From NCBI RefSeq assembly GCF_958415495.1, contig NZ_CATZLL010000010.1, positions 101,267-165,266 of the forward strand: a stretch of DNA of 64,000 nt. The letters run 5' to 3'. The position numbers and the translations under genes are program-made. Origin of the DNA: Ralstonia flaminis. Its GTDB lineage: Bacteria; Pseudomonadota; Gammaproteobacteria; Burkholderiales; Burkholderiaceae. The notes beneath the pieces were generated by a model. That model searched no databases. It was given only the letters and a program-made list of their open reading frames with translations, and was not told where the DNA came from. Below are positions 1-64,000 of this stretch, in pieces (position 1 is the first letter of the stretch; each line of letters opens with the position of its first letter).

Positions 1-1419
1 GGCGGCCGCCAGGCCGCTCACAATGCTCACCGGCGTCGAGATCACGAGCGCGCAGGGGCAAGCAATCACGAGAAGAACTAGGGCCTTGTAGATCCAGTCC
101 AGCCAAGTCGCACCGAAGACCAGCGGAGGGACGATGGCCACCGCAAGCGCAACCGCGAACACAATGGGCGTGTACAGCCGGGCGAACTGGTCAACGAAGC
201 GCTGCGTGGGCGCTCGACTGCCTTGCGCGGCCTCGACGGCGTGAATGATCCGTGCCAGTGTGGAGTCGCTTGCCGCTGCGGTGACGCGATATTCGAACGA
301 CCCGGATTCGTTGATGGTGCCGGCGAACACGGAGTCGCCCGCTGCCTTCTCGACCGGCAGGCTCTCGCCCGTGATCGGCGCCTGATTGACGGATGACCGC
401 CCCTGCAGAATCGTGCCATCGAGCGCGATGCGCTCGCCCGGCTTGACCCGCACACGGCTGCCAACGGCCACGGTCTTGGCATCGACGTCGGACCAACTGC
501 CGTCGCTGCGCTGTACCGTGGCTGTCTCCGGGGCGAGATCCATCAGCCCCCGGATCGCATCTCGGGCGCGGTCCAGCGAACGGGCTTCGATGACCTCCGC
601 CAAGGCGAAGAGGACCATCACCATCGCCGCTTCCGGCCAATGGCCGATCACCATCGCCCCAGTGACTGCGATCGACATGAGGGCGTTCATGTTCAGGTTG
701 CGGTTCTTGAGCGCGATCCAGCCTTTCTTGTAGGTGGACAGCCCGCCGGTCAGGATCGCGGCCAGCGCCAGGATCACCACCACCCAATGGTTGCCACCGT
801 TGAGCCAATACACCACTTCCGCCAGGACGGCGTTCGCGCCGGCAATGGCAAGCGGCCACCATTTGGTGGGCGCGGCATCTTGTTCGGGAAGCGGTGCTGC
901 GGCAGAGCGGTCGCGCACCTCGGCATCGAAGCCAAGCGACTGAATGGCAGCCAGCACTTGCGGTAGCGCATCGGCAGCGTGTTGAACGGCGAGTGTGCGT
1001 TGGACGAGATTGAACTGCATGTCTGACACGCCCGCCATGCCCGCCAGCTTGCCGCGAATCAGCGTTTCTTCGGTCGGGCAGTCCATCTGACGAATGGTCA
1101 GGACTGTGCTCTGCCCGGCGGGGCTTTCATCGGCGCGAACCGCTCGCATGCCAACGGCTGCCAAGGCTTGCTCGATCGGCGCCGGGGATGGCAGCCGGTG
1201 CTGGACGGCCAGCGAACGCTGCATCAGGTTGAACTCAAGGTTGACCACGCCGGGCAGCGCCGCCAGCTTATTGCGAATGAGCGTTTCTTCCGTCGGGCAG
1301 TCCATGTTGTCGATCCGGTAGCGGGATCGTTTCAGGTCAACAGCCGCCGCATCGCCGTCCGCCGGCGTCACCACGTTGGTGGCAGCACAACCGCACCCCT
1401 TGGAGCCGCAATCACTCAC
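1..1419 (-). CDS. pbrA: Heavy-metal translocating P1B-type ATPase, N-terminal ~473 aa (3' end lies beyond window start); PbrA/CadA/ZntA-like Pb/Cd/Zn efflux pump
   Basis: Own translation of the minus strand gives a continuous frame from a GTG at 1417-1419 to position 1. Two N-terminal metal-binding domains carry MDCPTEE motifs (the CPTEE variant is typical of PbrA/CadA of Cupriavidus). Then TM helices, a TGES actuator motif (APITGESLPVEK) and the CPC transmembrane metal site (ACPCALVISTP). RBS aagggagg sits upstream of the GTG. Not in the ORF track because it runs off the window. Confidence 0.8.
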   Translation of the reverse strand, partial: MSDCGSKGCGCAATNVVTPADGDAAAVDLKRSRYRIDNMDCPTEETLIRNKLAALPGVVNLEFNLMQRSLAVQHRLPSPAPIEQALAAVGMRAVRADESPAGQSTVLTIRQMDCPTEETLIRGKLAGMAGVSDMQFNLVQRTLAVQHAADALPQVLAAIQSLGFDAEVRDRSAAAPLPEQDAAPTKWWPLAIAGANAVLAEVVYWLNGGNHWVVVILALAAILTGGLSTYKKGWIALKNRNLNMNALMSIAVTGAMVIGHWPEAAMVMVLFALAEVIEARSLDRARDAIRGLMDLAPETATVQRSDGSWSDVDAKTVAVGSRVRVKPGERIALDGTILQGRSSVNQAPITGESLPVEKAAGDSVFAGTINESGSFEYRVTAAASDSTLARIIHAVEAAQGSRAPTQRFVDQFARLYTPIVFAVALAVAIVPPLVFGATWLDWIYKALVLLVIACPCALVISTPVSIVSGLAAA

Positions 1420-1506
1420 AGCACCTCCCTTTGTCGCTTGAAATGGATTGGACTCAAGTACACACTCTATAGCTACTATAGAGTCAAGGGACTTCGGCCC
1501 GACATC
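1420..1506. promoter_or_regulatory. Divergent MerR-type promoter/operator region between the ATPase and the MerR regulator; perfect 21-bp palindrome ACTCTATAGCTACTATAGAGT at 1464-1484 flanked by TTGACT
   Basis: Perfect inverted repeat read directly from the sequence. Layout (TTGACT, ~19-20 bp spacer containing the dyad, then a -10-like hexamer) matches long-spacer MerR-family promoters such as PpbrA/PcadA/PzntA. Confidence 0.65.
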
Positions 1507-1938
1507 ATGAACATTCAGATCGGTGAATTCGCCAAGCGCACGGCCTGCCCGATTCAAACCATCCGGTACTACGAGCGCGAAGGCCTGTTGCCGCCGCCGG
1601 ACCGCAGCTCGGGCAACTTCCGGCTGTACAGCGAGCGGCACATTGAGCGGCTGCAGTTCATCCTCCACTGCCGGTCATTGGACATGCCGCTGAACGACGT
1701 GCGGACACTCCTGCGCTACCGCGAGCGACCGGACGAGGATTGCGGCGCGGTGAACACCCTCCTGGACAAGCACATCGAGGAAGTCGAGCGGCGTATCGAG
1801 GCACTGGGGGTGTTAAAGCACCATTTGTGCGCGCTGCGCGAGACCTGTTCCGACGGGCGAGCTGCAGAAGCTTGCGGAATCCTGCAGGGGTTGTCCGAAG
1901 GTAGCGGCACGTGCACTGGAGACGGCACGCACCGCTGA
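1507..1938 (+). CDS. pbrR: MerR-family metal-responsive transcriptional regulator (PbrR/CadR/ZntR-like), 143 aa
   Basis: N-terminal HTH (IGEFAKRTACPIQTIRYYEREGLL), dimerisation helix, and conserved Cys at about 79, 112, 121 and 128 (HCRSLDM, DEDCG, HLCALRETC) as in Pb/Cd-sensing MerR proteins. Divergent from the ATPase. In-frame internal start of track ORF 1168..1938. Confidence 0.75.
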   Translation: MNIQIGEFAKRTACPIQTIRYYEREGLLPPPDRSSGNFRLYSERHIERLQFILHCRSLDMPLNDVRTLLRYRERPDEDCGAVNTLLDKHIEEVERRIEALGVLKHHLCALRETCSDGRAAEACGILQGLSEGSGTCTGDGTHR

Positions 1939-1952
1939 CACGAAGGGGAATG

Positions 1953-1996
1953 GCCGAACGGGTTCGCTATGTGACCCCTTCGGCCGCATGTTTTTT
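1953..1996 (+). terminator. Possible intrinsic terminator after the MerR gene (stem GGCCGAA...TTCGGCC then TTTTTT)
   Basis: Inverted repeat 1953-1959/1979-1985 followed by a T6 run at 1991-1996. The loop is long (19 nt), so the call is moderate. Confidence 0.35.
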
Positions 1997-2082
1997 GACC
2001 AGCGCGACATCTGCGTCACGAAACATGAATTACAATCATTCTCATTTAAAGCCATTTCTCCCGCTTCGCCGGTAGGCTCTTC

Positions 2083-4011
2083 ATGCAACTGCAGCGCGTC
2101 GTCACCCTCATCCTGTTCTACCTGCTGACATCGGTTTCAAGCGCGTACGCCGACACGCTGTCCACTCAAGACAAGACCAAGCAGGTCTGGCAATTACTCG
2201 ACTATCTGGCGGTCGATTACGGTCGCTCCGTCAAGGACGGCCAGGTGGCCAATGCCGATGAGTACGCCGAAATGCAGGAGTTTGCGCATGCGGCGCAGCG
2301 CCAGATTGCCGAGTTGCCGGCGGGGCCACAGACGCAAGCCTTGCTCAAGGATGCTGGCGCGTTGCGCACGCTCATCGCCGACAAGGCCGCACCCACCGTC
2401 GTCGGTGAACAGGCGCATAAGCTCGCGGACAGCTTGCTGGCCGCCTACCCGGTGCCGATGGCGCCCAGCAAGGTGCCCGACCTGAAGCATGGAGCTACGC
2501 TGTATCAAAGCCAGTGCGCGTCCTGCCATGGCAACACCGGACACGCCGATGGTCCGCTGGCCGCCAAGCTGAGCCCGCCCCCCATAGCCCTGGCCGATCA
2601 TCAGCGCGCCCAGGAGCGCAGCGTCTTCGCCCTCCAGCAGATCATCACGCGCGGTGTCGAGGGCACCTCGATGCCGAGCTTCGCGCAGCTCACTGACGAT
2701 GATCGCTGGGCACTGGCCTATTTTGCGTCGACCTTGTCCTATTCCGATGCGGACCGGCAAGCCGGCGCCAAATTGTGGGCATCCCGCCCGGAGCTGCATA
2801 GCGCGGTGCCGACGCTCGCCAAGCTCAGCCAGACGCCAGAAGCGTTGCTGGCCAAGACGATCAGCCCGGATGCCGCGCGGCAATTGACCGCCTATTTGAG
2901 AAGCGCGCCGGATGTGCTGAACGCCTCCAACGCAGACAGTCTCGCAATCGCCAAGGACAAGCTCAAAGAGAGCGTAGCCGCCTTCGACCAGGGCGACAAA
3001 GCGACTGCCTCGCGCCTGGCGCTCTCCGCCTACCTCGACGGCTTCGAGCCGGTCGAACCGGCCCTGGCCGCCAAGAACCAGTCGCTGTTCCAGGACATCG
3101 AAAAAATGATGGGCCTGTATCGCAACGCGATCACTACCGGTCAGGCCGAGCAGGTACGGGACATCGCGCAGCATCTGCAGACGATGCTGACTGAAGCCCA
3201 GGATGCACTGGGTGGCACCAACGACCCGCTGTCGACGTTCCTGGGCGCCTTGACGATCCTGCTGCGCGAGGGCCTGGAGGCACTGCTTGTCGTGGTCGCC
3301 ATGATGGCCTTCCTGAAGAAGGCCGAACGCACCGACGTGCTGCCATACGTCCATGCCGGCTGGATTGTTGCGCTGGCCGCCGGTGGACTGACGTGGGCCG
3401 TCGCTACCTACCTGGTGGATTTGAGCGGTGCCAGCCGCGAGATGACCGAAGGCTTCTCGGCAATCTTTGCGGCCGTGGTCCTGCTCGGCGTGGGCATGTG
3501 GATGCACCAGAAGAGCCTGGCCGGTCGCTGGCAGGCCTATGTGAAGCAGAAGCTGTCCTCCGCGCTGAACAAGCGCTCGGCGATCATGCTGTTCGTGCTG
3601 TCATTCGTGACGGTGTACCGCGAGGTGTTCGAGACCGTGCTGTTCTACGCCGCGCTGTGGAGCGAAGGGAACGGCATCTACCTGCTGGCCGGCTTGGGCT
3701 CCGGGATTGCGATCCTGGCGATCATCGCCGTCGTGCTGCTGCGCTCCTCGGCGCGCCTGCCGATCCGCCAGTTCTTTGCCTTCAGCTCGGCTCTGGTCGC
3801 GGTCCTGGCAGTGGTGCTGATCGGCAAGGGCGTTGCGGCGTTGCAGAAGGTTGGTTTTCTGCACATCACGCCGATTTCGATGCCGCGTATTGACGTGCTG
3901 GGGATTTACCCGTCCATGCAGACGGTGATCGCACAGGTGGCGATCTTGCTGATCATTGTGCTCAGCTTCGCGTATAACCTCCGATCGCAGAAGGCATCGA
4001 GCAAAGCGTAG
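2083..4011 (+). CDS. pbrT: Cytochrome c domain fused to an FTR1/ILT-family permease (PbrT-like putative Pb(II) uptake protein), 642 aa
   Basis: Signal peptide, CxxCH haem-binding motif (CASCHG), then a multi-TM C-terminal domain with two RExxE motifs (REGLEAL, REVFETV) diagnostic of FTR1/ILT permeases. Lies directly downstream of the MerR gene, as in pbrRT. Confidence 0.7.
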   Translation: MQLQRVVTLILFYLLTSVSSAYADTLSTQDKTKQVWQLLDYLAVDYGRSVKDGQVANADEYAEMQEFAHAAQRQIAELPAGPQTQALLKDAGALRTLIADKAAPTVVGEQAHKLADSLLAAYPVPMAPSKVPDLKHGATLYQSQCASCHGNTGHADGPLAAKLSPPPIALADHQRAQERSVFALQQIITRGVEGTSMPSFAQLTDDDRWALAYFASTLSYSDADRQAGAKLWASRPELHSAVPTLAKLSQTPEALLAKTISPDAARQLTAYLRSAPDVLNASNADSLAIAKDKLKESVAAFDQGDKATASRLALSAYLDGFEPVEPALAAKNQSLFQDIEKMMGLYRNAITTGQAEQVRDIAQHLQTMLTEAQDALGGTNDPLSTFLGALTILLREGLEALLVVVAMMAFLKKAERTDVLPYVHAGWIVALAAGGLTWAVATYLVDLSGASREMTEGFSAIFAAVVLLGVGMWMHQKSLAGRWQAYVKQKLSSALNKRSAIMLFVLSFVTVYREVFETVLFYAALWSEGNGIYLLAGLGSGIAILAIIAVVLLRSSARLPIRQFFAFSSALVAVLAVVLIGKGVAALQKVGFLHITPISMPRIDVLGIYPSMQTVIAQVAILLIIVLSFAYNLRSQKASSKA

Positions 4012-4035
4012 TCGCTACCTTGATTTGAGAGTTCA

Positions 4036-4998
4036 ATGGCGGATATCGACAGGTATCTGCAGGCAGCGACCCGCGATCACACACGGCGCAGCTATCAGTC
4101 CGCCATCCGTCATTTCGAGCAAGAGTGGGGTGGCTTCCTGCCGGCCAGCGCCGACAGCGTTGCACGCTATCTGGCTGAGCACGCACAGACGCTTTCCATC
4201 AACACGCTGCGCCAACGGTTGGCTGCGATCGCGCAGTGGCACGTTTCGCAGGGCTTTCCCGACCCCACGCGAGCACCGCACGTCCGCAAGGTGCTCAAGG
4301 GCATCCAGGCACTGCACCCCGCGCAGGAGCGGCGCGCCAAGCCATTGCAGCTCGCCCAGTTGGAGCAACTGGTTGCCTCGCTGGATGCGCAGATCGCGAC
4401 CGCCTCGTCTGAGGGCAACGCCCATCAACTCCAGGTGCATACCCGCAACAAGGCGCTGGTGCTGATCGGCTTCTGGCGGGGCTTCCGGTCGGACGAACTG
4501 AGTCGGCTGCAGATCGAGCACATCACGGTGGAGCCCGGCCGGGGCATGACGATTTTCCTGCCGCGCACCAAGACGGACCGCAACCATGTCGGTACGACCC
4601 ACAAGGCGCCCGCGTTGTCGCGCTTGTGCCCAGTCGCCGCCTACGAGGCCTGGTTGGCGGCGTCCGGCCTGACCGAGGGCCCCGCGTTCCGCAGGATTGA
4701 CCGCTGGAGCCGAATCGCAGCCGATGGACTGCAGGCCAGCAGCATCGTGCCTTTGTTGCGCGCGCTGCTCCATCGCGCAGGACTGCCGCAATCGGACCGC
4801 TACAGCAGCCACTCACTACGACGGGGCTTTGCAACCTGGGCGAACTCGAACCAGTGGGATCTCAAGATGCTGATGGAATACGTCGGCTGGAAGGACGTAC
4901 GCTCGGCCATGCGCTATATCGACGCGGCCGACCCATTTGCCCAGCATCGGATCGAAACAGCGCTGTCGGTCGCACCCCGGCCGGGCATTGCAGTCTGA
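4036..4998 (+). CDS. Tyrosine site-specific recombinase (phage-integrase family), 320 aa; probable Tn3-family cointegrate resolvase (TnpI/TnpS-like)
   Basis: C-terminal catalytic motifs HSLRRGFAT and the RY tyrosine (MRYIDAA), with an N-terminal SAM-like domain. Convergent with and adjacent to the Tn3-family tnpA. Confidence 0.7.
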   Translation: MADIDRYLQAATRDHTRRSYQSAIRHFEQEWGGFLPASADSVARYLAEHAQTLSINTLRQRLAAIAQWHVSQGFPDPTRAPHVRKVLKGIQALHPAQERRAKPLQLAQLEQLVASLDAQIATASSEGNAHQLQVHTRNKALVLIGFWRGFRSDELSRLQIEHITVEPGRGMTIFLPRTKTDRNHVGTTHKAPALSRLCPVAAYEAWLAASGLTEGPAFRRIDRWSRIAADGLQASSIVPLLRALLHRAGLPQSDRYSSHSLRRGFATWANSNQWDLKMLMEYVGWKDVRSAMRYIDAADPFAQHRIETALSVAPRPGIAV

Positions 4999-5097
4999 CA
5001 GGTCCGGTCTGGCGGACCTCTGCCATTGCTTTGACGCAGTAACCTTGCATGAACCTCTAATAAACGCGATTGCGGCCGACCCGTGCCAAGCAGGACT

Positions 5098-8031
5098 TCA
5101 TGCTTGGCTCGCACGCCGGCGAGGTGCCGCCTCCAACAGGGCATCCTGAAATTGGTGGATCTTGAAGCTCAAAACGCCCCGGAAATTCACATGGGCGAAG
5201 TGTGCCGGCCCCATGCGGCGCAGCCAGTCATCGTCGATCCGTTGCCCCTTGCGCTGCCACGTATCCACCGTCGTTTGCATCCGCTCGGTATTCCAGGCAA
5301 TCACCAGATTGGTCAGCAGCGAGAGCGCCCCGGAAATCGCGATCATCTCGTCCTGGCGGCGACCGCGCTCGTGTTGGACCTTACTCATATAAATCGCCCG
5401 CTGGAGATGGTGCACGGATTCACCCCGATTGAGGAGCGTGCGCAACTCGCGACGAAACTCGATGTTGCTGAAAAAGTCGCATAGGAACAGCGTGCGCAGC
5501 AGCTTGCCCAGGTGATCCGCTGCCCGGTGGATCGGGTCACCCTGGGCAGCACTGCCGAAGCGTTGCAGCGCAACGATCGCGCTCACGCGCCCCGCGTGAA
5601 TGGACGCCACCAGGCGTAGCAAGCCATCCCAGCCGTCGCGGATCGCCTTGAGGGAGACCTCGTGCGACACGGCAGCCGACAATCCCTCCGTCACCGACAG
5701 GGCACGCGGCAGGTACAGCTTGCGCTCCGACAGGTTGCGCAGCCAGGGACAGAGGTCAAAGCCAAGTAGCTTGGCCACCGCCATCCCCACGTTCGTGTAG
5801 CCATGGGTGTCGACGGCGAGCCGCAGCAGCCCACCGTCAGCGCGGGTTTCGTTGTGACGCATGACGCCTTCGATCGCCGCGCCAGTTTGGCGCTCGTTGA
5901 GCACCATCGGCTGGTTGTAGACGATCCCATGCTGATCCAGCACGTGCGTATAGACGCCAGCGGCGTGCGTGCGTCGGCGGGGATCAGCGCGCGCGTAGAA
6001 CAGATGTGGGGACGTGTCCAGGCTCATGGAGTCGCTGGAGGCGAGTTGGCCGGTGCCCCATAGATCGGTGATCGGGTGCGTGCGCTGGAACTCCACCACA
6101 CGTTCGTTGGCGCGGCGCAGCCGGCCGGGCATTTCCAGGGAGCGCATCGCGGTGGAGACGTGCGCGAGGTCCAACTGCGGGATCATCGCCGCGACGCCCT
6201 TGGCATCCAGTTCGGTGCCGTGCGCGATCAGGGCTGCATAAAGGGAGACGAGTTCGTGGGCATCCCGCGCCTTGCGCGCCAACAGCACTTCACTGAAATT
6301 GGTGCGCGCATCCATCTCCAGAATCATGTCGGCAAACTGTGCGCTGCCGATGTCCTTGAACAGCAGATCTCGGGTGCGTTGAGGCGTGGTATCCGTGGTC
6401 TGCGCTTCCAATGGCGACAAATGCAGGATGCCGTCCGCGTCGATCGTAAAGTGGCCAGCCTCACGGGCCTCGTCCAGCGCAGCGAGACCCGCCTTCAAAT
6501 GCTCGGTCAGGCGATCAAGATAGAGCCTCGCTTGGCTTGGCAGGCCGAGCGAAGACAGATGCCGGTCGCGGTCGACCTCCCACTGTGCCGGCGGAATCAG
6601 CAACTGGTCTCGTTCTCGAAACGACAGGCTATGGTTGATCCACACCGTGCCGCGGCGCAGCCCCTTGCGCAAACTCATTACAGCAGAGGCCTCCAAGGCA
6701 CGCAGCGCGCGCTGGCGGTCCTCACCGTCGACCAGGTCGCGCCAACTGGCGCTCACTGGCACATTGCAGTCTGGCGGCAACTCCGTCATGCCCCGATCGT
6801 GCAAACCGCCAACGAGATCGAGTTGGCGCATGGCAGGATCGTTACCGTGACTGGCGAATTCCAACGCCCGCAAGGGTGTCAGGAGGTTGCGGAGTCGGTG
6901 GTGGTCTTCGGTAAGGGTTTCGCGCACGCTTGCGGCGTGACTTGCCGGCGGCCGACTGGACAGACCCTTAAGCAGCTTGCCGATGTCGGCCAGTCGGTCC
7001 TCGGCCGAGCGGCGGGTATCGTCCACCAGGGCCTTGATCTCCACCAGTTGCTGCCGGTATTCGATCGCCGAGCGGGCTTGCTTCGTCGTGGTCTTGTTGT
7101 ACGCCTGCCGGACCAGGTCTGAGATACGGCGCCCGCTTTGGTACACCATGGCGTCAGTCAACTCCAGCAAGGTGACACGCAGGAAGAACACCAGTTCGAG
7201 CGTGCGCGTCGACGCTTTGAGTTCGCGGATTTTGGCGGGACGGCGGGCCTGGATACGTTGGCCGTAGGCCCGCTGTTTCTCGATGGGGACCGCGTCAAAT
7301 GTCCAGGTATGCGCGCCGAGGTCCTTCAAGAAGCTGATCTTGGCCAGCATCTCGGTCATCGTTGACGGGCTGTGGCGCGCGGGTGGGGTCTTGAGCCATT
7401 CCAGCACCGTCGTGCCCGATGTGGCGTGCTGGGCAAACACCGCAGCCTCGGCCCGCAGGATCTGCTCGCGCGAGACCACCACGTCGATCATGGCCAGCAG
7501 ATCCCGCTCGATGCCCGCCCAGATGGAGCGGGCCAGATCCTGCAGCGCACGCGTCGACGGGATCAGAATGCGCCGTTCGTACAACCAGTAGTGCGCGTGC
7601 TGAAGCAGTTCCTCAACGGTCAGCGATTCGGCGGCGTCCTGACGCATCCAGGCTTCGAGTCCGGCCCATTGCTCGTCATCGAGGCGTGTCAGGCCCAGAT
7701 ATTGGAGGGCCCAGACCTGATGCTCATACAGCGTCGGGTATCGCTGGTAAATGGTGCGCAGCGAGGCGATCGTTGGTGTCTCGACGGCGAGTTTTTCGCC
7801 GATATAGCGCAGCAACTGACGGGGGAGTGTGTTGAGTTGGTCCAGCGTACGGCCGCTGGCGCGCAGAAAGACCAACTGAATGGCGACTCCAGGGCGGCTG
7901 GCGCGTCGGAACTTCTGGTTGATCGCGGCGACATCGCTAGCGGTCAACGCGAAGTAATGCTCGACGTCGAACTCCGGCAGACGCGTGGGTAGGGAGTCTC
8001 TTCCCACATAGCGAAATTCCAAGCCCGGCAT
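5098..8031 (-). CDS. tnpA: Tn3-family transposase TnpA, 977 aa
   Basis: Size, N-terminal DUF4158-like region and overall Tn3 TnpA architecture. Its start lies ~130 bp inside a GGGG-type terminal inverted repeat. Confidence 0.8.
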   Translation of the reverse strand: MPGLEFRYVGRDSLPTRLPEFDVEHYFALTASDVAAINQKFRRASRPGVAIQLVFLRASGRTLDQLNTLPRQLLRYIGEKLAVETPTIASLRTIYQRYPTLYEHQVWALQYLGLTRLDDEQWAGLEAWMRQDAAESLTVEELLQHAHYWLYERRILIPSTRALQDLARSIWAGIERDLLAMIDVVVSREQILRAEAAVFAQHATSGTTVLEWLKTPPARHSPSTMTEMLAKISFLKDLGAHTWTFDAVPIEKQRAYGQRIQARRPAKIRELKASTRTLELVFFLRVTLLELTDAMVYQSGRRISDLVRQAYNKTTTKQARSAIEYRQQLVEIKALVDDTRRSAEDRLADIGKLLKGLSSRPPASHAASVRETLTEDHHRLRNLLTPLRALEFASHGNDPAMRQLDLVGGLHDRGMTELPPDCNVPVSASWRDLVDGEDRQRALRALEASAVMSLRKGLRRGTVWINHSLSFRERDQLLIPPAQWEVDRDRHLSSLGLPSQARLYLDRLTEHLKAGLAALDEAREAGHFTIDADGILHLSPLEAQTTDTTPQRTRDLLFKDIGSAQFADMILEMDARTNFSEVLLARKARDAHELVSLYAALIAHGTELDAKGVAAMIPQLDLAHVSTAMRSLEMPGRLRRANERVVEFQRTHPITDLWGTGQLASSDSMSLDTSPHLFYARADPRRRTHAAGVYTHVLDQHGIVYNQPMVLNERQTGAAIEGVMRHNETRADGGLLRLAVDTHGYTNVGMAVAKLLGFDLCPWLRNLSERKLYLPRALSVTEGLSAAVSHEVSLKAIRDGWDGLLRLVASIHAGRVSAIVALQRFGSAAQGDPIHRAADHLGKLLRTLFLCDFFSNIEFRRELRTLLNRGESVHHLQRAIYMSKVQHERGRRQDEMIAISGALSLLTNLVIAWNTERMQTTVDTWQRKGQRIDDDWLRRMGPAHFAHVNFRGVLSFKIHQFQDALLEAAPRRRASQA

Positions 8032-8157
8032 CTTGTGCCCCCGTCAAGGTGGCGCGATCCGAAATCGCGGGCGAATATCGTACTCCCGAAGTCACTGGAG
8101 GGCAGCAGACAATTGTCGGCAGAGACCTGGGGCCCTTATGAATAAAGGCTCTGCGGG

Positions 8158-8195
8158 GAAACCGTAAGAAAATGCACGAAAAGGACAATTACCCC
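8158..8195. repeat. Putative 38-bp Tn3-family terminal inverted repeat (outer end at 8195); reads 5'-GGGGTAATTGTCCTTTTCGTGCATTTTCTTACGGTTTC-3' on the minus strand, pointing inward toward tnpA
   Basis: Starts with the GGGG typical of Tn3-family IRs and has a TTCTTACGG stretch near the inner end where Tn3 IRs carry a TAAG. The flanking ORF is terminated by a stop codon lying inside this sequence, as expected for an insertion junction. Confidence 0.5.
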
Positions 8196-8434
8196 GCAAA
8201 CTGCGGAAACAACGTGGCCAGCGCCTGCTGATCGGTTTCGACGAACGTGCGCAGGCCATCCATCGCGACGACCAGTTGGTGATCAAACATGTCCGCTTCA
8301 TCCGACAGATCAACGCGGACCGAGGCCTTGAAGGCTGCGAGCGCCTTCTCGCGCGTCACGTCTGCCCCCATCCAGCCCAGACTGCGAATGAACGTGTGCA
8401 CTTCTTTTTTTCTGTGGGAGAAGCCGTTCAGCAT
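8189..8434 (-). pseudogene. Gene fragment (81 codons) truncated by the transposon insertion; its stop codon TAA lies inside the IR (GGGGTAA)
   Basis: ORF runs from an ATG at 8434 into the IR, where the first in-frame stop is supplied by IR sequence. No domain recognised. Confidence 0.4.
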
Positions 8435-8471
8435 CGACGGCTGAGATTTGAATCGTAGTCATTTCGATATC

Positions 8472-8509
8472 TCAAAAAAAAAATGGTCCGCCTCTGGTGA
8501 GAGCGGACC
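8472..8509 (-). terminator. Rho-independent terminator downstream of the SbcC-like gene (stem GGTCCGCTCTCACCAGAGGCGGACC followed by T10 on the minus strand)
   Basis: Perfect 7-bp stem at 8485-8509 and an A10 run at 8474-8483 on the plus strand, which is a U-run on the minus transcript. Confidence 0.7.
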
Positions 8510-8526
8510 AATATGGTTGGTGGAAC

Positions 8527-10851
8527 CTACTGAGTGGCCAGTGCGACCACATCGATGACAGCATCGGCCTCGTCGACCAGATCGGGTGTTTGCGAGATGA
8601 AGAACTCCCGCTCATACCCTCCCTGGCGCAACACCTCGCGCTTCATTTTCATGAACTCGCGCTTGCGCTCCGGATCAAGCGGGCCATCCGCCTCGTCCGT
8701 GAACAACGTCTGGAAGGCGGTGCCGGCGCCCTGCGCGCGATATAGCGCAATACCACGCGTCAGGCATTCGTTGATCCACACCTTCTGCCCGCCGGACATG
8801 ACCGCGAACTCCTTCTCGCTGTCAGCCTGAGCGTCGTGGACACGAATCTCAAACCCCTCACGCTTATCGCCGTTGGCCAGCTCCGTTTGCGTGTGGATAC
8901 CGATTGTGAATCGGGGTCCATAGCACGCCAGGAGCAGGTCGTTGACCTTCTTCGTGATTTCAGGGCCTGCATCGTCGATCGACAGCGCAATCACACCGTC
9001 ATTGCCCAAGGCCTTGCCGAGCAGCTTCCACGACGAAATCTCGTCGGAGATCCGCTCTGCCTTACGCTGCACAACGGGTAGTGCCTCCAGATCAACCAGG
9101 AGGCCCTGCCGCTCGGTGCTGAGCGCAGTCTGAGTCCGGATCAGTGCTTCAATCCGGCCTTCGAACTGGGCAATGCGCTCGCGCGAGCTGGCAACCTGAC
9201 GATCAAAGTCCGCGATCTTTCCGGTAACGTCGGCACTTTGCAGTGACGTAACCTCCCGGTTGATCGTGGCCAACTGATCGTCCGTCGCAACAACGTCGCG
9301 CTGGTATCGCTCCTTTCGGGCGGCAGCTTCGGCGTTCAGCTCGACCAGATCACGCTCGGCCTTCGCCAGCGTCTCTTGGGCGTCGTCAAGCAATGGCTTC
9401 TGCGCAGCAAGTTCGGTCAGCCGTTGCAACTCCCGTTGGTCGGCCGCCACCTGCCCCTGCAGTGCTCGAAGTGAAGCACGTTGGCCCGCCAACGGCGCGA
9501 GCTGCTCATCGAGCGCCGTCTTGAGCTTGAGCTTGTCCCGGTAGCCGGTTCGAAGCTCTGCCAACGAGATCCGCACTTCCGTGAGATCCGTGCTCGCCCT
9601 GCGCGCCTGAGCCAGCAATGGGCACGTCGAGTGCATCGGATTGTCCCGGCACGGAACAGACTCAATGACGTCGGCCTGGCCCTTCAGCGACTTTTCAAGG
9701 ACAGCCTTCGATTCACCTTGACCGGCCATGTTTTGCAATTCGCCGATGATGCGCGATTGGTCAGGCACAACCTTTTCGAGCTGAGCAATCCCCTCTTGCA
9801 GCCGAATTGCCTCCGACTGTCGCTGCGTGACGGTCAATTGCAAAGCATCACGCGAGGTTGCGGCCGCCAGGATGGCGGTGCTGCTGGCCAGGATTGCGCG
9901 GCGGCTTGAAATGACGGCCCCCAGTTCCTTGGCTTGCGCCTCGGTACGTTGCACGGCAGCCCGTTCGTCGTTGTCAAGCGTTCGGCGCCTTGCTTCCTGG
10001 GCCACCTTCTGTTGGCCAAGCTCACGCATGCGCGCTTCTGCTACGGTGCTGCTCGCCTGCTTGGCTGCAAGCGTCGCACGCTCCTGAACCATCTGCGCAT
10101 TGGCCTCCAGCTCACGATCACGCGCCTGGCGGGTCTCAACCAACGAGGCCTCCGCCTGCTCGATCTCCAAGGAGAGTCGTGCAACACGATCGCGCCGACC
10201 AACCAGGCTGGTGATGTTGTGCTGAACGACATCCAAAGCACGGCCGAGGCACTTCGCCACGTCCATAGCCTTGCCCGACAGCTCACGCATCCGCTCCAGA
10301 CCAAGCAGCTCAGCAAGCAACTTCTTGATTTCAGAGGTCTGGTAGCCAGCAATCGGCCGTCGGTTCTGGGCAGAGAAGACACTGGTGAAGAACGCCTCCG
10401 ATGATCCGAGGACCGATTCCACACAGCGGTTGTACGTCTCCGCCTTACCGTCAGACAGCGATCCGTCTGCCAGTTGAACCGGTTGCCATACGCCGTCCGA
10501 GCCAAGCACAAACAGGTAGTACTCGGCCTTGCGCGTCTTGCCAGAATTACGAAACGCGAACTGTGACCGGTATTGCTGGCCATCGTGCTCCCATTCCAAA
10601 TCCTTTTCGGCCCGGGTACCCGTGAGGTGGTCCCAGTACGAAAACGCATCGGCCGACATCTTCGATGCATGGCTAGGCATCAGCGGATACGGATGCAGGT
10701 TGTCCATGATCGTCGTTTTGCCGGCACCGTTAGGGCCCATCACGGCGATCAGTCCGGTCGGCAGCTCGCGCAGGTCGACCGTCACACTGTCGCGGTGCAT
10801 CCCATCCAGGATGCCGCGAAAGCCAGACAGGGTCAGTTTGAGAGGTCGCAT
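8527..10851 (-). CDS. SbcC/Rad50-like ABC ATPase with long coiled coil, 774 aa
   Basis: N-terminal Walker A (GPNGAGKTT), a long coiled-coil middle rich in Q/E/R/A, and a C-terminal signature/Walker B/D-loop region (FTDEADGPLD). Confidence 0.7.
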   Translation of the reverse strand: MRPLKLTLSGFRGILDGMHRDSVTVDLRELPTGLIAVMGPNGAGKTTIMDNLHPYPLMPSHASKMSADAFSYWDHLTGTRAEKDLEWEHDGQQYRSQFAFRNSGKTRKAEYYLFVLGSDGVWQPVQLADGSLSDGKAETYNRCVESVLGSSEAFFTSVFSAQNRRPIAGYQTSEIKKLLAELLGLERMRELSGKAMDVAKCLGRALDVVQHNITSLVGRRDRVARLSLEIEQAEASLVETRQARDRELEANAQMVQERATLAAKQASSTVAEARMRELGQQKVAQEARRRTLDNDERAAVQRTEAQAKELGAVISSRRAILASSTAILAAATSRDALQLTVTQRQSEAIRLQEGIAQLEKVVPDQSRIIGELQNMAGQGESKAVLEKSLKGQADVIESVPCRDNPMHSTCPLLAQARRASTDLTEVRISLAELRTGYRDKLKLKTALDEQLAPLAGQRASLRALQGQVAADQRELQRLTELAAQKPLLDDAQETLAKAERDLVELNAEAAARKERYQRDVVATDDQLATINREVTSLQSADVTGKIADFDRQVASSRERIAQFEGRIEALIRTQTALSTERQGLLVDLEALPVVQRKAERISDEISSWKLLGKALGNDGVIALSIDDAGPEITKKVNDLLLACYGPRFTIGIHTQTELANGDKREGFEIRVHDAQADSEKEFAVMSGGQKVWINECLTRGIALYRAQGAGTAFQTLFTDEADGPLDPERKREFMKMKREVLRQGGYEREFFISQTPDLVDEADAVIDVVALATQ

Positions 10852-11345
10852 GGTGCCCCCTCACCGCTGAAGCCAGTCATGTAGTAGTCGCCGGGGATCT
10901 CCAGCACCTCACGCGAGTCGTCATACGTGACGACGACGTCGACTTCCGGCTTGCCGGCTAGTGCGCGCTCGAACGAACGCACGGCCGCGAAAAATTGCGT
11001 CCGTGCCAGGTCAAGCACCTCCGGAAAGGTGGTGCATGCGGTCAAGGCCTTGAGTTCAGCCTCACTCCACTGGCTGGTGTAGCCGTTGGAGAGGGACCAC
11101 AGAAGGTTCTGCACCTGGACCGTGGGCGCCACGGTAAAAACCGTGCGCTCACCGTCCGTTTCGACAGCCATGACGAGCATGTGGCCGCGCGTGGCGATCA
11201 CCGCGCCACGACCATGACCGAACGGCTGGAACAGCATCGCACGAGTGAATTCGTGCTTGCCCACCAACCGCGCGGCCAACTCGGAGGCCGGCAGATCGGC
11301 TTCAAAGCAACGGGTCCACTGGGAACCTGCGGGATAGAGAATCAT
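10833..11345 (-). CDS. Hypothetical protein (~170 aa) between the SbcD-like and SbcC-like genes; start chosen at MILYPAG (alternative ATG at 11381)
   Basis: ORF-track frame 10833..11381. GGAG RBS 5 bp before the ATG at 11345. Overlaps the SbcC-like start by 19 bp, suggesting coupling. Confidence 0.45.
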   Translation of the reverse strand: MILYPAGSQWTRCFEADLPASELAARLVGKHEFTRAMLFQPFGHGRGAVIATRGHMLVMAVETDGERTVFTVAPTVQVQNLLWSLSNGYTSQWSEAELKALTACTTFPEVLDLARTQFFAAVRSFERALAGKPEVDVVVTYDDSREVLEIPGDYYMTGFSGEGAPCDLSN

Positions 11346-11425
11346 GATGCACTCCAAAAATTGGGCGAAGCGCATCCCCAACGGGTTGTGCGCCCGTCCG
11401 GGTTCAAAGGAATAGGTACTGCTGG

Positions 11426-11445
11426 TCGATGCGTCGTAGACGCGG
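11426..11445 (+). repeat. 22-mer family copy a: TCGATGCGTCGTAGACGCGG
   Basis: Intergenic, between the SbcD-like gene and the 170-aa gene. Confidence 0.6.
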
Positions 11446-11489
11446 GGAAAACCGAGTTTCGACAGCCCCGAAGGCTGTCGGAACGTGGC

Positions 11490-12908
11490 TCACACGTTCA
11501 AGGGTTGGGCGGCATCTGCCGCGAAAAGGTCATCGGTCAGCCAATCCAACGACGATTGGTTCTGAACTTGGTCAGCGTCCTGCCAGGCCGGCTGAACTGT
11601 CACCGGCTCAGCCGTGGCGGACGCCACCGTTTCACCGTTGTCGGCAGCAGACCCGCTCTCCAACGAGGCGACCACTCGATCCGCGATGTCTTGCGGCTCC
11701 AGTGCCTCCAGGATGGACAGGCGCTCCAGCAACGCGTCCGGCTTCACGTCGGTCAAACCGCACCAACGCTGAACCTTCTCACCGAGAGTCGCCGCGCGGC
11801 TGATGCCCTCCGCACGGCTTCTGACGGCAGGCAACACACGCGGATCCAGCTTCAGCTCCGCGGCGCCGGCGAACAGCGTGCGGATGGCCTCGCGGTCGAC
11901 CAGCTGGCGATGCTCCTCGTCAATGGTCCAGCGAACGCGCACGAACTTGTCCTGCGTTTGCTCGGCGATGTTGGCCAGGCGCTCCATATCCGGCGGGCCG
12001 TCGAAATCGACACAGACCGTTTCGCGCGCCGGCGTTTCCACCTGCACCGCTTCGGCCCGGCCCGGCTTGATCTGCCAGCTCAGGTAGCCCTTCTTGCCCT
12101 TTTCGCCGTAGTGGAAGCACCCGATGGAACCGGCGTAACCGACCAGCCGGCCTTCGCGTTCCCACAACTGCATCGCATGGATATGTCCCAGCATGAAGGC
12201 ATCGCACTCGGCTTCGAACAGCGCGCCGAGCGAGAACTCATGGTCGAACCCGGCCATCGGTACGCCGTGCTCGGTGTAGCAGCCATTGACCGTTCCATGC
12301 GACACACCGATGGTTCGGATGCCTTTGGACCGCAACAGCCGATTCACCTTGCCGGCGGCACCCAGGAATACCGTCAGATGCTCGCCCACCGCGGTTGCCG
12401 CATCCATGGCGCCCACGATGCCCGCCAGCACAGCCTTGTTGACGGTCGGAACGCAGGTGAACACAGCAGAGGGTGTGCCCTCCTGCAGCAGCGTTTCCAG
12501 CTCTTCGACGGTGAACAGCGGGCCGGCCGATGGCAGGAACGTCGATCCGACGAGCGCAACCTGGTGAATGCGATCGGCGACGTAGACGGGGTGGCGGCTA
12601 CCGATCAGCCGGAACAGGTCCAGCGTGCCCGGCGGCTCATGCGAGAAGGTCCCCTGCAGCATGAGGACCGGCATGTGGCCCGACAGCGCATGAATGCGCT
12701 CGGCAAGCACCCGCAGTGCCGGCGTGTGCGCGTCGAGCCGATGATCGGTTGCGTCACCGGAAACGATACCCACATGGCAACCACGCGCGACCGCATCTTC
12801 CACGGCGAAACCGAAGCATCGGTCCGCTTCCACCAACCGCTCAGTCGAATAGTGCAGGTCGGAAAAATGACCCACGTGAAGGCTTTCGCCATCGTTGGGC
12901 ATGCTCAC
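11490..12908 (-). CDS. SbcD/Mre11-like calcineurin-type metallophosphoesterase nuclease, 472 aa
   Basis: Phosphoesterase motifs GHFSDLHY (motif I), GDATD (II), GHIH (V). It sits upstream of the SbcC-like ATPase as in sbcDC operons. Confidence 0.7.
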   Translation of the reverse strand: MSMPNDGESLHVGHFSDLHYSTERLVEADRCFGFAVEDAVARGCHVGIVSGDATDHRLDAHTPALRVLAERIHALSGHMPVLMLQGTFSHEPPGTLDLFRLIGSRHPVYVADRIHQVALVGSTFLPSAGPLFTVEELETLLQEGTPSAVFTCVPTVNKAVLAGIVGAMDAATAVGEHLTVFLGAAGKVNRLLRSKGIRTIGVSHGTVNGCYTEHGVPMAGFDHEFSLGALFEAECDAFMLGHIHAMQLWEREGRLVGYAGSIGCFHYGEKGKKGYLSWQIKPGRAEAVQVETPARETVCVDFDGPPDMERLANIAEQTQDKFVRVRWTIDEEHRQLVDREAIRTLFAGAAELKLDPRVLPAVRSRAEGISRAATLGEKVQRWCGLTDVKPDALLERLSILEALEPQDIADRVVASLESGSAADNGETVASATAEPVTVQPAWQDADQVQNQSSLDWLTDDLFAADAAQPLNV

Positions 12909-12942
12909 CTCCTATGGAATAGCCGCAACCAGAACGGTCACA

Positions 12943-12985
12943 GCAACAGAAAAGAAAAACGGCGTCGGGGGAACTCTCGACGCCG
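12943..12985 (-). terminator. Intrinsic terminator between the 425-aa gene and the SbcD-like gene (stem GGCGTCG..CGACGCC plus U-run on the minus strand)
   Basis: Hairpin at 12961-12985. The A/G-rich run AAAAGAAAAAC at 12949-12960 on the plus strand gives TTTTTCTTTT on the minus transcript. Confidence 0.5.
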
Positions 12986-13023
12986 CACGTTGATGCTACG
13001 ACCAGGCGCCAAGCCGGCGCAGG

Positions 13024-14301
13024 TCAAGCTGAGAACAGACTGCCATCGAACTCCGCTTTCACCTTCTCGCGGAAGGCGGGAGGAGACACGAGAGCCACAC
13101 CCATCTCATCGATCAGCGCTCGCATGTCCTGCTCGCGCTTGGTCCAGCCCTTGCCAAACTTGGAGTGTGCGTACACGCGCAAATGCTCGCGCGTTTCCTG
13201 CCCCTCCATGCCCAGCGCCACGATGAGACGTTCAAACTGCTCGGCGATAGAGCCGCCGACAGGCGGCTCGCTCTGCGCTCCTGGCTGACCACCCTCCTCG
13301 CCTGACGTTGGCGTGGCAGTGGCGGCCGGCTCGGTCGTGGGGTGCTCCAGCAGGGCAACCGTCTGCGTACCCACCTCGATCGCAGCACCAATATGGTCAG
13401 CGCCATCCAGCAGCGCGCCCAGGTCGATTTCGGCATCCAGCGTGGTGAGCCATTGTTTCTGGCGTACCGGCAAGCCGTTATCGTCGATGCGGGAAATCTC
13501 CACTTCCTGCTTGGAGAGCCAGAACCTGGTGCCGACCAGACGGCCGCCGCGCGCAATCGCCACAGTCTGCATGGCCGCATGGGCCTTCTGCAGGACGTAG
13601 ATCGAATTGGTGGGCAACTCAATCAAGCCAAGGCCTCGAATGTCAAGGATCGCAAATAGGAAGCTGGCCGTGAGGTTGCAGTGTCGGTCCTGGTATTGCG
13701 GGCAGACCTGCGGGTCGCATACGCCATCGGGAATGGCGTCGTCCTGGCGCAGGATGATGGTGCGGCCGCCGAAGATGCGCTTTGCACGCCTGGCGCGGTC
13801 ACTGCGCTCGACAGGTGCGTACGTCTTGCATTGACGAAGACCATCCGCCCCGTACTGCGACCAGAACACCTTTCCCGTGCCGTTGAATACCGCCAGCTCG
13901 TTGGGGATGTTGCGCAACCAGTCGTCGAACGCAAAGACGACCGGAAAGCGCCAGAGCTTGAGGCCGTCACCGCGATCCTCCCCGTATCGGGTCAGGATCT
14001 CTTCCGCGATGGCAGGATTCGTGAAATCACTGCCACGACACGTGAAGTACGGCGTATTGCGGGGGATGAGGGCGTAGCTCAGGCCGGTTTTTCGTTCGAT
14101 CTCGGAACCGATGTCCTCGAACGAGAGCCCTTGGGCGAGAAGCGCGTCGTGAATCTGGACGGCTTGGGGATTCTCCCTGGCCTTCTTGGTGAGGACCTTG
14201 ATGCCAGGGCGGATCTTTCCAATGACGGGCGGCCGCAGGGGCCGCTCCTCAATTATGCTGCGCGGGGTCGCGAAGCCTGGGTGGGTTGGGATTGCGTGCA
14301 T
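13024..14301 (-). CDS. Hypothetical protein, 425 aa (Cys cluster CDPQVCPQYQDRHC; no recognised domain)
   Basis: Long ORF with coding-like composition and good periodicity. Heads the SbcD/SbcC-like gene string. Confidence 0.55.
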   Translation of the reverse strand: MHAIPTHPGFATPRSIIEERPLRPPVIGKIRPGIKVLTKKARENPQAVQIHDALLAQGLSFEDIGSEIERKTGLSYALIPRNTPYFTCRGSDFTNPAIAEEILTRYGEDRGDGLKLWRFPVVFAFDDWLRNIPNELAVFNGTGKVFWSQYGADGLRQCKTYAPVERSDRARRAKRIFGGRTIILRQDDAIPDGVCDPQVCPQYQDRHCNLTASFLFAILDIRGLGLIELPTNSIYVLQKAHAAMQTVAIARGGRLVGTRFWLSKQEVEISRIDDNGLPVRQKQWLTTLDAEIDLGALLDGADHIGAAIEVGTQTVALLEHPTTEPAATATPTSGEEGGQPGAQSEPPVGGSIAEQFERLIVALGMEGQETREHLRVYAHSKFGKGWTKREQDMRALIDEMGVALVSPPAFREKVKAEFDGSLFSA

Positions 14302-14570
14302 GAAACGCTCCTGTTGTTCAGGTACTGAACGACTTTGGAACGAAGGGTCTCAGCACGGTCCCCAAGATGCAGGGCGGCGTCGGCCCCGCGTTGGGTCGTT
14401 ACTTCGTTGAGATATGCCGCTCGCGCGGCGTCGGAAAGGCTGGCAACGTGCGCCGCCTCGCAAAAATTTTTCCAGCTGTACGGCTGGTCCTTGTACTTCG
14501 GTCGACGGGCGTGGATCAGTTCGGCGATCTGCGCCTTGATCTGGGATTGCAACGTCATTTCGAGTGCCAT
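14253..14570 (-). CDS. Hypothetical protein, ~105 aa (start at MALEM with GGAGG RBS)
   Basis: Track frame 14253..14609. The internal ATG is preceded 7 bp upstream by ggagg. The 3' end overlaps the next gene by 48 bp. Confidence 0.4.
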   Translation of the reverse strand: MALEMTLQSQIKAQIAELIHARRPKYKDQPYSWKNFCEAAHVASLSDAARAAYLNEVTTQRGADAALHLGDRAETLRSKVVQYLNNRSVSCTQSQPTQASRPRAA

Positions 14571-14601
14571 GGTCAGCTCCTCCGTGTGGGGTCTCTCACT
14601 T

Positions 14602-14645
14602 AAAAGCAAAAAAAGCCCGCTCCGGTAACCGGAAGCGGGCTTCTT
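14602..14645. terminator. Bidirectional intrinsic terminator (A7-GCCCGCTCCGG-TAAC-CGGAAGCGGGC-TTCTT), immediately followed by a second hairpin GCCACGCCCC-TTTC-GGGGCGTGGC at 14661-14683
   Basis: 11-bp GC-rich stem with a U-run on the minus strand and a weaker one on the plus strand. The second perfect 10-bp stem-loop lies 16 bp downstream. Confidence 0.6.
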
Positions 14646-15053
14646 GTGAGAAACCTGCTGCCACGCCCCTTTCGGGGGCGTGGCTCACAGGGAGCGTCGT
14701 GCCAATGCACTTCGCTCAGGGGGGAGAACGTAAAGTCGTTCTCGTGCAGCATGTTCACGCCGCACAACAACCCATTTAGGACTTTCGTCCACCGCAGGTT
14801 CACGGATCAGTCGACGACAACCGTCCTGCACCCGGAGGCGCTGGAGAGAGAGACCACACATTTCCGGGGCTCAGACGGTGTTCACAGGCATGACCTAGGG
14901 TCATACACACGGGAACGCGTATTACGGCTGATAGATGGGGAGTGTCTGGCTAAGCACTCATCACAAGGGGGGATTTCCACACCAGTTGCCAACTGGTCGG
15001 CGCATGCGCAAGGCACGACTTTTTTAAGGAGATGGACTCGCTAGGGAGTCAGT

Positions 15054-15073
15054 TCGATGCGTCGATGACGCGA
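15054..15073 (+). repeat. 22-mer family copy b: TCGATGCGTCGATGACGCGA
   Basis: Inside the 560-bp non-coding region 14650-15210. Confidence 0.6.
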
Positions 15074-15210
15074 GGAGTGATTGCAGTATGCACCAGACAA
15101 TCCATTAGGAATCCCGGAAAGCTCGCCAAAATAGCGTGGCTTTTGTAAGCAGCCACCGTGTTCACGTGCCGGAAAATTTCGAGTGAGAGATGAGATACCA
15201 CACATGAACC

Positions 15211-15798
15211 ATGGTCGCTGCCCAACACCCCCAGGAACTTGAGGCGCCATTAGGCGCGCCACAGCCGAGTACATCCAACTCCGGACTCAAGCCGATCGCG
15301 CGGCTGGTCGGAGAAAACAGGATTAAGCGGATCGTCCCCGAGACGGCCGCCAGTGCTCAAGTCACCTATTCCTCTGTGTACGTTCGCGATTTCCTGCGCT
15401 CCGCGTACAACTTCTGCTCTTCCAAGTTCTCAGTCGCCAGGTCAGGCAAGACCCGAGCGCTCGACGAAAAATTCCGCGAAGCCGAGCTTTGGTTCGAAAA
15501 AGCCATCGCGTGGCACGCGAACAAAAGCCAAACCCCCATCCCCATCGAGACCGATACCGTTGAGGTCCAGGTCACACATCCGCTGTCTGGGCGCCTCATT
15601 CGCCTCCTGAACCAGCACGACAGGCTGTTCGCGCTCGCCATCTTCGCCCGCGTCGCCAACTCCATATCGGCGCTCGAATTCGAGGGCACGATGAAAGTGG
15701 CCGGCAGCAAGATCGCTTCAATCCACCAGAGCTGCATCCCCGACAACGACCGTTTCGCTGCTGACGGCGCACAAGACGGCGACACCCCTGCGGGATAG
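15211..15798 (+). CDS. Hypothetical protein, 195 aa
   Basis: Track ORF. First plus-strand gene after a ~560-bp non-coding region. Confidence 0.5.
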   Translation: MVAAQHPQELEAPLGAPQPSTSNSGLKPIARLVGENRIKRIVPETAASAQVTYSSVYVRDFLRSAYNFCSSKFSVARSGKTRALDEKFREAELWFEKAIAWHANKSQTPIPIETDTVEVQVTHPLSGRLIRLLNQHDRLFALAIFARVANSISALEFEGTMKVAGSKIASIHQSCIPDNDRFAADGAQDGDTPAG

Positions 15799-15991
15799 CC
15801 AACCACACCACCCAACGCACCCATCGGGATGGCAGCCGGCATGGCGCCATATCCGACCTAGCAGCCAACACGGCGCCCGAAACAGTGGCCGGTACGAAGG
15901 CCAGAGGGGATTGTCGTCCCGCGCGAAGGCATCGCGGACCGAATAAACGACCTCTCAGGCGCCCCCCTCACCCCAACCGCTGGAGAGAGCC

Positions 15992-16672
15992 ATGGATATT
16001 CGCGAAATCTACCGATTGCACCAGCAGTACTCGCACTCCCCTGTCACGATCGACATGGGCACGGCGGAAGATCATGCGGCCGCACCGGCCCTTACCTACG
16101 CCGCCGGCGGCAAGCGCCGGTGGGACCAGCACAAGCCTGCCTTGAAGGTTACTGCGATCTGCTGCGCGTTCATCGTGCTGGCCACGATTGCTGGCCTGGG
16201 GCTTGGGGACCTGTACGCCAAGAAGGGCCGGGCGGGTTCGGCGGCAGCGGCCGGGCCCGAGCAAGTCACGCACGCAGTACAGACGCAAGCGCCGGCCGCC
16301 CCTGCCTCGGCGCCGGAACCTGCAGTCGCCGCAAACCAAGCCACGCCGGCAGCCATCGGAAGCTCGACGCCCTCAGCGCCGGTTGCAGCATCTGTCACGG
16401 CCGCGCCCACTGCACCGGTGGCTCAACCACAGCGAGCCGCCCTTTCCGCAGCCGAGGTGGCGCCCCGCGAGCGCGTTCCTGCGCCGGAGAAGGTCGAAAC
16501 AGCCCCGGCTCAGCCCGCTGCTCGGCGTACCGAGCGCACCGCACCCGATCAAGCCCCTGTTACGCGGCCCGCGCCGGCACCCCAACCAACCGCCACGGCA
16601 CCGCGCGCCGCTACACCACCGGCACGCACCACGGAAGCGAATCGTCCGTCCGGCGACGTGAAGATGTTCTGA
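15992..16672 (+). CDS. Membrane-anchored Pro/Ala-rich protein, 226 aa (one TM helix ~res 50-72, then a low-complexity PA-rich extracytoplasmic tail)
   Basis: RBS ggagagag before the ATG. Hydrophobic segment VTAICCAFIVLATIAGLGLG. The stop is 10 bp before the bactofilin start. Confidence 0.55.
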   Translation: MDIREIYRLHQQYSHSPVTIDMGTAEDHAAAPALTYAAGGKRRWDQHKPALKVTAICCAFIVLATIAGLGLGDLYAKKGRAGSAAAAGPEQVTHAVQTQAPAAPASAPEPAVAANQATPAAIGSSTPSAPVAASVTAAPTAPVAQPQRAALSAAEVAPRERVPAPEKVETAPAQPAARRTERTAPDQAPVTRPAPAPQPTATAPRAATPPARTTEANRPSGDVKMF

Positions 16673-16682
16673 GGAGCAAACC

Positions 16683-17066
16683 ATGAAAGAGCAGATGGAA
16701 ATCAGCATCATCAACGAGGGCATGGCGATTCACGGCAATGTCGACATGGACCATGGCGGCTCCATCCTGGGTCTCGTCAATGGCAACGTCGTCTCGTCAG
16801 GCGGCCTTCTCCACATCGGCCCGGCCGCCGTCATCAAGGGGTCGGTCACCGGGCAGTTCGTATTGATCCAGGGCGCAGTCGAAGGCGACGTCAATGCCCA
16901 GGTCTCTCTCAAGGTGGAAGGTGCGGTCAAAGGCGAGATCCGCTACGCCGGCACGATTCGGCTCGGCCCGCACGCCAACCTGGAGGGTCGCATCACGCGC
17001 ATTCCGCGCCTTTCAGCGGCGGCGCCCGCGCCTCCTGTCGAAGATGCGCTCGAATCGAGTACCTGA
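16683..17066 (+). CDS. Bactofilin (DUF583) polymer-forming cytoskeletal protein, 127 aa
   Basis: Repetitive beta-helical G/V-rich segments (GNVDMDHGGSILGLVNGNVVSSGGLLHIGPAAVIKGSVTG...), typical of bactofilin/CcmA. Confidence 0.65.
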   Translation: MKEQMEISIINEGMAIHGNVDMDHGGSILGLVNGNVVSSGGLLHIGPAAVIKGSVTGQFVLIQGAVEGDVNAQVSLKVEGAVKGEIRYAGTIRLGPHANLEGRITRIPRLSAAAPAPPVEDALESST

Positions 17067-17225
17067 CGCTGGCCTCTCGCCACAGCATGGCGGCAATGCG
17101 AAATCGACACGACGCAAACACCATGAAAATCACCGACGGCGTGATGGATCGACACGAGATGCCGCGCTTCCAGCTCTTTGGCTGTCTGACCAGCCGCACC
17201 AACAAACCCAACTGACAGGTCGATC

Positions 17226-17957
17226 ATGCACCTTGCATCCAGATACGCCGCCCTCATTCCGGTCGCCGCACTCTGCCTTGGCTTGGCCGCCTGCAGCGAC
17301 AAGACAACCGATACAGCCAAGCAGATCAACCGGGAGATCGAGACAACCAAGACCATCTCCGACCCGGTTTCTGCTCTGGCCAAGCTCGATCCGCTGCAGG
17401 GTAGTGGTCGAGATGCCCTGACTGGTTGCGAAGTCGTCTGTGGCGATATTGTGCAAGCCATGGCCAACCTGGACGACGCACGCACGGCGCGGATCAAGCA
17501 AGCGATGGACCGGCTCACGCCGGCAAAGCTGGCGGAATACTTCGAGGGCGACTCGATGCTGCCCCTACGCGACGACATGGCGCCCCGCATTCTCGCGGCG
17601 GCCCAGGCTTCCACGGGTACCGCAGTCAATAGTCGGCTCCTGCGTGTTGCTGGCCAGATCGTGCGCGATGGAAAATACGTGATTCGTAGCTCCGACAAGG
17701 CGGCAGAGTTGTTCGCGCGCGCCTGGTTGGCGGGCGACCCGACCGCAGCGGCGAACAACGCGCAGCTCTACGATTCGTTGCATGACCTGAACAACGCCTA
17801 CCTTTGGGCGTTACGCTGCCGAGCCGAGTGCCATCCTGATGACGGCTACCGCCCGGTCAACGCGGAATCGCTACGCAGCCGCCTATCCACGGCGGCGATC
17901 CGGCAGGCCGAACAGGCGGCACTCGACCCCACCGTGCTGTCTCTCGCTGGGCGCTAG
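17226..17957 (+). CDS. Lipoprotein, 243 aa (lipobox LAAC)
   Basis: Signal peptide with LGLAAC|SDK lipobox. Confidence 0.55.
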   Translation: MHLASRYAALIPVAALCLGLAACSDKTTDTAKQINREIETTKTISDPVSALAKLDPLQGSGRDALTGCEVVCGDIVQAMANLDDARTARIKQAMDRLTPAKLAEYFEGDSMLPLRDDMAPRILAAAQASTGTAVNSRLLRVAGQIVRDGKYVIRSSDKAAELFARAWLAGDPTAAANNAQLYDSLHDLNNAYLWALRCRAECHPDDGYRPVNAESLRSRLSTAAIRQAEQAALDPTVLSLAGR

Positions 17958-17967
17958 GGGAACCACC

Positions 17968-18657
17968 ATGCGCAAGATCTCGACCCTGACCGTTGCCCTC
18001 GTGCTTTTGAGCGCGGCACAGGTCGCAGACGCCGGCCGCGGTGGCGCTGGCGGTAGCTCGACAGCAAGTCGTAGTGCCGGAGGCATTTCGCGGTCTGCCG
18101 GCGCCAGCAAGCCCGGCACCTACCGACCAGCGACCAACAGCCTTGCGCAGACTAGCACGCCAGGCGCGCGGGCGCGCGGCACACGCCGCAGTCTGCTGGA
18201 AGGTGGCGCACAGCCCTCCGCTCATTTGGCGCAGGTTATCCGCGAGCGTGAAAGCAGCGGCCCGGGATGGCTTGGCACCGCGTTCCTGGTGGCGCTGCTC
18301 AGCCGCCACGATCTCTCCGACAGTGACCGCCACTGGCTGCAGGCCAAGATCGACGCGCTCGCCGACGACGAGGCTGATGACCAATCTGGTCTCGAACCCC
18401 CGCTCGTACCCACTGTCACGTTCCTGTATGCCGGCCTGCAGGGCAATTTCATGACCGGTCGCGGGTCTACGATCCGCGTGACTGCGCACGGGACGCCTGT
18501 GAATCCGATTCCGGTGAGTTGCACCATGCCCGAGGCACGCATCAGCACGGAAGGACCCGCTGCGGTGATCGTCTGGGAACCGCGCGCGCCAGCGGCCTAT
18601 GTGCTCACATGCCAAGCGGGCGGGCAGCGCGATCGACGCCTGCTCAAGGCCGGGTAG
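17968..18657 (+). CDS. Secreted protein, ~229 aa (signal peptide MRKISTLTVALVLLSAAQVADA)
   Basis: In-frame internal start of track ORF 17839..18657, chosen because of the canonical signal peptide and a gggga RBS. Confidence 0.5.
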   Translation: MRKISTLTVALVLLSAAQVADAGRGGAGGSSTASRSAGGISRSAGASKPGTYRPATNSLAQTSTPGARARGTRRSLLEGGAQPSAHLAQVIRERESSGPGWLGTAFLVALLSRHDLSDSDRHWLQAKIDALADDEADDQSGLEPPLVPTVTFLYAGLQGNFMTGRGSTIRVTAHGTPVNPIPVSCTMPEARISTEGPAAVIVWEPRAPAAYVLTCQAGGQRDRRLLKAG

Positions 18658-18708
18658 CAACCTGGCGCCGGATGGACTCGTCCTACAAGACACACCGTAC
18701 ATCGCTCC

Positions 18709-19065
18709 GTGCATCGTTTTTTGCTCGGAAAACAGGGCCAGTCGGAATATCGTGTTGAACAAATCATTGGAGACGCCGTGGAACCCGTGAGCACCTTGAT
18801 CGACTGGATTGATTGTCGTGAACGCAAGCCTTCCCCGCCTGAAACACCCTATAAGGAGTACCTGGTCTGGGTGGTGCAGTTGCTACCGAATGCCGCCGGC
18901 GGCATGTACTTGCTGCAATTCAGCCGTGAACGCAACGACTGGATGCCGCTACCGTATGGTCCTGCCGGTGCACCCATGGTCGTCACGCACTACAGTGAAG
19001 TTCTTGACGTATTGGGTTCCCCTGACCCCAAACCCTATGGCCCTCGAGGGCGTGAGTACCTTTGA
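18709..19065 (+). CDS. Hypothetical protein, ~118 aa (start uncertain)
   Basis: Track ORF; followed by a terminator. Confidence 0.3.
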   Translation: MHRFLLGKQGQSEYRVEQIIGDAVEPVSTLIDWIDCRERKPSPPETPYKEYLVWVVQLLPNAAGGMYLLQFSRERNDWMPLPYGPAGAPMVVTHYSEVLDVLGSPDPKPYGPRGREYL

Positions 19066-19096
19066 GGCGGGCGCTGCCGCACTTGCTCTTCAGGAT

Positions 19097-19127
19097 AGAA
19101 AAAGAAAAAGGGGGCACTTGGCCCCCT
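19097..19127. terminator. Bidirectional terminator between convergent genes (AGGGGGCACTTGGCCCCCT flanked by an A-run and TTGGTTT)
   Basis: GC stem 19109-19127. The A/G-rich run AAAAAGAAAAAG at 19099-19110 gives a strong U-run on the minus strand. Confidence 0.55.
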
Positions 19128-19239
19128 TGGTTTGCACCCCCACCATCGGGTGGGTTCTGACACACGCGTTTACCGCGTTCAGGATAAATCCACAGAAAGC
19201 CGCTTCGCGCATCAGCCCTTTCGCCATGCCTAGCGCAAA

Positions 19240-19644
19240 TCAGGCCGCTGGTCCGGGCACCAGGATGAGCGTGTGCAACTCTTCAGCCGTGAACAGCCGG
19301 CTGATCGAGATCCAGGGCCGGCGCTCTGCGTCGCCATCACCATAGAAGGACACAAACGGTACGTGTCCATCCATGAGGCAGTGGAAGCGCCGCTTCGCGC
19401 TGCCGCCCTGCTCGATCTCGAAATCCGCGCCGTGCTGCAGTTCGAAGATCACTGATCCCTGTCGATACTGCACCGGCTGGCCATCGCGGCCACCGGCCGC
19501 GCCGATCAGTGCGGATTCGAACCAGTCGTCAAACCCGAGATCCGTACCACCCTCTTCTACAGCCTGTTTCCAGCGGCCAATCCACCCGAGGTCGGCCGCG
19601 CGAGGAAGAGACTCGATGTCGATCGGCTCTTCTTTGTCCATCAT
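19240..19644 (-). CDS. Hypothetical acidic protein, 134 aa
   Basis: Track ORF. Last gene of the MoxR/VWA gene string. Confidence 0.45.
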   Translation of the reverse strand: MMDKEEPIDIESLPRAADLGWIGRWKQAVEEGGTDLGFDDWFESALIGAAGGRDGQPVQYRQGSVIFELQHGADFEIEQGGSAKRRFHCLMDGHVPFVSFYGDGDAERRPWISISRLFTAEELHTLILVPGPAA

Positions 19645-19787
19645 GATGTTGCTCCTCCGGGCACAGGACTAGATATGTCGAGTGCCACAAAAATTTTGAT
19701 CGATTTCGGCACGCGGTCAAATTGGGCGGAACACCCACCAACCGATGCCGGAGCAAAGAAATGCCCCGGGATGGCCCGGGGCAATGG

Positions 19788-21011
19788 TCAGACGATGACC
19801 TCGATGCAATCGCCGAATGGCGGGGTATGGATTCTGCGCAACGGTGTGGTTGAGGCCCACAGCACCGGATACTCCGGCGGCACTTCGGGGAACGTGCCAT
19901 ACATGTCCGTCAGATAGGCGAGAAACGCCGGCCGAAAGCCCTGTTCCTCCACCCACTCGAACGGCGGTGCGAAGCAGGTACCGCCGCCGCCTTTCACAGG
20001 CGCCAGTTCAAGCGCATCACCGGGCTCGAACACCTGCACCTGCGTGACACGCGCGTCACAGTCGATGACGATCAGCCGCGATGGCTTCACTTCATCGAAA
20101 ACGCGGTGGATCTCGGATGCGAACTGGCGTTGCGTTTCATCGAACACCGAGCCACTCGAATCGCGCACAAACACGGCGTCCCCCACCCGCCGGCTATGAA
20201 GCGCCGGCAAATAGAGACCAAGGTGCGTGAAGCGGCGGTTCGGTATCGACCAGCTGTAGTCGGCTTGGGCCGACTCGCTTGCAAAGCGCGCGAGGGCCGC
20301 ACGCCAATCGACCGCCGGCGTAACCAGTTGGTCAACCACGGTCTGCAGATCCGCACCGAACTTGCCGCGCATCTTGGCCACCTGCGCAGCCTTCATCGCC
20401 GCGACTTTCCACTGCGTCTCCGTCGAGGCCTGGTCATTGCCGCGATCCTTGCGGATGTCGCCGGGCTCATACGTCGGGCTGCCGTCGGCGTTGCCACCTT
20501 CGGCAGCGCCCTGCCCTTGTGCCGCATCGGATGCGTTCGGGTCGCGCGATGGCAGCCCAGCGCCCGTACCGCGAGCGCCCTGGGCCTGAGGCTCTTGGGG
20601 AGCCTCAGGTGGCCGTTCCTGGCGGAGCACCGCATAAATCTCCTCTGCTGACTTGCCAGTGAAGCGTTCCTCCAGCAGTGCGCCTTTCGGGAGCTTCAAG
20701 TTGGCAGCGAGCACAACCGGATTGACCGCATAGTCACAGGCCGCGTTCCACAGCTTCTGATCGCGATTGCCACGCCGCCAGCAATGCCCGCTGGCGGGGT
20801 GCAGCACCTCATGAGCGAGACACCCACGCAGTTCAAGATCGTCCAAGGTGGCCACGAACTGCGCGTTGTAGCCAAGCGCCCGGCCGTCAACCCAGAACGT
20901 GTGGCACGTGGGGTCTTCGACAGGCTTCAGACGAAGCGCCAGCGCCCCGAAGAAAGGGTGGTTCAGCACCAGTTGACCACGCTGCTTGATGATCCGTTCG
21001 AGCATGGCCAC
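19788..21011 (-). CDS. VWA-domain protein with N-terminal zincin-like putative metallopeptidase domain (DUF2201-type), 407 aa
   Basis: HEVLH zinc-binding-like motif near the N-terminus (GCLAHEVLHPASGH). C-terminal VWA/MIDAS-like region (VFVRDSSGSV ... IVIDCDA). Confidence 0.6.
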   Translation of the reverse strand: MAMLERIIKQRGQLVLNHPFFGALALRLKPVEDPTCHTFWVDGRALGYNAQFVATLDDLELRGCLAHEVLHPASGHCWRRGNRDQKLWNAACDYAVNPVVLAANLKLPKGALLEERFTGKSAEEIYAVLRQERPPEAPQEPQAQGARGTGAGLPSRDPNASDAAQGQGAAEGGNADGSPTYEPGDIRKDRGNDQASTETQWKVAAMKAAQVAKMRGKFGADLQTVVDQLVTPAVDWRAALARFASESAQADYSWSIPNRRFTHLGLYLPALHSRRVGDAVFVRDSSGSVFDETQRQFASEIHRVFDEVKPSRLIVIDCDARVTQVQVFEPGDALELAPVKGGGGTCFAPPFEWVEEQGFRPAFLAYLTDMYGTFPEVPPEYPVLWASTTPLRRIHTPPFGDCIEVIV

Positions 21012-21014
21012 ACC

Positions 21015-21938
21015 TCACGAGGCAAGGAGGAAACTGAGCGCAGACGAATCGCCAAGTGCCGGTGCTGCCGGCGTGCTGAGCGCGCCGGTCATGTACACCG
21101 CCATCTGCGCCTCGATCTCCATCGCCTTCTCCGCCACCTTCTGGCGAAGATCGGCCGAATCCTTCAATTCGGCGCCCGTGTAGCAAGCCAGGTGATTGCG
21201 CGTCTCGTTCAGGATGTCCGTCAATGCCGGATCCTGTGTGAAGTTCAACGTCGGAAGCAGGTCACACAGTTCGCGCACCTTGTCGACAACGCCCAGCCGG
21301 ACGTTGCGTCCCGCGTACAGACGGTTGGCGAAGTGCTGCACAGCGTCGTAGAGGCGGCCGACGATGTCTTCGTTGGCCGTCTTGACCGCGCTGAACACCC
21401 GCTCGTCCATATCCGCCTTGATGCCGTCCAGCACGTTGGCCGGCAAGTTGATGCCGAACTGGCTTGCGTCCGGAAACGGCAAGGGAGACAGGCGTATACC
21501 GAACTTGGTCGACAGCGCTTCGAGGGTCGGGTAGTCCGCCTCGGTATAGAGCCCGTTGAGAGCACCCTTGGCCTGCTCCTTCAACGCTGGGTATTCGGCG
21601 AGAAAGGCTGACGTGGCTTCACGGAACTCGTCTTGAAACTCGCGCAGCCGGTCAGCGACCTTTAGGTAAACAGCCGTGGGCAGCAAACGCACGCCAAGCT
21701 GGTCGTATTCGAGGGTGTGCGCATTGAAGAAGGCACGTGCTTGCGTGGCGATGCTGCACACGCTCTTGTAAGAAATGGCATCGTCGGTCAGGAGCTTCTT
21801 GTTGAAGCGCCCGATGTCTTTGGTGGCGTGGTTCTTTTCCACCTCTTCCGTGGCGCGGGTATCGAAGCGACGTGCGCGCCAAACGGAGATGCCAAGGGAT
21901 GCGAGCATGACACGCTCGTGAACGTTGAGGATGTTCAT
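21015..21938 (-). CDS. Hypothetical protein (~308 aa) between the MoxR and VWA genes; possibly DUF3150-like
   Basis: Start moved to MNILNVHERV (agagg RBS). The track ORF 21015..22094 runs into the MoxR gene. Confidence 0.5.
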   Translation of the reverse strand: MNILNVHERVMLASLGISVWRARRFDTRATEEVEKNHATKDIGRFNKKLLTDDAISYKSVCSIATQARAFFNAHTLEYDQLGVRLLPTAVYLKVADRLREFQDEFREATSAFLAEYPALKEQAKGALNGLYTEADYPTLEALSTKFGIRLSPLPFPDASQFGINLPANVLDGIKADMDERVFSAVKTANEDIVGRLYDAVQHFANRLYAGRNVRLGVVDKVRELCDLLPTLNFTQDPALTDILNETRNHLACYTGAELKDSADLRQKVAEKAMEIEAQMAVYMTGALSTPAAPALGDSSALSFLLAS

Positions 21939-22014
21939 GGAAATAGCCTCTTGAAATGAAAAGCGGCGAGCCAAAGCTCGCCGCATGGGATGTACTGCTT
22001 GAAAGGGAACCGGT

Positions 22015-23079
22015 TTACCGGCCGTCCATCGCGGCACCGATCCAGCCGGATTGCGCTGCAATGAAAGCCGGCACGGAAACGATAGACTCGTCACGGCGGA
22101 TCGCGTCGCTGATCATCATCGTTGCGCAGTCACCGTCACCGCCCGCTTGCATGCGGTCGGCGTAGACGAGGACGCGATCGATGTTCGCGACCGTGGTTTG
22201 ACTCGCAACTGCCGTCGCAATCCCGATGCGCGCCGAGGGCTCCTCCGGGATGGAGGCAGTGTCCGGCGCAAACAGAACGCTTGCCACAGAGGGGAGACTG
22301 CGAAAGGTCTCGCGAAACGCCTGGAACTCGGTCGCGGCACCAGCGCCGACAGCACCGGTGAACACGATTGCTTCCAAGCCAGCTGGCACCACGGGCATCT
22401 GCTTCCCAACCGCGCCCCAGCCTCGCGGCGACGGCAGGTTCTCGATATCACGCGTGCGCTCCTTCGCCACCAGCAGATCCGGCTTGAAGCGCAGGAACGC
22501 GATCAGTTCAGCGGGAAGCTGCGACTTCACAGCCCATGCCGCCCAGGCATCAACGTTTGGCACAAGCTCGACGATGGTCGCAAACCGCGACTTCACCGGA
22601 TCGAGAATGCCAGACACGCCGGCGTTGTCGGTCCGGCGATTCGTCGCCGCCAAGAACGTCACATGCTCGGGAAGCTTGTGCTCGCCGATGCGGCGCGCGA
22701 GCAGCAGTTGCATCTTGGCGGCTTGAACCGCCTGAGACGCTTGACCGAGGTCGTCGAAGAACCAGACCAACGGCTCTTTCGCGTGTAACACCCTCTCCAG
22801 ATCCCCGAACGGCAGGAACCTGGCGGATTGGCCATCCGCGCCGGGGAACGGCAGGCCCTTGGAGTCTGTCGGGTCCTCGACCACCGGATGCGAGATCAGC
22901 AGGTCGTAGCCGGCGCGCTCTGCAGCCGCGGCTGCGATGTCGGATTTCCCGACACCTGGCGCGCCAGTCACGAGCACGGGCAGGTGTGCCGGAATGTAGG
23001 CAGCCAACAGGGTCTCCAGTTGCGACGGGGAAACCTGATTGGTGAGGGGCGTAACTTGATCGGTAAGGGTATTGTCCAT
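22015..23079 (-). CDS. MoxR/CbbQ-like AAA+ ATPase, 354 aa
   Basis: Walker A GAPGVGKS, Walker B VWFFDDLGQA, sensor/arginine-finger region. Partnered with a VWA protein as in MoxR-VWA pairs. Confidence 0.7.
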   Translation of the reverse strand: MDNTLTDQVTPLTNQVSPSQLETLLAAYIPAHLPVLVTGAPGVGKSDIAAAAAERAGYDLLISHPVVEDPTDSKGLPFPGADGQSARFLPFGDLERVLHAKEPLVWFFDDLGQASQAVQAAKMQLLLARRIGEHKLPEHVTFLAATNRRTDNAGVSGILDPVKSRFATIVELVPNVDAWAAWAVKSQLPAELIAFLRFKPDLLVAKERTRDIENLPSPRGWGAVGKQMPVVPAGLEAIVFTGAVGAGAATEFQAFRETFRSLPSVASVLFAPDTASIPEEPSARIGIATAVASQTTVANIDRVLVYADRMQAGGDGDCATMMISDAIRRDESIVSVPAFIAAQSGWIGAAMDGR

Positions 23080-23175
23080 GGGGTATCACTTGACGAAAAC
23101 CCACGGAATCCACGCCCACAGGGAGTAGACCCCTGTGGGATGGTTGAAGAAACGGCCGATGCTGCCGGCGTTGGA

Positions 23176-23195
23176 TCGATGCGTCGGAGACGCGA
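23176..23195 (+). repeat. 22-mer family copy c: TCGATGCGTCGGAGACGCGA
   Basis: 97 bp upstream of the MoxR gene start. Preceded by hairpin CCCACAGGG-N7-CCCTGTGGG and a GGGATGG box. Confidence 0.6.
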
Positions 23196-23359
23196 GGAAA
23201 AACAGTGTTTGGGTTGGCTCAGGCCAGTCCGAACAGCGCTTTTCAGCAAGGAGAGGTTAGCAGGTTGCGCGGCGCGGCGCCACACGCGCAAGGGGGTAGA
23301 AACGGCCGCCCTGCCCCCGTGATGGAGGGGCAGGGACTGGCGCGTGAAAGAGATTGGCG

Positions 23360-24898
23360 TCAGGCGTACGCCGGCACACGCTCTGCCGGTGTACTCAAGC
23401 AAGCGCGTGCATAGTCCAGGGTGCCGTCCTTCACCTTCAGTGGCCTGCCCAGGTCGCGCTTCGGATCGACGAAGAGGTAGCTGACAGCATTGCCGCGCCG
23501 CGAAGGAACAATCTGCGAGAAGCCTTCCGCGATGCACAGGTCGACGTACTGCTTGCCGGTCATGACCTGCCCACCGCCGACGGAATAGCGTACCGACTCA
23601 GCAGTCTTCTTTGCCTGCTCCATGGCCTCAATGCGGCGCTTCTCCGCCTTGGCCTCGGCCGCATGCTGCTCCCACACGTCCTGCTCCTGCTGGGCGAACC
23701 CGCACATGCTGAAGATGGCGCGCCGGCGCGCTGCTCCCGTTACCGTCAGCAGGTTGACCCCGATGACTTCACGAATGGCGCGCTTGCTCGATTTGTTGTT
23801 GGGCTGGTCCAGAATCTCGAGCAGCCCAGCGACATTACGCTCCAACAACAGCGAGGCAATCATGTTGCCGTAGTGGTAGTTTCTGCAATTGCGTTGGCGC
23901 TCGGCCATCATCATCTGCAGCTCGAAACGGCGCTTCGAAAGGTTACCGTCCTCCCGCTCCTGCCGAAGCCGCGCCACCGTCTTCTCATACACGCTCTCGT
24001 TGACGCACTCCGTCACGCGCTTGGCCAACGGCGAAAGCGGCTCTGCGTCAGGCCCCTCTGCGAGCTGAAGTGTCGGCGCCGTGAGTGGGCCGAGGATCTT
24101 CGCGTCGTAGAACGCGTCGTCGATGTCGATATAGGAGCTACCGACCGGCAAGGCCCGAACGATGGCGAGCAGCTTCGACACGTTTTGCTCGGTCATCGCC
24201 ATCTTCTCGCGTCTGAGCACATCACACAGGTCCCGCAGCGTCTCCGCCGGCAGCGCGCCGCGTAGCACTGGGAACTCAATGAGAGCGTTCAGCCATTCCA
24301 AGCCGTGAGGGATCGCCGTGCTCGTGTGACGGTAGAAGTTGAGGATGCAATCCTTGACGCGCTCGCCACGTTGTAGCGCGTAGGCGACGTGCCATTCATG
24401 CCCCTTGCACGCCCCTCCGCCCGGATAGGCGTGTGGCCCGCCTGTTCCGAAGCCAAACCGGCGAAGTAGCTCGTCCGTGATGAAGCGCTGCGGACTCTCG
24501 ACTTGGAACTCCGAGAAAAGCGAGCCCTCCTTCAGGCGTTCAGGATCGATCAGGTATTCGCTCTCGTAGGCCAGCGCGCTTGCGGCAAGGACAGCTTCCC
24601 AGGATTCAAAGCTGACCTCGTAGGGCCGCAGCAGCTTGCCGTCCGGTTTCAGGATGATCCGCTCGACTTCGGTGATCACGTGCAAGAGGATCTCGTGCAC
24701 CGTGCCGTCGGGACGCAGCCCGATTCGGCCGCGTGGCAGACCAACGACGGGGATTGGACCATTTTCGACGGTATGTACAGTGAACGAGTCCGCGGTGAAT
24801 TTGCGCGGAATCGATTTGTCGGCGTTCAGGAGGGCCAAGACGCCGGCCATCGTTGTGCGGGTCTCGGTCTTCGTATGGTTGATGGTGATGATGTACAT
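23360..24898 (-). CDS. Hypothetical protein, ~513 aa (start at MYIITINHTK with GGAG RBS; track ORF extends to 25030)
   Basis: Long ORF with no recognised domain. Lies upstream of the MoxR gene on the same strand. Confidence 0.5.
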   Translation of the reverse strand: MYIITINHTKTETRTTMAGVLALLNADKSIPRKFTADSFTVHTVENGPIPVVGLPRGRIGLRPDGTVHEILLHVITEVERIILKPDGKLLRPYEVSFESWEAVLAASALAYESEYLIDPERLKEGSLFSEFQVESPQRFITDELLRRFGFGTGGPHAYPGGGACKGHEWHVAYALQRGERVKDCILNFYRHTSTAIPHGLEWLNALIEFPVLRGALPAETLRDLCDVLRREKMAMTEQNVSKLLAIVRALPVGSSYIDIDDAFYDAKILGPLTAPTLQLAEGPDAEPLSPLAKRVTECVNESVYEKTVARLRQEREDGNLSKRRFELQMMMAERQRNCRNYHYGNMIASLLLERNVAGLLEILDQPNNKSSKRAIREVIGVNLLTVTGAARRRAIFSMCGFAQQEQDVWEQHAAEAKAEKRRIEAMEQAKKTAESVRYSVGGGQVMTGKQYVDLCIAEGFSQIVPSRRGNAVSYLFVDPKRDLGRPLKVKDGTLDYARACLSTPAERVPAYA

Positions 24899-24983
24899 GA
24901 ACGTTGCTCCAATAAGGACTGGGGCAACGCGCCCCACCGGGGCGATTGCCCCTGGTGGGATGGAAGGAATTGAAGGCCGCGCG

Positions 24984-25364
24984 TCAGTGCGACTTGCGGC
25001 GCCTCTTTGTCGCGGCAGCAGCGTCGACACGCATCGCGACGACTTGGCCGATCAGTTGCTCGTCGGCAATGCGCCAGATGGGGAACGTCGCATAGCCGCT
25101 GCGAATGACGCGCCCGGTATCAGCAAACGCGCCCGTGTGCAGCAGTGCTTGGCACATATCCTGCGGCACCAGCCCCGAAGAAAATGCAAACTCGTCGTCT
25201 GCGAGCGGAGCGTGCCGGATGTTGGTGGACAACGAGGCATAGCGCAGACCGTCGTCCGCCGCGTGCAGATGAACTGCGACGTGCATATCCGTGTAGAGCT
25301 GCACGGCGATCGTCACGCCCGCTGGGAATGATGCCAAGCCGGCACCGACGACTTGATGGCCCAT
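24984..25364 (-). CDS. Hypothetical protein, ~127 aa (start at MGHQVVGAG with AAGGAG RBS)
   Basis: Track frame 24984..25451, internal start preferred. Confidence 0.4.
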   Translation of the reverse strand: MGHQVVGAGLASFPAGVTIAVQLYTDMHVAVHLHAADDGLRYASLSTNIRHAPLADDEFAFSSGLVPQDMCQALLHTGAFADTGRVIRSGYATFPIWRIADEQLIGQVVAMRVDAAAATKRRRKSH

Positions 25365-25486
25365 GGAGAACTCCTTGTTGTACGCGGAGTGCCCCATCGG
25401 GGACGCACCCCGCGTGGGTTGTTGGATGAAATGGTGATGCGGCGGCGTCAATGACTGACGACCATCCTGCGACTTGAGGTGGAGAT

Positions 25487-25996
25487 TTAATCGTCAGCCT
25501 GGTGCCAATTGCTCTCGCGCTCCTTTGCGACTGCAACAGCCTCTTCAAGCGTCGGCACGGCTTCACCGTAATGCACGTCGCAATCTCCGCCTTGGTACGA
25601 GACTTCCAGCCCCGGGAGGTAGCCTGCTGGCGACTGCGCAACGCTCGCGCGTGTTTCGCGCAGACCGTCAAAGTCCATTCGCCACCTGCCAAACCAAACG
25701 GTCGGTGGGTGACGCTCGGCGTATTCGTCATCTTCCTTTCCCTGCCGGCGGCCATCGCGAAAGTGCATCTCAAGCGAGCCGCCATCGGCTACAAAGACCG
25801 GAATGCGGTCGCTATCGATGGCCTGCATTCCTGCAAGTTCTGCCGCCCATTCGGCACGCTCCTGCAGCTCCCGGCTGCCGATCGGGTCAACCGACGACAA
25901 GACGCGCGAGAGCGACATGAGAACGCTTGCCCCGAGGGGGTCAAGCTTACAGTTGTATGCCAACGCCTGGCATTCGGGTGAACGGATTGAAATCAT
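25487..25996 (-). CDS. Hypothetical protein, 169 aa
   Basis: Track ORF. Confidence 0.45.
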   Translation of the reverse strand: MISIRSPECQALAYNCKLDPLGASVLMSLSRVLSSVDPIGSRELQERAEWAAELAGMQAIDSDRIPVFVADGGSLEMHFRDGRRQGKEDDEYAERHPPTVWFGRWRMDFDGLRETRASVAQSPAGYLPGLEVSYQGGDCDVHYGEAVPTLEEAVAVAKERESNWHQADD

Positions 25997-26047
25997 GGTT
26001 GAGCCTCCTTAAGAGGGCTTTTGCCGCTTCGGCCAAAGCCGAAACGG

Positions 26048-26077
26048 CAAAAAAAACGCACCCACGAATGGGTGCGT
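26048..26077 (-). terminator. Intrinsic terminator (stem GCACCCA-CGAA-TGGGTGC followed by T9 on the minus strand)
   Basis: A9 run at 26048-26056 then a 7-bp stem at 26057-26077 on the plus strand. Sits at the 3' end of the small-membrane-protein gene string. Confidence 0.6.
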
Positions 26078-26115
26078 CATTTGGTGTGGCTGGCTGGGCC
26101 AGCGTCGAGCAATCG

Positions 26116-26211
26116 CTAGTCGTTGTTGAGCTGACGACCACGTCGGTCGGCCCACAGCAGATATGCCGCGATCAATGTCGTGACGACAGCGGCGAACATT
26201 CCGAGCGTCAT
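26116..26211 (-). CDS. Possible 31-aa hydrophobic peptide (MTLGMFAAVVTTLIAAYLLWADRRGRQLNND), translationally coupled (ATGA overlap) to the upstream gene
   Basis: GGAGA RBS. Its start overlaps the stop of 26214..26684. Single TM helix. Confidence 0.25.
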   Translation of the reverse strand: MTLGMFAAVVTTLIAAYLLWADRRGRQLNND

Positions 26212-26213
26212 GG

Positions 26214-26684
26214 TCAGTCTCCTTTGGACAAAACAGCGCCTACTACAAATAGTACAACAGTGACGGCGATCAACGTAGCGACATCGGACACGGCACCCAG
26301 CGTCCAAGCGCGACTGCCACTGAAATAGCTGGCAGCACCGATCAGCGCCGCGGCCGACAGCGTATGAGCGAAACGACCGTACTGCTGGCGCTGATCGCGC
26401 GTTGGCGCGAGAAGTGCGCTTCGCACCACGCTCCACAACGACTTGCGCGCCCGGCCCTTGCGGTTCAAGCGAAACGTCGCCGCTTCGACGTGCACGAGCG
26501 GCATTTCGTAGCCATCCTCGGCAGCAACGAGGACGTACGCCTCGCCTGCGGCCTTGGCCGACTCGATCTGCTGCACCAACCGGTTGGGCAACACGACAAC
26601 ATCGGTGTCAGCCTGGATGGCTGCCCTTCCAGATGTCTCGTCCCCGCTGGTCGAGCGCAGAATGACCTTGATGAGTTTGGACAT
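26214..26684 (-). CDS. Membrane protein, 156 aa (C-terminal 2 TM helices)
   Basis: Track ORF with hydrophobic C-terminus. Confidence 0.45.
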   Translation of the reverse strand: MSKLIKVILRSTSGDETSGRAAIQADTDVVVLPNRLVQQIESAKAAGEAYVLVAAEDGYEMPLVHVEAATFRLNRKGRARKSLWSVVRSALLAPTRDQRQQYGRFAHTLSAAALIGAASYFSGSRAWTLGAVSDVATLIAVTVVLFVVGAVLSKGD

Positions 26685-26696
26685 GGCGGCCTCGCT

Positions 26697-27077
26697 TTAG
26701 CCACGGCGGCCGGCAACGAATCGCAGGTTGGCCAGAAGCTGGCTGTAACCTTCCGGCGATGCCAGCGACTCCAGGCAGACGGCGTTGTTGCGGCCGCCGC
26801 CAAGATCGTGACGGCCGGCGCAGGTGCGATAGCGGACCAACACCTTCGGGTCCGCCGGCGCGTGCGAGATTTCGAAGTACAGCGCGTCGGTGTGCAGCGC
26901 GAAGACGTCGACCAGGCGGCGACGCTGGCGACGCGTGCGGATCGAATATTCCCGTTGACGCAGCGCCAGGTCATTGGCGACGCGACGCAGAACGCGTGAA
27001 GCATCACGTTGCAGGATTGCGCCGGCGGCCGTGTTCGACGGGCAGCGGCTTCGGGTAAAGGATTGAGGAATCTTCAT
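26697..27077 (-). CDS. Hypothetical protein, 126 aa
   Basis: Track ORF. Confidence 0.35.
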   Translation of the reverse strand: MKIPQSFTRSRCPSNTAAGAILQRDASRVLRRVANDLALRQREYSIRTRRQRRRLVDVFALHTDALYFEISHAPADPKVLVRYRTCAGRHDLGGGRNNAVCLESLASPEGYSQLLANLRFVAGRRG

Positions 27078-27809
27078 CGTTGGTGTCCTATGAAAGAGTG
27101 CGGTACACCAACCCCAGCGGGACGGTGTCCCGCGATGGGTATGGTCTGGGCATGCCAGACAAAGCTCGATGCGTCGGTGACGCGATCAAAAGCGCTTGCC
27201 CAACTGTTGGCAGTTGGGCAAGCCCTCTCGGGCTTGCTATGGGATGGAGCGCCGCGGACTAGCGCTGGAGCTGCGGCAGCGGAACACGCGCGGTGACGCG
27301 CAACAGCCCCTTGCGTTCGGGCAGAGGTTTCTCCGGGTGTGCGTCATCGAAGAACACCACCACTCGGTGATCCTGATCGACATACCCGAAGCGAAAGCCC
27401 GGGACGCAGCTGGAACCCGAGAGAGCGTCGCTCGCCTCGCCGGGATTTGGGTACTTCGAGGAAGTGCAGCGGATGAGATTTTGTTCGCTCATGATGGGTC
27501 GGCTAGACGGGCAGTACTGCCGCCTCGCGTTGCAAGAATTGTTGGCCCGCCTCCCGGATCAACTCCGTCGTGATGCCCTGCATGTAGCTGGGAATCAGGA
27601 ACGGAACGATCGAGGGATGCGAACTGAATTCGAAGAAGAAGACGGTGGAACAGCGGCCACGCGTCAGGTGGCTGAAGACTTCCAGCGTCCGGTGATCCCG
27701 ACGATAGACAGCCAGATCGTCTGTGGTTGGGGTGGCCATTGAGTGGAGGGGGAGCAGCGTTGGCAGCGCCAACAGGGCGGTGACCGCCTTGCGGCGGCCA
27801 CCAAGAGGA

Positions 27810-28478
27810 TCAGCGGGTCAGGCGAAAGCCCGCCGCGCTGGAGATCATGTACAGACGCTCCCGAGCCACAAACTGCTGCGTGGCATCCTGGGTAACGACC
27901 AACGTTCGCCCAGCATCCGTGCGAACGATGACTTCTACGCCCGGGCGCTTGTTCAGCACCTGGGAGACTTGCTGCGTGATCACACCGCCCACGGCGCCGG
28001 AGACTGCGCCGGCGACATAGCGGCCATTGCCGTTACCGATGGAACGGCCACCGAGGAATGCGCTGATGCCTGCCCCGATGAGACCGGGCATGCCGCTTGA
28101 TGCGGACATGTAGCCATCGTCACCAGTGATCGTGACATTGCGAACGCGAACAACAGTGACCTGCTCGGCATCACCGCGGCGCATGACTTCCATGCCGCGG
28201 TAGACGTCGGGCGAGCTCTATTGAAGAGCGCATCCAGATGCTAGAACGCAGAAGGCGACGAGAGCAGCGGAGAAAAAGGACTTGAACATGATGGGCCTCG
28301 AAAAAAACGGGCCCATCACACCTACGGGCGTGAGGGCCCGTAAGGGGGGGAGAAGAGATACCAGCCAAAGACTGGTGTGAATCGATGCGCCTAAGACGCG
28401 GAAAGCAAGGGCATCGTAGCAGCTTGCTTTGGCGCCGGAAAGGGGCCGTCGACACGCATTTTGAAAAACTCGCAGCAT
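27810..28478 (-). pseudogene. SlyB/glycine-zipper-type outer-membrane lipoprotein gene interrupted by an in-frame TAG four codons after the lipobox Cys (MFKSFFSAALVAFCVLASGCALQ*SSPDVYRG...)
   Basis: Track ORFs 28218..28478 and 27810..28193 are in the same frame, separated by a single amber codon. The N-terminal part is a lipoprotein signal peptide. The C-terminal part has a glycine-zipper region (GLIGAGISAFLGGRSIGNGNGRYVAGAVSGAVGG). Confidence 0.55.
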
Positions 28479-28570
28479 CCCCGAAAAGGCACCGGCCGGC
28501 TACCCCCTTTCGGGTCCGACTGTTGCCTTCACAGCGGCAACGATCAGATCAGGCGTCCGAGGCTTTCCCT

Positions 28571-28867
28571 CTATCGCTCTTGATTCGGGTCCTGTCGAAG
28601 CCCTTTCAACGGCTCCATGCCGAAGGCATGGAGAAGCGATCCGTCCACGGCCAAAGCGAGTGGAGTGAGTCCGTACAGCACTGCGACACACGCGATGGCT
28701 GCGCACGCGGTCTCGACGTACCTGCCATCATCCAGCAGCGGCAGGATGGTCCGCATCCCGATAATCGCGAAGCCACCAGCCCCGCATATCGCGGCGCCGA
28801 GTGCGATCAGCTTGCAGAACAAGCGCACGAACCACTCGCCGAGCTGCATTTCAACGTGCTCACGCAT
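28571..28867 (-). CDS. Small membrane protein, 98 aa
   Basis: Track ORF with 3 predicted TM segments. Confidence 0.4.
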   Translation of the reverse strand: MREHVEMQLGEWFVRLFCKLIALGAAICGAGGFAIIGMRTILPLLDDGRYVETACAAIACVAVLYGLTPLALAVDGSLLHAFGMEPLKGLRQDPNQER

Positions 28868-28879
28868 TATCCGTTCTTC

Positions 28880-29047
28880 CGATCAACCTTCCGCCTTACC
28901 GTCTGCCACCATCCAGGCCATGGCAACCAGCAAAGCGATCAGCGTTGAAACCCACCAGTACGAACTAAACGAATAGCGATCAACCTGCATCCACAAAAGA
29001 CTACCAACCGCATCAACTAACCCCGGCAGCGCATATTTTGCATTCAT
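28880..29047 (-). CDS. Small membrane protein, 55 aa (MNAKYALPGLVDAVGSLLWMQVDRYSFSSYWWVSTLIALLVAMAWMVADGKAEG)
   Basis: Own translation (below the track size cutoff). Has an AGGACAACGACG-ATG RBS-like context. Confidence 0.3.
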
Positions 29048-29057
29048 CGTCGTTGTC

Positions 29058-29291
29058 CTATTTCGTCAGCCCGCGCGGTGCCGGCGTCTTTCCTTCGCAC
29101 TTATCACTGGTCCTGTAGGCCGCCACCTTGCGAATGTGCTTGCTCCCGCTGGGGCGATGCCCGGTCTGGTGAGGCAACGGCTCTGTCGGGAAAGGAAGCA
29201 CTTCGCGGCAATGCTTGCAGCTATAGCCGTTGCCGTGTTCACACAGCGGCGAGAGTGGTTCGTCCCAGTGTGGCGGCCGGCGACTCGGCAT
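29058..29291 (-). CDS. Small Cys-rich protein, 77 aa (CEHGNGYSCKHC)
   Basis: Track ORF. Confidence 0.3.
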   Translation of the reverse strand: MPSRRPPHWDEPLSPLCEHGNGYSCKHCREVLPFPTEPLPHQTGHRPSGSKHIRKVAAYRTSDKCEGKTPAPRGLTK

Positions 29292-29299
29292 GTTTCTTT

Positions 29300-29725
29300 C
29301 TACCGCCCAATGAGAAGGTCACGCAGATGCTGTTCCTGCTCTTGCCGGTCGAGCACGGACTGCGGAAAGTTCTCTTTCAGCCCCAGCCAGATCCGGCCAA
29401 GGTCGTCTGCGTAGGAATGGAGTCCTTCGGAACGAACCTGTTCAATGAACATCATCAGGTCCATCATCGACTTTCCAACCTTGGGGCCCTGCGCGACCAG
29501 CACCTTGCCTGCCTTCATCGCCTGCACCGCAGACGCCCAGTCCGCACACCCTGCCCGGCGCGCAAATGCATCGCACGGATGCACGATCTTGGCGCCTGGC
29601 CCGAACATCGCTTCAACCAAGTCGGTCGGCTTCGACAAATCCACTTTGAACGGTGCTGCGACAGGCTGGCTGGCCAGGTGCCCCAGCAGGTGCTGCGGAT
29701 CGGTACTGTTGTTCGCAATTGACAT
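29300..29725 (-). CDS. Hypothetical protein, ~141 aa (start MSIANNS with AGGAAA RBS)
   Basis: Internal start of track ORF 29300..29800. Confidence 0.45.
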   Translation of the reverse strand: MSIANNSTDPQHLLGHLASQPVAAPFKVDLSKPTDLVEAMFGPGAKIVHPCDAFARRAGCADWASAVQAMKAGKVLVAQGPKVGKSMMDLMMFIEQVRSEGLHSYADDLGRIWLGLKENFPQSVLDRQEQEQHLRDLLIGR

Positions 29726-29762
29726 GGTCTGTTTCCTTCTACCGGCGCAGCCGGCGTTTTTC

Positions 29763-29951
29763 CTATCCCGGTATGACGAACGATGCGACTGCCGCCGCAA
29801 TGCACAGGGCGATCACGCCCAATGAAACCGATCGATTGAATGGTGCAATCACCCCCAGGCTGAAAGCCGACATGAAGAGCACTCCGATGAGTGCCAATCC
29901 GATTTGGCCAAGTAGTGTTGTTGGCATAGCCTGCGCCCTTGTTTTATTCAC
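29763..29951 (-). CDS. Small membrane protein, 62 aa
   Basis: Track ORF with two hydrophobic helices. Confidence 0.3.
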   Translation of the reverse strand: MNKTRAQAMPTTLLGQIGLALIGVLFMSAFSLGVIAPFNRSVSLGVIALCIAAAVASFVIPG

Positions 29952-30044
29952 CCTTTCCTTCTACCTGCGTAGCCGACGCGCGAAGCGCACACACGCCGAA
30001 AGAAGTTCCTAGCCGGTCTACGTAGTCGCAAACTGTTGGCAGTG

Positions 30045-30437
30045 TTAGTTTGATTCGCCTTTCACAAGGCGCAGAAGGCGCGCTCGCTCGGTTTCGCGCG
30101 GCCCAATAGCAGCGGGCACGCCATATCCAACCGGCGCGGCCTTGGCCCACATGCCCATCAGCCGCTCCCGATCAGCGAGCATGATCGCCCCACGCTCTTT
30201 CACCGCATCACGAACGGCTGCGCGGTACACGGGTGAGCCCGCCGTATAGCCGTCCGCCAGGATGCGGTACGTCACGGCATCAACTTCGCGGCGTTGCTCT
30301 GCGGGATTCGAGATGACGCCAAATAGCACCAGCACCGCATTCAGTGCGATCGCCACGGCGGCGCATTGCACCATGAGGGCGAGAATCCGCCACCTGAGTG
30401 GCTTTTTGGGCTTGGGTTCGGGGTTCATTGTGTGCAC
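30045..30437 (-). CDS. Membrane-anchored protein, 130 aa
   Basis: Track ORF with an N-terminal TM helix. Confidence 0.4.
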   Translation of the reverse strand: MHTMNPEPKPKKPLRWRILALMVQCAAVAIALNAVLVLFGVISNPAEQRREVDAVTYRILADGYTAGSPVYRAAVRDAVKERGAIMLADRERLMGMWAKAAPVGYGVPAAIGPRETERARLLRLVKGESN

Positions 30438-30566
30438 CAGACATTCCGAATGGTCGTTCGTACGCTCTCACAACGCAGACGCGCGACTTCGCACGGCAAA
30501 GGCCGTGGGCGCACTGGTGGCACGCCCACGACCTCAACTCGACACGGCGCCGCCATCACCGGGAGC

Positions 30567-30953
30567 TTAAGCACGGCGAGGCTCATCTGCTCGCTTGCGA
30601 GGACCGCGCCAGACCTGGAAGACACCCACCGCCCCCAAGCCTGTGGCCACGACAAGAGCCGCAAACATCGACCGCTGCAGCACGCGAATGGTGCTCTCGG
30701 CACCGGCGATCGCTCGATAGACCTCCTCCGCGATCGGGCCCGGCGTGCTGGCAAGCAGCGTATTGAAGGGCACCAGCTCCAGTTCGTGCGTGGCCGAAAC
30801 CAGTTGATCCGCCAACACGAGCGCAACGCTTGGAGCTGACATCAGGGCCGTCAGTAACAGTCGGCCCAATCCCCGCTTCGCGCGCTGACGCAGAAAAGGC
30901 GCCCCGGCACCACGCCAATGCTCCGTCCCGATGTTATGTCTCCCCGCGTTCAT
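30567..30953 (-). CDS. Membrane protein, 128 aa
   Basis: Track ORF. Confidence 0.4.
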   Translation of the reverse strand: MNAGRHNIGTEHWRGAGAPFLRQRAKRGLGRLLLTALMSAPSVALVLADQLVSATHELELVPFNTLLASTPGPIAEEVYRAIAGAESTIRVLQRSMFAALVVATGLGAVGVFQVWRGPRKRADEPRRA

Positions 30954-30962
30954 CGCGCTGGC

Positions 30963-33038
30963 TTAGGGGGCCGGGAGGGCTTCGGGCTTGACCGCTGACT
31001 CGCCATTCAAGGGCAGACCACTTCCCTTGTGCATGCCATCGCGAATCAGATTGGCCAGCAGCACTTCCACGAGAGTACCGCCACCACTACCGCTGCCGCC
31101 GGTTGCAACGACATCCGGCACCAGCTTCATCCCGGAGCCGGCAAGCGCCTCCGCGACCTGGACGACGGCGTAGTTGCCGCTCTCCATCGAGTCGATCTTC
31201 TGCTTGATGACGCTGGCCTCCGCGGTACCGATGGCCTCGACCTTCGCGGCCTCCGCTTCACCCACCAGCCTGACCACCTTGGCGTCCGCTTCCGCGTTGA
31301 TCGTCTTAGCTTGCGCTTCACCCTCGGCCTGCTTCACCGCCGCCCGAGCGTTGAACTCCGAGATGGACACCTGACGCTCTGCGTCGACCACCTTCGCCTG
31401 GGTATTGGCCAGGGCCGTCGCTTGCTCCAGCTCCTGACGGACGGCTTGGGCTTGCTTCTGGGTTTCGAACGTGACTCTCTCCTGCTCGGCCTGCTTCCGG
31501 TCGGTCAGGGTCTGCATCAGCTGCTCGGGTGGCACGATGTCGCCGATCAGCGTGTCAACCGCGCCGACGTTGTACTCAGCCAGCGCGTCACCGATGGCCT
31601 TTCGGGCGTCGTCCTGACGCTTCGACCGCTCACGCAGGAAGTCGATGATGTCGGAGGCCTGGGCGCTGTTACGGAAGTAGTTGCCAATGGTCGGTTCAAG
31701 GACCTGCGTCACCAGCGCGGACATATCACCGAATCGGGCAATGACCTTCGGAGCATCGTTGCGCGGAATGTGGATGATCTGGCTGACATCGAGGTTGAAC
31801 TTGAAGCCATCTGCCGAGCGTACCGTGATGGTCGACAGATTGGCGTCGAGCTTGTGGGCCTCCGATTTCCCTGCCGCCCAGTTCAGCACGACGTTTGCGG
31901 TCGGCACATTGCGGATCTTGTGGGTGTAGGGATTGATCGGATACTTGCCCGGATCGAGCGGCTCGGCCCATACTCCCTTCTCACCACGCGAGACGAGGTT
32001 GGCATGCTTGAAGGAATCGCCGGAAACGTCCCGTCCCTCGTTGCCGACATAGGCGATCACCACGCCGACGTGGGCAATCGGTACCTCGGTCATATCGACG
32101 ACGTCAACGGTGGCGAAGCGCGGGTTGATGAAGTAGCGGCCGGCGAGGAGCACCTGTTCCTGCAAACCCTTGCAGCCCCCGTTCTGGATGAACGCCTGCG
32201 GATTCTGGAACATGTTGTGGTCAGGCACTTCCGGGCCAGCGATTTCGCCCCGCCCCAAGGGCTTGCCTTCGCGCGTAGTCACGATGCCGACTTTGTTGTC
32301 GGGAATGTCCACCACTTCGGCCACATTGACATCGAAGAGTACCGGGTTGATGCGATAGGAACCCGGGGCGATGATGCCACTCTGCGGCCCACGCTCACCA
32401 CCGTTTTCCAGGAACGAAGCGCCATCCTGGTAGGAGTCACACACTACCTGCTTGGCGATTACGCGGCCCGCCGGCAACGGTGAGCCGTCACGGGCTTCCA
32501 CGACGCCGATCTGGCTGGGCGGGATCGTGATGGTATCCGCGAGCGTGACCTTGAACAGCAGGGGATTGACCCGATACGTGCCCGGCGGAATTACATCGAT
32601 CTGCGGGCCACGTTGGCCATCTCCCTCGAGGAACTGCCGCGCGTCCTGAAACATGTCGCAGTTGATGCGTTTCGCAAGAATGCGGCCGCTCGGCAGAGGA
32701 TGGCCGTCACAGGCTTCGACGACCCCAACCTTCCCCACCGGGATCGTCACGAACTTCTTCAGCTCAACTGCGTACTGCCACGGCCAGAGCGCCCAATGGA
32801 GGCCCGGGGCGAGCGTGTCCGCCTGGTAACCAGCTTCGCCGGTCAGCGCCAAGATGCGCCCGTCGGGGAGACTGCGGTTTGAGCCGAAGAGAACGAATTT
32901 CTTCGTCACGACGCCAATGCTGTCATCGGGGACGATGATGACGCCAAACAGCCAGAGCACTTGGCGGTAGGCTGCTGCGATACTGATCACTGCGATTGCA
33001 CCCACAATCTGCCAAATATGACCGAGGAGGTAATCCAT
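30963..33038 (-). CDS. SPFH/band-7 (flotillin/YqiK-like) protein with duplicated N-terminal beta-rich repeats and a long C-terminal coiled coil, 691 aa
   Basis: N-terminal TM helix, three internal repeats (each ending ~GVVEA(C/R)DG(H/S)PLP(S/A)GRI(L/V)AK), an SPFH-like core, and an E/A/Q/K-rich coiled-coil tail (AEAEAAKVEAIGTAEA). Confidence 0.65.
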   Translation of the reverse strand: MDYLLGHIWQIVGAIAVISIAAAYRQVLWLFGVIIVPDDSIGVVTKKFVLFGSNRSLPDGRILALTGEAGYQADTLAPGLHWALWPWQYAVELKKFVTIPVGKVGVVEACDGHPLPSGRILAKRINCDMFQDARQFLEGDGQRGPQIDVIPPGTYRVNPLLFKVTLADTITIPPSQIGVVEARDGSPLPAGRVIAKQVVCDSYQDGASFLENGGERGPQSGIIAPGSYRINPVLFDVNVAEVVDIPDNKVGIVTTREGKPLGRGEIAGPEVPDHNMFQNPQAFIQNGGCKGLQEQVLLAGRYFINPRFATVDVVDMTEVPIAHVGVVIAYVGNEGRDVSGDSFKHANLVSRGEKGVWAEPLDPGKYPINPYTHKIRNVPTANVVLNWAAGKSEAHKLDANLSTITVRSADGFKFNLDVSQIIHIPRNDAPKVIARFGDMSALVTQVLEPTIGNYFRNSAQASDIIDFLRERSKRQDDARKAIGDALAEYNVGAVDTLIGDIVPPEQLMQTLTDRKQAEQERVTFETQKQAQAVRQELEQATALANTQAKVVDAERQVSISEFNARAAVKQAEGEAQAKTINAEADAKVVRLVGEAEAAKVEAIGTAEASVIKQKIDSMESGNYAVVQVAEALAGSGMKLVPDVVATGGSGSGGGTLVEVLLANLIRDGMHKGSGLPLNGESAVKPEALPAP

Positions 33039-33071
33039 AGAGAAATCCAGGTTCTTGTGTGTTCTGCACTG

Positions 33072-33089
33072 CCAGGAACATGTTCCTGG
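33072..33089. promoter_or_regulatory. Perfect 18-bp palindrome CCAGGAACATGTTCCTGG, 34-51 bp upstream of the flotillin-like gene start; putative operator
   Basis: Read directly from the sequence. Member of a 3-copy GGAAC/GTTCC palindrome family. Confidence 0.5.
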
Positions 33090-33410
33090 TCAGGAGTTGC
33101 AAACCCTTTGGGGGCAACGGCGTTGTGCGCGCAAACCTTGGCACCGCCGCAACACGATTATGTCTGTCGCGCAGAACAGAATGATCGACAAGAGCCCTGT
33201 TTTTTCTGCCGCCTTTCTTCGGATTCAATGGCTGGCATCGGGTATGGGCTTGGCCGGCCCACTATCCGAACACTGGCACTGCGAGCACTTCACCGAGGAC
33301 GCGTCCGGCAGTAGCTGCTCCCCCCAGGCGGCAGGAAGAAGCTCGGTGCGTTCTCGCTCTTCGCCTCTTCGATCATCTCGCGTCCCCGCTTGCTCAAGAT
33401 TTCGAACGTG

Positions 33411-33941
33411 TCAGGAGTAGCGCCCGAGACTGTCATCTGTCGAGATAGCCAGCGCTTCGAGCCCCATGGCAGCTGCAGCAGCATCCGAGGCTCTCTGATC
33501 CGGAGCGTCATCGCCCCAGTTCCCGGACGTCCCAGCGCCCGAGAATTGTCCATGTGAATCAGTCGGCATGCCATGATGATACGAGTTGAGCGCACTGAGT
33601 AGCAGCGTTCTCAGGCTGGTCGGAACATCTGTCGCCATGTACAGCCAGAGATCAAAATCATCGCTGTCGCTGGACAGCTTGTCGCTTCCGACGAACTGCT
33701 GTCTGGAAGGCATTGAACTGGTCTGCTGACGACGAGAATTCAATGCTGTCCTCTCGCGAGCAACATCGGCAATCTTCCTGATCTGTGCCTCTGCCTGGGC
33801 GGGCAACGGCACCTTCTTGGCTTTCACCTGCCCAAGCAGGGCGAGCAGATCCGCGCTCTGCTCGGCGGAAGCCGTGGACTGGGCAATGTGCGCATCCAGC
33901 TCCGCGTTGGTGCGCTCTATCTCGGCGTCAATGCGAGGCAA
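33411..33941 (-). CDS. Hypothetical coiled-coil protein (start uncertain; frame of track ORF 33411..34154)
   Basis: Coding-like C-terminal two thirds, but no convincing start codon or RBS. Lies downstream of palindrome m1. Confidence 0.25.
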   Translation of the reverse strand: MPRIDAEIERTNAELDAHIAQSTASAEQSADLLALLGQVKAKKVPLPAQAEAQIRKIADVARERTALNSRRQQTSSMPSRQQFVGSDKLSSDSDDFDLWLYMATDVPTSLRTLLLSALNSYHHGMPTDSHGQFSGAGTSGNWGDDAPDQRASDAAAAAMGLEALAISTDDSLGRYS

Positions 33942-33953
33942 CCCATGCCCGCA

Positions 33954-33971
33954 CCGGGAATGAGTTCCCGG
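33954..33971. promoter_or_regulatory. 18-bp palindrome CCGGGAATGAGTTCCCGG (arms of 7, non-complementary central 4 bp), followed by GTGGGATGAAAG
   Basis: Read directly. Related to the copies at 33072 and 40094. Confidence 0.45.
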
Positions 33972-34038
33972 TGGGATGAAAGCCAAGATGCCCCGAAGAA
34001 CGTGGCAAGGCCTGTTGGTAGCACCGTGTGGCGCGGAA

Positions 34039-34059
34039 TCGATGCGCGAGAAGCGCGAG
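34039..34059 (+). repeat. Degenerate 22-mer-like copy: TCGATGCGCGAGAAGCGCGAG, 67 bp to the right of palindrome m1
   Basis: Shares the TCGATGCG prefix and GCGCG-N3-GCGCG dyad. Weaker match than the others. Confidence 0.3.
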
Positions 34060-34220
34060 ATAAGAAGGCAGGATATTCGATGCAAAGGAACACGCACCAG
34101 AGGCACGTTCTGCGCACTCCTAGGCAACCTCGCGCAGCGGCTGCAGCACAACATCCCGGTCGACTCTCAATGCCGCTCAGAAAGAAAAAAGGCCATCCTT
34201 CGGAGGATGGCCATGTTCAA

Positions 34221-35012
34221 TCAAGCAGCAATTCGCGGCGGCTTCTGCGCCTTGCGCATACTCGGCACGTACCCGAATCGCGCCCATGCCTCCGGGTCTA
34301 CCGGGAGCGGACTCGTGCGCCCCGCTTCGAGATTTACAAACACACCGCTGTACTGCAGCGTCCCGGTGCGGAACAATGTCCAAAGCAAATTGAAGGCTTG
34401 CACTGCAATCGCCTGGTTGATGACCAGCGACTGCTTGCGCAGCGCATCCTCCATCGAACAAGACGGCGCCGTGTCCTTTGCATCGCGCTTCGGATCAATC
34501 AGCTCAGGAAACAGGTCGCCGACGTGAGGTAGGCGATGTTCAGCCCGGCCGCGAACTTGGCCAAGGATGACTTGACCACGATCGGTCTCATTGCCGCAAT
34601 CGAGATAGTAGCCGCCCGTGCCGCGTTGCATGGCCTTGAGGATGGCCTTTCGCGCCGCCCTCGTATCCACACATCCAACGACCAAATCACAGCAGAACCG
34701 ATCATTGGCATTGATACGCTGCACTTCCGCCTGCCAGTTGGTGCCCATGAGCACATTCAACCGATTGACCAGAAGAGCAGCCTTGTGCCGACCGACATCC
34801 GCTGGATAGAAGCCCTGGCGGCCGACGTTGCTCTCACTGACCGTGTCATCGTCATAGACGACACAGTCGATACCACCGGGATGGCCAAGTTCGAGCATGG
34901 CGTGATGGAGCCGCGCCAGACTTGGGATAACCGCACTCCCCGTTCCGCCGGCGCCTACTACAGCAATGCGCCATGCCCGCTCTGTCATCGCGCGAGGGAT
35001 GCTATGCGTCAT
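34221..35012 (-). CDS. PRTRC system ThiF-family E1-like protein (~263 aa from MTHSIPRAM; track ORF extends to a GTG at 35099)
   Basis: Rossmann nucleotide-binding motif IAVVGAGGTGS and CxxC-type cysteines (CCDLVVGC ... LDCGNE). Last gene of the PRTRC cassette order ParB-E-C-F-B-A-ThiF. Confidence 0.65.
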   Translation of the reverse strand: MTHSIPRAMTERAWRIAVVGAGGTGSAVIPSLARLHHAMLELGHPGGIDCVVYDDDTVSESNVGRQGFYPADVGRHKAALLVNRLNVLMGTNWQAEVQRINANDRFCCDLVVGCVDTRAARKAILKAMQRGTGGYYLDCGNETDRGQVILGQVRGRAEHRLPHVGDLFPELIDPKRDAKDTAPSCSMEDALRKQSLVINQAIAVQAFNLLWTLFRTGTLQYSGVFVNLEAGRTSPLPVDPEAWARFGYVPSMRKAQKPPRIAA

Positions 35013-35017
35013 TTTGG

Positions 35018-35692
35018 TCACACAACCTCCCGAATGCCGAACTTCTGCCTCCAGGCGGCCGGTATGTCGTGGACACGTTCGAAGATGCCCTTGACGCACA
35101 ACCTTAACGCCATGGACGGGCGAATGCTTGCGCAGTTGCCCAGCACGAACGCAAATTTCACGTCGTGCCTGTCGTCCTGATTGTCGGTTCCCGAGAAGAA
35201 GGCTTCAAACGTGCCATGGGAATGGCAGTCCATGACCAAGTGCTCGTTTTCCTGCAGCACCGGCCGGTCGTAACGCAGATGTCCGGAGCCGTGATCCAAG
35301 ATTGCGACAGGGACGAGCCGGAACTCGCACGAGACGCCATTCCAGACGATCCAAGCACCGGTTTCGTTCGGCATCGACGCACGCGCCATCTCGCCAAACT
35401 GGCCAACCAGTTCAGCTGGAAGTTGACCGCATGGCAACTCGGTCTCCTCATTGACAGTCCCGTAGGGGACGGCAGTTTCGACTTCGTAGCTTGCGATCTT
35501 GCGAACTACCCGCAGCCACGGGCGAACCACTTCGAGGAACACGCCGTTGGTTCCCACCAGCAGGCGTTCACCACTACCAGACAATGGTGTCAGGCTACCG
35601 AATTTCGGCACCATGATCGTCGGGAAAGACGCTTGCAGCGTCATGTCCATCGGATGCATTTCAACCTCCAACTTTGCCGGCGATGAGATCAC
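35018..35692 (-). CDS. PRTRC system protein A, JAB/MPN (JAMM) metalloprotease-like, 224 aa
   Basis: JAMM motif HSHGTFEAFFSGTDNQD (H-x-H-x7-S-x2-D). Position directly upstream of the ThiF gene. Confidence 0.65.
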   Translation of the reverse strand: MISSPAKLEVEMHPMDMTLQASFPTIMVPKFGSLTPLSGSGERLLVGTNGVFLEVVRPWLRVVRKIASYEVETAVPYGTVNEETELPCGQLPAELVGQFGEMARASMPNETGAWIVWNGVSCEFRLVPVAILDHGSGHLRYDRPVLQENEHLVMDCHSHGTFEAFFSGTDNQDDRHDVKFAFVLGNCASIRPSMALRLCVKGIFERVHDIPAAWRQKFGIREVV

Positions 35693-36383
35693 CGAGCGAT
35701 TTCTTCAACGGAATGAGCACTTCCTTCGGGTACTCGGCAAAGTTGCCATCGAGCATCTCCTTCCAGAAGGCGTACACACCTCTTTCGAACTTGACGCGTT
35801 GGGCGCCGCGGTTTGGATGCGTGAAGGCCGACGAGAAGAAGGCTTCTTCCCAACCGGCAATCGAAGCGACATCGATCTGCTTCGGAACCTGCGCAGAGCC
35901 GATGCAAATCCTTCCCACGTCCCACGTATTGAAGTACGGCGGCTCGTGCAGCATGGATTCCGGCGTCGGCCTGACGTCCTCCATCAAGGCAAACACGCTG
36001 AACCCGTCATTGGCCGCCTGGAACACCAAGCCCGGGTGCGGCACTACCGCACTGCGCGTACCCAATTCTTTGCATTGAAAGAACACCCGGCGAATCGCCG
36101 GCGGGCACCACCACGTTACGGCGCGCGTGCTCACGGACAGTACGTTCGGCGTCAGGAACTCGCCCTTCGGCAACGCTGACAAAGCAACCTGGGTCACAGC
36201 GTGAATGAGTGCTCGCCGATTGAGCGGAACACCCGGGCCGATTGCAGGCTTTCGAGTCCCCGCCTCGTGAGTGATGCGGTGTGCCGTCGAGTATGTGAAC
36301 TGCCCCTCGGCCGGCCCATACAGCAAAATGGCCCCTTGCAGGGCCACGTCATGAGACCGACTGGCGGTCAAGATCTTGGCCAT
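35661..36383 (-). CDS. PRTRC system protein B, 240 aa
   Basis: Size and position within the cassette. Overlaps the protein A start by 32 bp. Confidence 0.5.
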   Translation of the reverse strand: MAKILTASRSHDVALQGAILLYGPAEGQFTYSTAHRITHEAGTRKPAIGPGVPLNRRALIHAVTQVALSALPKGEFLTPNVLSVSTRAVTWWCPPAIRRVFFQCKELGTRSAVVPHPGLVFQAANDGFSVFALMEDVRPTPESMLHEPPYFNTWDVGRICIGSAQVPKQIDVASIAGWEEAFFSSAFTHPNRGAQRVKFERGVYAFWKEMLDGNFAEYPKEVLIPLKKSLGDLIAGKVGG

Positions 36384-36391
36384 GGGGCCTC

Positions 36392-37528
36392 CTATCGTGA
36401 AATGATGGTCAGTAATTGGTCGAGAGCCTTTACGATCTCGAACATGCGCGACAGGTCCTCATACTGCTTGGGCACCTGTTGCGGGTCGCTCGCCAGCGGA
36501 ATCAGCACCTGGTACATCGTCGCCTCTCCGCTATTGCTAATGCATTCGAAATGGTCATCCAGCAGTTCGCCGATCCACTCTTCGGAAAACACCGCAATGG
36601 AAGCGGCCGAATATGCAGGTTCGGCCCATTGCGAATGTTCGAAGAGCTTCGAGCCCTTGGCGCGCTGCAGTGCATCTTCCAGCTGCAGCATCGCGCGGCA
36701 TACCCGCTGAATCCAGCGACTTGACGAACGCGCCAGCTCCAGCACCTCCGACCTCTTGAGAACGGACCGCCGAGGGCCTTTCCGGCCCTTGCGCTTGCCG
36801 CGCTCGGGGAACATTTCTTCCGGCGCCAGGACCGGACGAACATTGGAAGGCAGGTAGCGCTCGATGTCCTCACTGTCAGCCCCAAGGCGATCAGCAAGAC
36901 TCTCCCTCGCGTTCTCGTCGGACACACCCTCATCCCAATCCCACCACCACCTGGCGAACATCTCCAGGAAGTAACTCGGTGTGCGCAAGAAGAGCGAGTT
37001 GCAGGACGCTTCGTTGATCAGCGCCATCACAGAGCACAAGAGCCCGGGGTGGGCGCGCTGCAGTGGGTGCATCCGTGCGCCAATCTCGAAGATCTGCTCA
37101 TGAGGCAACTCGATCGCCAAGTACAACGGCGCCGAGAGGTCCGTCTCCCATCCAAACTGATCGACCTGATCGCGTGCTGCCGCCTGGTCGAGCAAAGCGA
37201 ACCCAAACAGAAGCCGCTTGCACGTCGGTGTGCGTCGCCGCAGCCACGCGAACATCGCCTCTGCGAACATGTCACCAGCATTGCCGCTGGAGCGAGCGTC
37301 GCGCGGCGAGAGCGGACCAGCCTCGAAATGCGCCCGTATCAGACCGGTAAGGTCTCCCTCGTCGGTATGCCGAAGGCGTGCAATCGCTGGAACGCATTGT
37401 GAAATGGCCGGGAGTGTTAGAAAACCATCGGCAGCTCTATGTCCGGCAGGGGAATCGAATCGACATGCCGCCCCGCCGGTGAGGCTTTCACTGAAGCCTG
37501 ATAAACCTTGGCAAGAATCGAACAACAC
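36392..37528 (-). CDS. PRTRC system protein F, 378 aa
   Basis: Size and position within the cassette. Confidence 0.45.
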   Translation of the reverse strand: MLFDSCQGLSGFSESLTGGAACRFDSPAGHRAADGFLTLPAISQCVPAIARLRHTDEGDLTGLIRAHFEAGPLSPRDARSSGNAGDMFAEAMFAWLRRRTPTCKRLLFGFALLDQAAARDQVDQFGWETDLSAPLYLAIELPHEQIFEIGARMHPLQRAHPGLLCSVMALINEASCNSLFLRTPSYFLEMFARWWWDWDEGVSDENARESLADRLGADSEDIERYLPSNVRPVLAPEEMFPERGKRKGRKGPRRSVLKRSEVLELARSSSRWIQRVCRAMLQLEDALQRAKGSKLFEHSQWAEPAYSAASIAVFSEEWIGELLDDHFECISNSGEATMYQVLIPLASDPQQVPKQYEDLSRMFEIVKALDQLLTIISR

Positions 37529-37627
37529 GATTCCACCTCCTCATCATGTAGAAAAACCGCCCTATCGGGCGGTTTCTCAGTTCCATTGATGCTGACCGGA
37601 TCGGCCAACGCATTCATCAGATCGCGC

Positions 37628-37846
37628 TTACGCATGGTTGCCCTTTGCGCCCGCGGCACGCACGAACTTGTACACAGCGTTTTCCCCCTTGTACTCCGGA
37701 CCCTCCACGGCTGCCGTGGTGAGTTCGGGATACTGGGCGGTGTACATGTCGCGCACTTGGTCCGGAGTGAACTGCGTTCCCGGATCGGCAAGCGTCATGC
37801 CGTTGTAGGAAAACTCGCGCTTGACCGTGTTGATGGTGATAGCCAT
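37628..37846 (-). CDS. PRTRC system protein C (ThiS/MoaD-like ubiquitin-like protein), 72 aa
   Basis: 72-aa acidic protein in the expected cassette position. Confidence 0.5.
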   Translation of the reverse strand: MAITINTVKREFSYNGMTLADPGTQFTPDQVRDMYTAQYPELTTAAVEGPEYKGENAVYKFVRAAGAKGNHA

Positions 37847-37855
37847 GGCTTCTCC

Positions 37856-38341
37856 TTAACCGAGCAGATCAGCGAGGGAGGTGCCAGACGATTTTTTGTC
37901 GCCTTGCGCATCTTTAGCTGACGAACTCGTGCTACCGGACGTCGTTTCAGTGACCTCAACATCGACCACACCATCGTCATCGTCGTCGTCCATGCCTTTC
38001 GACTTGGGCGCCGGCAACTTCGGATTGGCGCGATTGGATGTCGCGAGGGCCTTGGTCGCCTTGTTCGACTGAGCAGCGGTAGCCGCTTGAATCACCGCCT
38101 TCGTGGACTCGACCTGTTCGGCGAGACCCTGGCGGGCCTGCGTCACACCACCGATCGCATTGGCAAACTCAGCATCCAACTCCGCCGGCGTGGCCGTCAG
38201 AGCAATCGGCGCAACCAGGGCTGCGTCGTCCGGCTTGCTGACGGTCGGCGCGACGACCACGGTCATCTCGTCACCCTGCATTGAAAGGGTGATAACAACC
38301 TTGTCGCTCGCCTTCACGAGCGGCACCAGTTCTTGAAACAT
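37856..38341 (-). CDS. PRTRC system protein E, 161 aa (acidic, Asp-run DDDDDDG)
   Basis: Position between the ParB and protein C genes; low-complexity acidic C-terminus. Confidence 0.5.
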   Translation of the reverse strand: MFQELVPLVKASDKVVITLSMQGDEMTVVVAPTVSKPDDAALVAPIALTATPAELDAEFANAIGGVTQARQGLAEQVESTKAVIQAATAAQSNKATKALATSNRANPKLPAPKSKGMDDDDDDGVVDVEVTETTSGSTSSSAKDAQGDKKSSGTSLADLLG

Positions 38342-40050
38342 AGGGATTTCCTTGAAAATGAATGGGATGGGGAAGCGAGGCGTGGTCGGAACTTCAAGAC
38401 CTTGGGCACCTTGCCCGTGTAGTCAAACCCGTCTACCTTGAGGAGGGCCTCAATGACTTCGAGCTTCGATTGGTTGAACAGCTTGGAAAAGCGATCGCCG
38501 AGCGCGTTGCGCATGCCCAGCTCGTCGGCGAGAGCCTTCAACTCCGATTTGGTCAGGAGTTCCAGAAAATCCTTGGATTTCTGAAGGTTCCAGTGCTTGG
38601 TCAGGTCGAGCGCGTGGTACTTGCAGAGCGACGTCAAGACAGGCACATCGATTCCTTCGATCGCGGCAAGCGCGAGCGAGATCGTCAGATTGAGCCGCTT
38701 GTCAGTAGCCAGGCCGGCCACAGAGATAAGGTTCTTCGAGAGATCGGTGGGAGAGCTGGTCTCGTCCGCGATCCGTTCAAAGAGCGTCCCCATCTTGTCG
38801 CTGGTGATGGTGCGTGCATGACCGGACAGCGAAAGTGCGAGGAGATAGTGGTTGGCCGTTGCTTCGTTGGCCGCCACCTCCCGGCGTAGCGCCTTGCGCC
38901 ACACCCCTTGTCGGTAGGTCTTCACCTTGTCCGACTCGGCAATCGACGTGGCCGCGTGTTCGGCCTTTCCGCCCTTGTCCGCGCCCTCCTTGGCCGGCGC
39001 GGCTTTGGGGCCCTTAACAGTAGACGGCGCTTCAGCGCGCTCGGCCTTGATCCTCGCTGCAACCTTCTTGGCATTGCAGGACGGATCAAAACACTGACCA
39101 CGGAAGACCTTGCCCAGGCTGTCCGGCAGACCACTCACCGCGGCGCCGAAATTCTGGCAGCCGTGACATGCTTTCGCCTGTTCGGCACCGACTCCCGTCG
39201 GTCCCTCCACCTGCAATTGCACGCGCGTGTGGTTGTCGCCAGCGCGGACGATACGGATAACCGGGTATTCGTCCTTCAGGCCGTACGAGATACCTTCCAG
39301 CTGCGTCTCGGTCTTGCCCTTGTAGCAGGTCGGGTTGGTACAGCTACCGGAGGAAATCGCCTCGGAAAACATCACCGACTGCAATTCCGAGTTGTGCGCG
39401 CATGTCGCACACTCGCTCTTGTCGAAGATCGCGTCCTTCAGGTTGCAGGCAGCTTGTTCGATGGCCTTCTTGAGGTCCGCCACCGTCTTTTTCTCTTGCA
39501 GAATGATCGGCAAGAACAGGTCCTGCTTTTCCTTCGTCAGGGTCGCAAGCAGCTCGGCATGCCCAAGCTGGATGGAACGCGTGTTCAGCGCGTCCAGCAC
39601 CGCAGGACTGCAGTTCATTAGCGCCAGCCGGCGGTCGAGGGTCGATCGCGGCCAGCCGAGTTGGCGGGCAGCTTCATCGCGGTCACCTTTCAGGTCCCCA
39701 ACGATGTCCGCGGCCGCAACGGCTTCTTCAGACGGCGCCATGTCGGCGCGCTGAACGTTCTCGATGAGCGCCAGCCGGCGCGCTTCCCCTTCCGTCATCT
39801 CACGGATGACAACGGGCATGTCGTAATCGTCACCGCAGGCAGCTTTCGCCCCACGGTACCGGCGCTCGCCAGCGACCAGTTCGTAGGTGCCGTCCTCAAG
39901 AGGGCGCACCAGTACAGGTTGAATTACGCCATCCTCACGGATGGACTCCGTGATCTCCGCCATTTTCGCGGGATCGAAGTACTTCCGGGGGTTCTTGCCC
40001 GGCCGGATTTGGCCGAGTTTGACGGTGACGCTCTGTTGGTTTTCTTGCAT
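38314..40050 (-). CDS. PRTRC-associated ParB-family protein, ~579 aa (start MQENQQS with GGAGA RBS; track ORF extends to 40206)
   Basis: N-terminal ParB/Srx nuclease-like domain with GERRYRGA and QPVLVRP motifs. Large C-terminal extension. Confidence 0.65.
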   Translation of the reverse strand: MQENQQSVTVKLGQIRPGKNPRKYFDPAKMAEITESIREDGVIQPVLVRPLEDGTYELVAGERRYRGAKAACGDDYDMPVVIREMTEGEARRLALIENVQRADMAPSEEAVAAADIVGDLKGDRDEAARQLGWPRSTLDRRLALMNCSPAVLDALNTRSIQLGHAELLATLTKEKQDLFLPIILQEKKTVADLKKAIEQAACNLKDAIFDKSECATCAHNSELQSVMFSEAISSGSCTNPTCYKGKTETQLEGISYGLKDEYPVIRIVRAGDNHTRVQLQVEGPTGVGAEQAKACHGCQNFGAAVSGLPDSLGKVFRGQCFDPSCNAKKVAARIKAERAEAPSTVKGPKAAPAKEGADKGGKAEHAATSIAESDKVKTYRQGVWRKALRREVAANEATANHYLLALSLSGHARTITSDKMGTLFERIADETSSPTDLSKNLISVAGLATDKRLNLTISLALAAIEGIDVPVLTSLCKYHALDLTKHWNLQKSKDFLELLTKSELKALADELGMRNALGDRFSKLFNQSKLEVIEALLKVDGFDYTGKVPKVLKFRPRLASPSHSFSRKSLCFKNWCRS

Positions 40051-40093
40051 TTGTGGGTTCTCCAGGGATGGAAAAGGGGAACCCGTTGCCGCA

Positions 40094-40111
40094 CCGGGAA
40101 CAGGTTCCCGA
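40094..40111. promoter_or_regulatory. 18-bp near-palindrome CCGGGAACAGGTTCCCGA (44-61 bp upstream of the ParB start), followed by ATGGGATGGAAAATGAAAG
   Basis: Read directly. Same family as 33072 and 33954. Confidence 0.5.
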
Positions 40112-40194
40112 TGGGATGGAAAATGAAAGCGAGGGCCACCGAACCGCTGGCCCTCGGACAACCGCGAGACGCTGCGCGTCCTGCGATCAGGAGA

Positions 40195-40214
40195 TCGATG
40201 CGTCAAAGACGCGG
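40195..40214 (+). repeat. 22-mer family copy g: TCGATGCGTCAAAGACGCGG, 83 bp to the right of palindrome m2, upstream of the ParB/PRTRC operon
   Basis: Read directly. Confidence 0.6.
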
Positions 40215-40316
40215 AGTGAGCTTTGAGAATACCGGAAACACGTCTGCGGTGCCAGACAGCGGATCCCCCTCCGCAGATGGGGACCCGCTCTTGCGCGAGG
40301 CCGGCCAGTGGCCAAC

Positions 40317-41249
40317 CTAGAACAACGACAATTGCTCACGTTGCCGGGCAATTTCAGCGTGCTGTTGCGGCACCGCTTCAATGATGGCCGGCGCTTGCGG
40401 CGGTTCAATCGCCTCCAGAATCGACAGGACCGTACCCATTTCTGCGGGCACGAAATTGCGTTCGGAATCAACGGGCGGGGAGGTTTCCTGGCTACGCTCA
40501 CGCGCAGCCAGTTTCCGGTTCCACCCGCCAAGCACGTGCGCTGGTGTGTACCAAACCTCGCGCTCCTCAAGCATCAATGAGTTGCCAAGGATGACAACCG
40601 CAGGGATATGGAGCAAGGCCAGCTGCACATACGTCATGTGTACGCACCGTGGATCGATATCGATGCACGTTGCATGCATGGCCGTCTGGTAGTTGTGGCC
40701 CGCCTGATGCATAGCCTCCGCCATTGCGATCACCATGCCACCAGCGCCGCAGGTTGGCTCCATCACGGTGATGAAGCCATGTTCCGCGACGTCCGGATCA
40801 TGGTCATTGACCTGCATCGCAGCCATCATGCTGGATACCGAATAGGGCGTGAAAAACTGCCCCGCCCTATCGTTGCCCAGCTCAAGCAGCATGTAGGTGT
40901 GACCAAGCACATCGCCAAAGCCACCGGCGACTCTGACCGGCGCCGGCGACCCGGGAAGGACATCAGTCATCCGGCGCTCGTAAGTGAGCACGAGGTGGCC
41001 AAGCATCTTCGGGAACTGGTCCACTTCTTCTTTGGTGTACTTCTTGACGATCTCCATGTACCGAGCCTCTCGGCCGTCTCGCTGAGCGAGATCGACCGCA
41101 TTGCTGAGGCTCAGTGCGGACATCTCAACGAAGTCGGAGAACACATCGCTTGCGCGGTGACGGTACCCGAAGGCCTTGATCAAATCGACCAAGGCCTTTT
41201 GGTGTTCGTCGGCGGTCTCCAGGTGCCGGCGTTGTGCTGCCCTGCTCAT
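40317..41249 (-). CDS. N6-adenine DNA methyltransferase (gamma-class-like), ~310 aa
   Basis: Motif I EPTCGAGGMVIA and motif IV FFTP (the NPPY-equivalent). Start at MSRAAQ overlaps the stop of the upstream gene (ATGA). Confidence 0.6.
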   Translation of the reverse strand: MSRAAQRRHLETADEHQKALVDLIKAFGYRHRASDVFSDFVEMSALSLSNAVDLAQRDGREARYMEIVKKYTKEEVDQFPKMLGHLVLTYERRMTDVLPGSPAPVRVAGGFGDVLGHTYMLLELGNDRAGQFFTPYSVSSMMAAMQVNDHDPDVAEHGFITVMEPTCGAGGMVIAMAEAMHQAGHNYQTAMHATCIDIDPRCVHMTYVQLALLHIPAVVILGNSLMLEEREVWYTPAHVLGGWNRKLAARERSQETSPPVDSERNFVPAEMGTVLSILEAIEPPQAPAIIEAVPQQHAEIARQREQLSLF

Positions 41250-41620
41250 TGCAGAGCCCCAACTCGCACATTGAAGCGCTGGTTCAGCGATGCGCAAAAG
41301 GCATCCATGTCGGGGACCGCGCCAATAGCCAGAGCGGCTTTGATGTCGGCTTCAGCGACCCGGAGTTCCGATTCCACATCGATAGTCGATGCCACACTAG
41401 TCGAAGCATTGCTGCGCACAGTCTCCACAACAGCACGTGCAATTCGCACACAGAACAGCTCGAACTCGTGTGTTACCTCAGCTTCTTTCCTGATCCGCGT
41501 TGCACGCAACGATGGATCGAGGATTGGCAAGGCCTCCTGTTCGAAACGAGCCACCACCAGGTAGCTTTCGAAGGCTTTGAGCTGTGCTTCTTTGAAACGC
41601 TGAATAACGGCGTTGAACAT
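41246..41620 (-). CDS. Hypothetical protein, 124 aa, translationally coupled to the methyltransferase gene
   Basis: Track ORF; its stop overlaps the MTase start. Confidence 0.45.
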   Translation of the reverse strand: MFNAVIQRFKEAQLKAFESYLVVARFEQEALPILDPSLRATRIRKEAEVTHEFELFCVRIARAVVETVRSNASTSVASTIDVESELRVAEADIKAALAIGAVPDMDAFCASLNQRFNVRVGALQ

Positions 41621-41883
41621 GGAACGTCTCCAGAAAATGGACGAGAGACGTCCCTGCTGGGACGGCTCCCAGCGGGGAAGAAGATGGAACGACCTGACCG
41701 ACCAGCGCTAACGAATCGGCGTGCGTAGGCACACCGCGACGTAGCGAAGTTCGCTCAGGTGTTCAAGGGAAAGACCGGCCGCAGAATGCGAACGATAGGC
41801 CGACACGTGCAGTGTCGGAGATGAAACCGGACCCTACAGCTGTGGGGGAAACAAGATGTAGGCCGCCCAGATGGCGGTCAAAA

Positions 41884-41903
41884 TCGATGCGTCGTAGACG
41901 CGG
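41884..41903 (+). repeat. 22-mer family copy d: TCGATGCGTCGTAGACGCGG (identical to copy a)
   Basis: Intergenic, between 41620 and 41972. Confidence 0.6.
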
Positions 41904-41971
41904 CAAACCGTTTCAGAATATCGCAGTTGCTCTGCATTTTCCAGCAGCTGCGCGCACGCGCGCCCAGCCCG

Positions 41972-42460
41972 CTACCACCTTCCTGGCATCGGCCGCGTCA
42001 TTGCAGCGCTCCGCAAGCGATTGACGACGGCCCAGCGATAGTGGTCCTTCTCCTCTGGTTCTTGCATCCCTGAGAAGTCTGGCATCAACCCCGCCAGCAG
42101 GCCCGGTGCGTCCTCACGAAGCACGCCGTCAGCGATGAGCTTGTTGCGTAGTAGCTTGGAGACGCTCCAGCCAATCTCCTTGAACGCCACATAGTCCCAA
42201 CGAGCTGGAATGAGGTCCTCGCTGAACCACGCTTCGCCGCCGTGCCCAACAACCCCCACCACAGTGTGGTGTATGCCTTGCGAATCCGAATGCACGCGCG
42301 CCTCGAACCGCAGCACATGCGGCTCCGGGAACCAGAAGACGCGATCCAGCATGCGCGCGAAGGCCTGCGCCTCAATGCTGGCCAGTGCCTGGTCTTCAGC
42401 CTCCCCAAACTGGGAGCAGGGTTCGGCCTTTGGGCGGCCGCCTATTTCAACTTCTCGCAT
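41972..42460 (-). CDS. Hypothetical protein, 162 aa
   Basis: Track ORF. Confidence 0.4.
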   Translation of the reverse strand: MREVEIGGRPKAEPCSQFGEAEDQALASIEAQAFARMLDRVFWFPEPHVLRFEARVHSDSQGIHHTVVGVVGHGGEAWFSEDLIPARWDYVAFKEIGWSVSKLLRNKLIADGVLREDAPGLLAGLMPDFSGMQEPEEKDHYRWAVVNRLRSAAMTRPMPGRW

Positions 42461-42632
42461 GTCGTGTGCTGTGGTGTGGGAATGCGGCGAAAGCCCACGC
42501 GAATATCGAGCTTTTGCTTGATTCGATCGTCGTTGCCCGCCCCAAAATCGTACCGGCCAGTTCGCTCAACCGGCGCCATTGACTTCGCAGCCATGCCGGT
42601 AACTTGGAACCATATCCCGATGGTTTTCCGAC

Positions 42633-43067
42633 ATGCGCTTCACACGTTATCTCCGTTACTACCCGATCGATTTTACCTCGCGCCGCGAGGCCGCTTTCGC
42701 TCGCAAGCAGGCCCGCGAGCGTGCGCGCTATCCCCTGTTTCCCGAGCACATAGCCGAGTCACAACGCACCGTCGCTGACGAAATCGCCCTGCGCCAGCGT
42801 CGTTCCGACAGTCTGGAGCTGCGTATGCGCGCGCTCCAGGCCAAACACTGGCGCAAAGGTCGCAGCATGTACTTCGCCCAACCGGCGGCCGTTCGTGCCC
42901 ACATCCAGGAAGCGTGGCGAGCATGGCGTGGCCCCACCACTCCCAACAACTTCATCTATGTAGTTGAGCAGCAAACCGGCGAGGGCGAGCGCCGCCGTGC
43001 GGCGATCCGGGAGAGGGATGCGGCGTTTCGCGCGTCTCTCGTTGACACACAACTGACCCTCGCCTGA
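42633..43067 (+). CDS. Hypothetical basic protein, 144 aa; first gene of an 8-gene plus-strand operon
   Basis: Track ORF. Its stop is 1 bp before the helicase ATG (TGAcATG). Confidence 0.45.
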   Translation: MRFTRYLRYYPIDFTSRREAAFARKQARERARYPLFPEHIAESQRTVADEIALRQRRSDSLELRMRALQAKHWRKGRSMYFAQPAAVRAHIQEAWRAWRGPTTPNNFIYVVEQQTGEGERRRAAIRERDAAFRASLVDTQLTLA

Positions 43068-43068
43068 C

Positions 43069-44529
43069 ATGCAGCCTACCGAAGAGCAAACCGCTGTCGT
43101 TGATGCGTCCTTGGATGGCGAACCGTTGAAGGTTGACGCTCGTGCGGGCGCCGGCAAGACCTCCACCCTAGGCCTCGTCTCGACCGCCAAAGGGCGGGCT
43201 CGTGGTGTCTATTTGGCCTTCAATCGCCTCATTGCGGAGGAGGCCAAGCGCAAGTTCCCTTTGTCCGTGCGGTGCGGAACGGTCAACTCCCAGGCATACA
43301 GATCCGTATCGGCCGACATCACCCGGAAGCTCCGTAATCCGTTGGAGCCCAACTACCTCCTCGCAGAGCGATTCGGCCTACAGCCTATCAAGGTCCCGAC
43401 AACGATCGGGAAGAACCTTGAACTGACCTCCGCCAAGCTTGGCCGGATGGTGCGAGACGGCTTGGCCAGGTTCTGTGGCTCTGCCAAGCCGACGCCGCTC
43501 GATTGGCACATCCCGGTCGATCCGCTGATCACCGAGCAAGCGGCTGAAGCGCTACGCCATGCGCTGCTGCCTTCGGTCGTCAAGCTCTGGGAGGAATCAC
43601 AAAACCCCCAATCCCCGGGCGCTATCTCCCACGACGTGTACGTCAAGCTGTGGCAGTTGAGCCGGCCGACCATCCCTGCCGACTACATCCTATTCGATGA
43701 GTCGCAAGACGCAAACGGCCTGATGCTTTCGGTGCTTCGACGCCAATCGGCCCAGGTGATCTATGTCGGCGACCCGTACCAACAGATCTACGAGTGGCGC
43801 GGTGCCGTCAACGCGATGGACCACATCAAGGCGCAGAAGCGTGCGCTGACGCTGTCCTTCCGCTTTGGCGAGCCGATCGCTGCGCTGGCGACCCGCATCC
43901 TGCGCACGATGGACGAGGAAGTGCCCGTCAGGGGCCAGGCCAGCATTGCATCGCGTATCCACAAGGACATCTCGCCGAGCGAGCTGAAGGTCAACGCCGT
44001 GCTTTGCCGCAAGAATGCAACGGTGCTGTCCTATGTCGCCGATGGTCTCCAACGCGGCGAAAAGGTCGCGATCCGCGCCAATATCCGCGACATCATGGCC
44101 TTCCTGGACGGCGCCGAACGGCTGATGTGCGGCCAGCGGACCGACTATCCGACCGCGCTATCCCTGTTCGCCAACTGGTCGGAGGTGCAGGACTACGCCG
44201 ACTCGTTTGCCGGGCGAGACCTGAAGCCGTTCGTCAAGCTGATCGACGATGAAGGCATCCCCTACGTCCGCCAGCTGCTTAGCACTGTCAGCCCAGAGTC
44301 CGAAGCCGATTACGTGGTCTCGACCATCCATCAGGTCAAGGGCCTTGAGTACGACTCGGTCCGCATTGCCGGCGACTTCAGGTTCAAGACGGACGACGAC
44401 GGCAAGTACACGATGGACACGGAAGAGAAGCGCCTCCTCTATGTCGCACTCACGCGCGCCAAGCGCAACCTGGACATCACTGCCATCCAAGTTGACATGC
44501 ACAGAATGTTCCGGGATGCCGGGGTGTAA
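43069..44529 (+). CDS. UvrD/Rep/PcrA-like superfamily-1 helicase, compact 486-aa form
   Basis: Walker A AGAGKTST, motif II ILFDESQDAN, motif VI-region VSTIHQVKGLEYDSV, and the C-terminal LLYVALTRAKRNL typical of UvrD-family helicases. Confidence 0.7.
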   Translation: MQPTEEQTAVVDASLDGEPLKVDARAGAGKTSTLGLVSTAKGRARGVYLAFNRLIAEEAKRKFPLSVRCGTVNSQAYRSVSADITRKLRNPLEPNYLLAERFGLQPIKVPTTIGKNLELTSAKLGRMVRDGLARFCGSAKPTPLDWHIPVDPLITEQAAEALRHALLPSVVKLWEESQNPQSPGAISHDVYVKLWQLSRPTIPADYILFDESQDANGLMLSVLRRQSAQVIYVGDPYQQIYEWRGAVNAMDHIKAQKRALTLSFRFGEPIAALATRILRTMDEEVPVRGQASIASRIHKDISPSELKVNAVLCRKNATVLSYVADGLQRGEKVAIRANIRDIMAFLDGAERLMCGQRTDYPTALSLFANWSEVQDYADSFAGRDLKPFVKLIDDEGIPYVRQLLSTVSPESEADYVVSTIHQVKGLEYDSVRIAGDFRFKTDDDGKYTMDTEEKRLLYVALTRAKRNLDITAIQVDMHRMFRDAGV

Positions 44530-44540
44530 AGGGGCACACC

Positions 44541-45761
44541 ATGATCAAGATCCGGATCGGCCCGTCCGACTTCGACCTTGCTGAGGTGCTGGAGAACCCG
44601 GGCCGCTACACAACCCAGCTCGAGCGCGCCAAGCGAATTCAAGGGTTCGCCGAGTGCGGCTGCACAGAGCATGCCCCTCGGCCGAAGCTCGTCATCCGGC
44701 GCCTCCGGTCGGCGTTCATCCTGGCGCGCTGGCCAGATGCCAACTACAAGCATCGTCAGGGGTGCCCGTTTCAGGAACGCAAAGGCCACGCCACGGCGAC
44801 GGCAAGAACCAAGGGCCCATTCCAAACCCGGAACGGCAAGCACCTCATTCAGCTTGATCTGTCCTTGGAGGTTACACAGCCCGGCACCGGCCAGCCTGGC
44901 CCGCGATCACCCCAGGCCTCCAGTGCGCCGCGAGCGCATCGCCGATCGGCACCTCTCCTCGCATTTCTCGAATACGCCTGGGAGGCGGCTGGATTGCACG
45001 CGTGGGCCGATCAGGGATACCGCGGTTGGAATGCATGCTGGTCCATGCTCAGTGCCGAGTTCGCCGACGCGAAAATCAACGGCCGCCCGGCAGCCGATGT
45101 GCTGCACATCATGCGCAGGTGGGACCCGGAACATAAGGCCGAGATCCTTGCCGAGTTCGATGCATTCGTCGCGCGGCTGACCACTGCTGGCACCACGACG
45201 CACCGGGGGCTGATCATCGGCGAGGTCGGCGAGTTCAAACCGAGCGCTCACGGCGGCATGCTGGTGCTGCGCCAAAGCCACCAGCGGTATTTCATGTCCA
45301 ATGCGCTGTTTCAGAAGGTCTCACGCTCCTACGCGACTGCGCTGGCCGGTCTCGGCCGCAAGGATTTGCGGAGCGTGGCGGTCCTGGCCGTCGAGAAGAC
45401 CGCCAATGGCTACTTGCACGTCGCCGACATGGCAGCCATGTTGACCAACTCGTCCTTCCTGCCATGCGACTCGTCGCACGAGGCAGTCATGGCCGACCAC
45501 CTGATTCGCCTGCAGCGCAGGTTCGAGAAGCCACTGCGCCATGTGGGCGCCGCCGCAGTCCACCCGGACTTCGAGTTAAAGGATGTCGACCAGCGCACCG
45601 TTATCGAAGTGCTCGGCATGACCGGCAACCGCGAGTACGACCGGCGGATGCAGGAAAAGCGCGAGTACTACGCGACCAACGGTATCCGGTTGGTCGAATG
45701 GAACCCGAACAAACACCCCGTAGCGGACACCCGCCTCCCGCCGACACATCGAGACCGGTGA
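44541..45761 (+). CDS. Hypothetical protein, 406 aa; N-terminal Cys/His cluster (CGCTEH...C), possible DUF1173-type
   Basis: Track ORF. The C-terminal region PDFELKDVD...VIEVLG is weakly PD-(D/E)xK-like (speculative). Confidence 0.5.
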   Translation: MIKIRIGPSDFDLAEVLENPGRYTTQLERAKRIQGFAECGCTEHAPRPKLVIRRLRSAFILARWPDANYKHRQGCPFQERKGHATATARTKGPFQTRNGKHLIQLDLSLEVTQPGTGQPGPRSPQASSAPRAHRRSAPLLAFLEYAWEAAGLHAWADQGYRGWNACWSMLSAEFADAKINGRPAADVLHIMRRWDPEHKAEILAEFDAFVARLTTAGTTTHRGLIIGEVGEFKPSAHGGMLVLRQSHQRYFMSNALFQKVSRSYATALAGLGRKDLRSVAVLAVEKTANGYLHVADMAAMLTNSSFLPCDSSHEAVMADHLIRLQRRFEKPLRHVGAAAVHPDFELKDVDQRTVIEVLGMTGNREYDRRMQEKREYYATNGIRLVEWNPNKHPVADTRLPPTHRDR

Positions 45762-47128
45762 TGAAGACTCCACTGAACCGCTCTGCCGATGGCGCACGCA
45801 TGCAACCAGGCGCCCCGCTCAGCTCACTCAAGTCGCCGGCGATGACCGGTAACATCGTCAACAAGGAACCCCCCATGCAAGACACGCAATGCTTGGCAAT
45901 TCGTGATTGGCTGTTTGACCAGCATGACAGGGTGACCGGCACCGCACGCCTGTTCCGTTACGTGGCCGTTGTTCCGAACGACAGCGATGTCAAAAGCGCG
46001 ACGGTCCACTATGCATTGGCGCGCCCGGTTCCGATTACCGGCACGTTCGCTGCCGAGCCCGACGACATCGTGCGCGAGCTGCTGGCCCAATCGCCTTTCC
46101 GGTCCGCCGAATTGCACCTTGCAGAGCACGACGTGCTCAAGGACAGCTGGCCGGTCAAGTGGGGCCTGACTGCCAAGGACAGCCTCTCGAACTGGCCGGT
46201 GCTGGTGCTGAGCGAGCGGGACGACAAGAGCGTGTACGGGGTCGTCATGCGCTCGCCCAACCTCGAAAGCAATGCTCTTCGTTTTGCGTCGCTCTATTGC
46301 GACCCGGAAGAGGTAGGGCTGATCCTGGATCTCTTGATGCTCATGCAGCCCGACGATGCGTTCCTGGGCTGGTTCAAGGAGTCAGAGATTGCGGCAAGCG
46401 ACCTCGAACAGGCGCTCGCGGCCACTCCGCAAACGGATGCAGGCCAAAAATTCGTTTTGCTGTATCGCACGGACGAATGGCTGTCCGGCATCTGGAATGC
46501 AGATCGGCCCATCGTCGAGCGCATCAACCTGACGAGCCTGGCTGATTTCCACGGCATTCCGGTCTCACTGGCCAAGAAGCGCCGGCGCGCTGACCTCGAG
46601 CAGGCCTGCGACAACCAGACGGTCACGGGTGACTATGACGCACTGGTGAAGGCACTCACAGCCGCCGGCGGCGAGATGCCCAGTCGTGGCAGCGACTACG
46701 AGGCTGACCCGGCCGTGCGCGTTCTATGCGATTGGTGGAACGGCGCGGCACCCGACGGCATGCGCCACGCCGGCGCGCTTCGCATCTACGTCTGGTCCGA
46801 CGAGCGGCGCGTTTTCCTCCCAGGCGATCCCGAGGAGCCGGGCCTGCCGGCCGATGTGCTGGCGACTCAACCCACCTATGCACTGTTTCAGGAGCCCGGC
46901 AAACCCACCGTGGCAGTCGTCTTTTTGCGTGGGCGCGAGCACAACGTGGCGCTGCCCAACGGGTCGACCCAGATCCAGTTTGCCAACGGCAATCCCTGCT
47001 ACGTAATTGCGCTTCCGATATCCGTGGCCAATGAGGCCTTCTACTCGGCTCAGGGGTTGCGCGCGGTGCGCCGCTTCATGGTGACACGCGTGCCAGCGCT
47101 GGCCGCCGGCGACCTGCAGGTGGCCTGA
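45761..47128 (+). CDS. Hypothetical protein, ~455 aa (start overlaps previous stop: GTGATGA)
   Basis: In-frame internal start of track ORF 45464..47128, chosen to remove the 300-bp overlap with the upstream gene. Confidence 0.45.
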   Translation: MKTPLNRSADGARMQPGAPLSSLKSPAMTGNIVNKEPPMQDTQCLAIRDWLFDQHDRVTGTARLFRYVAVVPNDSDVKSATVHYALARPVPITGTFAAEPDDIVRELLAQSPFRSAELHLAEHDVLKDSWPVKWGLTAKDSLSNWPVLVLSERDDKSVYGVVMRSPNLESNALRFASLYCDPEEVGLILDLLMLMQPDDAFLGWFKESEIAASDLEQALAATPQTDAGQKFVLLYRTDEWLSGIWNADRPIVERINLTSLADFHGIPVSLAKKRRRADLEQACDNQTVTGDYDALVKALTAAGGEMPSRGSDYEADPAVRVLCDWWNGAAPDGMRHAGALRIYVWSDERRVFLPGDPEEPGLPADVLATQPTYALFQEPGKPTVAVVFLRGREHNVALPNGSTQIQFANGNPCYVIALPISVANEAFYSAQGLRAVRRFMVTRVPALAAGDLQVA

Positions 47129-47167
47129 ACGACTGACTCCCGGGCGTACACGACATCGGAGGATGGA

Positions 47168-47938
47168 ATGGCAGAGCAATTGATCGACGCAGCGCAAAGC
47201 ACGCTGGCCAAGGCGCTGTCGGCACTGAGCCGTCGTGCCGACCGGGTGCACTCACAGCTCTGTGCTGCGCAGCGTATTCGCACGGCCTATCTCGCCGCGC
47301 AGGTCGGCATATTGGTGCCGGCCGTCTCTCGGTCGGTTGTTCGTTCGCTTCAGGTCAGGCTCCCCGCATTCATGACCTCCGACGTCATCGCGGAATTCCA
47401 CCGCGGGCGCAAATTCCTTGCGGTGTTTCCCCGCAAGCAAACCCGTGAGTCGCTGTCGATCCTCCAATACGCGCTTACGGCGTATCTCAGTCAGATCCGC
47501 TACCAGGAATTGAAGGAATTCGACGCTGAAATTGCCCACCTGCGGGCCTACCTCACTGACTTGGAACGCGCACGTGAGCAAGCGTCAGACCTTCTGCGGG
47601 TGCTCCAGGTGGTGCAGGATCGCGCCGCACCGGTTCCCTCCGAAGCGCAGCCGCTACTGGCTCGGATGGCTGGCGCTGGGGATCGACATTGCCGGCGCTC
47701 GAACGCCGGCACCGACGGTCGGCGCCGCGCGGCCAGTGCATTGGATGATCAAGACACGAACCTATGCGCGTTCGTGTTGGCAGAACTTCCCTCTCGTTTG
47801 GGGGAGCTTCTGACGCGCGACAAATCGGCGGCCTTCGACGCGTCGACCGAACGCCCTCGCGCTGGGCCGACCACTGGCTCGCCACGTTTGCCTGTTCCGG
47901 CACTCGACACGCTTGACGCGCAACTCGCGACGGCATGA
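47168..47938 (+). CDS. Hypothetical protein, 256 aa
   Basis: Track ORF. Confidence 0.4.
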   Translation: MAEQLIDAAQSTLAKALSALSRRADRVHSQLCAAQRIRTAYLAAQVGILVPAVSRSVVRSLQVRLPAFMTSDVIAEFHRGRKFLAVFPRKQTRESLSILQYALTAYLSQIRYQELKEFDAEIAHLRAYLTDLERAREQASDLLRVLQVVQDRAAPVPSEAQPLLARMAGAGDRHCRRSNAGTDGRRRAASALDDQDTNLCAFVLAELPSRLGELLTRDKSAAFDASTERPRAGPTTGSPRLPVPALDTLDAQLATA

Positions 47939-48033
47939 CCACCGAGCGGCTGGTGCCATCCCTTGACTTTGTACTGGGCTGGCTACGCTGATCTGAATCC
48001 ATTGCCACCCGAGGCCAGCCGCCTCGCACACAA

Positions 48034-49947
48034 TTGACGATGAACACCTCCGCATCCTCCAGCCCTGCAGTCGCATGCGGTCCCGATGGCCGCGCCCGCG
48101 CGAACGCCACGCTCACCATGGCGAAATGGATTCTGCTCAGCAGAGACCGCACCCTCGATCATGCTTGCGTCGAATGCGTGCCAGATGGCGCACTCGTTGT
48201 GCCAGGCTTTCGTTGCGGCTACCACTCCGCGCTGAATGCGGTGACCGCCGTAGATGATGCTGACCGACAGGAACCAGCGTACGCGCCGGTGCAAGCGGTG
48301 GTCGACCAGTTTGTGTCCGGATACCAGCTACACGGCACGCTGGGGTCCCATGTCCCGACTCCACGGGAACGCGGGCTGATTGCCAACGCAATCGCTGGCC
48401 TGCTCGCCGACACGGTCTTCCTTCGAGAGTTCGACAAATGGCGGCGTGCCGACGCCCCGCAAGCCAGCATGCCACCCGCGGCAGCAGTTCCCGCGGACTG
48501 TGCCGGTGCCGGTGAACCCTCCACCCTTCGCAACATGTTGGCCGCCATCAGGGTCGTCGGCCAGATTGACGGCCACGATGTGATACGTCGCCTGTCCATG
48601 CTGGACCTTGTGGACCGCGAGAGGCGCGCAGCCGAGGAAGAGGCGCCAGCTGGCGCCATCGCCTTGTCCGATGCGCATGCGAAAGGCGTCATGGACGCGC
48701 TGCGCGGCGTTCACGAGCTGTTTGTCCATGAGGACGGTTGCGGTGCCTTGCCTCCTGACAGCCCATTTCAGAATGGGGACCAGCCGTTCGGCCGGACCTC
48801 AAGAAAACCACAGCGAACAAGCGCAATGCTGAGCGAAAAACATCACAACCCGCATAGGAGCGGCACGGAAGCCTATCTTGCAACCGAGCACCACAACGAA
48901 GGCTGGAACGGAGCATTGGCCGCCGTCCGCAAAGTCCTGGGCAGTAGTCTGGCGGCGGCGATCCACTACCCGGGCTGCTGGGACACAGCGGCATATCCGA
49001 CGATCGAAAGCGCACTGGCCGAGATGGGCGAGGAGTTTCAGTGCACGAACGATGATTGCCCCCACCACTCCGACCTACAGCAGGGCGAGCCGAGGGCGTT
49101 CGACGTGGCTGTGAGCGGATACAAAGTATTGCTGGTACGCACGCGCAGTGAAGCAGACGACACCGCGAAGCATTTCCGAGGCCGTGGCTGTGAAGTCGAG
49201 GTGTACCCCTTGTACGGTGGCCAGCGGTTCCATACCTTGAAGGCCACCGACTTCTACGAGCTTGATCCGGACCGCAACGGCGAGCCCGGTACCGAGCCGG
49301 CACGCAACGTCACGCACCTAATGCCGGAGCCGTGGCCACCGGCGTTGAGTGGCGCCCCTGTCGTTCCGGCGACGCTGGAGGTTGACAATGCCGCGCTGGC
49401 TGCCGAGATCGACTGGTGTCTCGACGAAGGCCATTGCGGACCCCGCACCCGCGCTGTGCTGCAGCGAATCCGCGATCATCAAACTGCGGGCATTACACCG
49501 GCGCGGCGCCCCATGCTGCTCATCACCCTCCGCCAGGCCGAGAGCCTGCAGCAGTTCTTCGGTGGTCACGACGCAGAGGTCGCCGTTGTGCCCTACAAGG
49601 ACGGACTGCTCGCCTGGGACGTCGAGTGCCCCGGCGAGGGCTCTCAGTGGCTGGGGCCAACGGCGGTGGATGACGAGCTGGCCGACAAGGGCCGGCCGGA
49701 CACGTCACGGCCCGCGATCTGGAAAACGACGCATCCCGCTGTGTGCGTGCCCATCACCGACAGCAAGGCGATCGCCGACGACTGGAAGGAGCATGGCTAC
49801 GACGTGGTCGAGTTCTACCCAGGACCCCAGGAGCTGCGATTGTGCGCTGACGGAGTCGGCACGGCCAACGCTGACGCCGATGGCCACACAGTTTTGCGCG
49901 ATACGCCCGGTGCTGCGTCGATTGACGCAGACGAGGGCCCACGCTGA
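48034..49947 (+). CDS. Hypothetical protein, 637 aa (Cys/His-rich segments CTNDDCPHH, CLDEGHC; no recognised domain)
   Basis: Track ORF. Confidence 0.5.
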   Translation: MTMNTSASSSPAVACGPDGRARANATLTMAKWILLSRDRTLDHACVECVPDGALVVPGFRCGYHSALNAVTAVDDADRQEPAYAPVQAVVDQFVSGYQLHGTLGSHVPTPRERGLIANAIAGLLADTVFLREFDKWRRADAPQASMPPAAAVPADCAGAGEPSTLRNMLAAIRVVGQIDGHDVIRRLSMLDLVDRERRAAEEEAPAGAIALSDAHAKGVMDALRGVHELFVHEDGCGALPPDSPFQNGDQPFGRTSRKPQRTSAMLSEKHHNPHRSGTEAYLATEHHNEGWNGALAAVRKVLGSSLAAAIHYPGCWDTAAYPTIESALAEMGEEFQCTNDDCPHHSDLQQGEPRAFDVAVSGYKVLLVRTRSEADDTAKHFRGRGCEVEVYPLYGGQRFHTLKATDFYELDPDRNGEPGTEPARNVTHLMPEPWPPALSGAPVVPATLEVDNAALAAEIDWCLDEGHCGPRTRAVLQRIRDHQTAGITPARRPMLLITLRQAESLQQFFGGHDAEVAVVPYKDGLLAWDVECPGEGSQWLGPTAVDDELADKGRPDTSRPAIWKTTHPAVCVPITDSKAIADDWKEHGYDVVEFYPGPQELRLCADGVGTANADADGHTVLRDTPGAASIDADEGPR

Positions 49948-50279
49948 TGTGGGGGTTCCATATACACCTGGACATCGAGGGCTTCGTGCGGAGCAGCACG
50001 TACCCGGACGACTACATTGGCCTCTTCCGTGATGCCACCGGGCGCTCGCTCACGCCAGCCGAGGCGCGCACCAAGCTGACGATCGACAAGGCAAGGGGCC
50101 ACAAGGTACTCCCGATGAGCAAGGAATGCGGCGCCGCGCTGTGCCCACACGCAACCGATGGTTGCTCCGGCTTCGACTATTCGGGCGGTGGGTGTCCAGG
50201 CTACCAACGAGGCAATGGCAAGGCCGCTCCACACAGCACAGCAACGACGACGGAGGTCAACGATGCAGCAGACGAATGA
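49947..50279 (+). CDS. Hypothetical protein, 110 aa (start overlaps previous stop, GCTGATG)
   Basis: Track ORF. Confidence 0.35.
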   Translation: MWGFHIHLDIEGFVRSSTYPDDYIGLFRDATGRSLTPAEARTKLTIDKARGHKVLPMSKECGAALCPHATDGCSGFDYSGGGCPGYQRGNGKAAPHSTATTTEVNDAADE

Positions 50280-51126
50280 GAACGCTTCCCCGGCAACAAC
50301 TCAACACGAAGCCATGACGCTGCTTGCCGACCTCGTTCTTTCAGTGCAATGGTGGGCGGGCCAGGAAGACGGCATTCCGGATACCGTCCGCCCCGCCTTT
50401 GACCGGGCTCAGAAGGCTCTTGGCTGGCCACAAGGGGAATCGACCACCACGCCGGCGGCAACGGCAATGCCCGAGGCGCCATGTGCGAGTTGCCACGGCT
50501 TCGGTAGCGAGCTGACGGTGTACAAAGGCAAGGTTCCCTGCCGGGCATGCCAGAAATCCAACAATGCCGCGCCATGGCTACCTCCCGGCTGGGAAATCAG
50601 TGTGGCCGATGACGACGGCTCCACCTGGGTGACACTGCGCCGCTGCACTTCGGATCGCAAGGTGCTCGCCCAGTCGGTCTACGCGCACAAGCGGGGATCT
50701 CTGGATTCGCATGTTTGGCATGCACTGCGCCATTCTCTCGACATCACGCGCCCTCAGATCGCAGAGCTCGACCACTGGCGAGCCCGGGCACTGAATGCAG
50801 AGCAACTGCTCAACAGCCCCGAGCTGCATGACTTTGCCCGCGGGGTCGTGCAAGAAGCCGCCCACCAGCGCCAGCGTTGGGGAACTGCCAAGGACGCCGA
50901 CAAGTCGCCAGCGGACTGGGTCTTTCTCGTTGGCCACCTCGAAACCCGCTCCATGATGTACCTGCAGGCCGGCAACGTTGACAAGGCGCTGCATCACACG
51001 ATCACGACCGCTGCGGCACTCGCCAACTGGCACACGAACATTTCCGGAGCGGATAGCAGCATGTGGCCCAGCCTTCCCGGCCAGCCACATGCCAGCGCCC
51101 CGGTGGGCGGCGGCGGCCATGCGTGA
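50263..51126 (+). CDS. Hypothetical protein, ~287 aa with CxxC..CxxC zinc-ribbon-like segment (CASCHGFGSELTVYKGKVPCRAC)
   Basis: Internal start MQQTNEN of track ORF 50158..51126. Overlaps the upstream gene end by 17 bp. Confidence 0.4.
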   Translation: MQQTNENASPATTQHEAMTLLADLVLSVQWWAGQEDGIPDTVRPAFDRAQKALGWPQGESTTTPAATAMPEAPCASCHGFGSELTVYKGKVPCRACQKSNNAAPWLPPGWEISVADDDGSTWVTLRRCTSDRKVLAQSVYAHKRGSLDSHVWHALRHSLDITRPQIAELDHWRARALNAEQLLNSPELHDFARGVVQEAAHQRQRWGTAKDADKSPADWVFLVGHLETRSMMYLQAGNVDKALHHTITTAAALANWHTNISGADSSMWPSLPGQPHASAPVGGGGHA

Positions 51127-51759
51127 GCACGTCAACCTCCGCAGCATCTTCAGTGGTCGCAGCCCGACGACCGGCCTTCCCTTCGCCGAACGCCACAGGT
51201 AGAGCGGTAGCGCCTGGGGCAAAGCAGCCTGCGAGCTTCGCTGCCGGATGCTCGACCAGTTGCTCAAACCCGCGGCGCCGTCCACGTCGCCTCGCTGACT
51301 TGATCCCGCACAACAGCAACAATCGGCACGCACAATGAACATACATTCTGGTGCCGCCCAGCTATTCTCCGCATTATCTCCAGCCATTCCTCAAAAGCGC
51401 AGTGAGGAAGTTGGCCTTTACCAAATAACGTAGTACATGCCCCCAGCAGATCTCTCCTCCGAATTTCCCCACCCTGAAACGATCATCGCCGTGCGCGGCG
51501 CCCTGTCCATCGGCCTCCAGCAGGGGCCAGACAGCCCAGGAGGCCACTGGCTGCACGAGTTCTGGGCGTTCGGCCGCGCCCGCGCCGAGGCTGAAGCCAT
51601 CATCCAAGGCTTCATGGAAAGCGCCGCCATCAGGATTTTGGCGACGTCTCACGCATATTTTGGAGCCGCTGCAACATAAACCCGTCTGCAGTGGTGGTTC
51701 AACAAACTCGGCGACAGGCATAATCCGGACTTAAAATCCAATCATCGAGACCCAACGGT

Positions 51760-52332
51760 ATGTTTGACGATCTGATCGGCTGTGGTCACTGCGGCGGACG
51801 GGCCAGGTTCTTCGCTGGCCGAAAGGAGGCCGTCATTGTGTGTACACAGTGCGGCATTGGCACGCCGCCCGTGCAAATCGGAACCTCCAAAGAAGCGGCC
51901 TACGACGAGCTGGCTTTGATCTGGAACCGACGCGTCGAGTATCGCCCAACCGATCAACACGAGCTGGCCTCGATCGCGCGTCGCCAATTGACGCCGGTGG
52001 ACATCCCAATGCTGCTGGACGCGATCGCCCGCAATGCCATGGATTGGGAAACCCGCGGACCGATATTCGCGGCAATGGCCGCCCAGCTCAGCAGGCCCGC
52101 TTCCCCCGCCGCCGCGGAAGTACCAATGGCCACCGTCCTTGAAGACGCCGGCCGGTATCGCAAGCTCGTGCGATTGGCCAAGGTCATCTACGTCGATGGC
52201 CGTCCCTGGATCCGCTTCGAACCACTCGACGCGTTCGACGCCGAACTGGTTGAAGGCGAAGAAAATGCCTTCGCGCGCATGGACGTATTCGTCGCGCGTG
52301 CGGTGGATGCCCTGGAGCCTCAGCTCGACTAG
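51760..52332 (+). CDS. Lar-family (restriction-alleviation-like) zinc-ribbon protein with C-terminal extension, 190 aa
   Basis: N-terminal CGHCGG ... CTQCG double CxxC spacing, characteristic of Lar-like proteins. Confidence 0.4.
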   Translation: MFDDLIGCGHCGGRARFFAGRKEAVIVCTQCGIGTPPVQIGTSKEAAYDELALIWNRRVEYRPTDQHELASIARRQLTPVDIPMLLDAIARNAMDWETRGPIFAAMAAQLSRPASPAAAEVPMATVLEDAGRYRKLVRLAKVIYVDGRPWIRFEPLDAFDAELVEGEENAFARMDVFVARAVDALEPQLD

Positions 52333-52573
52333 CGCCCCTCGCCACCATGATCGCGCGATCGGCGAGGCGCTGACCTTCCAACTGACGATGGCGTCGACGC
52401 GCGGTAGATGACCGTGCGGTAACGGCCATGCTTTGGCCGGCCGGATCTCGTTCCGTGCCCAGCACTCCCAAACCCTTCACGCAAATCGGCCCGCAGAAGC
52501 TCTCGCTTTCGGGTACTTGACATTGCCCGTTACAAGGCACGATGGATCTAGGTCAACCCGGATCCCAACTGCC

Positions 52574-53491
52574 GTGCTCAAAAAAACCCTGCTCTTCGTT
52601 GCCCTCTCTGCATTCCTCCAGGTCGCCGGCGCCTCTCCCGATCACTGCGGCGCATCGGTCGCGGACGGCGCGCAACCGAAGGTGCTGTCCAGCAAGCACG
52701 CTGGCGCCAGCCACCTGCTCTGCTACCGCGCCTACGCGGTGCTCGTGTCCTCGGCGACCCGGACACCGCTGTGGTCAGCCGAACACCTGACCGCGCAGGC
52801 GGTGAACCAGGCGCGTGAGCTGCCGCGCGAAAGCGATTTCTTCGAAGAGACGTCTTTGCCGGCAACCGCCCGCGCCACCCTGCAGGACTACCACGGTAGC
52901 TCGCACGTCCAGATTGACCGTGGCCACATGTCGCCAAGCGGGGACTTCGGCGACCTGGCATCGCAACAGGAAAGTTTCAGCTTGGCCAACGTCGTCCCGC
53001 AGAACTCGGTCAGCAACCGCCGCATGTGGAGCCACCTGGAGACGTCGACCCGCCGCCTGGTACGGCAGACCGGCGAAGCCTACGTGGTGACCGGCCCAGC
53101 ATTCACGGACGGCAAGGCCCGTTACCTCAACGAACATGTACGGGTACCCGACTATCTGTGGAAAGCGATCTACGTCCCGGGCGTCGGCGCAGCAGCCTAC
53201 ATCGCACCCAACGATGCCACGCCGAAATATGCGGTGGTCAGCATCGCCAAACTCGCACAATTCACCGGCGTCGACCCGTTCCCCCGGCTGCCGGCCGCGA
53301 CGCGCGATCAGGCGATGGAGTTGCCGCCGCCCACCCCGCATCCGCACGAGAAGGCTGGTCGGCAGACCACCCTCAACGATCTCTTGAGCCGCGCGCCGGC
53401 AGCGGAGGTGGAAGATGTCGGACCGACTGCCGTGGCCCGCGTTCCCAACGTATGGCGGCTGGCCCGCGCAATCAGCGCCGCCGTTCGCTAA
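52574..53491 (+). CDS. Secreted DNA/RNA non-specific endonuclease (Serratia NucA / EndoG beta-beta-alpha-Me family), ~305 aa
   Basis: Signal peptide KKTLLFVALSAFLQVAGA, active-site DRGHM motif and a downstream Asn (VVPQNSVSN). GTG start chosen within track ORF 52433..53491. Confidence 0.6.
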   Translation: MLKKTLLFVALSAFLQVAGASPDHCGASVADGAQPKVLSSKHAGASHLLCYRAYAVLVSSATRTPLWSAEHLTAQAVNQARELPRESDFFEETSLPATARATLQDYHGSSHVQIDRGHMSPSGDFGDLASQQESFSLANVVPQNSVSNRRMWSHLETSTRRLVRQTGEAYVVTGPAFTDGKARYLNEHVRVPDYLWKAIYVPGVGAAAYIAPNDATPKYAVVSIAKLAQFTGVDPFPRLPAATRDQAMELPPPTPHPHEKAGRQTTLNDLLSRAPAAEVEDVGPTAVARVPNVWRLARAISAAVR

Positions 53492-53516
53492 GATGGAATC
53501 TAAATGGAGGCATCCC

Positions 53517-53639
53517 ATGAAAGCCCAACAACCGTACGGATCTCCCCAAACCCTGGGCCGTCGTGTCAGCTTCTGGCTGATCGCTGTGGCCGTCGCGCTG
53601 TACCTTTCCTACATCGCCGGGACCAGCCCGCCGTTCTAA
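53517..53639 (+). CDS. Small membrane protein, 40 aa (MKAQQPYGSPQTLGRRVSFWLIAVAVALYLSYIAGTSPPF)
   Basis: GGAGG RBS 6 bp upstream; followed by a terminator. Confidence 0.35.
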   Translation: MKAQQPYGSPQTLGRRVSFWLIAVAVALYLSYIAGTSPPF

Positions 53640-53659
53640 CCCGCCGACCAATCCCGCAA

Positions 53660-53694
53660 AAGCCGCCACACCGTTGGCGGCTTTTGCGTTATTT
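53660..53694 (+). terminator. Intrinsic terminator (AGCCGCCA-CACCG-TTGGCGGCT then TTTTGCGTTATTT)
   Basis: 8-bp GC stem followed by a T-rich tract. Confidence 0.55.
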
Positions 53695-53718
53695 GTCCTG
53701 AACGCGTCTAGCGCGCGA

Positions 53719-54876
53719 TCAGTTCTTCGTTGGGTCGGCCGCGCCCGATGAGCACGAACGCCCAAGCATTCCGCAAACCCGGGCGAGCAGCTCTGCGAGT
53801 CGCGATCGCACAACCGGGGCCGGGCCGGCACCGGCACCGGCACCGGCATGTGCGTCCATAGCAGCTCTGGCCGAGATCTTGTAGGCGAGTATCTCGCCCG
53901 ACGTGATCAACCGCTGAGCCTCTCGGTCAGCCTCTTCGGCGCACTCGATGTACCGGAGCTCTCCTGCAGCCCATTCCACTCTCACTTCGTCGCGCTCCCA
54001 GCAATTGCCGTGCACCCGACGATGAAAGCGCACCCAAGGGAGGTCGACGTAACCAAGATGCCCATACAGGCGCCGCCACGCAGGTGCGCTGCCCGGCCAA
54101 CACGCATCGAGTGGCCAGTGCCAGAAGAACTCGGGGTCGCCAAGTTCTGGCCGGTACATCCAGACGTGTGGCGCGTGGCTGAACCGCCCTTCCTTCCACC
54201 ATTGCTTCAGCAGATCCCACCCGGCACGATTCGTCGGCACACTGAAGTTGAGAGACCACTCCGGCGTAGGCGCCTCCTCGAATGGAATCCCATCTTGGGA
54301 CGCGCCGTGGATCTGACAGTGGCAGCACCCCGCTGCGGCAAGTGCGTCCCGCATACGCACAACTTCGGCCCCACTGGGGCTGATGCTCCTGCGCTCACCA
54401 TCCGATGTCCGCAGGCCCCAGCCAATGCTGACAGTCACCCCCTCTAACGAGAGGGAGAGCGGTAGCCGGCCGCCGTCCATCACCGTCCGAATTGCCTGGA
54501 GGATGTCCACCCCGAGTTTCGCGGCGTGCGCCCGCCGAAGCCGATCCTCCTCGATCTCGCGAAGCCGCCGAGCTTGGTTGGCCGTGACTTCCGCTGGGCT
54601 CAGCGGCCACCGCAGGAAGCGGAGCGCTGCGCGCCATTGCGGCGAGATAGCAGCCCCACGAGCCAGCAGCAAATCGCGGGCCTGCTCGATCAGGTCTTGA
54701 GCGTGATCGATGGCCACGTCCGTCAACAGGTCGGTGCCGTCAGTCTCCGCGGTCGCGTTTGGCAGGTTCTCTCGGATGAGTGTGTACAGTTCTTCGTCTG
54801 TGCACGCCCGCAGCTCTGGCTCTGGAAACAGGTAGGTATCCCAATCGCCATCGGCCATTGCGTCATCTTCAGTCAT
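53719..54876 (-). CDS. Hypothetical protein, 385 aa, immediately downstream of the integrase gene
   Basis: Track ORF with a Trp/His-rich C-terminal half. Confidence 0.45.
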   Translation of the reverse strand: MTEDDAMADGDWDTYLFPEPELRACTDEELYTLIRENLPNATAETDGTDLLTDVAIDHAQDLIEQARDLLLARGAAISPQWRAALRFLRWPLSPAEVTANQARRLREIEEDRLRRAHAAKLGVDILQAIRTVMDGGRLPLSLSLEGVTVSIGWGLRTSDGERRSISPSGAEVVRMRDALAAAGCCHCQIHGASQDGIPFEEAPTPEWSLNFSVPTNRAGWDLLKQWWKEGRFSHAPHVWMYRPELGDPEFFWHWPLDACWPGSAPAWRRLYGHLGYVDLPWVRFHRRVHGNCWERDEVRVEWAAGELRYIECAEEADREAQRLITSGEILAYKISARAAMDAHAGAGAGAGPAPVVRSRLAELLARVCGMLGRSCSSGAADPTKN

Positions 54877-54885
54877 CGCACGACC

Positions 54886-56196
54886 TCATCCCGTGAAGTG
54901 CCGATGGCCGGCCGCAGTACCCGCCTCGGCGGGCTTGGCAAGCAGGCGATACAGTGCGGGGCGCGAAATGCCCAGGGCCTCTGCCGCCTTCAGCTTGACC
55001 CCATTGGCCGCGGCAACCGCCGCGACGGCCATCTCACGTGTGACGACGGGCCGGCTCCGGGCTGCGATCGCGGAATGCGTCGACAGGTAGGCGTTGGCCT
55101 TCTCCTTGCGGCTGTGGCCGGCGGCTTCCACCACCCGCGTCATGGCGTCCTTGTGCGCTTCACGGTCGAGAACGCGTGCGCCCCCCTTGATGGCCGCTTG
55201 CTCACCGGTCAGCCGTTGGTACATCTGCTGCAGGAACTGGTGTCGTAGACCGTGGGCGGTGACACCGTCGCCGCGCTTGGTCACGGCGTGCTTTTCCAGC
55301 ACGGTATAGAAGCGCCTGCGCCACTGCACCTGCGTATAGGTCGCCGGGATCAGGGAGCCCCGTTCGGGATTCGTGCACGCGGCCAACTCAGCCGCCTCCG
55401 CAAGCAGGTCGTACTGCCAATCGAACTCGATCAGCACCTGTCGCGGCCGGCCTCCCTTGGTGCCGTCCTGCACGTGCAGATAGCCCGATGGAAGTAGGTC
55501 GCGCGCTGGGCGCAGTCGCCAGCTTTCCTTCGCGCGCAACCCGAACGCTGCCTCAAGCTTCAGTTGAATTGCGACGTGGGCATCCGTCTGGGCGATCTCC
55601 TCGATCTTGGCTAGCGCGTCGATGTTGTTGCCGTCCCAAGAACGGTCGGTCTCGGCGGCGTAGCTGCGCGTGTAGCCTGCCGGCCTCTCCACGTAGTCAT
55701 CGATGCCGCCCACCATGTTGGTCTTGCCCATCCACGAGCACAGCGCGCGCAGGTGTGAGAGGCGCAGTTCAACGCTGCCCACCGCGAGGTTTCGTTCTGT
55801 CACCCAACGCTGCACCAACCATCGCAGGTGCTTCTCCGCCAGGTTGTAGGGCGACATGATGGTGAAGCCGCCCTCACGCAGCTCCACTGCGAGACTGAGC
55901 AACATCTGCGCGCGCTGTTTCTGCGAGATCGACGACAGCGCGCGACCGCTGACGCGGGTCTGGCTGTGCGGCTTGTGCAGGTTCTCGCCCGCCAAGACCG
56001 CGAATTCCGACTTGAACCGTTCCGGCAGCGAGTAGTTCGCCAGGATCGGCTTGAGATTGATGCGCGTCTGCACCGTGACTCCGAGTATTGGTTGCGCAGC
56101 GCGCACGTCCTCGACGCAGGTTTCCCCGCCGGCAACCGCGCCGCACTCACGGAATCCGCACCCCCGTGCTGGCTTCCCCTTTACCCGACCCACCAC
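54886..56196 (-). CDS. int: Tyrosine integrase (phage-integrase family) with C-terminal Fis-type HTH, up to 436 aa (true start may be internal)
   Basis: Catalytic HxxR (AHGLRHQFLQ) and the Tyr region (KANAYLSTHS). C-terminal HTH GISRPALYRLL. Confidence 0.7.
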   Translation of the reverse strand: MVGRVKGKPARGCGFRECGAVAGGETCVEDVRAAQPILGVTVQTRINLKPILANYSLPERFKSEFAVLAGENLHKPHSQTRVSGRALSSISQKQRAQMLLSLAVELREGGFTIMSPYNLAEKHLRWLVQRWVTERNLAVGSVELRLSHLRALCSWMGKTNMVGGIDDYVERPAGYTRSYAAETDRSWDGNNIDALAKIEEIAQTDAHVAIQLKLEAAFGLRAKESWRLRPARDLLPSGYLHVQDGTKGGRPRQVLIEFDWQYDLLAEAAELAACTNPERGSLIPATYTQVQWRRRFYTVLEKHAVTKRGDGVTAHGLRHQFLQQMYQRLTGEQAAIKGGARVLDREAHKDAMTRVVEAAGHSRKEKANAYLSTHSAIAARSRPVVTREMAVAAVAAANGVKLKAAEALGISRPALYRLLAKPAEAGTAAGHRHFTG

Positions 56197-56771
56197 GGTC
56201 GGCTGCCGGTTCCCCCGGCCAGGCCCAACTTCCCCGCCTTTAGCGATTCCAATCGATCAGCCCGACGCATGGAAGCAATGCGTTCTGACTGTCCGTCCTG
56301 CAGCGAGCCTGCGCTTGCGCGCTGACTCACCGCTTCGCGGCCTACACACCGGCCGGCATCTTGCGACGCCTTCCTGCCGACACGAGCAAGGCACGCGACT
56401 CCGCGGCCTTCACTCGCCCACAGGCTTTTGCCCTGGTGTGAGATTCTCCTTGCGCATTTCTGGTGCCGGCTGCGCCTACCGGTCGTCACGTTCAGATACG
56501 TGCGGTCACCCTTGCTCGGGTCGCTCTCGTATCCCACCCACAAGCCGAACCATCTCCGCCGCTGTGTATCGGGCCTTGTGATTCGTGCCCAGCCCTCTGG
56601 CTGAACGGGTGCGTCTTATCGCGTTCCATCCACAAACACTGTTCGGTGTTCGGCTTCGGATTTGTACGCACTGCGGTCTAGCTTCACAGCCAGCGCGCTG
56701 ATCGTTTTGGTATCGCGGTGTCCGGTGGCCTCACTCTCCGGCCCCATCCACTTGATTTGCTTGAAAAAAAT

Positions 56772-56789
56772 GCCGGATGACTATCCGGC
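56772..56789 (-). terminator. Hairpin GCCGGATGACTATCCGGC preceded by A7 on the plus strand (U-run on the minus strand); possible terminator/insulator upstream of the integrase promoter region
   Basis: Read directly. Confidence 0.3.
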
Positions 56790-56859
56790 ACGAACATTGG
56801 TGCCCAACAACCTCTTGGTCGCCGGCTCACCCTGAGTTTCCGCGGTCTTCGCGGAGCTA

Positions 56860-56880
56860 TCGATGCGTCGGGGGACGCGT
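56860..56880 (+). repeat. 22-mer family copy e: TCGATGCGTCGGGGGACGCGT (4-nt spacer)
   Basis: Between the integrase gene and the parC iterons. Confidence 0.55.
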
Positions 56881-56994
56881 GTGGTGACTCAAGGATAGGG
56901 CAGCCCAGTGAATTGCGCCGCACGAAAGCTACGCAAGATTGACGGGCTTTCTTCCATCAAACAGCCGGCGCAGCCTCGTACAGTCCCAACGTAA

Positions 56995-57190
56995 GGCGAC
57001 GTGACACGTACATACCCCGTAAGGGGAAGCTACGTGTCACCGGCGGGCACCGATCGGTTATGCGCTGAACCACGTGACACTCACGTGCACCGCACGGTGC
57101 AGCTACGTGTCACTAGCAGAGGCTGACCAATCTCGCCCAGCTCGTCGTGACATCTACGTCTCCCGCAAGGGGGAGCTACGTGTCATGTCG
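56995..57190. repeat. parC-like centromere: array of direct repeats AGCTACGTGTCA(C/T) at 57028, 57101 and 57174 (about 73 bp apart) alternating with inverted copies GTGACACGT / GTGACATCTACGT at 57001, 57074 and 57147, directly upstream of the ParM-like gene
   Basis: Repeat units read directly. Two of the direct repeats are preceded by CCCCGTAAGGGGA / CCCGCAAGGGGG. Confidence 0.6.
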
Positions 57191-57252
57191 CCCTCACGCG
57201 TCATTCCACTGCCCCGGCGGAAGCTGCTCCGCCCCAACACAAGGTCTGCACC

Positions 57253-58251
57253 ATGAAAGCCGCCACCGTTGCCGTCGACGTCGGATACGGAAACACCAAG
57301 TTCGCGTTCCCGATGGGCTCCGAGACCAAGCTGAACATGTTCCCGTCCCTCGCGCCGCAAGCCGCGCCACGCGCGCTTGCCAACCACGGGAACGGCTTCT
57401 TCAAAGCGCGCGACGTAATCACCATTGCCATTGACGGCGTGGAATACGAAGTCGGCCCCGGTGTGTCGCTCTCCTCGGCATATGGTCAGACCGGCCGCAC
57501 GCTGTCGGAGGACTTTGTGACCAAAGACGAGTACGCCGCGCTGCTGGGTGGCGCCCTGCGCCTCGCCCAGGTATCGGAGGTGGGCCAACTGATCCTAGGC
57601 CTGCCCGTTCACACGACCCAGAAATACGCTTCCTACTTGCGCGATCGCTTCACAGGAACGCTTGATTTCGGGGGCGAACCCGTTGAGATCGGATCGGTCA
57701 TCTGCTTGCCGCAACCGCTCGGCGCGCTGGTGACGTTTATGCGCCAACAGAACACCAAGTTCGATGCCGACAACGCGCACCTGGTCATCGATGTCGGCTA
57801 CTTCACCACCGATTGGGTGGTCGCCCAGGGCTTCACGATGGACGACAATCGCAGCGGCGGCGTACCGGGCGGCTCGTCCAAGATCTATCAGCAGATCGCA
57901 TCGCTGATTGAGCAGGACGAGGGTGAGCCTGTCACCGGCATTGAGCGCATCGACAAGTGCCTGCGCGACAAAAAGCCGATGCTGTTCTTCGACAAGGAGA
58001 TCGATCTCACGCCGTATCTGGAAAAAGCGCGCAGCGTCTGCCAGCTCGCCGTCAAGGAAATCCAGACCCGCGTCGGCCGAACCGAAGACATCCGCGCGAT
58101 CATCCTCGCCGGCGGCGGCAGCGCACTCTATGTGCCTGCCATTCGTGCCGCGTTCCCGCGCACCCCCATCCATGCCCTTTCCTCCCCGTGCTTCGCTAAT
58201 GTGAGCGGCTTCTACGACATTGGTAGCACGCGCCCGGTGAAGCAGAAGTAA
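57253..58251 (+). CDS. parM: ParM/StbA-family actin-like ATPase (plasmid segregation), 332 aa
   Basis: N-terminal phosphate-1 motif VAVDVGYGNTKFA and the actin-fold connect/adenosine motifs (IDVGYFTTDW, ILAGGGSALY). Confidence 0.7.
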   Translation: MKAATVAVDVGYGNTKFAFPMGSETKLNMFPSLAPQAAPRALANHGNGFFKARDVITIAIDGVEYEVGPGVSLSSAYGQTGRTLSEDFVTKDEYAALLGGALRLAQVSEVGQLILGLPVHTTQKYASYLRDRFTGTLDFGGEPVEIGSVICLPQPLGALVTFMRQQNTKFDADNAHLVIDVGYFTTDWVVAQGFTMDDNRSGGVPGGSSKIYQQIASLIEQDEGEPVTGIERIDKCLRDKKPMLFFDKEIDLTPYLEKARSVCQLAVKEIQTRVGRTEDIRAIILAGGGSALYVPAIRAAFPRTPIHALSSPCFANVSGFYDIGSTRPVKQK

Positions 58252-58270
58252 TCGGGGGCGCCATTCCACC

Positions 58271-58657
58271 ATGGACAAGCTCTCGATCAAGGTCACGCTG
58301 ACGCCCGTCACCGCGCCGACTCTCTTCCCCTATCTGGCCGGCATCCTGGATTCCAAACAACGCGCGCACGCGCTGCGGCACATGGCAGAACTCGGCTACA
58401 CCGCGTTCCTGGCTAGGCAAGCGGTGCAGACAAATCTGGTGCCGGCACAGGCCATTGCACCGGCTGTCGCCACACTCGTGTCTGCAGCACCAGCGCCGTT
58501 CGCTCTCGCGGAGTCTGTGGCACGGCCAAATCCTTCGCCCGCCCCCGCTTTCGATCCGGCCGCCTTGTCCGAGTCCGACTCGCCTTCGCCTGATGGACTG
58601 CCAACGGCGATGGCCGAGCACCTCGGTGAAGCCATGGCGCGATTCTTTCCAAACTAA
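58271..58657 (+). CDS. ParR/StbB-like putative centromere-binding adaptor, 128 aa
   Basis: Small gene immediately downstream of the ParM-like gene, with an N-terminal basic region and a low-complexity tail. Confidence 0.4.
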   Translation: MDKLSIKVTLTPVTAPTLFPYLAGILDSKQRAHALRHMAELGYTAFLARQAVQTNLVPAQAIAPAVATLVSAAPAPFALAESVARPNPSPAPAFDPAALSESDSPSPDGLPTAMAEHLGEAMARFFPN

Positions 58658-58774
58658 CCCTGCAGCGTAGCGGCGCCAAAGGTTGACATGGCGACAGCCC
58701 GGGTATCCTGAAGACATCAAGCGGTCAAAGGCAACCGCGTTCGTGTAACCTCACACCCTTCAGGAGGCATTGAA

Positions 58775-58912
58775 ATGGCTGACTTCTTCGCTCACCTCAA
58801 CTACGTCAATACCGCCAAATTCTGGTTGATCGCCGGCACCGGCATGGCAATTCTGGAAGCCGCGCGCGTCGTGCTCGGCCGGTTTGCCCAGCGGCCCGTC
58901 GGCCACGAGTAA
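58775..58912 (+). CDS. Small membrane protein, 45 aa (strong AGGAGG RBS)
   Basis: Own translation: MADFFAHLNYVNTAKFWLIAGTGMAILEAARVVLGRFAQRPVGHE. Followed by a terminator. Confidence 0.35.
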   Translation: MADFFAHLNYVNTAKFWLIAGTGMAILEAARVVLGRFAQRPVGHE

Positions 58913-58948
58913 CGGCCCGGCGAATCACGAATCGAAGGCGAAAAAAAA

Positions 58949-58973
58949 CGCCCGGCAGTGCCGGGCGTTTTTC
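58949..58973. terminator. Bidirectional intrinsic terminator (A8-CGCCCGGCAGTGCCGGGCG-T5)
   Basis: Perfect 7-bp GC stem flanked by A8 and T5. Confidence 0.7.
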
Positions 58974-59301
58974 GTTAGGGTTGGGTACTTCAATCAGTGC
59001 AGCGATGCACGTTGCAGACAGAACGTCTCGACGAAATCGAGATCGCTGTCCTTGCCAACGAACTCCATGCTGCCGCCGTCGCTGCGGCGAAAGACGTGGT
59101 AGCACTGCGCATCAGACTTGCCCGCTGGAACCTCCAGCGAATCGACAATGCGCATCGCGTGGATCTGCAGTTTTCCGACCACTTGAATGAATCCCTTCAT
59201 GGGCATAGCGAACTCCAGAATGCGCCCAGGGAATTCGCCCTGTGGGACGAACCCACAGGGCAGAAGTAAAGAGAAAATGCCACCCGAAGGCGGCAACGAA
59301 C

Positions 59302-60378
59302 TTAGGCGGCAACCGCCTCGTGATGCACAGCGCGCGACTGATATTCAGCACACCACTCGTCACAGAAATCTGTACCGCGCAGCTTCGGCCGATGGATGAC
59401 AACCGTGAAGCCTTCCGCACGCAAGCGCTTGGCGAGCGTCAAGGCATCGGACATTCCCGGCGACTTTCCCGTCTTTGGATCCACTGCATCAAAGTCGGCA
59501 AAGATGTGCACGGTGTGGATGCCAAGACCTTCTGGCACAACGAACTGGCTGACCAGCACGCGATTGAGGCAATACCACATCGGCACACCGAAGAGCATGT
59601 AGGCAGCGTAGGAAGTCTCCAGCCCTTCCGCGATCCCGATCTCACCGTTACGAGGCGTCATCAGCCGCACCGCGCCGCCGGCGAGCGGCAACGCCGACAC
59701 GTCATTGCGCTTGGCGGGCAATACCTCCCCGTCCTTGCTGATGATGGTCGCCTTCATCGGCTTGACGGGGTCCAACGAGGTTCGATGCACGGTCGCCATC
59801 TGGCCATCGGGCAAGGTGAATTTGGCGATGATGGTTAGATAACGGCCGATCACCTCGTCCTCAAACAGGTAGTCCTGCATCGCAACCCGCAACGATTGCG
59901 GACGCGGCGCCCGGAGCCCCGGAACCCGTGCGGCCAAGTAGTGCATCACGTGGTCGCCTGGCGTGAGAGACACTGCTTCATCCCACTGCTTATGGATGCG
60001 GCGCTTCTTCCAGACGGGATCGGCTGACTTCTTTTGCCGACAGGCGACCGGCCGATTGACCAAGGGACCGATTGGATGAACGGGTTCGCCGTTCAATCTG
60101 CAGGTCAATTCGTGATACGACATACCAGTCGCGCGACACACGAGCTCAATGCCGTCTCCGGCTTTGGGGCTACCAGCGTTGCATTTGCGGCAGACCCAAT
60201 CGCCGCGACCACGTTTGTTGTCGTAGGTAAATCGATCGTGCCCACCACAGATCGGGCACGGGCCAGGCCTACCCTTCCAGAAGCTCTCCGTGAGGAAAGC
60301 CGCCGGCAGGTATTGGTTCACCAGAGCATCCCATTGAGTGGGCGTCCAGTTTTGCACTATTTCACTCAGTTTCTTCAT
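59302..60378 (-). CDS. DNA primase, P4-alpha/TraC-like (zinc-binding domain + Toprim), 358 aa
   Basis: Zinc ribbon CPICGGHDRF...CRKC and a Toprim-like acidic region (FADFDAVDPKTG). Confidence 0.6.
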   Translation of the reverse strand: MKKLSEIVQNWTPTQWDALVNQYLPAAFLTESFWKGRPGPCPICGGHDRFTYDNKRGRGDWVCRKCNAGSPKAGDGIELVCRATGMSYHELTCRLNGEPVHPIGPLVNRPVACRQKKSADPVWKKRRIHKQWDEAVSLTPGDHVMHYLAARVPGLRAPRPQSLRVAMQDYLFEDEVIGRYLTIIAKFTLPDGQMATVHRTSLDPVKPMKATIISKDGEVLPAKRNDVSALPLAGGAVRLMTPRNGEIGIAEGLETSYAAYMLFGVPMWYCLNRVLVSQFVVPEGLGIHTVHIFADFDAVDPKTGKSPGMSDALTLAKRLRAEGFTVVIHRPKLRGTDFCDEWCAEYQSRAVHHEAVAA

Positions 60379-60615
60379 GGGATGACTCCAGGTGGAGTGT
60401 TGGTCGATGCCTGAGACAGGCGAGGGAACGCTTGCTCAAAGGACGGCCCGCACGGGCAGACCGTCTTTTCAGCACGACGTCTTGGGGGTGAGATTCGAAG
60501 GGGGATGCGCCAAGCGACCGCCGGCGCAGGAGAGGAAGTTGCCCCTCCAGGTTCCACTTTCGTGGAAGCCCAGAGGCGCTTGAGAAGAACTACAAATGAG
60601 CCCTGTCGATCAGGA

Positions 60616-61149
60616 CTAGAACGGGATGTCCGGGTCGTCAAAATCCTCGAAGCCGTTGGACGGCGCGGGTTGACGACGTGCACTACTGCCCTGGCCACTG
60701 CCGCCTGCGCTGCGGCTCATTCCTCCAGCCTGGCTGCGGCTACCGCCATGGCCACCGCTAGTATCATCGCCACCGCGCGAGTAACCACCACCGCCTTCAC
60801 TTTCACCACCGGCGCCCTGTCGGCCGCCAAGCATCTGCATCTGCTCCGCGACAATCTCGGTGCTGTATTGCTTCTGGCCGTCTTTCTCCCATTGACGGGT
60901 TTTCAGACGACCCTCGATGTAGACCGACGATCCCTTCTTCAGATACTCGCCAGCGATTTCCGCCAAGCGACCGAAGAACGCGATGCGATGCCATTCGGTG
61001 GCTTCGCGCATCTCACCGCTACCCTTGTCCTTAAAGCGATCGGTGGTTGCCACGCGGATGTTGGTGACCGCGTCGCCACTGGGCATGTAACGTGTTTCCG
61101 GATCAGCACCGAGGTTGCCCACGATGATGACCTTGTTGACTGAAGCCAT
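60616..61149 (-). CDS. ssb: Single-stranded DNA-binding protein SSB, 177 aa
   Basis: OB-fold N-terminus ([17 protein letters not shown]...[12 protein letters not shown]), Gly-rich linker, and an acidic tail ending DDPDIPF. Confidence 0.8.
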
Positions 61150-61166
61150 ACGGAATTACCTTTTGG

Positions 61167-61934
61167 TTAATGGGCTACGGAGATGGACCACAGCCACTTG
61201 TCATGAACCTTTTGGTTGCCGTTCTCATCGAGAACGGGGTCACCACTCTTTTCATCGAAGGCCGGGACCTTGATCTTGCGAAGGCGTTTGACCTCAACTG
61301 CGTCGCCGAGCTTGCAGCCCGCCTCCGAGATTGCGTCCTTCAGGCCTTCGCCCTGCAGCGTCTCCATGCCTGAGGCCATTTCGAGCTTCAACGCAAAATT
61401 CTTGTAGGACTTACCGGGACGTTTGCGATCAGGGAACCGCTCTTCGCCCCACGACTTGATGCGACCGTGATAGGTGGCACGCGAGCGCGCTTCAGGGGCA
61501 CGTGCGCGGCGGGCCTGCGCATCGGCCTCAACCGGTGCTTCCTCCGTCGTTTCGGGCACTGCCCGTCTAGGGGCAGCCGCACTGCGAGTCGGCTCCTGCT
61601 TGACTGAGGAAGGCTGGACGCCGCCCTGAATGACCTGTGCCACCACCTCCGTCACCTTCAAGCCCTCGTGGACTGCTTTGAGAGACCAATGGGGGATTAA
61701 GGCAGGCAGCAGCTTGGGACCGAACGGGGTCTCGGTGAGACGGCTCTCGAAGAGCGCAACGAAATGCGCGACTCGATCACCTTCATCGCGAAACAGGTGC
61801 GGCTCACCGCTGATGGTCATCTGTGTTTCGTTGTTGCCGCCAGCACCAACCTTGATGGGTTCGGCGTCTGCGTGACGCTGAGGGTTGTCGGCTTTGGGAA
61901 GGAGCACCTTCACGAGCGATTCGAGGAACGTCAT
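61167..61934 (-). CDS. Hypothetical protein, 255 aa
   Basis: Track ORF. Confidence 0.45.
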   Translation of the reverse strand: MTFLESLVKVLLPKADNPQRHADAEPIKVGAGGNNETQMTISGEPHLFRDEGDRVAHFVALFESRLTETPFGPKLLPALIPHWSLKAVHEGLKVTEVVAQVIQGGVQPSSVKQEPTRSAAAPRRAVPETTEEAPVEADAQARRARAPEARSRATYHGRIKSWGEERFPDRKRPGKSYKNFALKLEMASGMETLQGEGLKDAISEAGCKLGDAVEVKRLRKIKVPAFDEKSGDPVLDENGNQKVHDKWLWSISVAH

Positions 61935-61942
61935 GCGGCCTC

Positions 61943-62371
61943 CTACAACAGCGTGCCGCAGAACGAATGCCTCAGTTCGTCGAGATCCTTCTTCAGCCTA
62001 GGCTGGTTCAGGATGACGTCCTGCAGGACTTCGGGGTTCACCCCGGTCACTGCGCACACGTACAGGTACGGCAGCGCACCGTCCCAGTAGTGAAAGATCC
62101 AGCCGAGCGTCATGCGGTAATCCTCCAAGTCATAGAGGGTTCCGCGCATCCGCGCGCGAAGCATGTCGGCGCAGTCGATAAGGGACTCGGGCATGTTGTC
62201 GCCTCGGCGGCTGTCGCATGCGAGGCTGATGAGAGCGTCGACCATCTTCTCCTTGACCGAGTCGGACCAGTAGGCCGGATCCGGGAGAGGGTCTTGCTTG
62301 TGTTGCGTGGGGGTTACGGCAGCAGCATCCCCGAAGAAATCGAGTTGCCACGCGACTGCATTGGTATTCAT
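61943..62371 (-). CDS. Hypothetical protein, 142 aa
   Basis: Track ORF. Confidence 0.4.
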   Translation of the reverse strand: MNTNAVAWQLDFFGDAAAVTPTQHKQDPLPDPAYWSDSVKEKMVDALISLACDSRRGDNMPESLIDCADMLRARMRGTLYDLEDYRMTLGWIFHYWDGALPYLYVCAVTGVNPEVLQDVILNQPRLKKDLDELRHSFCGTLL

Positions 62372-62468
62372 GGTGACTTCTCCATGGGGCAGCCTCCCCC
62401 CACCTGCTGGCGGGAGAAGACTCCCACCAACAGGGGGTTAAAGGCGCCTTCCAAGGGAAGGCCTGAGG

Positions 62469-62783
62469 TCAAGGGCGCGTGGCGGCCTTGGGGCGAAGCA
62501 TGGGCGTGACAACCGCGGACTTCGCATAGCGTGCCGTGTTGGCAGCCGGGCGCACCGCGGGAGCGGCCTTGTCCGCCTCGGCTTGTGCAGGCTTCGGCGG
62601 GATGATGACGGGTGCAGCAGGGATCGGTGCAGCCTTCTCGCTCTTCAGGCTATGCCAGATGACCGAGAGGAACACGATGCCTACGACAACGGCGATGGCA
62701 TGCGAATGCGCGGCCATGTACAGCACCAGCATCGTGCAGAACAGACGAAAGGGGGTATTGACGAACTTGAGCAGGGATTCCAT
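62469..62783 (-). CDS. Membrane protein, ~105 aa (start MESLLKF; Pro/Ala-rich tail)
   Basis: Internal start of track ORF 62469..62891. Confidence 0.35.
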   Translation of the reverse strand: MESLLKFVNTPFRLFCTMLVLYMAAHSHAIAVVVGIVFLSVIWHSLKSEKAAPIPAAPVIIPPKPAQAEADKAAPAVRPAANTARYAKSAVVTPMLRPKAATRP

Positions 62784-62993
62784 GGTTCTCTCTCCAGAAA
62801 ACGCGGCAAGGGATTTCCTGGCGGCTGCCAGGCGATCATTCGATGCTCGGATGAGCAAGGAATCCCGCAAGCAACAACGTGCTTGCCTCACGCGCGAGCG
62901 TCAGGCAAACAAGCTGAGCCGGGACAAATCAGAAAGGGAGAATGGCGCTGAGCGGCTGTGAAGCCAGATGGAGTTGCTCCATCAAGCGCAAGT

Positions 62994-63013
62994 TCGATGC
63001 GTCAACGACGCGG
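62994..63013 (+). repeat. 22-mer family copy f: TCGATGCGTCAACGACGCGG
   Basis: Divergent intergenic region between 62783 and 63530. Confidence 0.6.
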
Positions 63014-63529
63014 AGATGTCACGAACTTTAGCGGATGCAGTGGATCCGCGCAAGCTCGCACGCGCGAGCCTATCCGCTGCAAGGCAGTGGATGACGCGAC
63101 GCTCATGCCATCGGATGCCCCCCTTTTGTGGGGCATTTGAAGATGCATTCAGAAAATCTTAATTCGCTTTGACGACTGATATTAGCTTCATTTAATTCAC
63201 GCACCCCTCCAAATACTGCACCCACACCCCACCTCATTGGGGTTAAGTATTGCGATTCGGCGAACGATACAACGATAGAGTCGCGTCTTCCTTTAGCAAT
63301 TCGTAATAGGCCGTTCGTATGTAGCCGCTTTCCGACCCGCCCCAACCGATGACCTTCGATTTTGCTCTCGCACATCGCAGGCCACGCGTTCACTTGACTT
63401 CTCCCTGACCGCCTTACGATGGCTCGAAGAGGAGGTGCATTCGCGGTAACCATCCGCATCGCACCGCCCGTTTGGCGCCTGAGCACATCTGGCTCCGGTC
63501 ACGAGAACACTCCACTGGCTTACATCGAC

Positions 63530-64000
63530 ATGACTCATACGGACTTCCAGCTTGCGCAAACGATCACGGACGACGGTTCTGTCTCCGCCATGACATTCGC
63601 GAGGACCCAGTTCATGGACCTGGACGAATCGTCGATTGGCCGAATCGCACAGGCGACCGAGGAAATCTGGCAGTCGCAAAACCGTGTCGTGGCCGAGTTC
63701 ATCGCAATTGGGGCACGGCTGGTCCACATTGACGGCATCATCATGGGGAGCCTCACGCGCACCCTCGGTGATGAGACCGTGGCCAGGAAGCGCGGGAGTG
63801 CCATGCTGTCCAGCTACGCAAGCACCGTCCTTCGGATGACCGATTCACGCGTGGCTCTCTACATCAACATCTACAGGAAGTTTGCGAACAACAGCCGGGC
63901 CATCACCAACCTGACCTTGGGTGAGATGAAGATCTTGGCCCGCAAGGACATCACCGATGACGAAGTCGACAAGGTCATCGAGCACAAGTTGAAGACGGAT
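63530..64000 (+). CDS. Hypothetical protein, 5' part (continues past window end); MTHTDFQLAQTITDDGSV...
   Basis: Open frame from the ATG at 63530 to the window end with coding-like composition. Confidence 0.35.
   Translation, partial: MTHTDFQLAQTITDDGSVSAMTFARTQFMDLDESSIGRIAQATEEIWQSQNRVVAEFIAIGARLVHIDGIIMGSLTRTLGDETVARKRGSAMLSSYASTVLRMTDSRVALYINIYRKFANNSRAITNLTLGEMKILARKDITDDEVDKVIEHKLKTD

Follow-up and report, generated by a model that had tools for sequence, protein, structure and literature searches.

A repeated box in the maintenance block of pMOL28/pHG1-family megaplasmids looks like a regulatory tag on transcripts rather than a classical DNA operator

The window, that is, the whole stretch of 64,000 nucleotides of Ralstonia flaminis DNA analysed here, is 100% identical to the Ralstonia pickettii plasmid pRp12D0 (336 kb). 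It contains 11 copies of a box, which on the minus strand, the sense strand of the downstream genes, reads C-GCGUC-N3-5-GACGC-AUCGA(CC). All copies are intergenic, lie upstream of minus-strand genes and share a single orientation, with none on the plus strand; they mark only SbcCD-like, MoxR/VWA, small-membrane-protein, SPFH, PRTRC/ParB, methylase, integrase-region and SSB/primase units. The copies are given below, together with the start sites of the orthologous boxes on the syntenic plasmid pMOL28, which were taken from published Cappable-seq primary start sites of C. metallidurans CH34 (PMC9045368, Table S1).

Copy 1, 11426..11445, minus strand: sense CCGCGTC-TAC-GACGC-ATCGA; 37.7 bits; in the intercistronic gap that separates the gene for the SbcD-like exonuclease from the 170-aa/SbcC-like genes; lacks a canonically spaced -10 hexamer
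Copy 2, 15054..15073, minus strand: -10 CATACT at 15085-15090; predicted start ~15078; heads a long leader with the sbcD RNA motif; pMOL28 start TSS_75119-5
Copy 3, 23176..23195, minus strand: upstream of the MoxR-like ATPase/VWA operon; 39.9 bits; no canonical -10; pMOL28 orthologue without a start site
Copy 4, 27166..27185, minus strand: exact pattern match without a -10; immediately adjoins the U-tract of a 13-bp intrinsic terminator (27194-27223)
Copy 5, 28382..28401, minus strand: stem GCGUC/GGCGC with a U.G pair on the sense strand (C.A on the other); -10 TACGAT at 28413-28418; predicted start ~28406; heads a glycine-zipper (slyB-like) operon; pMOL28 start TSS_83384-5, rank 39
Copy 6, 34039..34058, minus strand: degenerate 4-bp stem C-GCGC-UUCUC-GCGC-AUCGA; -10 TATCCT at 34070-34075; 19.9 bits, E 3e-4, though left out of covariance-model building; the GCGC-N4/5-GCGC variant also occurs at the syntenic site of pHG1, pMOL28 and pBMC401
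Copy 7, 40195..40214, minus strand: -10 TATTCT at 40226-40231; predicted start ~40219; heads the PRTRC ParB operon with a 5' UTR of ~169 nt; pMOL28 start TSS_90669-5, rank 34
Copy 8, 41884..41903, minus strand: -10 TATTCT at 41915-41920; predicted start ~41908; heads an operon for a 124-aa protein and an N6-methylase
Copy 9, 56860..56879, minus strand: 4-nt loop; -10 TATCCT at 56892-56897; predicted start ~56885; heads a candidate sRNA of ~123 nt; pMOL28 start TSS_130858-5
Copy 10, 60404..60422, minus strand: fully complementary stem C-GCCUG-UCU-CAGGC-AUCGA; 33.4 bits; no -10; start codon of a primase-helicase zinc-binding gene 26 nt downstream; orthologues in L007, L028, L037, L075, pBMC401 and pMOL28
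Copy 11, 62994..63013, minus strand: -35 TTGCGC; -10 TAAAGT at 63025-63030; predicted start ~63018; heads an operon leading to SSB; pMOL28 start TSS_137004-5, rank 28

The first search pattern, TCGATGCGTC-N3-GACGCGR with at most three mismatches, yielded nine matches, all on the plus strand, against 1.23 expected, and at least nine matches were reached in none of 100 shuffles. Seven of these are exact (11426, 15054, 23176, 27166, 40195, 41884 and 62994) and the copy at 28382 carries one mismatch. The match at 17553, with three mismatches and inside a coding sequence, was rejected as a chance match. Further copies deviate in the spacer (N4 at 56860), in stem length (TCGAT-GCGC-GAGAA-GCGC-GA at 34039) or in a different but complementary stem (TCGAT-GCCTG-AGA-CAGGC-G at 60404). 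An unfiltered covariance model run on the window returned 11 matches at E <= 3e-4, all in the same orientation, and the next best scored 10.8 bits. The box is thus real, as the original prediction had held, and all eight sites listed there, including the degenerate one at 34039, stand, as does their intergenic position and uniform orientation; its count was low, since the copies at 27166, 28382 and 60404 had been overlooked.

The box is restricted to the PRTRC/establishment-maintenance block of pMOL28/pHG1-family megaplasmids, whose box-bearing members reside in Ralstonia, Cupriavidus, Paraburkholderia, Caballeronia and Burkholderia. Outside the window, the other 272 kb of the plasmid are free of the box, and a scan of species-representative genomes found multi-copy contigs only in Burkholderiaceae, single matches elsewhere fitting chance; by the pattern search that had been proposed, the box is not a generic, genome-wide repeat. 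No copy accompanies the T4SS, type IV pilus, relaxase, replication/partition or metal-resistance cargo genes of the plasmid, and the earlier notion of a box tying together transfer, maintenance and cargo operons has to be given up. The box matches no Rfam family, and we found no paper that describes it.

Most copies are preceded by a sigma-70 promoter whose start site is located exactly 7 nt before the stem. At a distance of exactly 13 nt from the stem, a -10 hexamer (TAnnnT) precedes seven of the 11 window copies and 29 of 74 copies across relatives, and TTG is enriched at the -35 position. Within a set of 63 instances, T occurs at -18 in 42, A at -17 in 36 and T at -13 in 35, and the complete TAnnnT at the exact spacing in 27. 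On pMOL28, each of the six boxes with a -10 has a measured start exactly 7 nt before its stem (90669, 84558, 83384, 137004, 130858 and 75119), and three of these starts rank 28, 34 and 39 among 5,763 start sites, whereas the three boxes without a -10 show no start site at stem G + 7 (PMC9045368). Start-site mapping, which had been suggested as a check, thus bore out the association with promoters and at the same time moved the box: with a start 7 nt upstream, the stem occupies +8 to +20 and AUCGA +21 to +25, so that the box lies in the transcribed leader and not, as an operator or activator site would, at or upstream of the promoter. The predicted promoter proximity holds for the seven copies with a -10 at fixed spacing, but not for the other four, which lack a promoter and are sited in intercistronic gaps that share the direction of transcription, some directly after a terminator. 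With 7 nt, the single-stranded 5' tail exceeds the length expected of classical stabiliser hairpins at the 5' end.

What the DNA shows as a box corresponds to a conserved RNA stem-loop near the 5' end, a structured leader element that is transcribed. GCGUC/GACGC is replaced by GCCUG/CAGGC, GCUCG/CGAGC, GCGCC/GGCGC, GCGUG/CACGC or GCGC/GCGC, sometimes within one plasmid, and the loop measures 3, 4 or 5 nt. Double changes affect three of the five stem pairs in 17 cells, compared with 1.4 in shuffles. Pairing is imperfect only at sense-strand U.G pairs (28382 in the window; GCGUU/GACGC on pBMC401), and at five syntenic loci a perfect stem is present at 35 of 117 sense-strand GCATYGA sites versus three of 84 on the other strand. 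The pairing figure of 99.8% holds by construction, because pairing was demanded when instances were collected, and hence only the existence of compensated variants and the strand asymmetry are informative. These lines of evidence indicate that the dyad, rather than being a palindrome read by a protein, behaves as a base-paired hairpin. Sequence is conserved unevenly: the 3' AUCGA (76/78), the preceding C (72/78) and the two closing G-C/C-G pairs are nearly invariant, while loop and inner stem pairs vary freely. Canonical stems are over-represented among the instances, most of which were collected by an exact-pattern scan; GCGUC/GACGC is kept in ~80% of copies, including plasmids retrieved without reference to the box, and this retention would equally suit a DNA-binding protein.

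Downstream of the box, 60 of 74 copies have a second hairpin (hp2) that begins 2-7 nt past AUCGA and precedes a G-poor pyrimidine tract. The sequence of hp2 differs among copies, and at least five U in 10 nt are found in 18 of the 60 tails. The AGATGG/GGATGG boxes of the original prediction are real, being the complement of the CCAUCY pyrimidine tract behind the second hairpin. The gene-specific leaders beyond are predicted by folding to hide the ribosome-binding site; in slyB-type and ParB-type leaders, conserved hairpins appear to sequester the Shine-Dalgarno sequence and AUG, as judged from folding, covariation and sense-strand G.U pairs. Other features of the window are:

28360..28376, minus strand: hp2 example, followed by the pyrimidine-rich tract AUCUCUUCUCCC
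15035-15050, 23155-23169, 27144-27160, 34021-34034, 40167-40181, minus strand: other hp2 hairpins
41863-41877, 56839-56855, 60385-60398, 62967-62983, minus strand: other hp2 hairpins, continued
56764..56885, minus strand: candidate box-headed sRNA (~123 nt) with predicted start, box, hp2, third hairpin and intrinsic terminator; minimum free energy -52.1 kcal/mol, z = -3.8
56764-56789, minus strand: intrinsic terminator of the sRNA, GCCGGAUAGUCAUCCGGC+AU7
14651..14798, minus strand: sbcD RNA motif (Rfam RF01757), 139.7 bits; ~280 nt into the transcript from copy 2, an element in its own right, distinct from the box
27194-27223, 21963-21984, 19762-19783, 14610-14645: strong intrinsic terminators inside co-directional gene arrays

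Taken together, the box looks like an undescribed regulatory tag common to transcripts, rather than a classical DNA operator. What stands of the predicted regulator site is a signal under selection that is associated with promoters and common to many operons of a single element, in the manner of a regulon. We attach roughly even probability to the view that the conserved leader stem-loop acts at the RNA level, tagging about a dozen leaders and one candidate sRNA for docking by a trans-acting factor that recognises both sequence and structure; this factor would most likely be a protein and might be encoded by the plasmid. A docking site is proposed because loop and inner pairs are free, yet closing pairs, preceding C and AUCGA are near-invariant. 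The factor would co-ordinately set post-initiation events on the tagged transcripts, be it 5'-end stability, read-through of the following hairpin/terminator-like elements or the opening of leaders with a sequestered ribosome-binding site. The very high start-site scores on a low-copy plasmid fit such post-initiation control and would be unexpected under shut-off by a repressor. Searches of Pfam, NCBIfam and PHROG matched almost none of the neighbouring proteins to a family and revealed no such factor among them.

Unlikely, in our estimation, is a factor-independent structural element, in which the 5' hairpin and its flanks act alone by stabilising or insulating the 5' end, aiding promoter escape or providing a standard 5' context for reproducible leader folding. 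A hairpin at a fixed +8 behind very strong promoters, a covarying stem with a free loop, G-poor single-stranded flanks and the lack of a regulator in family searches of neighbouring proteins would all be accounted for; however, pure structure has no need of a near-invariant AUCGA (76/78), invariant closing pairs or a preceding C (72/78), and the element is also found in promoter-less gaps. Moreover, the 7-nt single-stranded tail is too long for the 5'-protection rule known from E. coli ompA-type stabilisers.

A double-stranded operator is quite improbable. Here, a plasmid repressor, for example the PRTRC ParB-family protein (KorB-like) or an unrecognised small DNA-binding protein, would bind the 13-bp palindrome and ATCGA at +8 to +25 and block promoter clearance, resulting in a global regulon as on IncP or IncN plasmids. 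The site is indeed palindromic and kept in sequence in ~80% of copies, its spacing to the -10 is fixed, the block encodes a ParB/HTH protein, and repeated operators (KorA/KorB, ArdK) are the norm on large plasmids. Yet compensatory changes occur in both half-sites and spacers range from 3 to 5 bp, even on a single plasmid; an asymmetric AUCGA and a strictly uniform orientation are at odds with an operator, promoter-less copies follow directly behind terminators, the G.U/C.A asymmetry favours one strand, and on pMOL28 the steady-state activity of the box promoters places them among the most active start sites of the cell.

About as improbable is nut-like processive antitermination, a special case of the docking-site explanation, whereby the nascent hairpin would load a factor on RNA polymerase to allow terminator read-through. 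The RNA hairpin is promoter-proximal, leaders harbour terminator-like hairpins, strong intrinsic terminators lie within co-directional arrays, boxes reappear right behind terminators, and nearby genes encode two small, very basic proteins rich in arginine. However, lambda-N-type peptides read the loop, which is not conserved here, few hp2 tails (18/60) are U-rich at the level of at least five in 10 nt, and boxA is absent, as GCUCUUUAACAA is matched no better than in control regions or shuffles; family searches of neighbouring proteins detected no NusG, Q or N family member. Very improbable is a single-stranded DNA site for conjugation or replication (a primase initiation signal, or a relaxase/recombinase hairpin on the transferred strand), since the single orientation across 52 kb, the hairpin with its conserved single-stranded flank and the nearby genes for SSB, a primase-like protein and anti-restriction functions typical of establishment regions are outweighed by the exact register with -10 hexamers and with primary starts measured in growing, non-conjugating cells, which ties the box to transcription, by copies that follow transcription units and by the absence of a nick-site or long ssi/Frpo-type hairpin architecture; the DNA-processing site once considered as an alternative receives no support.

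The proposed RNA tag resembles several known systems in part. Like ops/JUMPStart, which lies in 5' leaders, recruits RfaH to several long operons (F tra among them) and thereby confers coordinated post-initiation control, the box is a short conserved leader signal found in a single orientation on many otherwise unrelated operons. Yet ops is a 12-nt element that is recognised on the non-template DNA strand of a paused complex, at variable distance from the start site, whereas the box combines a covarying 5-bp hairpin with AUCGA and stands at a fixed +8, and family searches of neighbouring proteins detected no NusG/RfaH paralogue. With the lambda-type nut site (boxA and boxB) it shares a promoter-proximal RNA hairpin, an adjacent conserved single-stranded segment and downstream terminators; in boxB, however, the loop is recognised and conserved, while in the box the loop is free and stem base and 3' flank are conserved, and nut occurs at two sites, compared with ~11 boxes per replicon, without boxA. 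The sbcD RNA motif (RF01757) resides on the same plasmids and is likewise a candidate cis-regulatory RNA of Burkholderiales mobile DNA, but it is an unrelated 155-nt multi-stem structure present once per element, in contrast to a 20-nt module present ~10 times. Finally, as in the IncP KorB OB/KorA OA and IncN CUP (ArdK) regulons, around ten promoter-associated repeats link maintenance and establishment operons on one large plasmid with mostly co-directional genes. IncP OB is a fixed, double-stranded 13-bp palindrome at variable positions and the IncN CUP sites are long repeats of 100-400 bp; unlike these, box copies share only ~20 nt, which lie inside the transcript and contain a dyad that covaries like RNA.

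Read on the minus (sense) strand, the box is a repeat of about 20 bp of the form C-GCGUC-N3-5-GACGC-AUCGA(CC), and its copies are named here by their start positions in the window. With up to three mismatches allowed, the pattern as first described matches the window nine times, on the plus strand each time, compared to a mean of 1.2 matches in shuffled windows (0 of 100 shuffles reach nine), and the bare dyad GCGTC-N3-GACGC occurs eight times where 0.3 matches are expected. A covariance model built from 80 non-identical instances and searched without filters yields 11 window hits at E <= 3e-4, again in a single orientation, the runner-up scoring only 10.8 bits. The original prediction of a box repeated in one orientation is thus confirmed by both searches and extended to 11 copies, which lie inside 52 kb with none on the opposite strand. 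The three copies previously overlooked are 27166, 28382 and 60404, the last with a different yet complementary stem (GCCTG-AGA-CAGGC); copy 56860 has a spacer of 4 nt, and copy 34039 is a variant with a 4-bp stem. A weak twelfth box-like element at 62837-62864 (minus strand; GCUC-AUCC-GAGC-AUCGA, 4-bp stem, 10.8 bits) sits in the leader of the 62994 unit and is conserved at the corresponding place of pMOL28, the syntenic plasmid of Cupriavidus metallidurans CH34.

The window is 100% identical to positions 259416-323415 of the Ralstonia pickettii plasmid pRp12D0 (NZ_CP104383.1), and plasmids of Ralstonia sp. RRA.1 and R. insidiosa match it almost perfectly. The complete 336-kb plasmid was assembled for a copy search beyond the window, and its other 272 kb contain no further copies detectable by a relaxed "hairpin + ATYGA" scan or by the covariance model. 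This box-free part includes the T4SS, a type IV pilus, the relaxase, repB/parAB and all metal-resistance cargo, and the box is limited to the SbcCD-like, MoxR/VWA, small-membrane-protein, SPFH, PRTRC/ParB, methylase, integrase-region and SSB/primase units. The idea of a regulon joining transfer, maintenance and cargo operons through the binding site of an element-encoded regulator stands as far as a shared signal is concerned; the signal is located in the RNA leader rather than at an operator, and transfer and cargo genes are not covered. The first 8400 nt of the window are cargo or junction DNA (P-type ATPase, cadR, FTR1 permease, integrase, Tn3-family transposase), and the box-bearing backbone begins at about 8.5 kb with the SbcC-like gene. 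Approximately 80% of the minus-strand units of this block carry a box, compared to none of the three plus-strand operons (15211-19065, 42633-53639 and 57253-58912), which lack it in either orientation; the regulon is strand- or direction-specific.

The exact box (16 specified bases) was sought in one genome per species, 596 Gb in all. Among the matches listed, multi-copy contigs come only from Cupriavidus, Paraburkholderia, Caballeronia and Burkholderia, and scattered single matches in other high-GC phyla are as numerous as chance predicts. Syntenic regions of pMOL28 and of two other related megaplasmids, pHG1 and pBMC401, were fetched by gene homology or name, independently of the box, and contain about nine, six and about nine copies, respectively, all in the sense of the PRTRC genes. 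Given these copies on independently retrieved plasmids, the restriction of the listed clusters to mobile DNA of Burkholderiaceae and the empty 272 kb, the box is therefore not a generic repeat, the outcome that had been named as fatal to the original prediction.

The canonical stem GCGUC/GACGC is swapped for alternatives both across plasmids and within single plasmids:

Alternative stems and where they occur
GCCUG/CAGGC, upstream of the primase gene in at least six elements
GCUCG/CGAGC, in pBMC401
GCGCC/GGCGC, in the related loci L018 and L100 and in pMOL28
GCGUG/CACGC, in L018
GCGC/GCGC, at the site orthologous to window copy 34039 in four plasmids

Loops of 3, 4 or 5 nt occur in 32 different sequences, and both-side changes affect three of the five stem pairs (17 cells of the alignment vs 1.4 in shuffles). 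The 99.8% pairing in this alignment is true by construction, as instances were collected by requiring pairing; in a less biased count over five syntenic loci, a perfect 5-bp stem precedes 35 of 117 GCATYGA sites on the sense strand vs 3 of 84 on the other. Imperfect pairs in clear copies are exclusively U.G on the sense strand (window copy 28382; GCGUU/GACGC in pBMC401), the reverse being found in no copy. Almost no variation is seen in the two pairs at the base of the stem (G-C, C-G), in the C before it (72 of 78) or in the 3' AUCGA (76 of 78). Variable spacing and compensated arms are expected of a hairpin, whereas a DNA-binding protein that acts as a dimer would tolerate just the opposite. 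Two plus-strand readings were rejected: a small ORF starting from AGATGG as "SD+ATG" changes frame between copies and runs into stops inside the loop, and a plus-strand RNA is disfavoured by start sites, box wobbles and leader alifolds, all of which point to the sense strand. For the 45 nt that follow the box, the antisense fold is slightly more stable than the sense fold (-12.4 vs -11.1 kcal/mol), which was judged an effect of composition, and within the helices of hp2, a second, variable hairpin 3' of the box, G.T and A.C count 8 vs 6, which does not separate the strands.

When 63 instances are aligned at the box, T at -18 (42/63), A at -17 (36/63) and T at -13 (35/63) form a TAnnnT -10 hexamer that ends 12 nt before the C preceding the stem, with T/G enriched where the -35 TTG is expected. 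A larger set comprises 74 instances, and 29 of them match TAnnnT perfectly at just this distance. Seven of the 11 window copies possess the -10 (15054, 28382, 34039, 40195, 41884, 56860 and 62994), and from this register transcription should begin some 7 nt before the stem, with predicted minus-strand start sites at 15078, 28406, 34063, 40219, 41908, 56885 and 63018, respectively. The primary 5' ends of C. metallidurans CH34 have been mapped by Cappable-seq (Grosse et al. 2022, PMC9045368, Table S1), and this data set includes the pMOL28 boxes:

Start sites measured at pMOL28 boxes, with gene, score and rank among 5,763 (PMC9045368)
TSS_137004-5, Rmet_6281, score 8047, rank 28
TSS_90669-5, parB2, score 7214, rank 34
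TSS_83384-5, slyB, score 6326, rank 39
TSS_84558-5, Rmet_6234, score 2894, rank 102
TSS_130858-5, Rmet_6399, score 398, rank 899
TSS_75119-5, Rmet_6222, score 301, rank 1119

At all six pMOL28 boxes with a -10, transcription starts exactly 7 nt before the stem's first G; for the three boxes that lack a -10, Table S1 lists no start site in this register (PMC9045368). The stem therefore occupies +8 to +20 and AUCGA +21 to +25 of the primary transcripts; by orthology with pMOL28, we infer the same +8 register for the window copies. The six promoters were classed as RpoD-dependent, five strong and one medium (PMC9045368). Their -35 reads TTGC.., and with the proper -35/-10 spacing and a measured primary start site they are sigma-70 promoters. 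The box is thus transcribed as part of the 5' leader, is base-paired and keeps a fixed distance from strong sigma-70 promoters.

Another conserved motif of the promoters, ~tGAWWTcGCGAGCTTTCcgg, lies at about 15114-15133 (minus strand), with a weaker copy at about 56921-56940 (minus strand), and recurs in twelve related box-carrying loci. Its 3' edge is 42-44 nt upstream of the stem, i.e., ~23-24 nt upstream of the -10; among 74 box promoters about 26 have it, and within it TTTC..CTTTC forms a direct repeat spaced by one helical turn. The motif may be an activator or UP-type site, and FlhD- and FlhC-family regulators are encoded on these plasmids. The upstream GCGAGCTTTC motif was scored by a position matrix in place of a 2-mismatch scan.

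Downstream of the box, hp2 is found in 60 of 74 instances, beginning 2-7 nt after AUCGA; its helix measures 5-11 bp and its sequence is not conserved. Next comes a pyrimidine tract poor in G, with the consensus CAUYYYYU (T 37%, C 35%, G 10%); the AGATGG or GGATGG box noted earlier beside several copies is the complement of this tract. At least five U in 10 nt occur in 18 of 60 hp2 tails, which makes hp2 terminator-like in a minority of copies and rules it out as a general intrinsic terminator. Further 3', the leaders are gene-specific but strongly structured. In five slyB-type leaders (window ~28194-28330, minus strand), a conserved hairpin, CAUG..GGCC / GAGGCC..AUCAUG, buries the Shine-Dalgarno sequence and the start codon. 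In eight ParB-type leaders (window ~40054-40119, minus strand), GGUUCCC pairs with the SD-containing GGAGAACC, for which an upstream GGGAACC is able to compete; this pairing shows covariation and sense-strand G.U pairs. The competing segments GGGAACC, GGUUCCC and GGAGAACC suggest a translational switch or a pseudoknot. Box 15054 heads a leader of ~500 nt that holds the Rfam sbcD RNA motif (14651-14798, minus strand, 139.7 bits) and ends, just before the DUF7696 gene, in an intrinsic terminator (14610-14645, minus strand), which is the last hairpin of the motif. This arrangement suggests that the sbcD motif is a leader or attenuator element, not a free-standing sRNA. The 3' part of the region weakly matches the Burkholderia sRNA BcKCsr2 (30.7 bits, below threshold).

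Strong intrinsic terminators with stems of 9-13 bp and a T-run, at 19762-19783, 21963-21984, 26055-26078 and 27194-27223 (all minus strand), separate co-directional genes within the box-headed arrays. Between 11 and 29 kb, terminator-like sites number 23 vs 14.1 +/- 3.5 in shuffles, and 21 of the 23 are on the minus strand.

The 56860 unit (56764-56885, minus strand) is a candidate sRNA, located 0.7 kb upstream of an integrase-domain gene. A canonical terminator (GCCGGAUAGUCAUCCGGC followed by AU7) lies ~123 nt after its start, and the predicted fold amounts to -52.1 kcal/mol (z = -3.8). The layout of a 5' box, a variable middle and a terminator at +100 to +128 is shared by seven other elements including pMOL28, where the start site of the counterpart has been measured (TSS_130858-5). 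Directly 3' of the terminator, at about 56715-56763 (minus strand), lies a stretch of DNA conserved across genera, CAATCAAATCAAGTGGAC..GTGTCGGATAGTGAGGACACC with a GTGTC..GACAC dyad, which could be a recombinase/integrase site or another promoter.

A free loop and free inner pairs, combined with a fixed stem base and 3' AUCGA, suggest that a specific trans-acting partner recognises the hairpin at its base. Such a partner would act after initiation, on the stability, read-through or translation of leaders with a masked ribosome-binding site. Tentatively, and more as a possibility than as an expectation, the box may tag transcripts for an RNA-binding regulator dedicated to the pMOL28/pHG1 family, which would bind the hairpin base and AUCGA on about ten leaders and switch the whole PRTRC/establishment block after initiation. 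Its output might be antitermination, 5'-end protection or exposure of sequestered ribosome-binding sites, with the ~123-nt sRNA headed by a box as decoy or feedback element. A search by domain among ~45 neighbouring proteins gave no informative family in Pfam, NCBIfam or PHROGs beyond the already obvious domains. Speculative candidates for the partner are two small, arginine-rich and very basic proteins without a family match. The gene for one (26697-27077, minus strand; RTRRQRRR, pI 11.3) is directly downstream of box 27166, and the other (42633-43067, plus strand; SRREAAFARKQARERAR, pI 11.2) is encoded first in a box-less plus-strand operon.

The hairpin might instead play a structural role independent of any factor, a reading that accounts for pairing as such and leaves the fixed stem base and AUCGA to be explained. 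One such role is represented by ompA-type 5' stabilisers: in E. coli these require a hairpin within ~0-4 nt of the 5' end, whereas a single-stranded tail of 7 nt precedes the box at 6/6 measured start sites.

A DNA operator at +8 to +25 is a further rival. The parS or OB operators of ParB/KorB go with a cognate ParB-family HTH protein on the element, and the PRTRC ParB protein (38386-40050, minus strand; ParB_N and HTH_ParB domains) is present here. Such operators are, however, palindromes of fixed sequence and spacing, whereas the box has compensating arms and spacers of 3-5 bp, even within one plasmid. Moreover, copies 11426, 23176, 27166 and 60404 lack a -10 at the canonical spacing and occupy intercistronic gaps of co-directional arrays, 27166 abutting the U-tract of a 13-bp terminator. 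Such a placement makes no sense for the operator of a promoter-bound repressor and suits an RNA element marking each downstream unit. Likewise, very high start-site scores on a low-copy plasmid fit post-initiation control better than a repressor-shut promoter.

The third rival is a nut-like antitermination signal. As in a lambda-type nut site, the box is in the transcript soon after the promoter with terminators downstream, and terminator-like hairpins occur within leaders and between genes. Yet the nut loop is conserved and read by an arginine-rich peptide, while the box has 32 loops of 3-5 nt, and nut sites have an adjacent boxA (GCUCUUUAACAA-like) for NusB/NusE, which the box leaders lack: the best boxA matches average 6.5 of 12 in leaders, 6.8 in control regions and 6.3 in shuffles, and CUCUU is present in only 12/74 leaders. 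A boxA beside hp2 (CAUCUCUUGAAC vs GCUCUUUAAC) is attractive by eye but no better than controls. With a free loop and no boxA, the box does not qualify as a nut site. The last rival is a single-stranded-DNA site. The box is not of the Frpo/ssi type, in which a long hairpin rebuilds -35 and -10 in single-stranded DNA, because its promoters have their -35 and -10 in normal duplex DNA ahead of a hairpin of 13 nt, and their start sites were mapped in growing cells.

Megaplasmids of the pMOL28/pHG1/pRALTA type carry metal resistance, hydrogen lithoautotrophy and symbiosis functions in Cupriavidus, Ralstonia, Paraburkholderia and Burkholderia. To our knowledge, essentially nothing has been known about how their backbone is regulated, the enigmatic PRTRC cassette included. 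One leader hairpin of 20 nt, present on about ten transcription units, some with start sites among the strongest of the cell, offers a mutable handle on this regulation, and the predicted partner could be fished with a very small RNA bait. The box also becomes a candidate RNA motif beside families such as sbcD RNA, which is itself placed inside a defined transcript.

No model of Rfam 15 matches any box in the whole window, at gathering thresholds or at E up to 5; matches elsewhere are sbcD and weak chance hits only. A full-text literature search (PRTRC, sbcD RNA, pMOL28/pHG1 backbone motifs, literal sequence) retrieved no description of the box, which thus appears to be a cis-acting RNA motif, so far undescribed, of megaplasmids of the pMOL28/pHG1 family. 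REP/BIME palindromes are spread replicon- or genome-wide in both orientations, and the box is not of this type because its copies keep to a single block and a single strand. IncN CUP repeats are near-identical over >100 bp and carry the promoter, whereas box copies have in common ~20 nt and the TAnnnT skeleton, with flanks and hp2 differing in sequence. The closest functional analogues are shared leader signals, namely ops/JUMPStart elements and nut sites; among the neighbouring proteins, none was recognised as a NusG/RfaH paralogue. The KorB/KorA and CUP/ArdK global regulons follow a similar plasmid logic, but employ fixed DNA palindromes or long DNA repeats. If a partner exists, the box would provide the post-transcriptional counterpart of KorB/ArdK-type global plasmid regulons, an RNA regulon acting plasmid-wide and without a described precedent in conjugative megaplasmids.

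Follow-up and report, generated by a model that had tools for sequence, protein, structure and literature searches.

A complete PRTRC operon on a Ralstonia megaplasmid and its candidate role as a small ubiquitin-like conjugation pathway

The PRTRC cassette corresponds to operon type 6d of Iyer, Burroughs and Aravind (2006; PMC1779556). Among bacterial E1/E2/JAB classes, those named as characterised in the sources consulted are type II CBASS (Cap2/Cap3, operon type 6b) and Bil (bacterial ISG15-like), both of which are anti-phage. In Bub (6E/DUF6527), a bacterial ubiquitin-like (Ubl) pathway of uncharacterised function, E1, E2, Ubl and peptidase are separate proteins. In comparison with type 6d, the locus analysed here differs in nothing essential: all seven contiguous families and protein D score above cut-off, the locus is plasmid-borne, the JAB protein carries a JAB-N domain, the Ubl has a conserved C-terminal glycine, the 'alpha-helical' protein F is present and the E2-like protein has a conserved cysteine with the histidine placed downstream instead of upstream. 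The differences from type 6d are that D is unlinked to the cassette, that ParB bears a 24-residue read-through extension and that AF2 models F as an alpha/beta and not a purely helical protein.

The window, the whole stretch of 64,000 nucleotides that was analysed, differs from a public Ralstonia pickettii plasmid at 4 positions and is part of a Ralstonia megaplasmid. The NCBI pipeline PGAP already names these PRTRC genes on that near-identical plasmid and, given this annotation and the match to type 6d, the locus is of a known kind and is not itself new. The complete seven-gene cassette proposed in the initial annotation was confirmed as a genuine and complete operon on the minus strand (34221-40050), using the PRTRC HMM set TIGR03734-TIGR03742; support was required of ThiF, A and C as a minimum and was obtained for 7 of 7 proteins, all clearing their cut-offs by wide margins (Table 1). 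Pfam matches across the cassette comprise ThiF, Prok-JAB with DUF2016, Prok-E2_D, Prok_Ub, alpha-hel2 and ParB_N with HTH_ParB. The order ParB-E-C-F-B-A-ThiF holds as claimed and is unvaried in 65/65 full-length related loci, and the motifs quoted for ThiF (VVGAGGTGS), A (HSHGTFEAFFSGTD) and ParB (GERRYR) were located, as was the 72-residue C. The seven genes are co-oriented with small intergenic gaps or overlaps, and a Shine-Dalgarno (SD) sequence precedes every start codon. Family membership, catalytic motifs, gene order, the conserved glycine and leader conservation were all established computationally. The description of the cassette's function as still unknown also stands, as a literature search turned up no functional study of the cassette and, in the literature searched, experiments on no PRTRC protein.

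Table 1. Positions of the PRTRC genes and of the predicted regulatory elements in the window
Feature	Position	Strand	Evidence or description
PRTRC ThiF, E1-like adenylating enzyme	34221-35012	minus	TIGR03736, 346 bits (cut-off 145); PF00899
PRTRC protein A	35018-35659	minus	TIGR03735, 248 bits (cut-off 102); PF09436, PF14464
PRTRC protein B, E2-like (Prok-E2_D)	35661-36383	minus	TIGR03737, 260 bits (cut-off 131); PF14460, 178 bits
PRTRC protein F, 378 aa, start GTG 37528	36392-37528	minus	TIGR03742, 212 bits (cut-off 58); Pfam alpha-hel2
PRTRC protein C, 72 aa, ubiquitin-like	37628-37846	minus	TIGR03738, 108 bits (cut-off 46); PF14454 (Prok_Ub)
PRTRC protein E	37856-38341	minus	TIGR03741, 99 bits (cut-off 38)
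PRTRC ParB	38314-40050	minus	TIGR03734, 720 bits (cut-off 279); Pfam ParB_N, HTH_ParB
PRTRC protein D, actin-like, ParM-related ATPase	57253-58251	plus	TIGR03739, 375 bits (cut-off 215)
Terminator-like hairpin and T-run directly 3' of the thiF stop	34191-34212	minus	
Intra-operon terminator-like hairpin and T-run, between C and F	37552-37575	minus	AAACCGCCC-GATA-GGGCGGTTT
Leader hairpin enclosing the parB SD (GGAG 40060-40063)	40055-40084	minus	GGGTTC:GAACCC
Palindrome	40095-40110	minus	CGGGAACAGGTTCCCG (CGGGAAC-CT-GTTCCCG), CCCAT before; kept in related loci
GC-rich leader hairpin (terminator-like)	40119-40156	minus	CGAGGGCCA..TGGCCCTCG, then CTTTCATTTTC
22-mer	40194-40215	minus	ATCGATGCGTCAAAGACGCGGA; core GCGTC-TTT-GACGC-ATCGA, a small hairpin or inverted repeat
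-10-like TAnnnT hexamer (predicted)	40226-40231	minus	TATTCT; 16-21 nt upstream of the 22-mer hairpin

The enzyme set was examined by motif conservation. ThiF contains GAGGTGS, DDDxVSxxNVGRQ and PSCSM with a conserved cysteine, and across 78 homologues GAGGTGS, NVGRQ, GCVD and PSCSM are conserved; Cys184 is the candidate catalytic cysteine, an assignment that is unverified because no PDB relative of ThiF was detectable by sequence. In protein B, Cys160 is followed downstream by an FTH189PN motif, and 35 diverse homologues (30-50% identity) all share C160, H189, N152, P117 and P149. Protein A combines JAB-N (DUF2016) with a JAMM/JAB metallopeptidase domain whose motif reads HxHx7SxxD. After the invariant FVRAAGAKG, the C protein of the window has a three-residue tail, NHA; in the C-terminal alignment, homologues carry 0-11 variable residues after the invariant stretch, several of them ending right at the glycine. 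C ends exactly at this glycine in 5/5 cassettes lacking an annotated A gene (P. aeruginosa, Aeromonas, Alteromonas, Vibrio and Shewanella), and the A gene adjoins in 4/4 cases where a tailed C comes from outside the Burkholderiaceae or from the window. The reading of C and ThiF as a sulfur-carrier pair of the ThiS/MoaD type, serving a thio-cofactor or metabolite in place of protein conjugation, draws on a weak match of ThiF to ThiF/MoeB models and on the assignment of C to the beta-grasp fold family with its C-terminal glycine; it is nevertheless extremely improbable, given that a JAMM peptidase and an E2-like protein whose Cys/His pair is invariant are fixed partners, that rhodanese, ThiG/MoaE and biosynthetic genes are absent from the neighbourhood and that ThiF falls far under the cut-offs of the ThiF/MoeB equivalogs.

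With type II CBASS and Bil the cassette shares an E1-like protein, an E2-like protein with a catalytic cysteine, a JAB/JAMM peptidase, a C-terminally conjugated protein and a sporadic distribution on mobile DNA. However, E1 and E2 are separate proteins in PRTRC and fused in Cap2, the PRTRC conjugate would be a 7-kDa stand-alone Ubl as opposed to a CD-NTase or multi-domain BilA, PRTRC lacks a cyclic-nucleotide synthase and an effector, and the partners ParB, E and F are unique to PRTRC. That these characterised classes, sister classes in Iyer et al. (2006), are shown immune systems favours a defence reading, in which PRTRC would protect large mobile elements against phages or plasmids as other bacterial E1/E2/JAB operons do, the Ubl being put on an invader protein or activating an effector and ParB sensing or marking foreign DNA. 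Weak matches of ThiF to the NCBIfam 'anti-phage 6A-MBL system' model and to the CBASS E1-E2 models in PADLOC, the sporadic, element-borne distribution, the presence of the cassette in prophage-type phages and the protection or addiction roles proposed by Iyer et al. (2006) point the same way. Defence is the most likely of the alternatives but is less likely than the main reading given below; set against it are PADLOC family membership for 0/7 PRTRC proteins, the lack of an associated effector (nuclease, pore or NADase), a fixed plasmid-backbone site in 65/65 Burkholderiaceae loci as opposed to variable defence islands, a position 5' of conserved backbone genes that have the same orientation and share the leader element, and the early leftward operon that houses the copy in phage Dina, which is not the moron position typical of lysogen-expressed genes. 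Bub differs in that its E1 and E2 lack catalytic cysteines, use oxyester intermediates and are accompanied by a serine protease, whereas PRTRC B has an invariant cysteine and the PRTRC peptidase is a JAMM metallopeptidase.

PRTRC ParB consists of an N-terminal ParB/Spo0J CTPase-type domain with a helix-turn-helix (HTH), two CxxC-x22-Cx4C units and a helical C-terminal domain; GERRYR and ENVQR are read straight from the sequence. The N-terminal ~200 residues align with PDB structures of Spo0J, Noc and ParB (E 1e-31 to 1e-20) and with plasmid KorB (E 3e-9), sharing with these CTP-dependent clamps the HTH as well as the GERRxR and ENxQR boxes; the differences are a 330-residue C-terminal extension, containing the two four-cysteine units and the helical domain and lacking fold relatives, and the absence of a ParA partner adjoining parB. 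The TTG at 40206 given as the start in the program-made list of reading frames was corrected to ATG 40050, preceded by the SD sequence GGAGA at 8 nt. The ancestral parB stop (38386-38388) is altered by a SNP and reads CGA in the window, so that the frame extends by 24 codons to 38314. In protein E, alignment of 78 homologues from related loci distinguishes a conserved N-terminal domain of ~100 residues and, at the C-terminal end, a conserved peptide that reads GTSLADLLG in the window; the linker between them is variable, acidic and of low complexity.

The close relationship of ParB to Spo0J and Noc, the actin-like, ParM-related protein D (Pfam ALP_N and MreB-like_C) and the naming of the cassette as a partition system in several genome papers would suit a chiefly segregational function, with ParB binding a centromere, D acting as a ParM-like motor and the Ubl enzymes being regulatory. 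This is quite improbable: D, the eighth member of the PRTRC family set, lies ~17 kb away on the opposite strand and within 10 kb of the cassette in only 1/65 related loci, ordinary parAB loci are also present on PRTRC plasmids, and no repeated, centromere-type parS-like site for PRTRC ParB was found in the window. Moreover, ParB is missing beside the core E-C-F-B-A-ThiF both in the temperate Ralstonia phage Dina, where the core lies in the leftward early operon, and on a Polaromonas plasmid, which indicates that the Ubl module is the functional core and is untied to conjugation or partition.

The neighbours in the window and in relatives are DNA-transaction genes such as ssb, primase-like, UvrD-like, Lar and dnaN genes, and a plasmid dnaN is among the neighbours of the cassette in 4/9 distant plasmids. 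The gene at 40317-41249, said to follow the cassette and to encode an adenine methyltransferase, is upstream of parB by direction of transcription; its product is HsdM-like, lacks catalytic motif IV (NPPY/F) and is not a demonstrable adenine methyltransferase. The nearby Lar restriction-alleviation gene, HsdM-like gene, ssb and primase-like gene are typical of early or leading regions, in which anti-defence genes are abundant (PMC11541004), and the Dina cassette likewise sits among early genes; these observations would fit a counter-defence or host-takeover function, the E1/E2/JAMM set modifying or demodifying proteins of the host, such as its restriction enzymes or its Ubl-based immunity, on entry to a new cell. 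Such a function is unlikely, as neither oriT nor leading-strand polarity is established for the window, folding of the leader gives no long hairpin resembling a single-strand promoter, and PRTRC is similar to no known anti-defence protein; it overlaps the main explanation given below and does not exclude it.

The upstream control region had been described as a candidate operator made up of a palindrome and a 22-mer. Both elements are genuine and conserved, being kept upstream of parB in 72/77 related loci, the palindrome lying one base from the position first given (40094) and the 22-mer recurring 4 times at ≤3 mismatches against 0.01 expected. They are not private to the cassette, however: the leader is common to many plasmid-backbone operons, and the putative control region turns out to be shared with at least 10 operons of the plasmid. 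The 22-mer core marks 10 leaders in the window, all on the sense strand, as are 256/256 copies in 80 related loci, and a TAnnnT hexamer stands at the same offset in 189/259 motif instances. The next operon has a paralogous palindrome block 5' of it (33955-33970), and the 5' arm of the palindrome has an alternative partner, GGGTTCCC, at 40077-40084. The GC-rich leader hairpin keeps its structure in related leaders while its sequence varies, and a hairpin with a T-run follows 31% of 22-mer cores compared with 5% of controls. The SD-sequestering hairpin folds in all unique homologous 3' leader segments (52/52), with 88.6% of cells paired compared with 22-48% when the partner is slid. Pairing states were counted for one of its pairs (GC 20, AU 16, GU 4, unpaired 0) and for stem pair 4 of the 22-mer (UA 47, CG 12); much of the covariation comes from one pair, and few evolutionary events may lie behind it. 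From sequence and covariation alone, the leader elements are modelled as acting at least partly as RNA structure and not as a private operator of the cassette, although the 22-mer might just as well act as a DNA operator where transcription starts. Within the operon, a hairpin with a T-run equivalent to that of the window is found ~50 nt past the C stop codon in 78/78 unique related loci, and the hairpin 3' of thiF is the probable operon end.

This arrangement resembles the nut-type leaders of phage lambda (promoter, RNA hairpin and terminator) and SD-sequestering translational switches: a short hairpin close to the predicted 5' end is conserved, terminator-like hairpins lie in the leader and within the operon, and one element is placed before many operons, always in sense orientation. 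It is a resemblance only: no antiterminator protein was identified for the PRTRC leader, whose hairpin loop varies while the stem and the 3' ATCGA are conserved, and Rfam holds no family for the element.

With moderate confidence, the operon is read as a mobile element's complete pathway for the conjugation of a small Ubl, linked in this case to a DNA clamp of the ParB type; we infer every biochemical step, the target and the biological role. C would be produced as a precursor with a short tail beyond the invariant glycine, which JAMM peptidase A would trim, exposing Gly69, the same peptidase probably also stripping C off targets. The exposed glycine would be adenylated by ThiF, and the C thioester would move onto Cys160 of B and then to a target lysine, a step against which it may be set that, as Bub shows, chemistry without a thioester is open to bacterial E1/E2 homologues (bioRxiv 10.1101/2024.11.21.623953). 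F, with its invariant polar residues, and E, with its folded head, disordered acidic linker and conserved C-terminal peptide, would be specificity or adaptor components, and ParB, whose CTP-binding motifs and HTH are intact, would position the machinery on plasmid DNA. The shared leader, ordered as a -10-like box, the 5' hairpin, the terminator-like hairpin and the hairpin masking the parB ribosome-binding site, would turn the operon on together with the remainder of the plasmid backbone, and the terminator-like hairpin after C would leave ParB, E and C more abundant than the enzymes. The favoured role for such a pathway would be to help the element, incoming or resident, to become established or to replicate, as distinct from partition as such or from a classical defence island.

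The identification of the cassette as a complete seven-gene PRTRC operon in the initial annotation was upheld, as all seven products exceeded the cut-offs of their profile HMMs by a wide margin, including ThiF, A and C, which it had singled out as decisive, and the quoted motifs GAGGTGS (ThiF), HxHx7SxxD (A) and GERR (ParB) were read in the sequences. An eighth PRTRC family, D, is encoded away from the operon on the opposite strand and corresponds by HMM match to an actin-like, ParM-related ATPase. Gaps between the genes of the operon range from 1 to 99 nt, parB overlaps the start of E in the window copy, and a hairpin followed by a T-run lies directly 3' of the thiF stop codon. The start codons of ParB, F, A and ThiF were set by Shine-Dalgarno (SD) sequences. 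For F, PGAP calls a 337-aa protein and a separate 72-aa hypothetical ORF in the reference plasmid of R. pickettii (NZ_CP104383.1); an upstream GTG is identified as the start (378 aa) by the SD GAGGAGG and by conservation of the N-terminal MLFDP, so that the small ORF is probably spurious. In a search with the 6.1-kb region 34221-40320, three Ralstonia megaplasmids were about one base apart from it, and plasmids of the Cupriavidus pHG1 type shared ~71% identity over the coding parts. Over all 64 kb, the window and NZ_CP104383.1 differ at four positions, and the genes of the cassette all carry PRTRC names in the PGAP annotation of that plasmid. The cassette is of a known kind and this instance of it had been annotated before, which leaves it little novelty as a finding.

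Positions, strands and profile matches of the features discussed (bit scores with the cut-off of the family in brackets)
Feature	Position	Strand	Description
PRTRC operon	34221-40050	minus	ParB-E-C-F-B-A-ThiF
ParB	start ATG 40050	minus	TIGR03734, 720 bits (279), model positions 2-555 of 555
E		minus	TIGR03741, 99 bits (38)
C		minus	TIGR03738, 108 bits (46); Pfam Prok_Ub PF14454
F	start GTG 37528	minus	TIGR03742, 212 bits (58); Pfam 'alpha-hel2'
B		minus	TIGR03737, 260 bits (131); Pfam Prok-E2_D PF14460, 178 bits
A	start ATG 35659	minus	TIGR03735, 248 bits (102); Pfam JAB-N (DUF2016) PF09436 and JAB/JAMM PF14464
ThiF	start ATG 35012	minus	TIGR03736, 346.4 bits (144.75); Pfam ThiF, E1-like adenylating enzyme
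D	57253-58251	plus	TIGR03739, 375 bits (215); 17 kb from operon
Small ORF at F start	37417-37635		probably spurious
Conserved C-terminal peptide of E	37856-37885
Ancestral parB stop codon	38386-38388	minus	TGA changed to CGA; 38388 G vs A in NZ_CP104383.1
C-F hairpin	37552-37575		AAACCGCCC-GATA-GGGCGGTTT followed by Ts
Palindrome 5' of parB	40095-40110		arm GGGAAC
22-mer 5' of parB	40194-40215
Copies of the core GCGTC-N3-4-GACGCATCGA	63011, 56878, 41901, 40212, 34056, 28399, 27183, 23193, 15071, 11443	minus
Insert after thiF	about 28200-34200		~6 kb
Duplicated palindrome-bearing block	33935-33990		5' of next operon
Degenerate 22-mer of insert	34039-34060
Palindrome of insert	33955-33970
Third palindrome	33072-33089		GGAAC..GTTCC, just 5' of SPFH gene
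HsdM-like gene	40317-41249	minus	310-aa product
parS-consensus match	22775-22790		TCTTTCGCGTGTAACA
sbcD RNA	14651-14798	minus	Rfam RF01757, 139.7 bits, full length

The gene content is that of type '6d', the fourth operon type of Iyer, Burroughs and Aravind 2006 (PMC1779556), which comprises a ubiquitin-like protein (Ubl) with a conserved C-terminal Gly, a JAB peptidase with a JAB-N domain, an E1-like protein, an E2-like protein with a conserved His downstream of its Cys, and a helical protein. The Ubl C-terminal Gly, the Cys-then-His arrangement of the E2-like protein and the JAB with JAB-N were all found in the window cassette. ThiF, B, A and C can accordingly be read as a putative Ubl conjugation pathway, with adenylation, thioester and isopeptide steps predicted from their motifs. 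Among homologues of the Ubl, C, the C-terminal ...FVRAAGAKG is invariant (Gly69) and is followed by 0-11 unconserved residues, several homologues stopping at that Gly and the window protein carrying the tail NHA beyond it; such an invariant Gly with a variable tail is as expected for a Ubl precursor. Among more distant cassettes, C ends at the Gly in all five that lack an annotated JAMM gene (P. aeruginosa pPUV-19, Aeromonas, Alteromonas, Vibrio and Shewanella), and a tailed C was always paired with a JAMM gene (the window, Xanthomonas with +60 aa, phage Dina with +62 aa and Polaromonas with +70 aa). This correlation lends support to A as the predicted processing peptidase of C, and by analogy A may also act as its deconjugase. 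A has an intact metal site, HSHGTFEAFFSGTD, together with the JAB-N domain, and is predicted to be catalytic.

Relatives of the E2-like protein B were collected as 50%-identity cluster representatives at E up to 0.001 (n=1845), and Cys160, His189 (FTHPN), Asn152, Pro117 and Pro149 were found to be invariant in 35 relatives of 30-50% identity, giving a conserved Cys with a His downstream of it and no upstream HPN His. The E2-like B domain forms the C-terminal part (residues ~380-610) of two 610-621-aa representatives, which suggests natural fusions, possibly with an F-like partner. The nucleotide-binding and Mg motifs of ThiF are kept, and its conserved PSCSM cysteine is a candidate for the catalytic Cys of the E1 crossover loop. 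Sequence searches of the PDB gave no match for F, B or ThiF (for ThiF, none at E 1e-3). [quoted passage not shown] The literature yielded annotation-level mentions of PRTRC only (PMC3318190, PMC7466150) and no functional study, and PRTRC appears to be the only Ubl operon class defined in 2006 that is still without an experimental function.

The distribution of the cassette was followed in 80 related loci, all from Burkholderiaceae, gathered via an alignment of C. The order ParB-E-C-F-B-A-ThiF is kept in 65/65 full-length loci; in about 57 of these thiF is followed by a glycine-zipper gene and conserved hypothetical genes, and in 36 an HsdM-like gene stands 5' of parB. In B. ambifaria pBMC401 the same gene string runs on into VirB-type transfer genes. 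Homologues of B were found on 330 plasmids, including P. aeruginosa resistance megaplasmids, and in four phage records, the plasmid hosts being Pseudomonas (141), Burkholderia (32) and Xanthomonas (23) as well as Aeromonas, Deinococcus, Shewanella and Vibrio. The temperate, 39-kb Ralstonia phage Dina (NC_055026.1, 947-5299) carries E-C-F-B-A-ThiF in the same order and without ParB, in the leftward early operon, downstream of an HTH repressor-like gene, and a Polaromonas plasmid carries C-F-B-A-ThiF only. These ParB-less versions indicate that the Ubl module is the core and that ParB is an addition on plasmids and ICEs, which speaks against a primary role in partition or conjugation. Genome papers label PRTRC an active partition system (PMC7466150), and a preprint wrongly expands the name as 'Pilus Retraction/Contraction system' (bioRxiv 10.64898/2025.12.11.693706); in the literature searched, neither label has experimental support.

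The N-terminal 200 residues of ParB align with the structures of Spo0J, Noc and ParB (PDB, E 1e-31 to 1e-20) and show the GERRxR CTP-binding box and the ENxQR box; the HTH is also homologous to that of Spo0J/Noc (Pfam ParB_N and HTH_ParB). A scan of the window with the parS consensus returned a single match with up to two mismatches, TCTTTCGCGTGTAACA, inside an AAA/MoxR-like gene, which may be a chance match to the chromosomal consensus, and no repeated family of 16-bp palindromes was found in the window beyond the leader hairpins. One of the four differences from NZ_CP104383.1 removes the ancestral stop codon of parB, so that ParB gains 24 codons (RPRLASPSHSFSRKSLCFKNWCRS) and runs into the start of E. 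Nearly all of the 120 ParB homologues listed are 547-566 aa long, with only two longer full-length proteins (572 and 578 aa), and the stop loss could be a true variant or a sequencing error.

Protein E begins with a conserved N-domain and ends in a conserved C-terminal peptide, with a variable acidic/Ala/Pro linker between them. The peptide reads GT(D/N)LxxLL(G) in Burkholderiaceae; elsewhere it is AELF, SFELF or GLDLPI. This build is similar to that of SSB tails and clamp-binding proteins, although the peptides only loosely recall clamp-binding motifs. A plasmid dnaN gene, encoding the beta sliding clamp, was found in or beside the cassette in 4/9 distant plasmid contexts examined: in Aeromonas (ParB-dnaN-E...), in Azospira (x-dnaN-E...), in Xanthomonas (dnaN-ParB-E..., with ssb right after thiF) and 3.8 kb downstream of it in P. 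aeruginosa. The Shewanella cassette has a BRCT-domain gene inserted. The dnaN neighbours and the resemblance of E to SSB and clamp binders suggest a link to the replisome. PRTRC might be a Ubl system directed at the sliding clamp or replisome, a counterpart in mobile elements of the ubiquitination or SUMOylation of eukaryotic PCNA. Under this proposal E, with a folded head, a long, disordered acidic linker and a short, hydrophobic C-terminal peptide, would serve as an adaptor and ParB would put the machinery on DNA, and the Ubl would be joined to the beta clamp or to a host factor bound to the clamp or to SSB, helping the element to replicate or establish. Given the few contexts sampled and the loose motif likeness, we regard this proposal as improbable.

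The initial annotation had further proposed a palindrome and a 22-mer upstream of parB as a candidate operator of the cassette; both elements proved real and conserved, but they are not private to it. CGCATCGA is present in 72/77 and GTTCCC in 75/77 upstream regions at a fixed distance from the start codon, these regions coming from plasmids whose ParB proteins are only 54-70% identical. The order of elements in the leader, the region 5' of parB, was read from an alignment of 59 unique sequences. From 5' to 3' it consists of a TAnnnT box, a spacer of ~12 nt and CCGCGTC-NNN-GACGC-ATCGA, then a GC-rich hairpin of variable sequence and kept structure, frequently with a T-rich tail, and finally CCCAT-CGGGAAC... 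and ...GGTTCCC before the SD GGAGAACC. Pair four of the small hairpin is U-A in 47 sequences and C-G in 12. A hairpin enclosing the SD, (C/U)(A/G)GGUUC x GAACC(U/C)(G/A), folds in 52/52 unique 3' segments; in a separate alignment 88.6% of cells were paired, as against 22-48% with a slid partner, one pair was GC in 20, AU in 16, GU in 4 and unpaired in 0 sequences, and the covariation score exceeded that of all 500 shuffles. GGTTCCC has two possible partners, the upstream GGGAAC (the arm of the palindrome) or the SD region, and with this alternative pairing the leader looks, from its sequence, like a translational switch. Rfam covariance models gave no match in 39900-40400 at E up to 1, and a sigma-70 scan of 33000-42000 gave no promoter, the -10-like character of the TAnnnT box being recognised from the motif logo only. 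An Frpo-like single-strand promoter in the 266 nt 5' of parB was rejected, the plus strand giving local hairpins only (z -2.8). An upstream AAAGC..CTTT inverted repeat considered as an activator box occurs in only about one-fifth to one-third of instances and is absent 5' of the window parB, and is kept merely as a lead.

The upstream part of the leader recurs across the plasmid backbone. The core GCG(T/C)(C/T)-N3-4-(G/T/C)(A/G)CGCATCGA was found in 10 copies in the window, all on the gene-sense strand and preceding different backbone operons, and across 1.49 Mb of sequence from the 80 related loci 256/256 copies lie in the PRTRC sense, with none on the opposite strand. Its median position is 100-200 nt 5' of parB, of glycine-zipper, AAA/MoxR-like and HsdM-like genes, and of others. 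A TAnnnT box stands 5' of the core in 189/259 instances (window and related loci), and in 31% of instances a hairpin with a T-run lies no more than 110 nt beyond it, compared with 5% of random controls. An FlhC-family regulator encoded just beyond the window is a candidate activator of these promoters. A common element on the sense strand makes the cassette part of a backbone regulon with a shared promoter-proximal or leader element, and this element looks to be regulon-wide and previously undescribed; it could act in nut-like antitermination, as a 5' stabiliser or as a DNA operator where transcription starts. The palindrome-bearing block is likewise duplicated 5' of the next operon. Unlike 57/65 related loci, the window has an insert between thiF and the glycine-zipper gene. 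This insert encodes an SPFH/flotillin-like protein of 691 aa, with one small ORF and four further small ORFs, and has its own copy of the parB-type control block, with a degenerate 22-mer and a palindrome. A third palindrome lies just 5' of the SPFH gene. The sole Rfam match in the window is an sbcD RNA, a known orphan motif located between the core copy at 15071 and two genes further downstream, one hypothetical and one for a DNA-repair exonuclease; it may be among the leaders of this regulon. Within the operon, a terminator-like hairpin separates C and F, and its equivalent, located from the C stop codon, was present in 78/78 unique related loci. As predicted from sequence, an internal terminator at this site should set the output of ParB, E and C above that of F, B, A and ThiF.

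The neighbouring gene 5' of the leader had been described as an adenine methyltransferase, a function its sequence does not bear out, and its database label is 'N-6 DNA methylase'. SAM motif I (EPTCGAGG) is present in the product and the catalytic motif IV, (N/D/S)PP(Y/F/W), is absent, as it is from the homologues of B. ambifaria and Azospira. Pfam N6_Mtase covers only model positions 22-115 of 311, and the PDB alignment of the protein with an HsdM of 542 aa spans residues 68-237 of the latter and ends at motif I. Judged by these alignments, the gene represents a conserved family of shortened HsdM-like proteins that accompanies PRTRC and could conceivably act as a decoy against type I restriction. 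In Azospira pAZI09 a 250-aa version of the gene stands after thiF.

The value of the cassette lies in PRTRC being an unstudied yet common Ubl pathway of mobile elements, for which this compact operon on a sequenced Ralstonia plasmid, with clear catalytic residues and a leader shared with the backbone, offers a tractable model. Specific experiments are opened by the correlation of the Gly tail with the JAMM gene, the structured leader, the internal terminator, the ParB-less phage and the dnaN neighbourhood. If the shared leader acts in antitermination or as a translational switch, it would represent a means of coordinating backbone genes in a family of Burkholderiaceae megaplasmids.

Follow-up and report, generated by a model that had tools for sequence, protein, structure and literature searches.

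The eight plus-strand genes that begin at position 42633 and end at position 51126 of the window (the whole stretch of 64,000 nucleotides from Ralstonia flaminis that was analysed) are the first part of a longer accessory array of 11 co-directional genes (42633-53491, plus strand), and not a self-contained system. It forms part of the conserved backbone of a conjugative megaplasmid of the pRp12D01/pHG1/pMOL28 type and is built of three layers: a conserved head of g1, a UvrD-family helicase and DUF1173, a lineage-specific variable filler of g4-g8, and a conserved restriction-alleviation tail of g9, Lar and a non-specific nuclease. We give a probability of roughly 55% to the reading that this mosaic array is a plasmid region for DNA processing and establishment and not a host defence system. 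What the analysis shows is how the genes are built, their synteny and mosaicism, the families to which they are assigned and their folds; the biochemical roles are all inferred. The array and its borders comprise:

42487..42517, no strand: conserved inverted repeat GCGAAAGC-N15-GCTTTTGC, between the divergent hyp162 (minus) and g1 (plus)
42579..42605, plus: candidate promoter (TTGACT 42579-42584, 15-nt spacer, TAACTT 42600-42605)
42633..43067, plus: g1, Arg-rich protein of 144 aa, always directly 5' of the helicase in Ralstonia/Cupriavidus
43069..44529, plus: compact FBH1-like UvrD-family SF1 helicase, 486 aa (Pfam UvrD-helicase, UvrD_C)
44541..45761, plus: DUF1173 protein (g3), 406 aa, with a CxC...H...C zinc motif at the N-terminus, a beta-rich domain in the middle and a Vsr-like domain at the C-terminus
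45761..47128, plus: g4, 455-aa protein, within a 554-aa ORF
47168..47938, plus: g5, rare 256-aa protein
48034..49947, plus: g6, chimeric 637-aa ORF from TTG (RefSeq: 609 aa from 48118)
49947..50279, plus: g7, 110-aa protein (RefSeq: 97 aa) of a family common to phage proteins
50263..51126, plus: g8, 287-aa protein with a CxxC...CxxC motif, within a 322-aa ORF
51127..51436, no strand: intergenic stretch of 310 bp, where relatives have DUF4031 and DUF5131 (Gp37/Gp68) genes
51437..51679, plus: g9, conserved 80-aa gene, just 5' of Lar in relatives, RefSeq-annotated
51760..52332, plus: Lar-family restriction alleviation protein, 190 aa (RefSeq; phrog_599)
52574..53491, plus: DNA/RNA non-specific endonuclease, 305 aa (RefSeq), last gene of the array
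53655..53688, plus: intrinsic-terminator-like hairpin (14-bp stem with 9 G-C pairs, T-rich tail) that closes the array

Ralstonia megaplasmids of the pRp12D01 type match the window at 100% identity. All eight ORFs were found at the sizes given in the original prediction, and RefSeq annotates the same genes on the identical plasmids. The overlapping stop and start codons reported there are seen at g3/g4 and g6/g7 (TGATG in both) and at g7/g8 (17 nt), and one base separates g1 from the helicase gene (TGAcATG). GC3 across the eight genes is 0.69-0.80, and each of them has a dN/dS within 0.04-0.59 when compared with two diverged relatives from Ralstonia; all eight are thus genuine coding genes under purifying selection. 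The lowest dN/dS belongs to g1 and the helicase (0.04-0.08), while the cargo genes are higher (0.15-0.52). Among these first observations, what did not hold was the promoter spacer, the end of the operon at 51126 and the non-coding gap of about 630 bp placed after it: the gap is wrong because the 80-aa g9 and the Lar and nuclease genes continue the array.

The array is divergent from a PRTRC cassette (ParB-related, ThiF-related) and an orphan N6 DNA methylase, and it is followed downstream by integrase, PRTRC protein D, primase and SSB genes. The same plasmid encodes a type IVb pilus, a VirB-type T4SS, a TraI-domain relaxase, TraD and FlhDC-like regulators. The window also contains an SbcCD-like pair, accompanied by an sbcD RNA.

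Control elements border the array on both sides. In seven Ralstonia/Cupriavidus loci with diverged flanks, the AAA and CTTT cores of the inverted repeat are invariant, and this repeat is a candidate operator with a putative regulatory role. In the same comparison the TTGAC of the candidate promoter is invariant, TAtCTT is conserved and the spacing is fixed; a real promoter is supported, since the hexamers are kept at fixed spacing despite the diverged flanks. The hexamers had been predicted correctly, with a spacer of 17 nt where 15 nt is found, and this short spacer is why a sigma-70 consensus scan did not report the promoter, which ends 27 nt 5' of the g1 ATG. At the other border, the hairpin is the best terminator match in 41500-53800 and was also recovered as inverted repeat I8.

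Of the eight genes, only g1, the helicase and DUF1173 are conserved beyond Ralstonia, on Cupriavidus megaplasmids such as pHG1 and pMOL28. g1 was found in 26 related loci (43-96% identity; dN/dS 0.04-0.08), and its homologues, mostly 120-160 aa long, form 219 cluster representatives among 1.84 billion, some of them with a C-terminal DUF3768; g1 itself gave no match in Pfam, NCBIfam, PADLOC, PHROG or PDB. The helicase (dN/dS 0.04-0.07) carries, as had been stated, all the core motifs I-VI, readable in the translation as GAGKT, DESQD, GDPYQQIY, SFRFG, TIHQVKGLEYD and VALTRAK. RefSeq names it '3'-5' exonuclease'; an exonuclease domain was not detected. It matches phrog_1967 'DNA helicase' over its full length (E 8.9e-94).

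Host UvrD, as studied in E. coli recipients, is likewise an SF1A UvrD-family protein with all ATPase and helicase motifs. It has 720 aa, whereas the helicase described here has 486 aa, a predicted activity and a gene that a conjugative plasmid carries near those for SSB, primase and anti-restriction, a setting in which activity of the UvrD type is known to be important. The plasmid helicase scores about 47 bits against NCBIfam equivalogs whose cut-offs are 951-1168, and hence it is no orthologue of UvrD, Rep or PcrA. By sequence, the solved structure nearest to it is human F-box DNA helicase 1 (E 1.3e-35; residues 2-319, with a second stretch at 411-471), against about 1e-5 for UvrD/PcrA/Rep. 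The two proteins have in common an HDxYxKLWQLSxP block after motif Ia, but the plasmid protein begins at the helicase core and lacks the F-box or other N-terminal region. FBH1 of human and fission yeast is a UvrD-family anti-recombinase, and by analogy the plasmid helicase may have an FBH1-like function, displacing RecA as FBH1 would RAD51.

The short helicase had been compared with those of recently described defence systems; its family is instead distributed over 1,911 plasmid records and 300 phage records, many of the latter being large phages of E. coli, Pseudomonas and Acinetobacter. Large-phage helicases of phrog_1967 have about 23-43% identity to the present protein over about 97% of its length, and the uvrD-like backbone gene of the one IncC plasmid examined encodes a helicase with 31% over about 97%. 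These phage and IncC copies stand alone or with other neighbours; partnership with g1 and DUF1173 occurs only in Ralstonia/Cupriavidus. The literature searched contained no functional work on either DUF1173 or this family of plasmid helicases.

The 406-aa protein, previously placed among the unrecognisable partners, is DUF1173; for most of the others that description stands, no characterised family having been matched. Its C-terminal domain has a Vsr-like PD-(D/E)XK endonuclease fold. The canonical PD-(D/E)XK Lys is absent (E356-V-L358), and so the protein may not cleave DNA; D343 and E356 are invariant in the subfamily, by which some catalytic capacity may remain. Pfam DUF1173 (PF06666) has been classed as a PD-(D/E)XK relative without an active-site signature (Laganeckas et al. 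2011, PMC3045609), whereas the subfamily described here keeps these two residues. To that classification the present analysis adds the recurring PRTRC/Lar context of DUF1173.

The comparison was based on 80 loci, the best matches to the present DUF1173 subfamily, biased towards Burkholderiaceae. The helicase adjoins DUF1173 in only 22 of the 76 loci with enough upstream sequence, all 22 in the Cupriavidus/Ralstonia clade, which contradicts a coherent helicase-centred system of eight genes; the co-directional, closely packed array with a UvrD-family helicase is the part of that interpretation that is supported. In 79 DUF1173 loci, PRTRC ParB lies upstream of DUF1173 in 48/69 and Lar lies downstream in 54/65, the distance from DUF1173 to Lar being 0.8-7.2 kb elsewhere. 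DUF1173 therefore tracks the neighbouring PRTRC cassette and Lar, not the helicase, and Lar is its most constant downstream partner. Moreover, two Cupriavidus plasmid loci have kept g1 and DUF1173 and lost the helicase.

Lar itself scores 28.5 bits against Pfam Lar_restr_allev, just under the cut-off of 28.6. Matches to g9 by tblastn adjoin Lar in about 20 Cupriavidus/Ralstonia loci (35-53% identity), and g9 also matches phrog_16138 (E 1e-6). A secreted-type non-specific nuclease is conserved 3' of Lar in 18 loci, and Pfam Endonuclease_NS was found on a relative's product of the last array gene.

Between head and tail the content is variable. Only in Ralstonia relatives do g4-g8 co-occur, and there additional genes are interspersed. 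The non-Ralstonia DUF1173 loci compared have no full-length homologue of any of them; the sole match comes from a single Caballeronia locus and covers the last third of g8. pHG1 and pMOL28 keep g1-helicase-DUF1173 and continue with different genes, and elsewhere the slot is filled by DUF5131, ParE-like/DUF7682, FtsK-gamma-like and orphan methylase genes. The megaplasmid family of g4 is betaproteobacterial and rare (24 clusters of homologues in 5.8 billion proteins; 12 plasmid records), and its other members lie elsewhere, on megaplasmids where they are accompanied neither by the helicase and DUF1173 nor by g5-g8. Since homologues of g4 start at the Met at about 45896, translation may really begin there, and its confidently predicted structure (pLDDT 85) gave no informative match in PDB or BFVD. 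g5 (dN/dS 0.24-0.36) has eight plasmid records, exceeds 35% identity only in Ralstonia and has no family match in Pfam, NCBIfam, PADLOC or PHROG. g7 matches phrog_21034 (E 8.9e-14; dN/dS 0.15-0.25). g8, with five plasmid records, has two cysteine pairs, CASC (residue 74) and CRAC (residue 93), and its C-terminal part of about 100 residues matches phrog_25267 (E 7.6e-25), a domain common to phage and plasmid proteins.

The 637-aa ORF g6 exists as predicted, but it combines two genes that relatives carry separately and is thus a chimera, not a single gene. In protein alignments with the relatives L097 and L098, residues 3-254 correspond to the N-terminal part of a 312-aa gene and residues 265-637 to a separate 408/494-aa gene (DUF551 is present in the 494-aa relative). 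At the junction, around 48789-48794, 402 bp are absent with respect to both relatives; the fusion was made by this 402-bp deletion. Only six homologue clusters, all Ralstonia-type, and six plasmid records were found. Two further deletions are present; a 1.41-kb segment of L097/L098 is missing from the stretch between g8 and g9, with a blastn breakpoint at window position 51303/51305.

Recipients need host UvrD for the single- to double-strand conversion of conjugative plasmids, and deletion of recA relieves this requirement (PMC10085688; bioRxiv 10.64898/2026.01.09.698686). In the establishment reading, the helicase would be a plasmid-borne counterpart of host UvrD, translocating on single-stranded or replicating plasmid DNA and clearing RecA, perhaps also SSB or secondary structures; complementary strand synthesis would then be possible, and recombination or SOS induction would be avoided. 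Two arguments, both indirect, speak for the clearance of RecA: the similarity to FBH1, and a RecX_HTH3 domain to which the helicase is fused in plasmids of Piscirickettsia. Lar and the nearby orphan methylases would blunt restriction. DUF1173 may bind DNA and possibly nick it, its functional ties being to the PRTRC/Lar neighbourhood and not to the helicase, although the coupling of g1, helicase and DUF1173 in 22 loci means that the trio could act together in the Cupriavidus/Ralstonia clade. The genes g4-g8 would be independent cargo. The setting resembles leading-region clusters: an orphan N6 methylase, Lar, SSB, primase and a ParB-like protein lie within about 25 kb, with many small unknown genes and gene-sized insertions and deletions. 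It differs from classic leading regions in having genes on both strands around the array, and no ssDNA promoter was identified here.

An unlikely alternative places the helicase on the donor side, where, perhaps loaded by g1, it would unwind the plasmid at oriT during transfer for a MOBH-type relaxase that has no helicase domain, DUF1173 being an accessory DNA-binding or nicking factor. The TraI-domain protein of the plasmid is indeed short (about 420 aa; 13042-14304 of NZ_CP104383), a homologous helicase lies directly 5' of traF-traH-traG in an IncC (MOBH) plasmid, another is inside a Dot/Icm-type transfer cluster of an Acinetobacter plasmid, and 1,233 of the 1,911 plasmids with the family are typed conjugative. 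However, the family is equally at home in large phages that do not conjugate (300 records) and in plasmids typed MOBF or MOBP, the present gene lies about 38 kb from the relaxase gene in a methylase/Lar/SSB neighbourhood, another 'ATP-dependent helicase' is encoded near the transfer genes, and the helicase can be lost, as in the two Cupriavidus loci. Slightly less probable is a vegetative module for recombination, repair or replication maintenance, independent of conjugation, with the helicase removing RecA or obstacles at stalled plasmid forks and DUF1173 processing branched DNA as a structure-specific nuclease. Consistent with it, Holliday-junction resolvases and VRR-NUC are among the proteins structurally close to the nuclease domain of DUF1173, the helicase of pPT365 lies beside Ku, LigD and an SOS-response-associated peptidase, the SbcCD-like pair and its sbcD RNA are in the window, and the phage copies are annotated as DNA helicases. 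DUF1173, on the other hand, is most consistently found with PRTRC and Lar and not with repair genes, and is mostly not adjacent to the helicase; this reading also overlaps with establishment.

Defence or a transfer/establishment function had both been proposed originally, and the second is by far the better match to the context. An undescribed anti-phage or anti-plasmid system, in which g1-helicase-DUF1173 would be a helicase-nuclease effector like Gabija or Nhi and the unknown genes sensors or accessories, seems to us quite improbable. The array does resemble Gabija in that a UvrD-like helicase adjoins a nuclease-fold protein, closely coupled in the 22 loci; PADLOC models of GajB, an RT-associated helicase and AbiO match the helicase in part (best E 5.9e-18), and the C-terminus of DUF1173 matches two candidate defence proteins at their nuclease end, PDC-S68 (E 1.4e-9) and HEAT_CxxC_PD-DEXK (E 1.8e-4). 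But these matches cover generic helicase motifs or the nuclease fold only, those to GajB being weak and confined to two short stretches, whereas phrog_1967 covers the full helicase at 8.9e-94. Gabija is composed of the OLD-type nuclease GajA and the UvrD-like helicase GajB; neither GajA nor another partner was matched in PADLOC, the array has no GajA/OLD/TOPRIM protein, the fold here is Vsr-like and not TOPRIM, and the adjacency is not conserved. The helicase family, moreover, is one of plasmid backbones and many large phages, the trio is no variable island but part of the syntenic backbone and is strongly constrained by purifying selection, g4-g8 are not conserved with it, and the neighbours (Lar, orphan methylases) are counter-defence genes. 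The possibility, considered at the outset, that these proteins are conserved backbone components with known transfer roles is half right: the helicase and DUF1173 are conserved plasmid backbone.

Eleven co-directional plus-strand genes, here called the array, extend over positions 42633-53491: a 144-aa gene (g1), a compact helicase of 486 aa (43069-44529), a 406-aa DUF1173 protein, g4 to g8 (455, 256, 637, 110 and 287 aa; g6 is 609 aa long in RefSeq), the 80-aa g9, a Lar-family gene and an endonuclease gene. The original prediction had taken the first eight as one operon encoding an undescribed defence or transfer system, and these eight ORFs were found with the positions and sizes it proposed. 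Three Ralstonia megaplasmids share the segment 42400-51800 with 100% identity, and RefSeq annotates the same genes on them:

Ralstonia sp. RRA.1, NZ_CP146093
R. pickettii pRp12D0, NZ_CP104383
R. insidiosa, CP093305

Third-position GC is 0.69-0.80 in every ORF of the block (the replicon has 62% GC) and dN/dS is below 0.6 for each ORF in comparison with two diverged Ralstonia relatives (loci L097 and L098), so that the ORFs are to be considered real genes. Their short or overlapping spacing on one strand was also confirmed, with gaps of 1, 11, -1, 39, 95-179, -1 and -17 nt between the eight genes.

A promoter had been proposed upstream of g1. Its two hexamers are present (TTGACT at 42579-42584 and TAACTT at 42600-42605), but the spacer is 15 nt instead of 17, which is the reason why a consensus promoter scan missed them. 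Both hexamers are kept at fixed spacing in seven Ralstonia/Cupriavidus loci with diverged flanks, and an inverted repeat lying upstream of them is conserved in the same seven loci:

42487-42517, inverted repeat GCGAAAGC-N15-GCTTTTGC

Given this conservation, the site is plausibly a real promoter accompanied by an operator. At the other end the proposal did not hold: the block was thought to finish at 51126 and to be followed by a 630-bp non-coding gap, but genes on the same strand run on to 53491, and a terminator scan of the region found none directly after 51126. The features beyond that position are:

51437-51679, plus strand, g9, a conserved 80-aa gene inside the supposed non-coding gap
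51760-52332, plus strand, Lar-family restriction alleviation gene
52574-53491, plus strand, DNA/RNA non-specific endonuclease gene
53655-53688, strong terminator downstream of the endonuclease gene, the only one found

With a promoter-like site upstream and no terminator at the supposed end, the transcription unit probably does not coincide with the eight genes. The 310 bp left over after g8 correspond to the position of DUF4031 and DUF5131 genes in relatives. Promoter and terminator totals across the region showed no excess over shuffled expectation, and repeat and Rfam scans of the region gave nothing relevant within the array.

The array belongs to the backbone of a conjugative megaplasmid, because the same plasmid encodes a type IVb pilus with a PilV shufflon, a VirB-type T4SS, a short TraI-domain relaxase, TraD, RepB and ParAB; FlhD- and FlhC-like regulators are also encoded. 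About 38 kb, including the pilus and T4SS genes, separate the array from the relaxase gene. The minus strand upstream of the array carries a complete PRTRC cassette, made up of a ThiF-like E1, the proteins A, B, F, C and E, and a ParB-family protein. The cassette is followed by the gene of an orphan N6 DNA methylase and by two further genes, both small and conserved; downstream of the array there are genes for an integrase, PRTRC protein D, a primase and an SSB. PRTRC is catalogued solely as a mobile-element-associated system, and none of the eight proteins matched an NCBIfam model for a PRTRC component (A-F, ThiF, ParB). Two minus-strand features lie on this side of the array:

34200-40206, minus strand, PRTRC cassette with ubiquitin-like, E2-like, E1-like ThiF, JAB-type protein A and ParB-family members
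41972-42460, minus strand, hyp162, a divergent 162-aa gene beside g1

In Cupriavidus and Ralstonia the hyp162 gene accompanies the g1-helicase head as a conserved neighbour (dN/dS 0.07-0.10), with a second paralogue nearby in most Cupriavidus loci; family scans gave no match for it.

Conservation of the array was evaluated by searching with each of its proteins 80 bacterial-genome loci carrying DUF1173 relatives, a sample biased towards Burkholderiaceae, together with plasmid loci. The arrangements were as follows:

About 25 Cupriavidus/Ralstonia loci (including pHG1 and pMOL28): hyp162 (minus strand), g1, helicase, DUF1173, variable stretch, g9, Lar, endonuclease
About 45 Paraburkholderia/Burkholderia/Caballeronia loci: PRTRC, methylase, DUF1173, Lar, with adjacent helicase and g1 absent
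Actinobacterial loci: DUF1173 without any of the array or PRTRC neighbours

The helicase adjoins DUF1173 in 22 of 76 informative loci; on pPT365, from the Paraburkholderia/Burkholderia/Caballeronia group, 110 kb separate the two, and the helicase has Ku, LigD and an SOS-associated peptidase as neighbours. A PRTRC ParB was found upstream of DUF1173 in 48 of 69 loci, a link that is one of association, the cassette being here an adjacent block on the minus strand, and Lar was found downstream in 54 of 65, at a distance from DUF1173 of 0.8-7.2 kb. The joint occurrence of the PRTRC cassette with DUF1173 and Lar extends over Burkholderiaceae megaplasmids. On more distant plasmids the neighbours of DUF1173 are zeta-toxin-family proteins, a toprim protein, or ParAB/KorA-type genes. 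Outside Ralstonia, co-occurrence is limited to g1, helicase and DUF1173: full-length homologues of g4, g5, g6, g7 and g8 are absent from the 79 other DUF1173 loci, the sole non-Ralstonia match being to the C-terminal third of g8, in a single Caballeronia locus. The eight genes are thus not a conserved system. In two Cupriavidus loci (L035, C. pinatubonensis, and L036, Cupriavidus sp. AU9028) the helicase has been deleted between a retained g1 and DUF1173, and the remnant in the former amounts to 9% of the helicase.

The variable stretch between DUF1173 and Lar, here called the slot, is occupied elsewhere by other genes:

DUF5131 (Gp37/Gp68), 29 loci
Uncharacterised protein of about 150-175 aa, 24 loci
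ParE-like/DUF7682, 20 loci
FtsK-gamma-like winged-helix protein, 15 loci
Orphan N6_N4 methylase, 6 loci

These contents fit a slot that would turn over small genes between conserved anchors. In both diverged Ralstonia relatives the gene order is g1, helicase, DUF1173, g4, g5, a 312-aa gene, a 94-aa gene, a 408- or 494-aa gene, g7, g8, DUF4031, DUF5131, g9, Lar, an HTH gene and the endonuclease. With respect to them, the following deletion junctions were located:

48789-48794, 402 bp, yielding the g6 fusion
51303-51305, 1.41 kb, loss of DUF4031 and DUF5131
About 52340, about 0.3 kb, loss of the HTH gene

The 637-aa product of g6, the largest of the proteins of unknown function, is a chimera of two genes. 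In protein and DNA alignments its residues 3-254 correspond to the N-terminal part of the relatives' 312-aa gene and residues 265-637 to their 408/494-aa gene; since two separate genes are matched and the 402-bp segment is missing, g6 is a lineage-specific fusion product. Its close homologues form six clusters only, all of Ralstonia type. The g4 family is also small (24 homologue clusters among 5.8 billion proteins; 12 plasmid records, as compared with 8 for g5 and 5 for g8), and on Ralstonia pB1902, a P. aeruginosa megaplasmid and an Azonexus plasmid g4 is found amid other small uncharacterised genes, without helicase, DUF1173 or g5-g8. The AlphaFold2 model of g4 is confident (pLDDT 85) and had no informative structural match in PDB or BFVD. 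Homologues of g4 begin at a Met aligned to residue 46 of the annotated 455-aa product (region 45761-45896), and for this reason its true start may be near 45896, in which case the stop/start overlap with DUF1173 would vanish. In Pfam, NCBIfam, PADLOC and PHROG scans g1, g4, g5 and g6 had no match, while g7, the C-terminus of g8 and g9 matched PHROGs of no assigned function and nothing else; alignments of g1, DUF1173 and g4 used as PDB profile queries returned nothing significant. Much of the locus is lineage-specific filler, including a fusion ORF made by deletion, and effort on it can be saved.

As predicted, the helicase is a compact SF1 enzyme, with UvrD-helicase and UvrD_C domains and all motifs readable in the translation; PF00580 (38.6 bits) and PF13361 (49.3 bits), both above cut-off, place it in the UvrD-like SF1A superfamily. 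It is not a housekeeping UvrD, Rep or PcrA, since the best NCBIfam equivalog scores (Rep, 47.4 bits; UvrD, 44.2 bits) are far under the cut-offs of 951 and 1144, respectively. Domain scans gave no support for the exonuclease domain behind its RefSeq name "3'-5' exonuclease". The helicase has a full-length match to phrog_1967, "DNA helicase" (E 8.9e-94), with residues 1-478 aligned to positions 151-674 of the 776, and full-length relatives were found by tblastn in 1,911 plasmid records, from an IncC plasmid, where the gene is flanked by those for a DNA-binding protein and traF, to plasmids of Acinetobacter, Vibrio, Providencia, Streptomyces and Thermus. Relatives are also present in 300 phage records, many of them large phages of E. 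coli, Pseudomonas and Acinetobacter. By sequence, the solved structure nearest to it is that of human F-box DNA helicase 1, FBH1 (9xzj_F, E 1.3e-35), whereas UvrD, PcrA and Rep structures reach only about 1e-5; unlike FBH1, the helicase has no N-terminal F-box, and residue 2 of its core aligns to FBH1 residue 369.

Piscirickettsia, which accounts for 89 of the plasmid records matching the helicase, carries it fused to a C-terminal RecX_HTH3 domain (35.7 bits, cut-off 26); the 620-aa fusion of P. salmonis (NZ_CP039062, locus L103:4001-5863) is annotated as 'RecX family transcriptional regulator'. FBH1 is an anti-recombinase acting on RAD51, and RecX is a regulator of RecA. In conjugation, UvrD of the recipient cell is required for the single- to double-strand conversion of conjugative plasmids, a requirement suppressed by deletion of recA (PMC10085688), and a structural block in the F leading region is resolved by UvrD (bioRxiv 10.64898/2026.01.09.698686, a 2026 preprint). 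Taken together, the match to phrog_1967, the spread on plasmids and phages, the similarity to FBH1, the RecX fusion and the role of UvrD suggest, but do not prove, that the plasmid helicase acts as an element-encoded translocase clearing RecA or other obstacles.

The gene preceding the helicase, g1, shows the strongest constraint (dN/dS 0.04-0.08), and a single base lies between it and the start of the helicase gene. Its family comprises 219 representatives among 1.84 billion proteins, nearly all of 120-160 aa, and among the loci compared it is confined to Ralstonia and Cupriavidus; that g1 is a helicase accessory or loader is a guess. A few representatives (P0143, P0172, P0176, P0202) have a C-terminal DUF3768. 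In Cupriavidus numazuensis (L033:8084-9985) the g1 frame continues into that of the helicase, giving 634 aa. This ORF was rejected as a Rosetta-stone fusion: a frameshift towards the 3' end of g1 joins the two frames, and since the usual TGATG junction is preserved, the ORF is put down to a mutation or a sequencing error; moreover, no helicase-sized protein occurs among the 219 representatives.

The DUF1173 protein matches PF06666 over residues 24-374 (124.7 bits, cut-off 25), and its confident model (pLDDT 86.9) shows a region with the zinc motif at the N-terminus, a middle part rich in beta structure and a separate domain at the C-terminus. The structures nearest to this last domain belong to the I-Bth0305I homing endonuclease, to Vsr, to VRR-NUC and to DUF559-type endonuclease-like proteins. 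This domain can be confidently assigned, on the predicted structure, to the restriction-endonuclease-like fold, in the Vsr-like branch of the PD-(D/E)XK superfamily. Earlier computational work had already placed DUF1173 with this fold, reporting that the catalytic signature is missing in the family (PMC3045609). In the subfamily D343 and E356 never vary, two lysines (K330 and K373) are conserved at other positions and the position of the canonical lysine is L358; because of this leucine, cleavage activity is uncertain. Searches of the literature on DUF1173, PRTRC, AcaCD with uvrD, and pVCR94 with helicase brought up no functional data on the array proteins.

All this information fits a region of plasmid backbone devoted to DNA processing and establishment, in which a mobile-element helicase, a nuclease-fold DNA-binding protein, restriction alleviation, orphan methylases, primase and SSB would act. 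Establishment and leading regions are known to carry anti-restriction, ssb and primase genes, and here Lar, the orphan N6 methylase, SSB and primase are present. The undescribed eight-gene system dissolves on comparison across loci. As a defence system it is also made unlikely by its head genes, which are conserved backbone under strong constraint, by neighbours of counter-defence character and by the occurrence of the helicase family in plasmid backbones and large phages; PADLOC gave partial matches only, with no partner model matched. The best of these, Gabija GajB (E 5.9e-18), covers two short stretches of the helicase, and GajA, the OLD-family ATPase/TOPRIM nuclease, had no model match in the eight proteins and no RefSeq annotation in the neighbourhood; Gabija and other helicase-containing defence systems were consequently discarded. 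An obligate helicase-nuclease pair similar to AddAB or RecBCD was likewise discarded, as the helicase-DUF1173 adjacency is not conserved.

A helicase working in the donor during conjugation is a serious rival to establishment, because the relaxase of this plasmid is devoid of a helicase domain and the homologues from the IncC and Acinetobacter plasmids have transfer genes as neighbours. A vegetative role of the array in repair or recombination overlaps with the establishment reading. We also consider a more specific version of the latter, which is rather unlikely: the FBH1-like family would be a mobile-element anti-RecA translocase, making single- to double-strand conversion and early replication independent of host UvrD, and g1 and DUF1173 would have been recruited in Ralstonia and Cupriavidus to form a three-part machine tied to the ubiquitin-like PRTRC cassette.

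Neither family is new to the catalogues (PF06666, phrog_1967), and RefSeq already annotates the locus, a somewhat decayed accessory region of a plasmid. What remains of most interest is the family of FBH1-like helicases, including the RecX fusion, the reproducible DUF1173-PRTRC-Lar association, and the conserved trio of g1, helicase and DUF1173 in Cupriavidus and Ralstonia. A widespread, uncharacterised helicase family of plasmids and phages is here tied to FBH1 and RecX; as host UvrD is needed for plasmid establishment, this family is a testable candidate for escape from host factors by broad-host-range plasmids, including the clinically important IncC resistance plasmids. DUF1173 gains a confident fold and a reproducible context, with the PRTRC cassette upstream and Lar downstream, and new small establishment or counter-defence genes can be sought at a defined site, the slot that separates DUF1173 from Lar.

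Elsewhere on the plasmid, FlhD-/FlhC-family genes adjoin transfer genes outside the window (NZ_CP104383.1, 18541-18885 and 324204-325385); they recall AcaCD and SetCD, the FlhDC-like master activators of MOBH elements. Within the window, an Rfam sbcD RNA (RF01757; 139.7 bits, gathering score 40) precedes a plasmid-borne pair formed by an SbcD-like 'DNA repair exonuclease' and an SbcC-like AAA ATPase:

14651-14798, minus strand, sbcD RNA
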